Shown here: positions 1-33,480 of the stretch, in pieces
Layout: each line of letters opens with the position of its first letter
How positions within the stretch are numbered: the first letter of the stretch is position 1
Source: Octopus sinensis
Taxonomy: Eukaryota
Length of the DNA stretch: 33,480 nucleotides
Direction: 5' to 3'
Assembly: GCF_006345805.1 (NCBI RefSeq)
Contig: NW_021831944.1
Location: 1 to 33,480, forward strand
The notes under the pieces: generated by a model
Told to the model about the DNA's origin: nothing
Databases searched by the model: none
What the model saw: the letters and a program-made list of their open reading frames with translations, nothing else
Made by a program: the position numbers and the translations under genes

Positions 1-1349
1 ACCAACCCGCATGCAACTCAAAGTCTTCAAAGAACAAGGGATTTGTTAATCAACCTTGAAAACAGTTTTCGCCCAATTAAAGCTTTCTTCGATGTCGATC
101 TCTCCAATCGTATCAACAGCCAAATTGAAATCATTAGCAATTTGTATAACATCACTAAAGAACAATGGGCGCTAAAACAGGATCTGAATAAATACCAGAT
201 ATACGTCACCGAGAAAAATTTCATTCGTGGAAGGGAAGCCATGGAAGAAAGGACACTGAAATATTTGGGCTTCGATTTTATCAGTTTCGTTTTTCGAATG
301 GATGAACAGATTAGAAGTCTCGTCGACCCAGAAATTATTACAAAAAACCTTAAAGACATGATCTACTTTCTATGTAAATAGGGATTGTAAGGAACACCTT
401 CAGAAAATATGAAAGCTCTTGGAAACTACACTGAATTATACGATTCTTTAACGAATGGAATACCAATTTTCAGATATAAATATAAGAAAATTCCCCGGAG
501 TCATAACCTCCATATAGTACCGCGACTGCTTTTCAACAGGTCACTCACTTATTCTAACTATTCAAAAAAATATAGTCGCATGGTTCCATTACGTATCAAT
601 GAAATTATAGAATATCTCGGAGAATACATGGAATTAGCGAACGACACTTACCAAACGGGTATATTGAATATGAGTAGGTTAGACATTGTATCTCACCGTT
701 ATGGCAAGGCCTGCAAGAACTACAACTTCGCTAAAAGCGCATTCTACTATTACTGTCTCGATTGGGCTTTAGAAGAAGTGAAGAAGAAAGAAGTAGACTT
801 TCAAATGCTTTGGAATGATTACGAAAATGTCGCCAAAGATATAATGCTTAATCTAAATAACGTCAATTCCCTACTTTCTTCTCTTCAGGCGAACATAATC
901 GCAGATTTGGATGCTGGTATTAAGTTAGCAAACGATTACTTAAACGATACAATCTCCAAGCGACGATTAGCTTCCATGTTAAGTTCACAGAAAACTTACG
1001 AAGGTGTGAATAATTTACAAGCCTTCTTTAGCGAAGTTCGATCCCGAGGAACATTGCTCTATGACAACTGGAAAAAATTGTCGCAAGCTTCCGTTGCCAT
1101 TTGGAAGTCTATTTTCATGGATGAAGACTGCTTTGAATATTACAACTTTGCTAATATAACGCAGTTCCAGGAAAATCCGGACGATAAGATAAACGAAATA
1201 GAACGAACTCACGAGGACGTCCGGAATGTGTACGACTTTCGTCATCTCATTGGAAACAAGGATCGAATTTTATTTCACGATTTTAAAAAGATTCTTAACG
1301 ACATGAATAATTTTGAAGAATCTTTGAAAATAGACGACAAATTTATGAG
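1..1349 (+). CDS. DEG/ENaC (ASIC-like) channel, large internal exon (5' end outside window); frame interrupted by TAG 379-381 and TAA 388-390
   Basis: Frame 1 is open from base 1 to 378 and again from 391 to 1349. The exon ends AG|GTAAGG (donor 1350-1351, phase 2), and splicing to 3494 gives ...IDDKFMR-DNILELAVYYRELSYEEI, in frame with recognisable ASC-family sequence. Confidence 0.75.
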
Positions 1350-1391
1350 GTAAGGGTCAAAATCTTAATTTTGCAATACAATATAACACTC

Positions 1392-1778
1392 GGATCTTTT
1401 CGGTTTGAACGGCAGTTTTTTCTAGCGGTGTCATGTGAAATTGTCACCCATAATTATGACCCTAGTATCGATCTATTGCATTTCAATCTGTTTTAGGGTT
1501 AAGGTTAGTTAGGGTTGGGGTGGGGGGGGGGTATCATTTTTTCTTCACAAATGTAAATAAACCCAATCTGTTTCTTAAACGAGGGACATATTCATACAGC
1601 ACAGAATGTTTTTTTTACCTCAATAGACGTCAGTGATTGGTTGAAATTGCAGAAATTGAAGAAAAAAAACACAAATATCTTACAAACTATAGAATTTTCT
1701 CAATAAAGCCAAGAGAATGTTTAAAATTTTTTAGTTACCTAGAAATTGTTAAAAACTGCCGTTCAAACCGAAAATATC
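1392..1778. mobile_element. Non-autonomous DNA transposon (MITE, Mutator-like by TSD length)
   Basis: ~27-bp TIRs gatcttttcggtttgaacggcagtttt / aaaactgccgttcaaaccgaaaatatc. Flanked by a 9-bp near-direct repeat, ataacactc (1383-1391) / ataacgctc (1779-1787). Contains degenerate TTAGGG-like repeats at ~1493-1520. Confidence 0.7.
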
Positions 1779-1791
1779 ATAACGCTCTTAA

Positions 1792-2330
1792 GTGCAGGCT
1801 TGGCTGTGTGTTTAAGAAACTTGCTTTACAACCACGTGGTCTCATGTTCAGTCCCACTGTGCAGCACCTTAGGCATGGAGGCGCAATGGCCCAGTGGTTA
1901 GGGCAGCGGACTCGCGGTCGGAGGATCGCGGTTTCGATTCCCAGACCAGGCGTTGTGTGTGTTCATTGAGCGAAAACACCTAAAGCTCCACGAGGCTCAG
2001 GTAGGGGGTGGTGGCGAACCCTGTTGTACCCTTTTCCCCAACTTTCTCTCACTCCTTCTTCCTGTTTCTTGTCCCCAACTTCCTATGCAACCGCTGAGCC
2101 TGGATGTGCATTCATTCATCCATCCGTCGATGCTCTCGGTGTCGGGGGTTGACCTGCTTTCTCTTCTGCGGGTCTTACGAATAGCAAAGGACCACGTTTC
2201 GGACTTCTCCCATCTTGCGAGCCCTGGGACGAAGACCGTTCGCTCAACAGCAACAGCACCTTAGGCAAGTGTTTTTCTACTATAGAACCAGGCCTGTTGA
2301 TGTTTTGTGAGTGAATTTGGTAGACAAAAA
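1792..2330 (+). mobile_element. Older tRNA-derived SINE (family of 25003-25420) interrupted by a nested SINE
   Basis: The head tggctgtgtg..ttcagtcccactgtgcagcaccttaggca resumes after the insert as agtgtttttctactatag...gtgagtgaatttggtagac, colinear with the 25003 copy. Confidence 0.75.
1876..2253 (+). mobile_element. tRNA-derived SINE with 14-bp TSD, nested insertion
   Basis: A box TGGCCCAGTGG and B-box-like GTTTCGATTCC. TSD cagcaccttaggca at 1862-1875 and 2254-2267. The 3' end is CAA/CAG-rich. Confidence 0.88.
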
Positions 2331-2331
2331 A

Positions 2332-2334
<3 letters not shown>

Positions 2335-2420
<86 letters not shown>
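2335..2420. repeat. (GT)n microsatellite
   Basis: Direct reading. Confidence 0.95.
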
Positions 2421-2423
<3 letters not shown>

Positions 2424-2538
2424 CGTGTCTGTGTGTGTTAAAGGTTATCGTTTTAAAGCAAGTTTTAAGATATTTACTGGTGGGAGATTAAAGTCAACTA
2501 CAACTTAACAATATAAATTTATGTGTCTGTGTTTGTAA

Positions 2539-2873
2539 GGCTCAGTGGTTAGAGCACCGGGCTCACAATCATGAGCTTGTTAGTTCGATTCCCGGACCGG
2601 GCTGGGTATTGTGTTCTTGAGCAAGACACTCTGTCTCACGTTGCTCCAGTTCACTCAGCTGTAGAAATGAGTTGCGACGTCACTGGTGCCAAGCTATATC
2701 GACCCCACTTGCCTTTCTCTTGGATATCATCAGTGGCGTAGAAAGGGGGTCTGGTATGCATGGGCGATTGCTGATCTTCCATAAACAACCTTGCCTGGAC
2801 TTGTGTCACGGAGGAGAACTTTCTAGGGGCAATCCCATGGTCATTCCTGACCGAAGTGGGGCTCAGCAGCAGC
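2539..2873 (+). mobile_element. tRNA-derived SINE with CORE-like central motif
   Basis: A box ggctcagtggttagagc, B box gttcgattccc, CORE-like tcttgagcaagacact, and a (CAG)n tail. Confidence 0.75.
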
Positions 2874-3091
2874 AATATATATAGGGATGGTATTATTAAA
2901 ATATCATCACAAGTGGTAAGCCGTACAGGCAAATTAATAAAATATATACATACAATATTTATTCTGTACATACATATACAAGGGTACTACATGAGTACCT
3001 ATATCGCCAATGATAGAAGTCAATTTATATATATATATATTGGCGATTTTTTTCCTCTGTCTTCCCTTCTCTGGATCTTTCCTTCTCCTAT

Positions 3092-3127
3092 GTTTCCGAC
3101 GAAGAGCTCCGCTTGAAACGTAAAAAC
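3092..3127 (+). ncRNA. Minimal hammerhead ribozyme-like motif (U4C variant) in a TA-flanked element (~3041-3226)
   Basis: GUUU-CCGACGA-A-GAGC(UCC)GCUU-GAAA-C-GUA-AAAAC. Stem III is reduced to palindromic ACGU. The downstream ttcctgagcg..aatac is shared with the 24319 element. Confidence 0.55.
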
Positions 3128-3222
3128 CCTCCTTCATTCCTTCTTTCCTGAGCGTTCAATAATACTATATTTGTTCCACGTCCTCGCGTTGTTGTGTTTT
3201 TTGTGCTTTCTTGTTTGGATTA

Positions 3223-3283
<61 letters not shown>

Positions 3284-3493
3284 TATATATATAAGGTATC
3301 AAGTTAGAGGAGTTTAATACCCCTAAGGGATAATTAAATCCAGAGTCGCCACCCTTATCTCTGCTTCTTGCTTCTTTGTTACCTATTTTAAGACATCTTT
3401 CTAATTTTTTTATGCGTGTGTATATGCTGTGAATAAGTTGGTTTATGTGGATGTCCAGCAAATGATAGCTTATGTACATTTTTCATGTTGCAG

Positions 3494-3585
3494 GGATAAC
3501 ATTTTAGAATTAGCTGTTTATTACCGAGAATTAAGCTACGAAGAAATCAAGCACCAAATTGGCTACTATTTCTTTTCACTCCTCT
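3494..3585 (+). CDS. DEG/ENaC channel penultimate exon (beta-11/beta-12, pre-TM2)
   Basis: Acceptor ttgcag|G and donor T|GTAAGT. It encodes (R)DNILELAVYYRELSYEEIKHQIGYYFFSLL(C), which resembles ASIC [24 protein letters not shown]. Phases match both neighbouring exons. Confidence 0.9.
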
Positions 3586-3669
3586 GTAAGTTGTTCCTTT
3601 CTTTACTGAAAATTACAAACGACATCCCTCTGTCTTGAGGAAGGGGGTCATTTATGTTATTACATTCAA

Positions 3670-4050
3670 GGCGGCGAACTGGCAGAAACGTTAGCACACC
3701 GGGCGAAATGCTTAGCGGTATTTCGTCTGCCGTTATGTTCTGAGTTCAAATTCCGCCGAGGTCGACTTTGCCTTTCATCCTTTTGGGGTCGATTAAATAA
3801 GAACCAGTTACTCACTAGGGTCGATACAATCGACTTAATCCCTTTGTCCTCTCTGTGTTTAGCCCCTTGTGGGTAGTAAAGAAATAGGTATTTCGTCAGC
3901 CTTTATGTCCTGAGTCCAAATTCCACCAAGGTCGACTTTCCCTTTCATCTTTTCGGGGTTGATAAATTAAGTACCAGTTGTGTACTGAGGTTGATCTAAT
4001 CGACTACCCATCTCCCTAAAATTTCGAGCCTTGTGCCTAGAGTAGAAAAG
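3670..4050 (+). mobile_element. Two tandem tRNA-derived SINE copies with Nin-domain-like core
   Basis: ggcggcgaactggcagaaacgttagc...gagttcaaattccgccgaggtcgactttgcctttcatcc..gggtcgat; the core is repeated at ~3910-3975. Many related copies occur in the window. Confidence 0.8.
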
Positions 4051-4347
4051 AATACCATATATTACAGATCCTATAATTTAAATTTTAAAATTTTGAGGAA
4101 AAATTTCCTTTAAATGCATAGATTTTACAGTATTTCAGTTTGTATTTGAATATTTTTAACCCCTTCATTGTTATAAAAGTTTGAAAAATACTCCGCCTTT
4201 GTTCCAATTAATTTTCAAAATAATGAAGAATTTAGTAAATATATCTTTGCCCTTGTTAAATCGGTTCTTAGAACGTAAATTAAGAAGAAACTTTGATGGA
4301 AGGCTTTCATTCAGATCACTTTAATTCTTTGTTACAATATTTCTATT

Positions 4348-4733
4348 GGATGGAAGCACTCCGTCGGTTACGACGACGAGGGTTCCAGTTGATCCGAATC
4401 AACGGAACAGCCTGCTCGTGAAATTAACGTGTAAGTGGCTGAGCACTCCACAGACACGTGTACCCTCAACGTAGTTCTCGGGGATATTCAGCGTGACACA
4501 GAGAGTGACAAGGCCGGCCCCTTGAAATACAGGTACAACAGAAACAGGAAGAAAGAGTGAGAGAAAGTTGTGGTGAAAGAGTACAGCAGGGATCACCACC
4601 ATCCCCTGCCGGAGCCTCATGGAGCTTTAGGTGTTTTCGCTCAATAAACACCCACAACGCCCGGTCTGGGAATCGAAACCGCGATCCTACGACCGCGAGT
4701 CCGCTGCCCTAACCACTGGGCCATTGCGCCAAC
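4348..4733 (-). mobile_element. Full-length tRNA-derived SINE with 14-bp TSD
   Basis: The head is nearly identical to that of the 1876 copy (reverse complement). TSD acaatatttctatt at 4334-4347 and 4734-4747. Confidence 0.88.
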
Positions 4734-4749
4734 ACAATATTTCTATTAA

Positions 4750-5130
4750 CCCTTTCATTACCAGACTGGCTGAAATCGGCTCTGAGTACAAATGCCTTGT
4801 TTCCATAAGTTTTGAATTAAAATCTTCCACCAAACTTTAGTCACAATTTATGTTCCTAACACTAGCTGAATGATAACTAAGTTATTTTACTAAATTCTTT
4901 GTTATATTTAAAATTAATTGAAAGAAACACAGAGCATCTCAACAGAAATATGATAACAAATGTCTTGTTTTGATAAGTTTTGAATTAAAATCTCCCACCA
5001 AACCTTAGTCACAATATATGTTCCTAACACTAGCAGAATGATAACTAAGTTATTTCCTAAATTCTTTGTTATATTTAAAGTAATTGAAAGAAACACACAG
5101 CATCTCAAAATAAATATAATAACGAAAGGG
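4750..5130. mobile_element. piggyBac-like MITE with internal ~165-bp tandem duplication
   Basis: TTAA|ccctttcatta ... taacgaaaggg|TTAA. Internal direct repeats at ~4805-4960 and ~4974-5125. Confidence 0.75.
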
Positions 5131-5318
5131 TTAAAATATACTACTTTTGATTTGGTTAATTTTAAAAATAATGAAGAACTTAGTGGAATAATTTTGTCAC
5201 TATTAAGTTGGTATTTGGAACATAAATTAACATGGAATTTCACCAAATTAATCCTGGTAGCTATTAGATAAAATTTAATTATTTTCTAAAAATTAACCTC
5301 ATTTTTGTATAATTTCAG

Positions 5319-5440
5319 GTGACATTGGAGGATCTATGGGTCTTTTTCTTGGAGCTAGTGTTTTGACAATTTTCGAAATTGCTGAGTTTTTCTTTGGCCA
5401 GTCTTTGAGGGCTGCTTTCCAAGTCCATCGTTCAAGATAA
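5319..5440 (+). CDS. DEG/ENaC channel last coding exon (TM2, GAS selectivity filter, short C-tail)
   Basis: Acceptor tttcag|GT. It encodes (C)DIGGSMGLFLGASVLTIFEIAEFFFGQSLRAAFQVHRSR*, the DIGGxMGLFxGAS signature of DEG/ENaC/ASIC TM2. Stop TAA is at 5438-5440. Confidence 0.93.
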
Positions 5441-5447
5441 TTAAATG

Positions 5448-5484
<37 letters not shown>

Positions 5485-5613
5485 ATAATATATACATACA
5501 TACATACATATATGAATACATGCATACATGCATATATGTATATATATATACATGTGTATTTGCATGCATGTATACGTATGTATGTGAATATATATATATA
5601 TATATATATATAT

Positions 5614-6070
5614 TTAACAATTAAGGATAACTTCTTAATAAGGAATCTTAACAAGAAATTATCAGGTAGTTAGCGTGAAAAACCTCATAAGAGAAAAATT
5701 CGAAAATAATTTTTCACTTGAAAATATTAATTTATATTGTATAGAGGGTATTATTACACATAAATGCCTCACGCTAAGAGGGACATAAGTCATTACTACC
5801 AAAATTTAACTAATCATACCTAATGCAGTTTTCGAAGCAAGACATTTAAAAAACTGAATTTAGTTCTATATCACCTGTGATTTCACATTAACGCATCAAA
5901 TACGCATTTGATGCGTTAATTGTGAAATCACAGGTGATATAGAACTAAATTCAGTTTTTTAAATGTCTTGCTTCGAAAACTGCATTAGGTATGATTAGTT
6001 AAATTTTGGTAGTAATGACTTATGTCCCTCTTAGTGTGAGGCATTTATGTGTAATAATACCCTCTATACA

Positions 6071-6078
<8 letters not shown>
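5614..6078. mobile_element. TA-embedded asymmetric palindromic element (arms 5730-5901 / 5906-6078)
   Basis: ~172-bp near-perfect inverted arms with a 4-nt spacer. The left arm extends ~115 bp further, and (TA)n lies on both sides. Confidence 0.8.
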
Positions 6079-6119
<41 letters not shown>

Positions 6120-6149
6120 ATATATAAATATATACACATATATATACAC

Positions 6150-6196
<47 letters not shown>

Positions 6197-6687
6197 ATAT
6201 ATATAAATACAAGGATGTAAAGATATGTGTACTGATATACATTACATATCTGTGTGTATATGCGTGTATGTGTGTTTGTATACACACACACACACATACA
6301 CACACACACACACACATATATATACATACATATCTATGTATAAGATGAAGAGGAAAAATAAATGAATAAAAGCAGAGTGAAAAGGAAAAGGCAGAGGAGC
6401 AGGAGCAGGAGGAAGAGGAAGAGGAAGAGGAAGAGGAGTAAGAACTGGAATGAAGAATGAGGGAAGATAAAAATACGCCGTGCTATTTTTGATGAAGCAT
6501 GAGTGTATATAAAGTTGCTCCTGCATGGCCAGAAATTGGACGTAAAATGCCAAAAAAAATCAAACCAAAAACAAAAATCGACTTCAAACGAAGTTATCAA
6601 AGACTAAAACAATTTTGTGGTCAACATTTCTTGTTTATTGTTTTGAAATTTCTTGTGAAATGATTTTTTTTATACTGCTTCTGCTGT

Positions 6688-6689
6688 AG

Positions 6690-6734
<45 letters not shown>

Positions 6735-6790
6735 GTGTTGTTGTTGTTGTTGATGTTGTTGGTGTTGTATTTGTTACTGTTGTTTGTTGT
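6688..6790. repeat. (GTT)n microsatellite
   Basis: Direct reading. Confidence 0.9.
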
Positions 6791-6837
6791 TATGGCCCAG
6801 ATCATCTTTAATTGAGCAGGTCTATAATTAAAGGGTA

Positions 6838-7110
6838 AAGGCATGTGGTTTGGTGGTTTCAGAGTTGGACTCACAATTATGAAGCAGTGGGTTCGATTCT
6901 CACAACGGGCGTCACTTTATACCCTTGAGCAAGGTGCTTCATTTCACATTGCTTCAGCTGGAAATGAATACCAGTATCTGCAATGGTGGTTAACCCTGTG
7001 ATGGACTGGCGTCCTGTTCAGTAGGGAGGGCCATGAATCTTTTGCTCTCCATCTCTTAAATGCTACGAAACTGGGGTAAACTCTGGCCTAATGAACCTGT
7101 AGGTTTCAAA
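6838..7110 (+). mobile_element. Degenerate tRNA-derived CORE-like SINE
   Basis: gtggtttggtgg (A box), gggttcgattct (B box), ccttgagcaaggtgct. Confidence 0.55.
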
Positions 7111-7167
7111 CTTACTTTTAAATGATTAAATGCATTCCATACATGACCCTCTCACCTTGTTAAAGTA

Positions 7168-8144
7168 GGGGTGGGGCACAATGAGTAATATTTACTGCAT
7201 TTTAAACTTTGAGAAAAAGATATTTTTTACAAATATTCACTAGCTTTTACAAAACTAGATCAGCTAAACAAATGAGCTTCTCTGAATGCATTAAAAACTC
7301 TACAACATATTCAAAACACTATTTCAGAAAATTATTTCCATTTTCTTTGAGAATATAGAAGAAAAATTTAGCTGGGGTAAAATAAGGGTAAATTAGCTTC
7401 TTCAGTTCTCTAGAATTACATTTGGAAAAAGTCTTATACACATCAATATCCATCCTTGAAGATCAGAAAGATTAGAAATACAACAAAAATTTTAAATATC
7501 TAAATCAAGTGAAATAGGATCATTTTCATCTAGTTTCAGCTCACAAGGTGTGGCCATGCTGGGGCACCGCCATTAAAAAATGAGTCATCTTCAGTTGAAT
7601 TCGAACTCAGGTGGAAAAGGGGACAAAACTAACCAATAGAATAAGTACCAATAAAATAAGAATAGAAAAGGGGACAAACTTTCATGGATGTGAAATTAAT
7701 AAAACTCATCTAAATTTTGAAACTAAACATAAAATATTCCCTATAGCTTCTTCACAATCTGCTGGAGTGGTTCTCTTCCTGGCATGTTTATGCACCATAC
7801 AGTTAAAGAGAAGAAATTGTTGAAATAAGCTATGACTCATTTTGCTTTGCTGCAAACATTTTTTTTTCTTAATTTTCAAATTAGACATCAGTGTAGGAAG
7901 AGAACGACTTGAAATCCAATAGAGAAGAGAATTTTGATTGTTAAACACCAAAAATTATCCAGATATATTTATTAGCAACCTCAGTTACAATTGGGTCAGA
8001 TTTGAGGAAAAACAGTACCTATCAGCTGACTGCTTTGAACTCTCACAATAATGTTGACCAATTTTTACTTCGAAATAATTGCAATAATTTCAAACAAATA
8101 AAAGAAAAATTTTTTTAGATACTCATTTTGCCCCACTTTCCCCT
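7168..8144. mobile_element. Non-autonomous DNA transposon remnant with TIRs
   Basis: gtggggcacaatgagta (7171-7187) is inverted to tactcattttgccccac (8120-8136). A partial internal copy lies near 7832. No transposase ORF. Confidence 0.5.
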
Positions 8145-8667
8145 TGTTCTGTCACATTATCCACTGTATTTCCTTCCTTTCCAAACGACAGTGGAAGTGT
8201 ATAATTTCAGAGAGAGTTAACTGTTATTTCTAGGATGTCGAATGATCACGTGGAGGTTCCCTCTACGATGTTGTTGTTGTTGCTGTTGTTATTGTTGTTG
8301 TGTTTTTGTTCTTTTTGCTTTTTTAGTTTAAAACAAAATAAAAATTCTGAATAAAGAAACATAAAAAAAAAAACACGTTAAATAAATAATATAAACAAAT
8401 ATTTACAAAGATGTTCTTATCTCTAATCTTTTATTATTCGCTTATTTCAGTCATTGGATTGTGGCCATGCTGGGGTACTGCCTTGGAGTGCTTAGTTAAA
8501 CAAACGAAACTCAATTCTTATATATTTTAAAAGCTTGGTAGTTATTCTATTGGTTCATTTTACCGAACTGCTAAGTTACAAGAATGTAAACAAACCAACA
8601 CTGGTTGTCAAGCAGGTGGGGGTGGGGCAGCAATTGAAGCAAAGCCACACGTGTGCACACAAGCATA

Positions 8668-8874
8668 TACAAAGAGGTGCTGAAAAGGTCCTGGCTTTAG
8701 GTAAAAGAAATACAGGAGGATCAATTAATTCTGATTTTATTCAAGAGATTCCCTTCTCAGATTCACACACTTATTGCAGTGGTCCTTCAGTTTTTTGAAA
8801 CCCTTAAAATGAACTCAGAAAGTTGGACCTCCAACTGGGCCTTTCACAATATCCTTAAATCCAGGAACTTTTCA
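8668..8874. mobile_element. Mariner-like MITE
   Basis: TA then caaagaggtgctgaaaaggtcctggcttta, with inverted taaatccaggaacttttca at the right end (truncated). Confidence 0.55.
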
Positions 8875-8882
8875 TATATATA

Positions 8883-9562
8883 TCATCATCATCATCATCA
8901 TCATCATCATCGTTTAACGTCCGCTTTCCATGCTAGCATGGGTTGGACGGTTCAACTGGGGTCTGGGAAGCCCGAAGGCTGCACCAGGCCAGTCAGATCT
9001 GGCAGTGTTTCTACAGCTGGATGCCCTTCCTAACGCCAACCACTCCGTGAGTGTAGTGGGTGCTTTTTATGTGCCACCAACACAGGTGCCAGACAAGGCT
9101 GGCGAACGGCCACGCTCGGATGGTGTTTTTTACGTGCCACCAGCACGGAGGCCAGGCCAGGCTGGCATGGCCATGATCGGATGGTGTTTGTTACGTGCCA
9201 CCAGCATGGAGGCCAGTCGATGAGGTACTGGCTACGGCCACGTTCGGATGGTTTTCTTATGTACCACCGGCACTGGTACCACAAAACTACAAATTCCATT
9301 GATGTTCATCGATTTTGATTTGATTCTTTGATTTTTGATTTTTGATTTTCACTTGCCTCAACAGGTCTTCACAAGTAGAGTTATGTGTCCCAAGAAGGAA
9401 GGTATGCACAGGTGGACTGACTACGTCCCAGGTAGGGGCCATGGGTTATGCCCTCACTTGTCCTGCCGGGTCTTATCGCGCACAGCATACTTCCAAAGGT
9501 CTCGGTCTCTGGTCATTTCCTCAGTGAGACCTAAAGAGCGAAGGTCGTTCTTCACCACCTCA
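8883..9562 (-). mobile_element. RTE-type LINE-derived 3' element with (ATG)n tail
   Basis: (cat)n-cgtttaacgtccgctttccatgctagcatgggttggacgg...ggatgcccttcctaacgccaaccac, with internal gtgccacc subrepeats. Related copies at ~12913-13050, ~16200-16350, ~23438-23735, ~25765-26375, ~27780-27960 and ~30200-30440. Confidence 0.75.
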
Positions 9563-9565
9563 TCA

Positions 9566-9965
9566 GGCACAGGAGTAGCTGTGTGGTAAGTAGCTTGCTT
9601 ACCAACCACATGGTTCCAGGTTCAGTCCCACTGCGTGGCACTTGGGCAAGTGTCTTCAACTATAGCCTCTGGCTGACCAAAGCCTTGTGAGTGGATTTGT
9701 TAGACAGAAACTGAAAGAAGGCCGTCATATATATGTATGTGTGTGTATATGTTTGTGTGTCTGCGTTTGTCCCCGACAAACACACCAGCATATATAGGTG
9801 CAGGCATGGATGTGTGGTTAGGAAGTTTGCTTCCTGGCCACATGGTTTCAGGTTCAGTTCCACTGTGTGGCATCTTGAGCAGGTGTCTGTTGCTATAGCT
9901 TCAGTCCAACCAAGACCTTGTAATCGAATTTGGTAGGTTGAAGTTTCTGTCGTGTATACATGTGT
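9566..9965 (+). mobile_element. Two adjacent partial tRNA-derived SINEs (25003 family)
   Basis: ggcacaggagtagctgtgtggtaagtagcttgc...ggttcagtcccactgcgtggc, with a second head at ~9797. Confidence 0.75.
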
Positions 9966-10005
9966 GTGTAAATGCTTGTGACTCCTAACAGAAAGGAGGG
10001 AATGC

Positions 10006-10146
10006 ATATATATATACACACATATATATATATACACACACAATTATAATATATATAATATATACATATACATTACACATACATATATATATTATATATA
10101 ATATATATATATATATATATAATATATATATACATATATATAATAT

Positions 10147-10193
<47 letters not shown>

Positions 10194-10251
10194 CATATAT
10201 ATATACATATACACATATATATATACATATACACATATATATATACATATA

Positions 10252-10291
<40 letters not shown>

Positions 10292-10532
10292 TACATATAT
10301 ACATATATTTATATATATATACATATATACATTTATACATATATACATATACATATATATATACATATATACATATATATATACATATATACATATATAT
10401 ATACATATATATATACATATATACATACATAAATACATATATATATACATATATACATATATATACATATATATATACATATATATATACATATATACAT
10501 ATATATATATATGTATATATACAACAACACAC

Positions 10533-10593
<61 letters not shown>
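10006..10593. repeat. ~590-bp compound (TA)n/(TACA)n microsatellite
   Basis: Direct reading; it is the source of the spurious IYIY ORFs. Confidence 0.95.
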
Positions 10594-10596
<3 letters not shown>

Positions 10597-12079
10597 AAAA
10601 TTAAGGAAAAGAGAATTAACAAAAACTTCTAGCAATGCAAAAATATGTTCTGTGCCATCACTGTCATGCACAGAACAGGCAAAGGGTTAAGAGACATTGT
10701 ATGAAAATTGGAAAGATAACTGAAGGATCTTTGTGTTTTTAAATATTTTATTAGATAAAACCAAAAACAAACAACACAGCAGTGTCACAGCTGTGAGGTT
10801 TTTAAGGGCCTGCAATGACAGATAAAAGTGTCTGGGTTTAGTATGTTGGTACAATAAAAATGATTTGTTTTTAACCATGGAACTTGAAGTAGATAAAGCT
10901 ATAAACAATGATGTGTAAATATTGCATTAAGCCCCCCCCCCTCCCTTTGAATGGAAAGAGTTGAAAGCTGCCTGTGGGATTGAAACCCACATCTTCTATT
11001 TAACATGAGAAATGTTCAACAATTGGAACAAAGAAATCCTTCAGACATGAAGATGATTCGTTTCTGAGGAACTCGAAGTAGGTAAAGCTATAAATAATAG
11101 CATGTGGAATATTGGATTGAAAAACCCTTTGGATAGGAAAAGTTGAAGGTCCCCCCCTCCCACCACATCAGTACAGTAATTAACAATATGGAAGTCATCC
11201 AGTTGTATAAAGCAGTGGTGCTTCCGGATAAATGCAAGACATGGCTAATATATAAAAATTAATGTGAATAACAAATCAGGTTTTAATATAAATATTTCAT
11301 TTTATAAGAAAGAAGCTATAATAAGCTATATGTACACCACCTCAATAACATGGATTTCATCATCATCATCATCATCATCATCATCTAGTGTTTTAAATCC
11401 GGGTGTTTGTTCCCATTAAGAGGGGTGGCTGGATCTACCTCGATGTCATAGCAACCGCCCTCACACCATCTGGTCATCTTGCCCCAGTTTTGGGCATCCT
11501 CCCTTCTCAAGCCAAGCCTCCCAATCTCCTTCATCACCTGTCCCCTCCATGGATTTGTTGTTTAAAATTAGGTACCAGGAATCACCACTTTGTATAAAGA
11601 CATATTTATCAGTAATATATATTTTTTAAAAAAACCCGTTTCCTATTGGAGCAAGGATAATCGATATATCTATATATAGGCAAATACAATGTCAAGTCTA
11701 TTATAAAACTCATTGCTAGTACAATTAGGTAAAGTTATACAATTCTCTGTTATCCAGGTAACCTAATTAATATTATCTGTCAGACGGTGTAAAGTTGGCA
11801 ATAAATGTTTGAGAAAAATTCTATAGCTCACCCTATAGCATATGATTTAATTAAATATATACAAAATGTATTTTTAGCAAGACTACAACATTTGTTACCA
11901 ACATTTTACACCAGCAATTGATTCAATTCTGATTATTAACATATCATATATACATACATTCATACATATGTATATATATATAGGGTAGATAGATAGATTG
12001 GGAGAGAGAGAGAGAGAGAGAGACAGTGGGGAAGAGAGATATGTTTAGTGTTGACATTTCGAAAAAAAAGATTACTTGA

Positions 12080-12316
12080 TACCTATTTCTTTACTACTCA
12101 CAAGGGGCTAAACACAGAGGGGACAAACAAGGACAGACACACGGATTAAGTCAATTACATCGACCCCAGTGTGTAACTGGTACTTATTTAATCGACCCCG
12201 AAAGGATGAAAGGCAAAGTTGACCTCAGCGGAATTTGAACTCAGAATGTAGCAGCGGACGAAATACCACAAAGTATTTCGCCCGGCGTGCTAACGTCTCT
12301 GCCAGCTCGCCGCCTT
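12080..12316 (-). mobile_element. tRNA-derived SINE with Nin-like core, full length
   Basis: Reverse complement of 3670-3891. Other copies at ~13725-13922(-), ~18545-18750(+), ~18768-18980(+), ~20850-20960(-), ~26378-26480(+) and ~32470-32735(-). Confidence 0.82.
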
Positions 12317-13266
12317 ATATTTCTTGATACCATAGTAGAGATATAAATAATTTTTTTTTTTTTTTTAATTTTTGGTTGAGTCCCTCTTTTCCTTCTCTGC
12401 GTTTCAAATGTAGGTACACAGGGTCATCAGAGTAGCAAGAGAGCGACTCGACTAACCTGAATAACTGTGATTGAAAGAGATCAAATGTCACTGTATGTGC
12501 ACTGAAACCCGATGAGAATTAAATAAGTTGAAATTGTGATTGTTCAGTTGTTAGCTACCATAAATACAGATTCAGTCCACCACAGTATTTCAGAGTTGCC
12601 GCCCCACCCCTGCCTTTTTAAAAATTTTTTGGCCCAGAATCAGTCATTTGTAAAATGATTGTCTTCATTACTAAGGCTGTAATTTTAATCACTCAAAATT
12701 TCTTAGGTTTCCACATCAAATATACTAGTGCCTACTTTACTGTTAAGTTTTCATGCAGCAAGCGTCCATGAGAATTTTTTCCCTTCAGTCATTCTTATAA
12801 TTATGCGCGCGCACACGCACACACACACACACACATACAGATGTACATGAGCAAATTGGCTCAGGCAATAAAAATATTTTTTCTAGTCATAGTACATTTA
12901 AATAAAGTTTCCATCATCATCATCATCATCATCATCATCTTCATCTTCATCGTTTAACGTCCACTTTCCATGCTAGTATGGGTTGGACGATTTTGACTGA
13001 GGGCTGGTGAACCAGATGGCTGCACCAGGCTCCAATCCTGATCTGGCAGAGGGAGAGTTGTCTGCTATTTTGGGGGCAGGTTGGGTGACCATACAAACTT
13101 CCATGTTACAACTTCCAACCCTTTTGTTATCTGAAATGGGTAAATTTAATGTACCAACAACACGCAGGTAATGACTTAGTGCTGTTGGTACGCAAAAACA
13201 TGTGCATGTCCTACCAGCACACACATACTGAGGCAGTGTACTGGATAAAAAGCACACACACAATAT

Positions 13267-13318
<52 letters not shown>

Positions 13319-13347
13319 TTGTAATAATGAAGCCAAACCAAACTGAA

Positions 13348-13444
13348 ATTTTGAAATCATTTAATATGTACATTTCAGGTTTATGTAACATAAAAGGAAA
13401 TGCATCCATTACATAAACCGTCCTCAGTTAAAGCATTTCAAAAT
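13348..13444 (-). ncRNA. Type I hammerhead ribozyme fold with intact core, in a TA-flanked element (~13318-13490)
   Basis: Minus strand: AUUUUGAAAU-GC-UUUAA-CUGAGGA-C-GGUUUAUGUAAU..GUUACAUAAACC-U-GAAA-UGUACA-UA^UUAAA-UG-AUUUCAAAAU. 12-bp stem II, palindromic stem III AUGUACAU, and stem I of 5+10 bp. The 10.1/11.1 pair is a C-U mismatch. Confidence 0.75.
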
Positions 13445-13933
13445 GTCATATTCTGGTATTGTGAGCCATTTCAAAGCATAACATGAAATATATATATATA
13501 TATATATATATATAGTCAAAAAATACACCAAAAGGTGCAACGCGTTACCAAAGGGTATGGGCCCACTGGGTCAGTTCTACACTCAACTCCCCCCCCCCCG
13601 ATGGGGTTAGACTGTCATCATAACACCAGACAGGCTGGAATACAGAGTCTGTGCACCACATGTAGAAAAGAAACAGAAAACGTAATTGCTATTAATGCTT
13701 TATATAATCCTTTCTACTATAGGCACAAGGCCTGAAATTTGTGGAGAGGAGGTAAGTTGATCAAACCAACCTCAGTACATGACTGGTACTGAATTCATCG
13801 ACCCCCAAAAGGATGAAAGGCGAAGTCAACCTTGGCAGAATTTGAACTCAGAATGTAAAAATGGGCAAACTACCACTAAGCATTTTGCCCAGCATGTTAA
13901 TGATTCTGCCAGTTCACTGCCTTAATACTTTAC

Positions 13934-13936
<3 letters not shown>

Positions 13937-13969
<33 letters not shown>

Positions 13970-14121
13970 CATATATATATATAATACATATATACATACA
14001 TATATATATATACATACATATATATATATACATACATATATATATACATACATATATATATATATATACATACATATATATATTATACATACATATATAT
14101 ATACATACATATATATATACA

Positions 14122-14185
<64 letters not shown>

Positions 14186-14250
14186 TATACATATATATAT
14201 ATATATAATATATTATATATATATAATATATATATATATATAAGTATATA
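13937..14250. repeat. Compound (TA)n/(TACA)n microsatellite
   Basis: Direct reading. Confidence 0.95.
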
Positions 14251-14456
14251 CATAAGCACAGGGCTTGGAAGTGTGGTTAAGAAGTTTGCTATGGAACTGT
14301 GAAATTTAGAGTTTAATCTTATTGCATGGACCCTGTCAGCTGGTGTCATCTAGCATAGCCACAGGCTGACCAGGACCAATGACCAGTGAGTGAAATTTGG
14401 TAAAAGGGGACTCAAAGAAGTTTGTTTTGTGTGTGTGTGTGTATGTGTGTGTGTGT

Positions 14457-14501
<45 letters not shown>

Positions 14502-14914
14502 ATTTGATGATAAGAGAATGAGGTGGGGCAGCGGGGAGGATATCTGACAAATTCCTCCAGAATGTAACTGGTGGTTATTCTTGCTACCCTGCAGCAAAGC
14601 AATATAAAATTGAGCCCAGAGTGATCAGGAGATTTCAGCTCAGAAGATAGATGTACCCAGGTAGATGTTTTCAGAATATTTAGTCCGATTGTCTCTGTGA
14701 CAAGTATTTTCACTCTAGTTTGTTTATTGATAATTCATAAATCAAGGAAATTTTCTGGATTGTAATAGAGAAATTTGATTGCTTTTTTAGTTATTATCTT
14801 GACATTGCTAAATGTGGAAAAAAAACAAGTAGAAAAGGCAGAAAGGCAAATGTGATTCATTTTGTTAGTGTATAACATGTGTGTGTATATATACACAAAT
14901 TGCTATATATATTG

Positions 14915-14950
<36 letters not shown>

Positions 14951-14963
14951 ATATATATATATA

Positions 14964-15250
14964 TTGATAAAACGGTAAGATAACAAAAGAAAGAAAGAGA
15001 CCTCAATATTATGTAAATAGAGGAAATTTATCTATACAATATGTTACATTACTCGGTAGTCAAGATAAAACTCTGAGTTTCAGATGCCGAAGTGGAAATC
15101 CACAACACCATCTCTTCGGTTATCTGGCTATTTGATAACGTTTTCAAATAGCCAGATAACCGAAGAGATGGTGTTGTGGATTTCCACTTCGGCATCTGAA
15201 ACTCAGAGTTTTATCTTGACTACCGAGTAATGTAACATATTGTATAGATA
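14964..15250. mobile_element. TA-embedded asymmetric palindromic element (222-bp palindrome 15029-15250) carrying hammerhead-like motifs on both arms
   Basis: Arms 15029-15135 and 15144-15250 are reverse complements around taacgttt. The left arm extends ~65 bp further, with (TA)n on both sides. Confidence 0.85.
15154..15216 (+). ncRNA. Hammerhead-like motif (mirror copy at 15063-15125 on - strand)
   Basis: AGAUAA-CCGAAG-AGAUG..GUGG(AUUU)CCAC..CAUCU-GAAA-CUC-A-GAG-UU^UUAUCU. 6-bp stem I and near-palindromic stem III. The core has U4C and appears one A short. Confidence 0.6.
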
Positions 15251-15801
15251 TATATATACATATATTTATACATATATATATACATATATATACATACATA
15301 TACATACATATTATATATATATACATATATTACATATATATATATATATACATATATAATACATATATATAGATATATAGATATACATAGATATATATAT
15401 AAATATATATATACATATTTATAGATAATATATATAAATATATATATATATACACACTCACACATTTATGTATATATATATAAGCATGTGTATATATATA
15501 TATATATATAAACACACACACACATGCATTCACTTATACATCAGTGGTCTAGGAATTTATAGTAATCAACATTTGAAATTGTATCCAGTTCATTTGCACC
15601 AATCATGTTTGTCTGTAGAAATATCAGAACAAGAAAAAATAAATAAATAAATAAATAAATAAATAAAAGGGGCTTAAATGTTCCCCCAAATTATTTAGCA
15701 ATTTTGTAGTTACAAACTCCAAATTAATGTTTTTACACTGAAGGGGACAGGACCATCCTTTGTGAGAAATAATTGAGGAAAATGAATGAGTAACAGTGTA
15801 A

Positions 15802-16083
15802 GCCAAGCTAGTATGGTAGTCCATAAATATAAGACTAACGCTGCCGTTGATTAGCTCCAGCGACGCCTGCTGGGTCTGGCTACTCTGCATTGATAAAGGG
15901 CAAATACCCTGAAACATGTCTGCAGATGTCTGACCAGCAAGGGGAAGCGGCTGACCTCCCCTGTTTGAAGGTTATAATGGACACATGTTCGTGTGTCATA
16001 TAGCTAGCTAGAGGCAATGGCCTCTTAGAGCTAATCAACGGCAGCTTTAGTTTTATATTTATGGACTACCATACTAGCTTGGC
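15802..16083 (+). mobile_element. ~280-bp highly self-complementary element with 56-bp inverted ends enclosing a hammerhead
   Basis: 15802-15857 is inverted to 16028-16083 with 2 mismatches. Internal hairpins: ggggaag..ctcccc, gacacatg-tt-cgtgtgtc and agaggc-aatg-gcctct. Confidence 0.8.
15884..15926 (+). ncRNA. Type I hammerhead ribozyme, U3-A8 compensatory core variant
   Basis: UCUGCA-UUGAUAA-AGGG(CAAAUA)CCCU-GAAA-C-AU-GUC^UGCAGA. All stems are fully paired with a GUC cleavage triplet and palindromic ACAUGU stem III. Stem I can extend via UGCUGG/CCAGCA. Confidence 0.8.
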
Positions 16084-16922
16084 GATAACTATTAATATCC
16101 AGTACCGCTGCCGTACTCTCCTTTAGAGAGACTTAGAAATTTTAATATTTCTATTAGTGTAAGCATGGCCATGTGGTTAAGAAGCTCACTTTGCATAGAT
16201 CTGGCATGGATTGGACAGCTTGACAGGAGCTGACCAGCTGAAGAGCTGTCTGGGCTCCAGTTTTCTCTTTTGGCATGGGTTTTAAGGTTGGATGCCCTTC
16301 CGAATGCCAACCACTTCACAGAAAGTAGTGGATGCTTTTTACATGGCACCAGTAAATTGAAAAGGGTCTCTCTCTCTCTCTCTAAAAAACAGAAAATTAA
16401 TTACAAGGAACTTCGTTAACAATGAAAAGCAAAATTAACAAAAAAAATTTCAATGTAAGTAGATTGGTTACCATTGGTTACCATTGGTTTATTAAAATTT
16501 GTTGTGTTTTCAATAATTAATAATATAAAGGTTAAGATATAACAAAAAATTGCTTTGTATTAAATTAAATCAACAAAAATGAGAAAAATCTATAAAAATA
16601 TGTCTAAGAATATCTTCCAGGTATATATATAAATATTTATACATATCACTATATAAATGCAATTGTATGTGGTTGTGCATGTCTGTTTAGCCTTGAAAGG
16701 TTCTGAAATGGTGTTTCCTTGAGAAAAATGAATTTGATTTATGAAATCTGTGTCTCAAAGAGAAGGTCATCCATAAATAATAATCAAAAGTCATAATTTG
16801 CTATGAGAAATAACTTTTAGATCAATAACTCTTCCGCTCATTCTCTGTCACCATTATCTGTATCAATCATTTAGAATATATACATACATGCATACATACA
16901 TACATACGTGTGTGTGTGTGTG

Positions 16923-16974
<52 letters not shown>

Positions 16975-17904
16975 GTGAGTGCGTGCGTGCATGTACATAT
17001 TTGCTTTTCTTTTTTTTTGTGGAATAACAAAGCGACCATTTGTTTCATGCAGAGAGAAAATTTCTCTGCAATTATCAAGCATGTTACATGAAACCAATGG
17101 TAGCCTTGTCAACCCACAAGTGTAGAGCACTCATTCACACTGTTTTATATTAGCATATATATATATATTTACATACAATTTTAAATTTTTGTATTGGATA
17201 TTTAAGGACACACAAAACAAAATAATGAAAGTGACCCAATTTGTGTAAAAAAACAAAATAAAACCCAATGGAATTAATTCCTGTTTGGGTTTCAAAGTTT
17301 CTATCCCTTCGTTAATTAATTAATGATATGTATAAATTGATTAATTAGTTAGGATCTAATGAAAATGATTTACTATCACAGATTGGAAGAATATCCCTGT
17401 CAGGATATAACAGTCACAAATTTGTGCGTACTCGCTAAAATGTTCATGGTGTGTGTATGTGTGTGTGTGCATGAATGTGCCTGTGTGTTTGCATGTATGT
17501 TTGTGTGTCTGTTTGTTGTATGTGTCTATGTGTGAGTGCATGTGTATACACATTGTGTGTGTGTGCAGGTTATGACCACAACATGGTCAAACAGTTTAAA
17601 ATGTTTACTCCACAATCACAAGTACCCATGTTATTTCTGAGTGATCAGCATCTTGGGCGAGGTTTTCAACCACAACTTATGGTCAACCCAAGTGAGTGAA
17701 TCTGTGTAGATGGAAATGGTGAGGAAGACTGCTAAATGGGTTACACCTGAAATTTAAGGATGCTGCCTTAGTCACACACTCTGTCATGTTGATTCAACTT
17801 GAGAATACATTAAAAATGCATGTGCCTTTGGAATACTCAACCACTTATAAGCAAATTTACTTGATTGAATAACTGAATATTCATTGTCAAAACCAATGGA
17901 GATC

Positions 17905-17946
<42 letters not shown>

Positions 17947-18035
17947 GCATGTGCATCAAGGCAGTAAGTTGGCAGTTTCCATCAATGCTGTTGTGATTAT
18001 TATTATTATTATTATTACTATTATTATTATTATTT

Positions 18036-18307
18036 ACTGGTAATCTGCATGTTTGTCACAATCACTTACCAAGACACGCTCAGTGCCATAGGGAAAGTGA
18101 AGGATAATAGATGCTACAGCATAACTGAAAGCTTGGGGAGAGGAAGTGACAGGGACAGTAACGAAATATTTCCATGTAATACAACACATACATTTAAATT
18201 GATAGGGTTATTCTAAGGATGTGGACAGTACTTGTCAGCAAAATCTTTTGGATTTCTCTGAGACATGTTTCTCCTGGGATGTTGTCTAGATGTTTCTGAC
18301 ATCCCTT
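18036..18307 (-). mobile_element. 5'-truncated R4/Dong-clade LINE 3' end inserted in (TAA)n
   Basis: Minus strand 18307-18194 encodes KGCQKHLDNIPGETCLREIQKILLTSTVHILRITLSI*, resembling the R4/Dong C-terminal 'LQKxxLLGTAHILRxxL'. (TTA)n flanks both sides, the known Dong target. Confidence 0.7.
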
Positions 18308-18357
18308 ATTACTATCACTATTATTATTATTGTCATCATTATTATTATTAAGGAGGC

Positions 18358-18543
18358 AATAATGGTTTCAAATTTTGGCACAAGGCCAGCAATTTCGTGG
18401 GTGGGGGTAAGTAGATTACATTGAACTCACAACTCAACAGGTATTTGATAAAATAAGTACCCATTGAGTTCTGGAGTCAATGTAATCAGCTTACCCTCAC
18501 ACCCAAAATTGCTGGCCTTGTGCCAAAATTTGAATCCATTATT
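18358..18543. repeat. Imperfect foldback formed from two SINE 3' tails
   Basis: aataatggtttcaaattttggcacaaggccagcaattt is inverted to aaattgctggccttgtgccaaaatttgaatccattatt. The tails match those of the Nin-like SINEs (gccttgtgcc). Confidence 0.7.
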
Positions 18544-19392
18544 AAGGTAGCAAGGTGGTAGAGTTGCTAGCATACCAGACAAAATTCCTAGCAGAATGTT
18601 TATGTTGTGAGTTCAAGTTCTGCTACGGTCAACTTTGTGCTTCATCCTTTGAGGTCAACAAAATAAGTGCCAGTTGAGCTCTGGGGTTGATGTAATCAAC
18701 AAGCCCCTTTCCTAAAATCTTTTAGGCCCAGTGTCTATATTAGAAGGATTATTATTATTTTCATTAAGGTGGCAAGCTGGCAGAATCGTTAGAGTGCTGG
18801 GCAAAATGCTTTAGCAGCATTTCTATCAGCTTTACATTCTGAGTTCAAATTCTGCCAAAGTTGATTTGGTCTTTCAACTTTTATGGGCTAATTAAATAAG
18901 TATCAGTTGAGCAATGGGGTTGATGTTATCCACAAACTCCCTAGCCACAAAATTTCAAGCCTTGTGCCTATAGCAGAAAAAAAATGCATATGTGCATGTG
19001 TGTGTGTGTGTGTGTGTGTGATATGTGACTGGTGCTCAAGCATGGCCAGCATCATCTGTCATTAAGGGTGCTTTGGCAGATCTTGACTCTGTTGCAAGCC
19101 AGGTCTCCAACTTAGGGTAGCTTCCTCTTACCAATCTTGGAAGCCCTATTATAAAAGGTCATGAGTGTTGCCTGTCTTCCTTTGCCAAAATACCCAATTA
19201 TTTTTCATGGTTTAAACCAATTAAAAAAAAAATTATTAGATCAAACGAAATTAAATAATGCTTTCTGCATTTGTTTTTGACTTTGTGTGTATGTGTGTGT
19301 GTGTGTGTTAGTTTATCTATCCATCTATATCAAAATCTCTCTCACATACACACCTCACACATATACACACAATGTCTACCCGTTTTCTGTCT

Positions 19393-19716
19393 CTAATCAG
19401 CTCTCTCATGGTGAAACACACCCTTCGGTTCCGGCTTTGCGACATACATCTTCCTCACACTGTTATTCATCATGAAGTCGACGGAATGATCAATGGGTTT
19501 CACAATGAAAGGGATACAACCAAGACCAACAAAAGTCGTGGTCCACCGACGAACACCGACCGGTAACGAAGCTGTCTTCTTCAGCAGGTAATTAGTACCG
19601 GCACATAATCGATTGATAGTAAATCCAGGAATTGCTACAGATGCCAGCCCTTGCCAAACAACTGTGTCTGCCATGGCTATCATGCGGTTCTTCGTAACAT
19701 TTGATTCGTCAGATTT
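19393..19716 (-). CDS. MTFP1: MTFP1/MTP18 last coding exon
   Basis: Acceptor ttttcag|AAA, phase 0. It encodes KSDESNVTKNRMIAMADTVVWQGLASVAIPGFTINRLC...RRWTTTFVGLGCIPFIVKPIDHSVDFMMNNSVRKMY...*, containing the MTP18 motifs WQxLASVAIPGFTINR and IPxIxxPIDxSVD. Confidence 0.96.
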   Translation of the reverse strand, partial: KSDESNVTKNRMIAMADTVVWQGLASVAIPGFTINRLCAGTNYLLKKTASLPVGVRRWTTTFVGLGCIPFIVKPIDHSVDFMMNNSVRKMYVAKPEPKGVFHHERAD

Positions 19717-19951
19717 CTGAAAATTAAATCAAAATTATTATAATCAAAAACATAATATGGATATCAGATTAATTACAAGATACAATTTAAGATAACTAGA
19801 CTATTATATTCTATTAGTCCACAATTTTTGTACAGATTTCTGAAAATTAAATCAAAATTATTATAATCAAAAGCTTGATATGGATATCAAATTAATTACA
19901 AGAGTAAAGAGAGAGAGAGTATATACACATACATGCATACATATATTACAT

Positions 19952-20003
<52 letters not shown>

Positions 20004-20004
20004 T

Positions 20005-20065
<61 letters not shown>

Positions 20066-20121
20066 TATGTATATATACATCCATCACCTTTCTCATTCTT
20101 TTAGTTTATTTAAAAAAGTTT

Positions 20122-20162
20122 TTTTGTCTGATGAAGAATTAGCATCTGAAACATCAACAAGA
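20122..20162 (+). ncRNA. Degenerate minimal hammerhead-like motif next to (TA)n in the MTFP1 intron
   Basis: UUUUGU-CUGAUGA-AGA(AUUAGCA)UCU-GAAA-C-AUC-AACAAGA. The core is perfect, but stem III (ACGU would need G at 20153) and the stem I register are damaged. Confidence 0.45.
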
Positions 20163-22109
20163 TTCTTTACCTTGTTTTTAACCCCTTGCAGACGGATTTA
20201 GTACTGACAGTCTGTGCTGTGTCCTGGTATTTGGCCGTTCAGTAACAACATAATTTTTCATACAAGGAATTTTACAGAGTACTTACAGATTCTTCTCAGT
20301 GTGGCATATTTGAAAATACCGGTGCCGCACAGAGAGAGACATAGCACTGTTCACACACCATCAGTACTGCTTCTCGTCTGCATTTGGGCTAAGTGTTAAA
20401 CATATAAAACATTTGTTAAAACTTATCAGCTAATGACGAGAGTGGGAAAACCAGTTGTTAGTTAATAAAACTTATTTTGAATGAACGCTAAGGGGCTGTG
20501 GAAAAAATTTCCTTCGAAATAGGGGTCCCATTGCGCTTACAACAAGTTGCCGTGTACGTTTGTAATTCTGATATATGCTTTGACGAGGGTTTTGTAGTTA
20601 AACATTATACACCTATAATCCATGGCTGTGGCCTTCTTTCTATCGAATATAAAATACGACAGATTGCTTCTAACGATCGACCGAAATTCTTATATTTTGT
20701 AGTCCCGAACATGAATACATTAAGCGGAGAATGCAAATAAATATTCCTTAGCAAATAACTGCATAACTGGAACAAGGGAAATAACTCAAGAATTAAAACT
20801 CTTCAAGGGAAGCAACTAGGCAAGACCTGGGTTGTTAAATTATTTATTTATTTTTTATTGCCCACAAGGGGCTAAACATAGAGGGGACAAACAGGGACAG
20901 ACAAACAGATTAAGTCGATTACATCAACTCCAGTGCGTAACTGGTACTCAATTTATCGACCTCGATGTGTGTATGTGCGTGATTCAGTCATATGACCCCA
21001 GCCATGCTGGAGCACCGCCTTGAACGGTTTTAGATGAAAAAATTGACCCACCAGGGCTTATTTCTTAAGCCTAGTACTTATACTATCAGACTCTTTTGCC
21101 AAACTGCTAAGCTACAGGAACATAAACACACCAACACCGGTTGTCAAGTGGTAAAAGGGGTACAAACACAGACACAAAAACGCACACACATATATATATA
21201 TATACGATGGGCTTCTTTCAGTTTCCGTCAACCAAATCCATTCACAAGGTTTTGGTCAGCCTGGTGCTATAGTAAAAGACACCTGACCAAAGTGCCATGC
21301 AGTGGCACTGAACCCGGAACCATGTGGTGGAGAAGCTCTGCGTGTGTGTGTGTGTGTGTGTATACATGTATATGTATATATATGTTTTTGTGCATGTTTG
21401 TGTGTGTGTGTTTATATATATATATCTTTATATATATGTGTGTGTACACATATATATATACATACATCTATACATATACATACATAAAAATACATACACA
21501 CACTCACATACACAAACACACACACACACATGGAGGAAATTGGCTGCATGAGTCCATAGGAAGGAAATGCTATCCTTTATTTATATATATATATATAAAT
21601 TAGAAAAAAACACCTTTTATCAATTTGAAATTAACAATTAAATTACACCATCCAGAAAATTACATATAACAGGAAAATTAAAATAACAATAAAATGTAAA
21701 GATTAAGTAAATTGCAAAACTAATAATAAAAACGTATATAATATATATATACATAGAGAGAGAGGTGGGTAAAGGGCAGGAGAGGGACATAAAGCAGAGA
21801 ATGAGAGGAATAAGGATAGGTGAGGGGTGACAGTGGCCGGCATGAAATGCTGTTCAATAACAGTAAGGGATAATATCAAGAAAGCCATGTGCGTAATATG
21901 AGGTGGGTCCAGGGAAGGAGGAACTGGGAGTACAAAAGTGTAAGGGGGATGGAATATGTGTATCCCTGCTCTCATATAGTTATTCTAATTGCAGCAGCTG
22001 AGGTAGTAATGTAGTTAGGAGAGTGATGGAGTGATGAGTGATGGAAACTGCTTTCAAACGTGTGTTGCACATCCACTGAAAAACTTTATTATTATTTACT
22101 ACTACTATA

Positions 22110-22506
22110 CTCTCTTTTTACTCTTTTACTTGTTTCAGTCATTTGACTGCGGCCATGCTGGAGCACCGCCTTTAGTCGAGCAAATCGATCCCGGGACTTA
22201 TTCTTTGTAAGCCCAGTACTTATTCTATCGGTCTCTTTTGCCGAACCGCTAAATGACGGGGACGTAAACACACCAGCATCGGTTGTCAAGCAATGCTAGG
22301 GGGACAAACACAGACACACAAACATATACACACACACTTATATATATATACATATATACGACAGGCTTCTTTCAGTTTCCGTCTACCAAATCCACTCACA
22401 AGGCATTGGTCGGCCCGGGGCTATAGCAGAAGACACTTGCCCAAGATGCCACGCAGTGGGACTGAACCCGGAAACATGTGGTTGGTTAGCAAGCTACTTA
22501 CTACAC
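22110..22506 (-). mobile_element. tRNA-derived SINE, near full length (25003 family)
   Basis: Reverse complement of 25003-25420 at high identity. More degenerate copies at ~8440-8660, ~20985-21330 and ~30470-30630. Confidence 0.85.
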
Positions 22507-23769
22507 ACATCATCACCGTATTAAGATTTATTAAAACTTTTCACCTCTTTCAAAGATGAATAGCTTGTTGTTGTTGTTGGGCAATTTCTACAATAGAATG
22601 TCCTATATAAATTTTTGTTTATTCCATGTCAGACCATGTCTTCCCCAACAGAGAGGCCCCTTGATCAGGACAGATTTGTGCAATTTTTCGCAAAAAAATT
22701 CCTTGACATCCTTTTCCCTTTTTAAATTATTTACATGTTTGTTTAACCATTTTCCATGACTTTATTCATTAAAACTTATTAAAACTTCAGAAGTTCTAAC
22801 AACTTTATAGTCATCGTAATACTTTGCTTTCATTTGTTTTATAAAAATTCCTCCTTGTAATGCTTTTGCTTTCATTTTGTGATAGACAGCTATCATGCAG
22901 AAAATGCCAGCTTGCAAATCCTGTTTTCTGATAAGGTAAAATTGATTAAACTTTAAACCCCAATATCAGGAAAGGAGAGCAGACAGGAAAAGACAGAGAA
23001 ACAGGGAGAGAGAACGAGAGACAGGGGCAGAGCAGGAGAGAGAGAATTTTTGTTTATTCCATATCAGACCATGCCTTCCCCAACAGATAGGCCTCTTGAT
23101 CAGGAAAATTCTTCACTATGATAATAATCAACCATCAATCACTTCATAGTCACACATCATCAATATTCTCATCCTTCCAACCAGCCACCGATTCCACTTT
23201 GATATTACCTTACCAGTACAATCAATCAATTTTATCATTCAACTGTATTATTTGCTGGTATTTGTAAACCTATCCCACATCACCATGTATTTCTAAATCT
23301 ATTCGTAATTCAAACAGGAACTGAAAACAGGGAATGGGACAAGACATAAAAAAGTGTAATGGGAACAAGAACTGGAAATAATTCGTGCTTTTCTGGGTAT
23401 TAGCATGTAATTCAGCTGGTATATATACATATATATATCATCATCATCATCGTTTAACGTCCGTTCTCCATGCTAGCATGGGTTAGACGGTTCGACCGGG
23501 GATCTGGGAAGCCAGAAGGCTGCACCAGGCTCCAGTCTTATCTGGCAATGTTTTTACAGCTGGATGCCCTTCCTAACGCCAACCACTCCGTGAGTGTAGT
23601 GGGTGCTTTTTACGTGCCACCTGCACAGGTGCCAGGCGAGGCTGGCAACAGCCACAGTCGGATTGATGTATTTTATGTGCCACCGGCACGGAAGCCAGTC
23701 GAGGCGGCGCTGGCATCGGCCACGAGTCGGATAGTGCATATATATATATATATATATAATAATATAAAT

Positions 23770-24206
23770 ATTAGGGAATAAATCCAAACTTACAGGGAAA
23801 AATCAGATTTAGGATTGAATCCAATTTTATAGTAAAATATTATATTATATTAAATTAGAGACAAAACCACTATTAGGCAAATCAAACACTGAAAAACTTA
23901 AGCCAATACATATGATTAATTTATATTATTTAAATATATAACAAAATTATTAAAAAAATATAATTAATATCACACTACGATCGTTTCATGCCTGCTAACA
24001 TCTTCAAATTTTTGAGTCGCAGTCATTCATCAGGTGGTTTAAATATCTAAAATATAATCAATATAATCGTAGTGTGATATTAATTATATTTTTTTAATAA
24101 TTTTGTTATATATTTAAATAATATAAATTAATCATATGTATTGGCTTAAGTTTTTCATTGTTTGATATGCCTAATAGTGGTTTTGTCTCTAATTTAATAT
24201 AATATA
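23770..24206. mobile_element. TA-embedded element with ~140-bp inverted arms (23841-23981 / 24066-24206) and a hammerhead at the inversion point
   Basis: The arms are reverse complements with few mismatches. The left arm extends ~70 bp further, and (TA)n flanks the element. Confidence 0.82.
23973..24036 (-). ncRNA. Type I hammerhead ribozyme with fully canonical core
   Basis: Minus strand: CAC-CUGAUGA-AUGACUGC..UCAAA(AA)UUUGA..GCAGGCAU-GAAA-C-GAUC-GUA^GUG. Palindromic stem III ACGAUCGU. Predicted cleavage is between 23976 and 23975. Confidence 0.78.
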
Positions 24207-24318
24207 TATATATATATATATAACGGGAAGGATTATGAAAATAAACAAAGGACGAAGGCAGGTGGAGTACAAACAAACAATGTATTAGTATGGCGCTCAG
24301 GAATAGAAATAAAACAAG

Positions 24319-24356
24319 TCTTTTACGTTTCGAGCCTATGCTCTTTGACAGAAAGA
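24319..24356 (-). ncRNA. Degenerate minimal hammerhead in a TA-flanked element (~24222-24390)
   Basis: Minus strand: UCUUU-CUGUCAA-A-GAGC(AUAG)GCUC-GAAA-C-GUA^AAAGA. The stems are perfect but the core has A6U and G8A, so this copy is probably inactive. Confidence 0.55.
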
Positions 24357-24397
24357 TACACAGAAAAGAAACAAGGAGAGAAACAAGTGCATATATG

Positions 24398-24442
<45 letters not shown>

Positions 24443-24823
24443 AAATAAATATATAAAACATATGCACATATACATACATATATGTACATACCAACATCTA
24501 TATTTATATACACATGCATATATGGGTACAGGATATCAAAAAAACGTTGAACACAATGAGAAACGAAAACATAAAAACAAAGACATGGAAACGGACTTTT
24601 TTTCAAACAACGAAAAAACAGAGTACAAAACATACAACACAAGGAATATTCCCCTTCTTCAGTTGCCCTTGTTTCAGCTACTCTGCGTTTTGAAGGTATA
24701 TATATATATATATATGCACATATATGTCTGTATGAATATACACAAAGAGCCTAAAAACTTTAGCCTCAGGTGTGGAAAAACAGAAGTGACCAAAATTCAG
24801 TTAAAATAAAGAATTGTTCTTAC

Positions 24824-24951
24824 TTTAGCGGCGATTTGTCCCTTGTGGTTAGCATCAGCCATGACGTAGCTACAAGCTACGACATAGCTGAAACGGACAG
24901 CGTTCACATGGACCAAAGCTCGGAATGCCTCACCAACTTCGTTTGCATAAC
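24824..24951 (-). CDS. MTFP1: MTFP1/MTP18 exon 2
   Basis: Acceptor ttttcag|GT and donor AAA|GTAAGA; 128 nt. It encodes (G)YANEVGEAFRALVHVNAVRFSYVVACSYVMADANHKGQIAAK, the MTP18 family motif GYANEVGEAFR. Confidence 0.95.
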
Positions 24952-25002
24952 CTGAAAATCATTAACAAGAGAAGAAAAGATATTATAAAAAAATGTAGTA
25001 AT

Positions 25003-25420
25003 AGGCGCAAGAGTGGCTGTGTGGTAAGTAGCTTGCTAACCAACCACGTGGTTCCGGGTTCAGTCCCACTGCGTGGCATCTTGGGCAAGTGTCTTCTGCT
25101 ATAGCCCCGGGTCGACCAATGCCTTGTGAGTGGATTTGGTAGACGGAAACTGAAAGAAGCCCGTCGTATATATGTATATATATATATTGTGTGTTGTATG
25201 TGTGTGTGTGTTTGTGTTTGTCCCCCCAACATCGCTTGACAACCGATGCTGGTGTGTTTACGTCTCTGTCACTTAGTGGTTCGGCAAAAGAGACTGATAG
25301 AATAAGTACTGGGCTTTCAAAGAATAAGTTCCGGGGTCAAATTGCTCGACTAAAGGAGGTGCTCCAGCATGGCTGCAGTCAAATGACTGAAACAAGTAAA
25401 AGAGTAAAGAGTAAAAAGAG
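25003..25420 (+). mobile_element. Full-length tRNA-derived SINE
   Basis: A-box-like tggctgtgtggtaag, B-box-like gggttcagtccc, CORE-like tcttgggcaagtgtctt, an internal TA/TG tract and a (gtaaaaga)n tail. Confidence 0.85.
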
Positions 25421-25764
25421 TGTCTTGTGTGTGTGTGTGTGCGCGCATATGTATGTGAGTGTATGCATCATTATATTGATACCATGGTTGTAAACGAGCA
25501 TCATTGTTATACAAGTGGGGGTTGTTCATTTCCAGTCTTCTGTTAAAAATATGGGGAAATATAACCATGCTTGGGAAAAGCAAGGGTTAATGACTAGACG
25601 GACTAAACACTTCTGAGCATTTTGTCTGGCATACTAACAAGTCTGCGAGTTTACCACCTCACTAATTGAACTAATTAATTAAGTGGTTGAGTAAAGTGCA
25701 AGCCGGGAGAGTCACTGGCATGCTGGGCAACATGCTTAGTAGCATTTCATTCATCTTCCCATCC

Positions 25765-26375
25765 TCACTGAGGCAATGACCAGCGACTGAGACCTTTGGA
25801 AATATGCTGTGCGTGAGAAGACCAGGCAGGACAAGTGAGTCCAGCCCACTTATGCATGTCTTTCCTCCCTTGGACACACAAAGACCTGTTGAGGCAAGCA
25901 AAGTCGAAATTGAACCTCATCCGACGACAGGCACCCATGCCAACCCCGCTTCTCTGCTTGCGAAGACCTGCTGGGGCAAGTGAAATCGAAATCGGAATCG
26001 AAATTGAACCAATCCTATGACTGGCACCCGGCAGTTGCCAGGACCCCTGGACTGGTGGTACGTAAAAAGCGCTATCCGAATCGTGGCCGATGCCAGCGTC
26101 GCCTCAACTGGCTGCCATGCCGGTGGCACATAAAATGCACCAATCCGATCGTGGCCGTTGCCAGCCTCGCCTGGCACCTGCGCAGGTGGCACGTAAAAAG
26201 CACCCACTACACTCAAGGAGTGGTTGGCATTAGGAAGGGCATCCAGCAGTAGAAACACTGCCAGATCAGACTGGAGCCTGGTGCAGCGTTCTGGCTTCCC
26301 AGATCCCCGGTCGAACCGTCCAACCCATGCTAGCATGTAGAATGGACGTTAAACGATGATGATGATAATGATGAT
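25765..26375 (+). mobile_element. RTE-type LINE-derived element with (GAT)n tail
   Basis: Reverse-complement homolog of 8883-9562, ending ggacgttaaacgatgatgatg. Confidence 0.75.
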
Positions 26376-26592
26376 CGTGAGTTCAAATTCTGTTGAGGTT
26401 GACTTAGCCTTTCATCCTTTCGGAGTTGATAAAGTAAGTACCAGTTGAACACTGGGATTGATGCAATCAACTAGCCCCACTCCTCACAAAAGTTCATGAG
26501 GCTGGTTTCTCAGATTCTGTGGTATATGAAGGGTGGACCAAAAGTCATGTACTAAGTTCAATAAAATAATGATGAATACAAATTTGTATATG

Positions 26593-27017
26593 AATAATGA
26601 TAATAATAATAATAATAATAAGTCTTGGTATAAAAGATGGGCTACAGCAAATATTCTGCTCAATACCACAGATTTGCTTGTCAGTTGTTTGACCTTAACC
26701 AGTTGAGCATGTCCCTTAGTGGCTGACGATATGTGCATCTCTGATCACGAGCAGAAGTAGTGGGGGAGCATCATAGCCATGTGTTGAGAGGGATTCTTTG
26801 GGGTTTGAACAGTTCACCTCTGGAAACATGGGTGGTTCTTTCAACATCCTTAAACAACCCTTATTCAGGGACCGTTTGAGCGGGATGGGTTACTCAACCT
26901 GAAGAAAATTCTAACTGGGCCCCACCTGCAAGGTCATGTGCTGTTTATCTTGATATGAGATCACCATGTCGCGCACATATGGTTGTGATGCATGTGCCTG
27001 GTGTACCTTTATCAGGT
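26593..27017 (-). mobile_element. Probable retroposon with (TTA)n tail
   Basis: A complex, more GC-rich ~400-bp block abutting an (AAT)n tract. It is a single copy in the window and the family is not established. Confidence 0.35.
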
Positions 27018-27092
27018 ATGCTATGTAACATAACATAAATGGAAAGTGAAATGTTTTGGTGCACAAATTTTGGCCCACCCTGTGCACCCCTC

Positions 27093-27170
27093 TGATGTTG
27101 GTGAACTTCCCCTTTGGTTGATTGATGACAGTGAACTTTCCCTGCAGTGAATTGATGATGGTGAACTTAC
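27093..27170. repeat. ~30-bp degenerate tandem repeat x3
   Basis: tgatgttggtgaacttccc / tgatgacagtgaactttccc / tgatgatggtgaacttac. Confidence 0.7.
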
Positions 27171-27389
27171 TGGACATGACATCAAATGGCTATGGGGGTC
27201 AACCAGAAGGAAATAGAAAACAAAGGGGTCCATAGATAAAAAAAAAAAGATTTGAGAATCACTGCTCTGTAGTAAGAGACCTGTTCCTGTCCTTCAGCCA
27301 CTCAACATCTGGCTCAGAGCCACCTCTCTCAATACTGCACTCCTACCCTAACAAGAGGGTTTCGTGTTGCAATTTATTTAAATACCTCA

Positions 27390-27750
27390 CTAATACTAAT
27401 GACTGAGACAGCATTCACCTGGGGTGGGTTGAGCTGGCTTCATTCATCCTCAATGCTGCATCTCTCACAAATGCCGACCAGGCCTGGCGATTTGAGGCTA
27501 ATGACCGCATGATCTCCAACCACTCCTTATTCCAGCAGTGAACGCCATAGACATGGGGGCCTAGCTTGGGTTGCAGATCAGCCTTGACTGTCATCAGCCA
27601 GGTTTTTCGTTGTCCACCACATCGCTTTCACCAACCCTTTCGCCATGTGTGGAAAATCTACGGCAAACAAGACGTTCTCCCAACAGGGATATACTTGCGG
27701 TTGGGGACCACTAGCGAAATTCCTATTCCCAAGATCCTTCAAACCTTCCT
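27390..27750 (-). mobile_element. RTE-clade LINE 3' fragment (ORF C-terminus, decayed upstream)
   Basis: Minus strand 27618-27415 encodes GGQRKTWLMTVKADLQPKLGPHVYGVHCWNKEWLEIMRSLASNRQAWSAFVRDAALRMNEASSTHPR*. This has RTE-like 'GGQxKTW...LAxxRxxW' motifs, followed by a short repeat tail. Confidence 0.7.
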
Positions 27751-27964
27751 CATGTACATTTCACTAATACTAATGCCATGGTAAATAAAATAAAAAAGCA
27801 CCCTGTGCCCTCTGGAAAGTGGTTGGTGTTAGGAGAGAGCATCCAGCTATAGAAACCATGCCAAAGTAGACAATGGACATCAATACAGTCATTGGAGCTT
27901 GTCCAACATTCTAACCTGTGCCAGCATGGAAGACAGGTGTTCAATGATGACGATGATGTGATGT

Positions 27965-27999
<35 letters not shown>

Positions 28000-28256
28000 A
28001 TGCCCTGGAAAGATGAAAGGTAAGTCGACCTTGGCGAAACATGAACTCAGAATGTTAAGAAATGTCAACTATTTCTTTACAAACATATTTTGTCTGTCAC
28101 TCTACTGCCCCAGCTGTAGCAACATATCATCTGTTGCTTCCGTTTCATTTAGAGATTTCTCCTTCTGCATTTTCTTCCCCCCCCCCACCTGCTTCTTCAT
28201 TCACTCTCTTTCAACTTTCATTCTGCTACTCTCTCTCCCTCTTTCTCTTTTCCTCT

Positions 28257-28318
<62 letters not shown>

Positions 28319-28884
28319 ACATTCTCTTTTTGTGTTTCTCTTGCCCTTTTCCCCTCTCTCACTCACCTTTGTCTTATATCTACTTCTTCTCTCCCTCTCC
28401 CTCTCTTCCTCCTACTCTCTCTATAACCTTTATACAAATGCATAACAAAGGGAAGAGAGGGAGAGAGGCAGAGACAGAGAACGTGAGAGAGAGAGAGAAT
28501 GAGTGAGAGAGAAAGAGAGAGAAAATCAGTGCATGAAATCAGAAGGAAGCCAAATATAATAAGCAGAGAAAATAAGAGAAAAAGAAGAAAACCATAGAAG
28601 AGGAGATAGAGAGAGAGAGGAGAGAGAGAGAGGAGGAGGAGGAGGACATAGTGAAAGAAAGGTACAAGAGAGAGTGAGAAAACAAAAATGAGAAATAGTA
28701 AGAGACAGAGAAAGGAAAAGAGAGCTTAAGATACAAGGGAGAAAAACAAAAACAAGAGAGACAGAAGATAGCAAGGTGGGGGTAAGGAGTATGAAGACTG
28801 TACACACATACATGCATGCAACACACACACACACACACACACACATAGGTAAGTGTACACAGAAAATAGACAGAGAGGATAGAC

Positions 28885-28945
<61 letters not shown>

Positions 28946-28947
28946 TG

Positions 28948-28981
<34 letters not shown>

Positions 28982-28983
28982 TG

Positions 28984-29035
<52 letters not shown>
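28885..29035. repeat. (GATA)n microsatellite within a CT/GA-rich low-complexity region (~28200-29230)
   Basis: Direct reading. Confidence 0.95.
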
Positions 29036-29474
29036 CAGGGAGAGACAGAGACAGAGATAGATAGAGAAAATAGATGCATATACATAGAAGATATATATAA
29101 ATATATATACAAATATATATATATATATATAAATATATGTATATAATACACACACATGATAGAGACACACCAAGAAAATTGATAAATAAGCAGAGATAGA
29201 TAGATAGATAGATAGACAAACAGATAGCTACATAAGTAGATAAAGAAAGAGAGAAGGAGAAAAACAGGTGAGGTAAGATTTGACTTCACCTTTCTATATT
29301 AAATGTCATAAATTCATATACAAAAGCAGAAATAGAACACAGCATGATGATTTATGGGGACGGAAAGGGGGAAAGGAGAGAGGGAGAGAGAGAGAGAGAA
29401 AAGACCTATTATTTATAAATAGTAAGGACATAGAGATCAACAATAATGCTGTTGTGATCTTTATAGATACATAC

Positions 29475-29524
<50 letters not shown>

Positions 29525-29929
29525 ATATATGTATGTATGTATATATATATATATATTAAATATATATTATGCATTGATATAAGTTATTCAATAAAGCCCG
29601 AAACATATGTACCGTAGAATCCTTTGTATCCTGTTTTTCATTTATTTCATTTGATACATATATCCTATCACCTATACCACTAGCTGGCATATACAGGTGC
29701 TTACAGTTATCAAGTATTTACCCTGAATTTTTTGTACCTATATATAATATATATATATACATTACATATATAATCATCATCATTGTTTAACATCCACCTA
29801 CTGTGTGTGTGTGTGTGTTTGTATGTAGTATTTATATATGCATGTATGTGTGTGTAGACAAGTAATAAAGGTTGTATGAAGCTATGATAAATATATTAGA
29901 GGTGGTGTATCTTTCTGTTTCTGAGCACT

Positions 29930-30200
29930 GAAGGGTATTCAGCTGACAATCGTAAGGCTGTGAGTTCAATTCCCAGTGGAGTGGTGAGATGTGTCCTTGA
30001 GCAAGACACTTTATTTTCGCATTGCTCCCGTCAACTCAGCTGGCAAAAATGAGTAGTACCTGGAATTCAAAGGGCCAGCCTTATCACACTCTGTGTCATG
30101 CTGAACCTCCCTGAGAACTATGTTAAAGGTTCGCTTGTTTGTGGAATACCCAGCCACTGGCACATTTATTTCATGTTCTGCTGGTCAAATCAATTGGAAC
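29930..30200 (+). mobile_element. Degenerate tRNA-derived SINE (CORE-like head, same tail as the 4348 SINE)
   Basis: gagttcaattccc, gtgtccttgagcaagacact, then aagggccagccttatcacactctgtgtcatgctgaacctccctgagaactatgtt. Confidence 0.65.
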
Positions 30201-30950
30201 ATTAGGAAGATGCTCTTCCTACTGCCAAACACTCCAAGAGTGTAACGGATGCTTTTATGTGCCACTGGCACGGGTGCCATTTGCATGACACTGATATCTG
30301 CCACAACTGCGATTTTTCTCAGCTTCATGGGTCTTCTTCTCAAGTACAACATTATGCCAAAGATCTTGGTCATTGCCTCTGTGAGGCCCAACACTCGAAA
30401 GGACCTCAGCCACCTTGCCTCTGTGAGGCCTGCTTGAAAATAACTCAGCCACTTTGCCTCCATATATACACACATCAGGTTTCCACACAGTTTCCATCTA
30501 CCAAATCCACTCACAAGACACTTGTTGGCTCAGGGGCTGCAACAGAAGACACTTACTTAAGGTGCCGTGCAGTGGAATTGAACCCAAAACCACGTGGTTG
30601 CGAAACAAGCTTCTAAGCCACACAGTCATGCCTTGTATTTTAGAAGGTAGGATATGATTTGGTGGAGGTTTCTAGCAATTTGAGCAACCACATGGCAGTT
30701 CTCCAATTAAGCTGTTTAACCCTAGGCAACCTGACCAAGCAAACAGCAATCGTTCAGTATTGGTAAGCAACATCATTCACCTACACACTCTTCCCTCAAA
30801 AGCACAGATAAAAAGATTAGGCTGAAAAAGAGGGTGAATGTTGTCGTCTCTTCATATTCACACTGAATACCAATACCGAAGGATCGCCACCAAATCTATG
30901 ATTAAAAGCGTTTCAACTCTGAGTATTCTACTTTTAGTATATGTAGATCA

Positions 30951-31121
30951 TTGGTACTACTTAAGAAGAGTGGTCCCGGTGCGCGCACTCGTGACTAGTC
31001 GATCCTACAACGACTACCTAGCAAAGTAAATAAAACACAAAAACACAAAGTAAGGATCGACTAGTCACGACTAGCTAGCGCGAGTGCGCGCACGGGGACC
31101 ACTCTTCTTAAGTAGTACCAA
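30951..31121. mobile_element. Short GC-rich foldback/MITE-like element
   Basis: 30951-31006 is inverted to 31053-31121, with a ~12-nt insertion in the right arm and an A-rich spacer. Confidence 0.7.
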
Positions 31122-31265
31122 GATAATTTCCTTGCTGGTTTTTTTTTTTTTTGTACAGATGGTAAAGTGTGATTTGAGGGAGATTTGACTGCTATTTCTA
31201 GCAGGTCGAAAGACCATACAGTGATTCTTGTTAGCTCGTAGTTCTGTTAAGAGTAAGAGACAGAG

Positions 31266-31301
<36 letters not shown>

Positions 31302-32234
31302 TTGGTATGTACTATGTTAGTGTGTATCTGTGTATTTTATATAATAAACGTTTGTTTGTGTGTGCATCAAAAAGAGGGAGAGATGTGTGGATATTTATGT
31401 TTGTTGGTTGTGTATATGTGTGTATTAATTGCTGCGCATGTGTGCAACAGAAAGAAACAGGTATTGTGTAGAGATGTCACTATGTACGTTGTATATATGT
31501 GTGTAGGCGTGTGTATGTGTGAAAGAGAGAGAGAGAGAGAGAGGGACAGACAAATCGACAGGTTATGAATGCTATTTGATTGTATGTACGTTTATTTACT
31601 CTGTGTGCGAGAGAGAAAAACAGCGTGTCTTGTATTTACTTATGATTTGTGAACAAAAACAAAAAAAAGGGGGAAACACAAATTATTACAATAGACAGCA
31701 ACTAAAGAACAGTATTAAAAAAAAGTAAACCAGTAAAAAAATAACATAATGAAGCATGTATAATCCCTCAATTATTCAGTGATCTGTTCGGCCTCTAAAA
31801 AATCTTTCTTCGTATGACCCTCTTTCTCTCTCTCTCTCTCTCTGCGAAGAATGAAACTAAACAGTAGATCGCATTCAGATCTTGTGTATATCAAATGATG
31901 AGGATACTTATCTCTTTCTGGATGAAGTAATTTTTTGTTGACCCCTTCAATAAAAGTACATCACACACACACATTAAATCAGTGAAGGAAGAGTGTTATT
32001 CAGAAAACGAACGTCTCGTTCAATAGGTTGCAACTCTGCTAAAAGTACCTAAAAAGGGTGGTGCCTGTCAAGCCGGGTAACGTTTCATTTCTACACAACT
32101 TAAGACAGGTTTTGGCAATTATTAGTCCAGGCCATAGCTAACTAAATAGCGCACCACCTGGAGATGTCATGTATTAGGACATCGCACATACATACATACA
32201 TACATACTTTATTTAAAGCAGCAGAAAATTCAAC

Positions 32235-32281
32235 AAAACCTGTTACTCTGAGTTTCACGTTCCCGTTCGTCGGACAGTTTT
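32235..32281 (-). ncRNA. Compact type I hammerhead (U4C variant) between TACA and TA repeats
   Basis: Minus strand: AAAA-CUGU-CCGACGA-ACG(GGAA)CGU-GAAA-CUC-A-GAG-UA^ACAG-G-UUUU. GNRA-capped stem II, and the same stem III (ACUCAGAGU) as the 15154 motif. Confidence 0.68.
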
Positions 32282-32321
32282 AGATATATATATATATAGA
32301 TATATATATATATACATACAC

Positions 32322-32352
<31 letters not shown>

Positions 32353-33463
32353 CAGAGAGAGATTCCATAAAGAGGAGAGAAGACTTATATCACAGCCGAG
32401 ACCAGGAATTTCCTCGTACTCTGAACATGTTTACATATTTAGAAAACTAATATAATTCTTTCTACTATAAGCAGAAGGCCTGGAATTTTGGAAGAGTGAG
32501 CTCGTCGAATTACATCGACCTCGGTTGGGTACTTTGTTTTATCGACTCGAAAAAGAGGAAAGGCAAAGTCGGGAAAGACTTCCAATTTTTTAAAAAAAGG
32601 GTGGTCTTTCTGTTTTTGTGGGTGGAGCGGAAGTCTTGCCCAAAGTCGATTTCAGCAGTATTTCAGCTCAGAACACAAGACAGAAGAAATACCGCAAAGC
32701 ATTTTGTCCGGTATGCTAACGATTCTGCCAGTTTGCCGCAGAAGACTAACGTCATTTTCCCGTTCTGAAGAGGTCCCAAGGGAAACTTTGTATCCTATAA
32801 ATAATATTCCTGATCCCCTCATTGATATATATATATTTGATGCTGAGCGCACTTCTCTTTATTTTATTTCTAGTTTATTTTATTACTGATTTCTGTGTTT
32901 CATTTTTCTTTTTGTGATGATTTTGGGGATGATTACGTTTGTAAATTATGTTCTTTTAACTTTTAAAAATATATTTGGTTCCTTATGCATGCTTGCATGT
33001 TTGTTTGTATGTCATATTTTCTGTTTGTTGTCCTTTTATATAATCCTGAAAATTTGTATAGTGTGTACTTTTGTCATTGTAATGGATCGTATCTAAGCAG
33101 ATGATTTTGCCAAAGTATGGTTAAAGTGGAATGAATGAAAAAAATGTGTGTGTATGTGTGTGTTATTACATGGACACATGCATGTATATATTGGTATCTG
33201 TGTGAGAGTAGGTTGACGATTGTGGCGAACCCTATTCTGTGACCCCATTATCTTATGTACCCAGTATTTATTAAGACAATCAGGTATGTTTTATGTGATA
33301 TTTAGCTGTAATGTCTAGCAAACCGAACGATCACGTTCAGATTCCCGCGTTGGATCGATGTTATATATTTGAGTAAATGTGAACGTGTGTATTTACGAGT
33401 GTGTATATATATATGCCCGTGTGTGTGTGTGTGTTCGGTACCGGTAAATAAATGCTAACTTAC

Positions 33464-33480
33464 CGAGATATCGGACGTAC
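33464..33480 (-). CDS. MTFP1: Mitochondrial fission process protein 1, first coding exon (partial, runs off window)
   Basis: The minus strand reads G TAC GTC CGA TAT CTC G|GTAAGT = YVRYL-G, matching MTFP1 'RDTWVRYLGYANEVGE'. The donor is perfect and phase 1, joining the exon at 24951. Confidence 0.85.

What the first reader, a model, noticed from the sequence alone, without database searches (positions are those of the whole stretch)
3041..32285. Dense, sequence-diverse population of hammerhead-ribozyme mini-elements targeting (TA)n microsatellites
Seen: at least 7 loci fit the type I hammerhead layout stem I-CUGANGA-stem II-GAAA-stem III-NUH: 3092(+), 13348(-), 15154(+)/15063(-), 15884(+), 23973(-), 24319(-) and 32235(-), plus a damaged one at 20122. 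Their stems differ in sequence but keep pairing, most lie in 70-450-bp non-coding islands between TA tracts, and none has an ORF. Established: minimal type I hammerheads with short palindromic stem III mark the pLTRs of Penelope-like elements and retrozymes, and some PLE clades insert into microsatellites. Inference: this genome hosts many families of non-autonomous ribozyme-bearing retroelements, about one per 4 kb here. That could make them a major and probably unannotated genome component. The class is known, but I cannot tell whether these families have been described.
Basis: partly seen in the sequence, partly recalled or inferred. Interest (0 to 1): 0.85.

Follow-up and report, generated by a model that had tools for sequence, protein, structure and literature searches.

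The report
Octopus Penelope ends with variant hammerheads
These octopus DNA repeats really carry small hammerhead-shaped RNA motifs and are likely the leftover tail ends of a known kind of jumping gene (Penelope-like elements); the notable points are their density and one very abundant family with an altered core letter whose ability to cut RNA is untested.

Summary
The motifs are real. An intact-core descriptor finds 4 loci against 0.06 per shuffle. Six of the 8 listed loci were recovered by descriptor, a seventh by hand, and 20128 is broken. I found one more half-motif at 29600. The host is an Octopus species. Five of 8 loci have (TA)n on both sides (background 5-6%). The layout matches the published minimal hammerheads of Penelope-like element (PLE) ends. 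Three loci are head-to-head inverted pairs, two with a one-sided tail. The 24033 family loses depth from its 3' end towards its 5' end, the pattern of 5'-truncated PLE insertions. No tandem retrozyme units and no RT or GIY-YIG frame lie in the window, so no autonomous partner is shown, and 'non-autonomous families' is unproven. New here: only 3 of 8 cores are canonical. The 24351 family (roughly 10^4-10^5 copies) has U at the conserved A6, keeps G8 at 92-99% and varies freely at N7. My searches found no report of that variant or of octopus hammerheads. Cleavage is untested. The scan noted the same class before on other DNA (e1-7882047).

The parts
3041..3226 (+). 186-bp island between (TA)n tracts; hammerhead C3 3096, core CCGACGA (U4C), extra A, helix II 4 bp, helix III ACGU, triplet GUA, helix I 3 bp; lies between the large ORF at 391-1350 and the ASC-family exon at 5321
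   Evidence: homologous along its length to 24223-24390 (z 10.6)
13320..13487 (-). 168-bp island between (TA)n tracts; hammerhead C3 13427, canonical core CUGAGGA, C.U mismatch at base of a 13-bp helix II, palindromic helix III AUGUACAU, triplet AUA, helix I 5 bp plus distal extension
   Evidence: z -3.3
14965..15243 (.). Head-to-head inverted pair (arms 15026-15139 and 15140-15253, 2 differences in 114); one hammerhead per arm (C3 15119 on -, 15160 on +), core CCGAAGA (U4C), helix I 6 bp, helix III ACUCAGAGU, helix II off by one base; about 60-nt tail on the left arm only
15802..16083 (+). Element with a 56-bp inverted copy of its own 3' end in front; hammerhead C3 15890, core UUGAUAA (U3-A8), helix I 6 bp, helix II 4 bp, helix III ACAUGU, triplet GUC; not TA-flanked
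20078..20165 (+). Damaged hammerhead, C3 20128, canonical core CUGAUGA, helix III broken; TA tract upstream only; right boundary not defined; antisense in an MTFP1 intron
23772..24206 (-). Head-to-head inverted pair (arms 23841-23981 and 24066-24206, 2 differences in 141); long arm carries hammerhead C3 24033, canonical core CUGAUGA, helix III ACGAUCGU, triplet GUA, helix I 3 bp; short arm starts inside helix III; about 70-nt tail on the long arm; hammerhead is sense to MTFP1
24223..24390 (-). 168-bp island between (TA)n tracts; hammerhead C3 24351; this copy reads CUGUCAA, the family reads CUGUNGA (A6U); extra A, helix II 4 bp, helix III ACGU, triplet GUA, helix I 5 bp; sense to MTFP1
29568..29738 (+).
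   Evidence: read from sequence; no fold support (z +1.4)
32208..32283 (-). 76-bp island; hammerhead C3 32273, core CCGACGA (U4C), helix II 3 bp, helix III ACUCAGAGU (same as 15160), triplet GUA, helix I 4 bp plus extension; only 10 nt of 5' lead; TA tract upstream, (TATG)n downstream
5611..6084 (.). TA-flanked inverted pair with a one-sided tail of about 110 nt but no hammerhead found; same insertion anatomy, different family
19396..19719 (-). Host MTFP1 last coding exon (context)
24824..24958 (-). Host MTFP1 internal exon (context)
5321..5440 (+). Host DEG/ENaC (ASC family) last exon (context)

Best explanation
The islands are multi-copy octopus repeats carrying minimal type I hammerhead motifs, and are likely the 3' ends (pseudo-LTR tails) of several Penelope-like retroelement families, inferred to have been copied into (TA)n tracts by a Penelope reverse transcriptase-endonuclease that stopped early. 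Shown: the motifs, the TA bias, high copy number for two families, head-to-head pairs whose 3' ends point outwards, and short arms that stop at an internal TA-like patch. Inferred steps: (1) a GIY-YIG endonuclease nicks a (TA)n tract and the RT primes at the RNA 3' end; (2) copying stops after about 75-300 nt, usually 10-60 nt beyond the hammerhead core; (3) in some events the new DNA folds back on a short palindrome or microhomology and is copied back, giving the inverted arm, which joins the other target end at an internal TA-like patch and so lacks the 60-110-nt tail; (4) the hammerhead is predicted to cut only as a dimer through its palindromic helix III, in tandem precursors, so single intronic copies would be largely inert. 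The clade is most likely Neptune-like (TA bias plus hammerhead), which is untested. Whether some families (3096/24351) now spread as short non-autonomous units is open.
For: Layout matches the published metazoan PLE consensus (U-rich lead, CUGANGAH, helix II, GAAA, palindrome, NUH). 3096 and 24351 have the same layout as the Acropora Neptune row; the A-U-closed motifs resemble the Marsupenaeus row, an element called Neptune-like. U3-A8 cores, opposite-strand pairs and many divergent families of single motifs per genome are described for truncated PLEs. Inverted 5'-truncated copies, a one-sided tail and microsatellite bias are described PLE traits. In the window, 3 of 8 loci are head-to-head pairs; in 3 of 3 TA-flanked pairs (one without a hammerhead) the short arm ends at an internal TA-like patch. 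Independently, 44 contigs in X2 and 5 in X10 run from place 23841 straight into (TA)n. Depth for the 24033 family falls from 1.0-2.7e6 at the 3' end to 6-9e4 at the core and 2e4 upstream in X1, with the same trend in X2 and X9. Eleven listed skip joints link the two arms at other breakpoints (short sides, weak). Helix III is self-complementary in 7 of 7 intact loci.
Against: No RT or GIY-YIG frame among 150 frames scanned (149 of the 170 complexity-filtered stop-free frames of 55 aa or more, plus one exon), and no genome was held, so no autonomous partner is shown. All 8 loci start within 10-60 nt of the core, and 3096 and 24351 are collinear almost end to end, which suggests fixed-length units rather than random truncation. 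For the 24351 family, depth peaks at the hammerhead rather than at the 3' end. The depth decline in the 24033 family could partly reflect subfamily divergence or AT-rich mis-laying at 80% likeness. The one-sided tails (60-110 nt) are longer than the published 30-40 bp. 15890 is not TA-flanked.
Confidence: 0.7

Rival explanations
1. Fixed-length non-autonomous PLE derivatives (SINE-like units of 170-290 nt, the first reader's view) that are transcribed on their own and borrow a PLE enzyme. Most plausible for the 3096/24351 group and compatible with the best explanation for other families.
For: 5' leads are all 10-60 nt; 3096 and 24351 align almost end to end; the 24351 family is very abundant and its depth peaks at the hammerhead; solo retrozyme monomers derived from PLE pLTRs are described in vertebrates.
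Against: Leads vary six-fold and trails from about 35 to 200 nt; the 24033 family shows a 3'-to-5' decline and varied breakpoints; no internal promoter was tested or seen; my laid stretch ended at 24390, so the family's 5' limit was not measured.
Confidence: 0.22
2. Classical non-LTR retrozymes: tandem hammerhead repeats that yield circular RNAs and reinsert by rolling-circle reverse transcription.
For: Unit sizes of 170-290 nt and low GC overlap the published range, and a mollusc (mussel) has such elements.
Against: No head-to-tail units in the window; longest lead-to-tail direct repeat is 4-8 nt in 7 islands (the eighth value was a self-match); the motifs are of the minimal PLE type, not the canonical retrozyme type. 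Caveat: the TA tract was masked, so units joined through (TA)n could not be seen.
Confidence: 0.05
3. Chance look-alikes in AT-rich repeats, or motifs kept for a host regulatory role in introns.
For: Single motifs fold no better than shuffles in most cases; loose descriptors give chance hits; Rfam finds none.
Against: 4-5 loci against 0.06 per shuffle; family-level conservation of core and helices with free N7 and loop II; a G-C to C-G swap in helix I between 3096 and 24351; arms differ by only 1.4-3.6%, so these are young insertions rather than conserved host elements.
Confidence: 0.03

Closest known systems
Minimal hammerheads (min-HHRs) of metazoan Penelope-like elements (Cervera and De la Pena 2014, PMC4209133)
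   Same: Type I layout, short palindromic helix III, U-rich lead, extra base after A9 with G-C closure (3096, 24351), U3-A8 variant (15890), opposite-strand pairs, many divergent families, mostly single motifs.
   Different: None of the 56 representative rows has A6U or U4C, and no cephalopod is included. Published counts are 2,000-9,000 per genome; one family here is estimated at 10^4-10^5.
Endonuclease-positive PLEs of the Neptune clade and the Neptune-like MjPLE01
   Same: Hammerhead present; microsatellite bias attributed to Neptune; inverted truncated copies with a one-sided tail; A-U closure without an extra base as in the Marsupenaeus row.
   Different: No ORF is linked here, so clade is not established; tails are 60-110 nt rather than 30-40 bp.
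Naiad PLEs (Craig et al. 2021, PMC8557442)
   Same: (TA)n targeting, inverted insertions with tail, present in Octopus.
   Different: Naiads lack canonical hammerheads and are old remnants in cephalopods; these arms are 96-99% identical and carry hammerheads.
Non-LTR retrozymes of animals (PMC7229834; bioRxiv 10.64898/2026.07.22.740005)
   Same: Short, non-coding, low GC, type I hammerhead, probable PLE origin.
   Different: Retrozymes are head-to-tail tandems, mostly with canonical hammerheads and circular RNAs; none of that is seen here.
Natural hammerhead core variants (Perreault et al. 2011, PMC3088659)
   Same: U3-A8 and U4C are known and active or tolerated; a change at position 6 (A6C) occurs in a phage.
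   Different: A6C is a single slow ribozyme (below 0.1 per min); A6U was not seen in the passages read, and here it is the majority state of a very large family.

Membership tests
Metazoan PLE min-HHR | Type I order: helix I, core, helix II, GAAA, helix III, NUH, helix I | tested here: met
   7 of 8 listed loci; 20128 broken
Metazoan PLE min-HHR | Short self-complementary helix III for dimer pairing | tested here: met
   ACGU x2, ACAUGU, AUGUACAU, ACGAUCGU, ACUCAGAGU x2
Metazoan PLE min-HHR | Core CUGANGA or the U3-A8 variant | tested here: not met
   Met in 4 of 8 loci. Three have U4C (single copies only, family state not tested) and the 24351 family has A6U; these four are variants of the published consensus.
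Metazoan PLE min-HHR | Extra base after A9 and G10.1-C11.1 closure (over 80% of published families) | tested here: inconclusive
   Met by 24351 and, as G-U, by 3096; three loci close with A-U and no extra base, a minority type also in the published alignment; 13427 and 15160 are irregular
Metazoan PLE min-HHR | Occurs as multi-copy consensus families | tested here: met
Metazoan PLE min-HHR | Self-cleavage as a dimer | not testable with these tools
   Needs a bench assay; only contigs, no raw reads, were served
Endonuclease-positive PLE (Penelope/Poseidon, Neptune, Nematis, Hydra) | RT plus C-terminal GIY-YIG ORF upstream of the hammerhead-bearing pLTR | tested here: not met
   No such frame in the window; expected for 5'-truncated copies, but it leaves membership of a named clade unproven; no genome was held to look elsewhere
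Endonuclease-positive PLE (Penelope/Poseidon, Neptune, Nematis, Hydra) | 5'-truncated copies with an adjacent inverted copy | tested here: met
   3 of 8 loci; depth decline and alternative joints for the 24033 family
Endonuclease-positive PLE (Penelope/Poseidon, Neptune, Nematis, Hydra) | One-sided tail of 30-40 bp | tested here: inconclusive
   A one-sided tail is present in 2 of 3 hammerhead pairs but is 60-70 nt long
Endonuclease-positive PLE (Penelope/Poseidon, Neptune, Nematis, Hydra) | Microsatellite insertion bias (Neptune) | tested here: met
   5 of 8 loci with TA on both sides vs 5-6% background; CA/TG tracts near only 2 of 8 vs 28% background
Non-LTR retrozyme | Two or more head-to-tail units each with a hammerhead | tested here: not met
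   None in the window; not tested genome-wide
Non-LTR retrozyme | Circular RNA of unit length | not testable with these tools
   No raw RNA reads were served
Naiad PLE | Absence of canonical hammerhead | tested here: not met
   Hammerheads are present; the hammerhead-less pair at 5611-6084 is a separate candidate, untested

The most novel reading that the evidence does not exclude
Octopus genomes hold the densest hammerhead population yet described, of order 10^5-10^6 motifs, dominated by non-standard cores that current descriptors miss. The most abundant family has carried U instead of the conserved A6 through its diversification and is still a working, dimer-dependent ribozyme (or an RNA signal recognised by the PLE enzyme). 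Short inverted arms that begin just behind the predicted cut site would be genomic fossils of cleavage in vivo.
Probability: 0.25. Interest if true: 0.65.

Novelty: new variant of a known kind. Interest (0 to 1): 0.42.

Why it matters
The class is known and the anatomy is ordinary for Penelope-like elements, so this is not a new system. Two things would matter. First, abundance: hammerhead islands cover about 5% of this window (1,770 of 33,480 bp) and one family alone has tens of thousands of copies, far above the published counts of PLE-type minimal motifs for other animals that I read. Second, the A6U core: position 6 is treated as near-invariant, yet it is changed across a huge family that keeps G8. 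Testing that family would show either that the core tolerates A6U in a dimer, or that PLE hammerheads can be preserved for something other than cutting. What hammerheads do for PLEs is an open question in the papers read.

Tried and rejected
Own genome: none held, so no genome-wide count, clustering or partner search. Rfam: no hammerhead hit; the mir-9 hit at 15104-15175 is the perfect palindrome of the inverted pair, not a microRNA. Pattern scans for more copies: 0 in viral contigs and 0 in prokaryote genomes; 1 in the metagenome collection (L001), a eukaryote-looking contig with the same layout and U at position 6, single copy, no TA flank and no long ORF, so only a hint. Four further matches (L002-L005) lack a proper core and were rejected as chance. 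A MAFFT alignment of nine motifs was not structural, so I built no covariance model and ran no formal covariation count. A hairpin at about 24870-24900 lies in an MTFP1 exon and is not a hammerhead. The 14727 hit and three relaxed hits were treated as chance. No RNA holder was listed; X10 is only guessed to be RNA, so nothing is said about expression. Summed contig depth is not a copy number by the tool's own note; I use it only for order of magnitude. Junction clustering: 9 of 11 listed skip joints start 5-23 nt behind the predicted cut (nominal p 4e-4), but sides are 20-35 nt, the region is AT-rich, mirror ambiguity applies, the window's short arm limits what can be mapped and 3 joints were not shown; kept as a lead only. 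ARAGORN found no tRNA gene. MTFP1 exon 1 was not found in the window. The 2017 RNA Biology paper on dimeric PLE hammerhead variants is not held. Earlier-finding look-ups by sequence and place were empty.


Full report
Setting. No genome is held for this window. The MTFP1 last exon (19396-19719, minus strand) is 97% identical to Octopus bimaculoides and 90% to Argonauta, so the host is an Octopus species. A second MTFP1 exon lies at 24824-24958 and an ASC-family (DEG/ENaC) last exon at 5321-5440. Loci 20128, 24033 and 24351 sit in the MTFP1 intron, the last two in sense. The rest is AT-rich intron or intergenic DNA full of microsatellites.

Noticed in passing
window 5611-6084: TA-flanked inverted pair with a 110-nt one-sided tail and no hammerhead; the tail ends in a stable hairpin (z -3.5) preceded by a CUGAUAA-like word but no GAAA. 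Possibly a hammerhead-less PLE end.
   Followed up: partly
window 24500-24696: TA-flanked island whose minus strand has GAAAC nine bases before CUGAAGA, the reverse of the hammerhead order; no fold support.
   Followed up: partly
window 21598-21735 and 16400-16620: Further AT-rich islands next to TA tracts with no hammerhead found.
   Followed up: no
window 23841-23859 and 24281-24313: Two contigs join a piece of the 24351 family to the 3' end of the 24033 family through a short TA-like spacer (table 5c), suggesting nested insertion of one family into the other.
   Followed up: no
window 30951-31121: Element with 41-bp terminal inverted repeats and a GC-rich interior, MITE-like.
   Followed up: no
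window 18358-18543: Inverted pair, 84% complementary, of an abundant repeat.
   Followed up: no
window 391-1350: 320-aa open frame with no Pfam hit, upstream of the ASC-family last exon; probably a large divergent exon of the same channel gene.
   Followed up: partly
window 1875-2260 and 4350-4730: Inverted copies of a repeat with a tRNA-like head by eye, probably a SINE; ARAGORN called no tRNA.
   Followed up: no
L001 2456-2502 (-): A eukaryote-looking contig in the metagenome collection carries a minimal hammerhead of the same layout with U at position 6; single copy, so A6U may occur outside octopus or may be decay.
   Followed up: partly
window 15104-15175: Rfam mir-9 hit above gathering score on both strands is an artefact of the perfect palindrome at the centre of the inverted pair.
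   Followed up: yes
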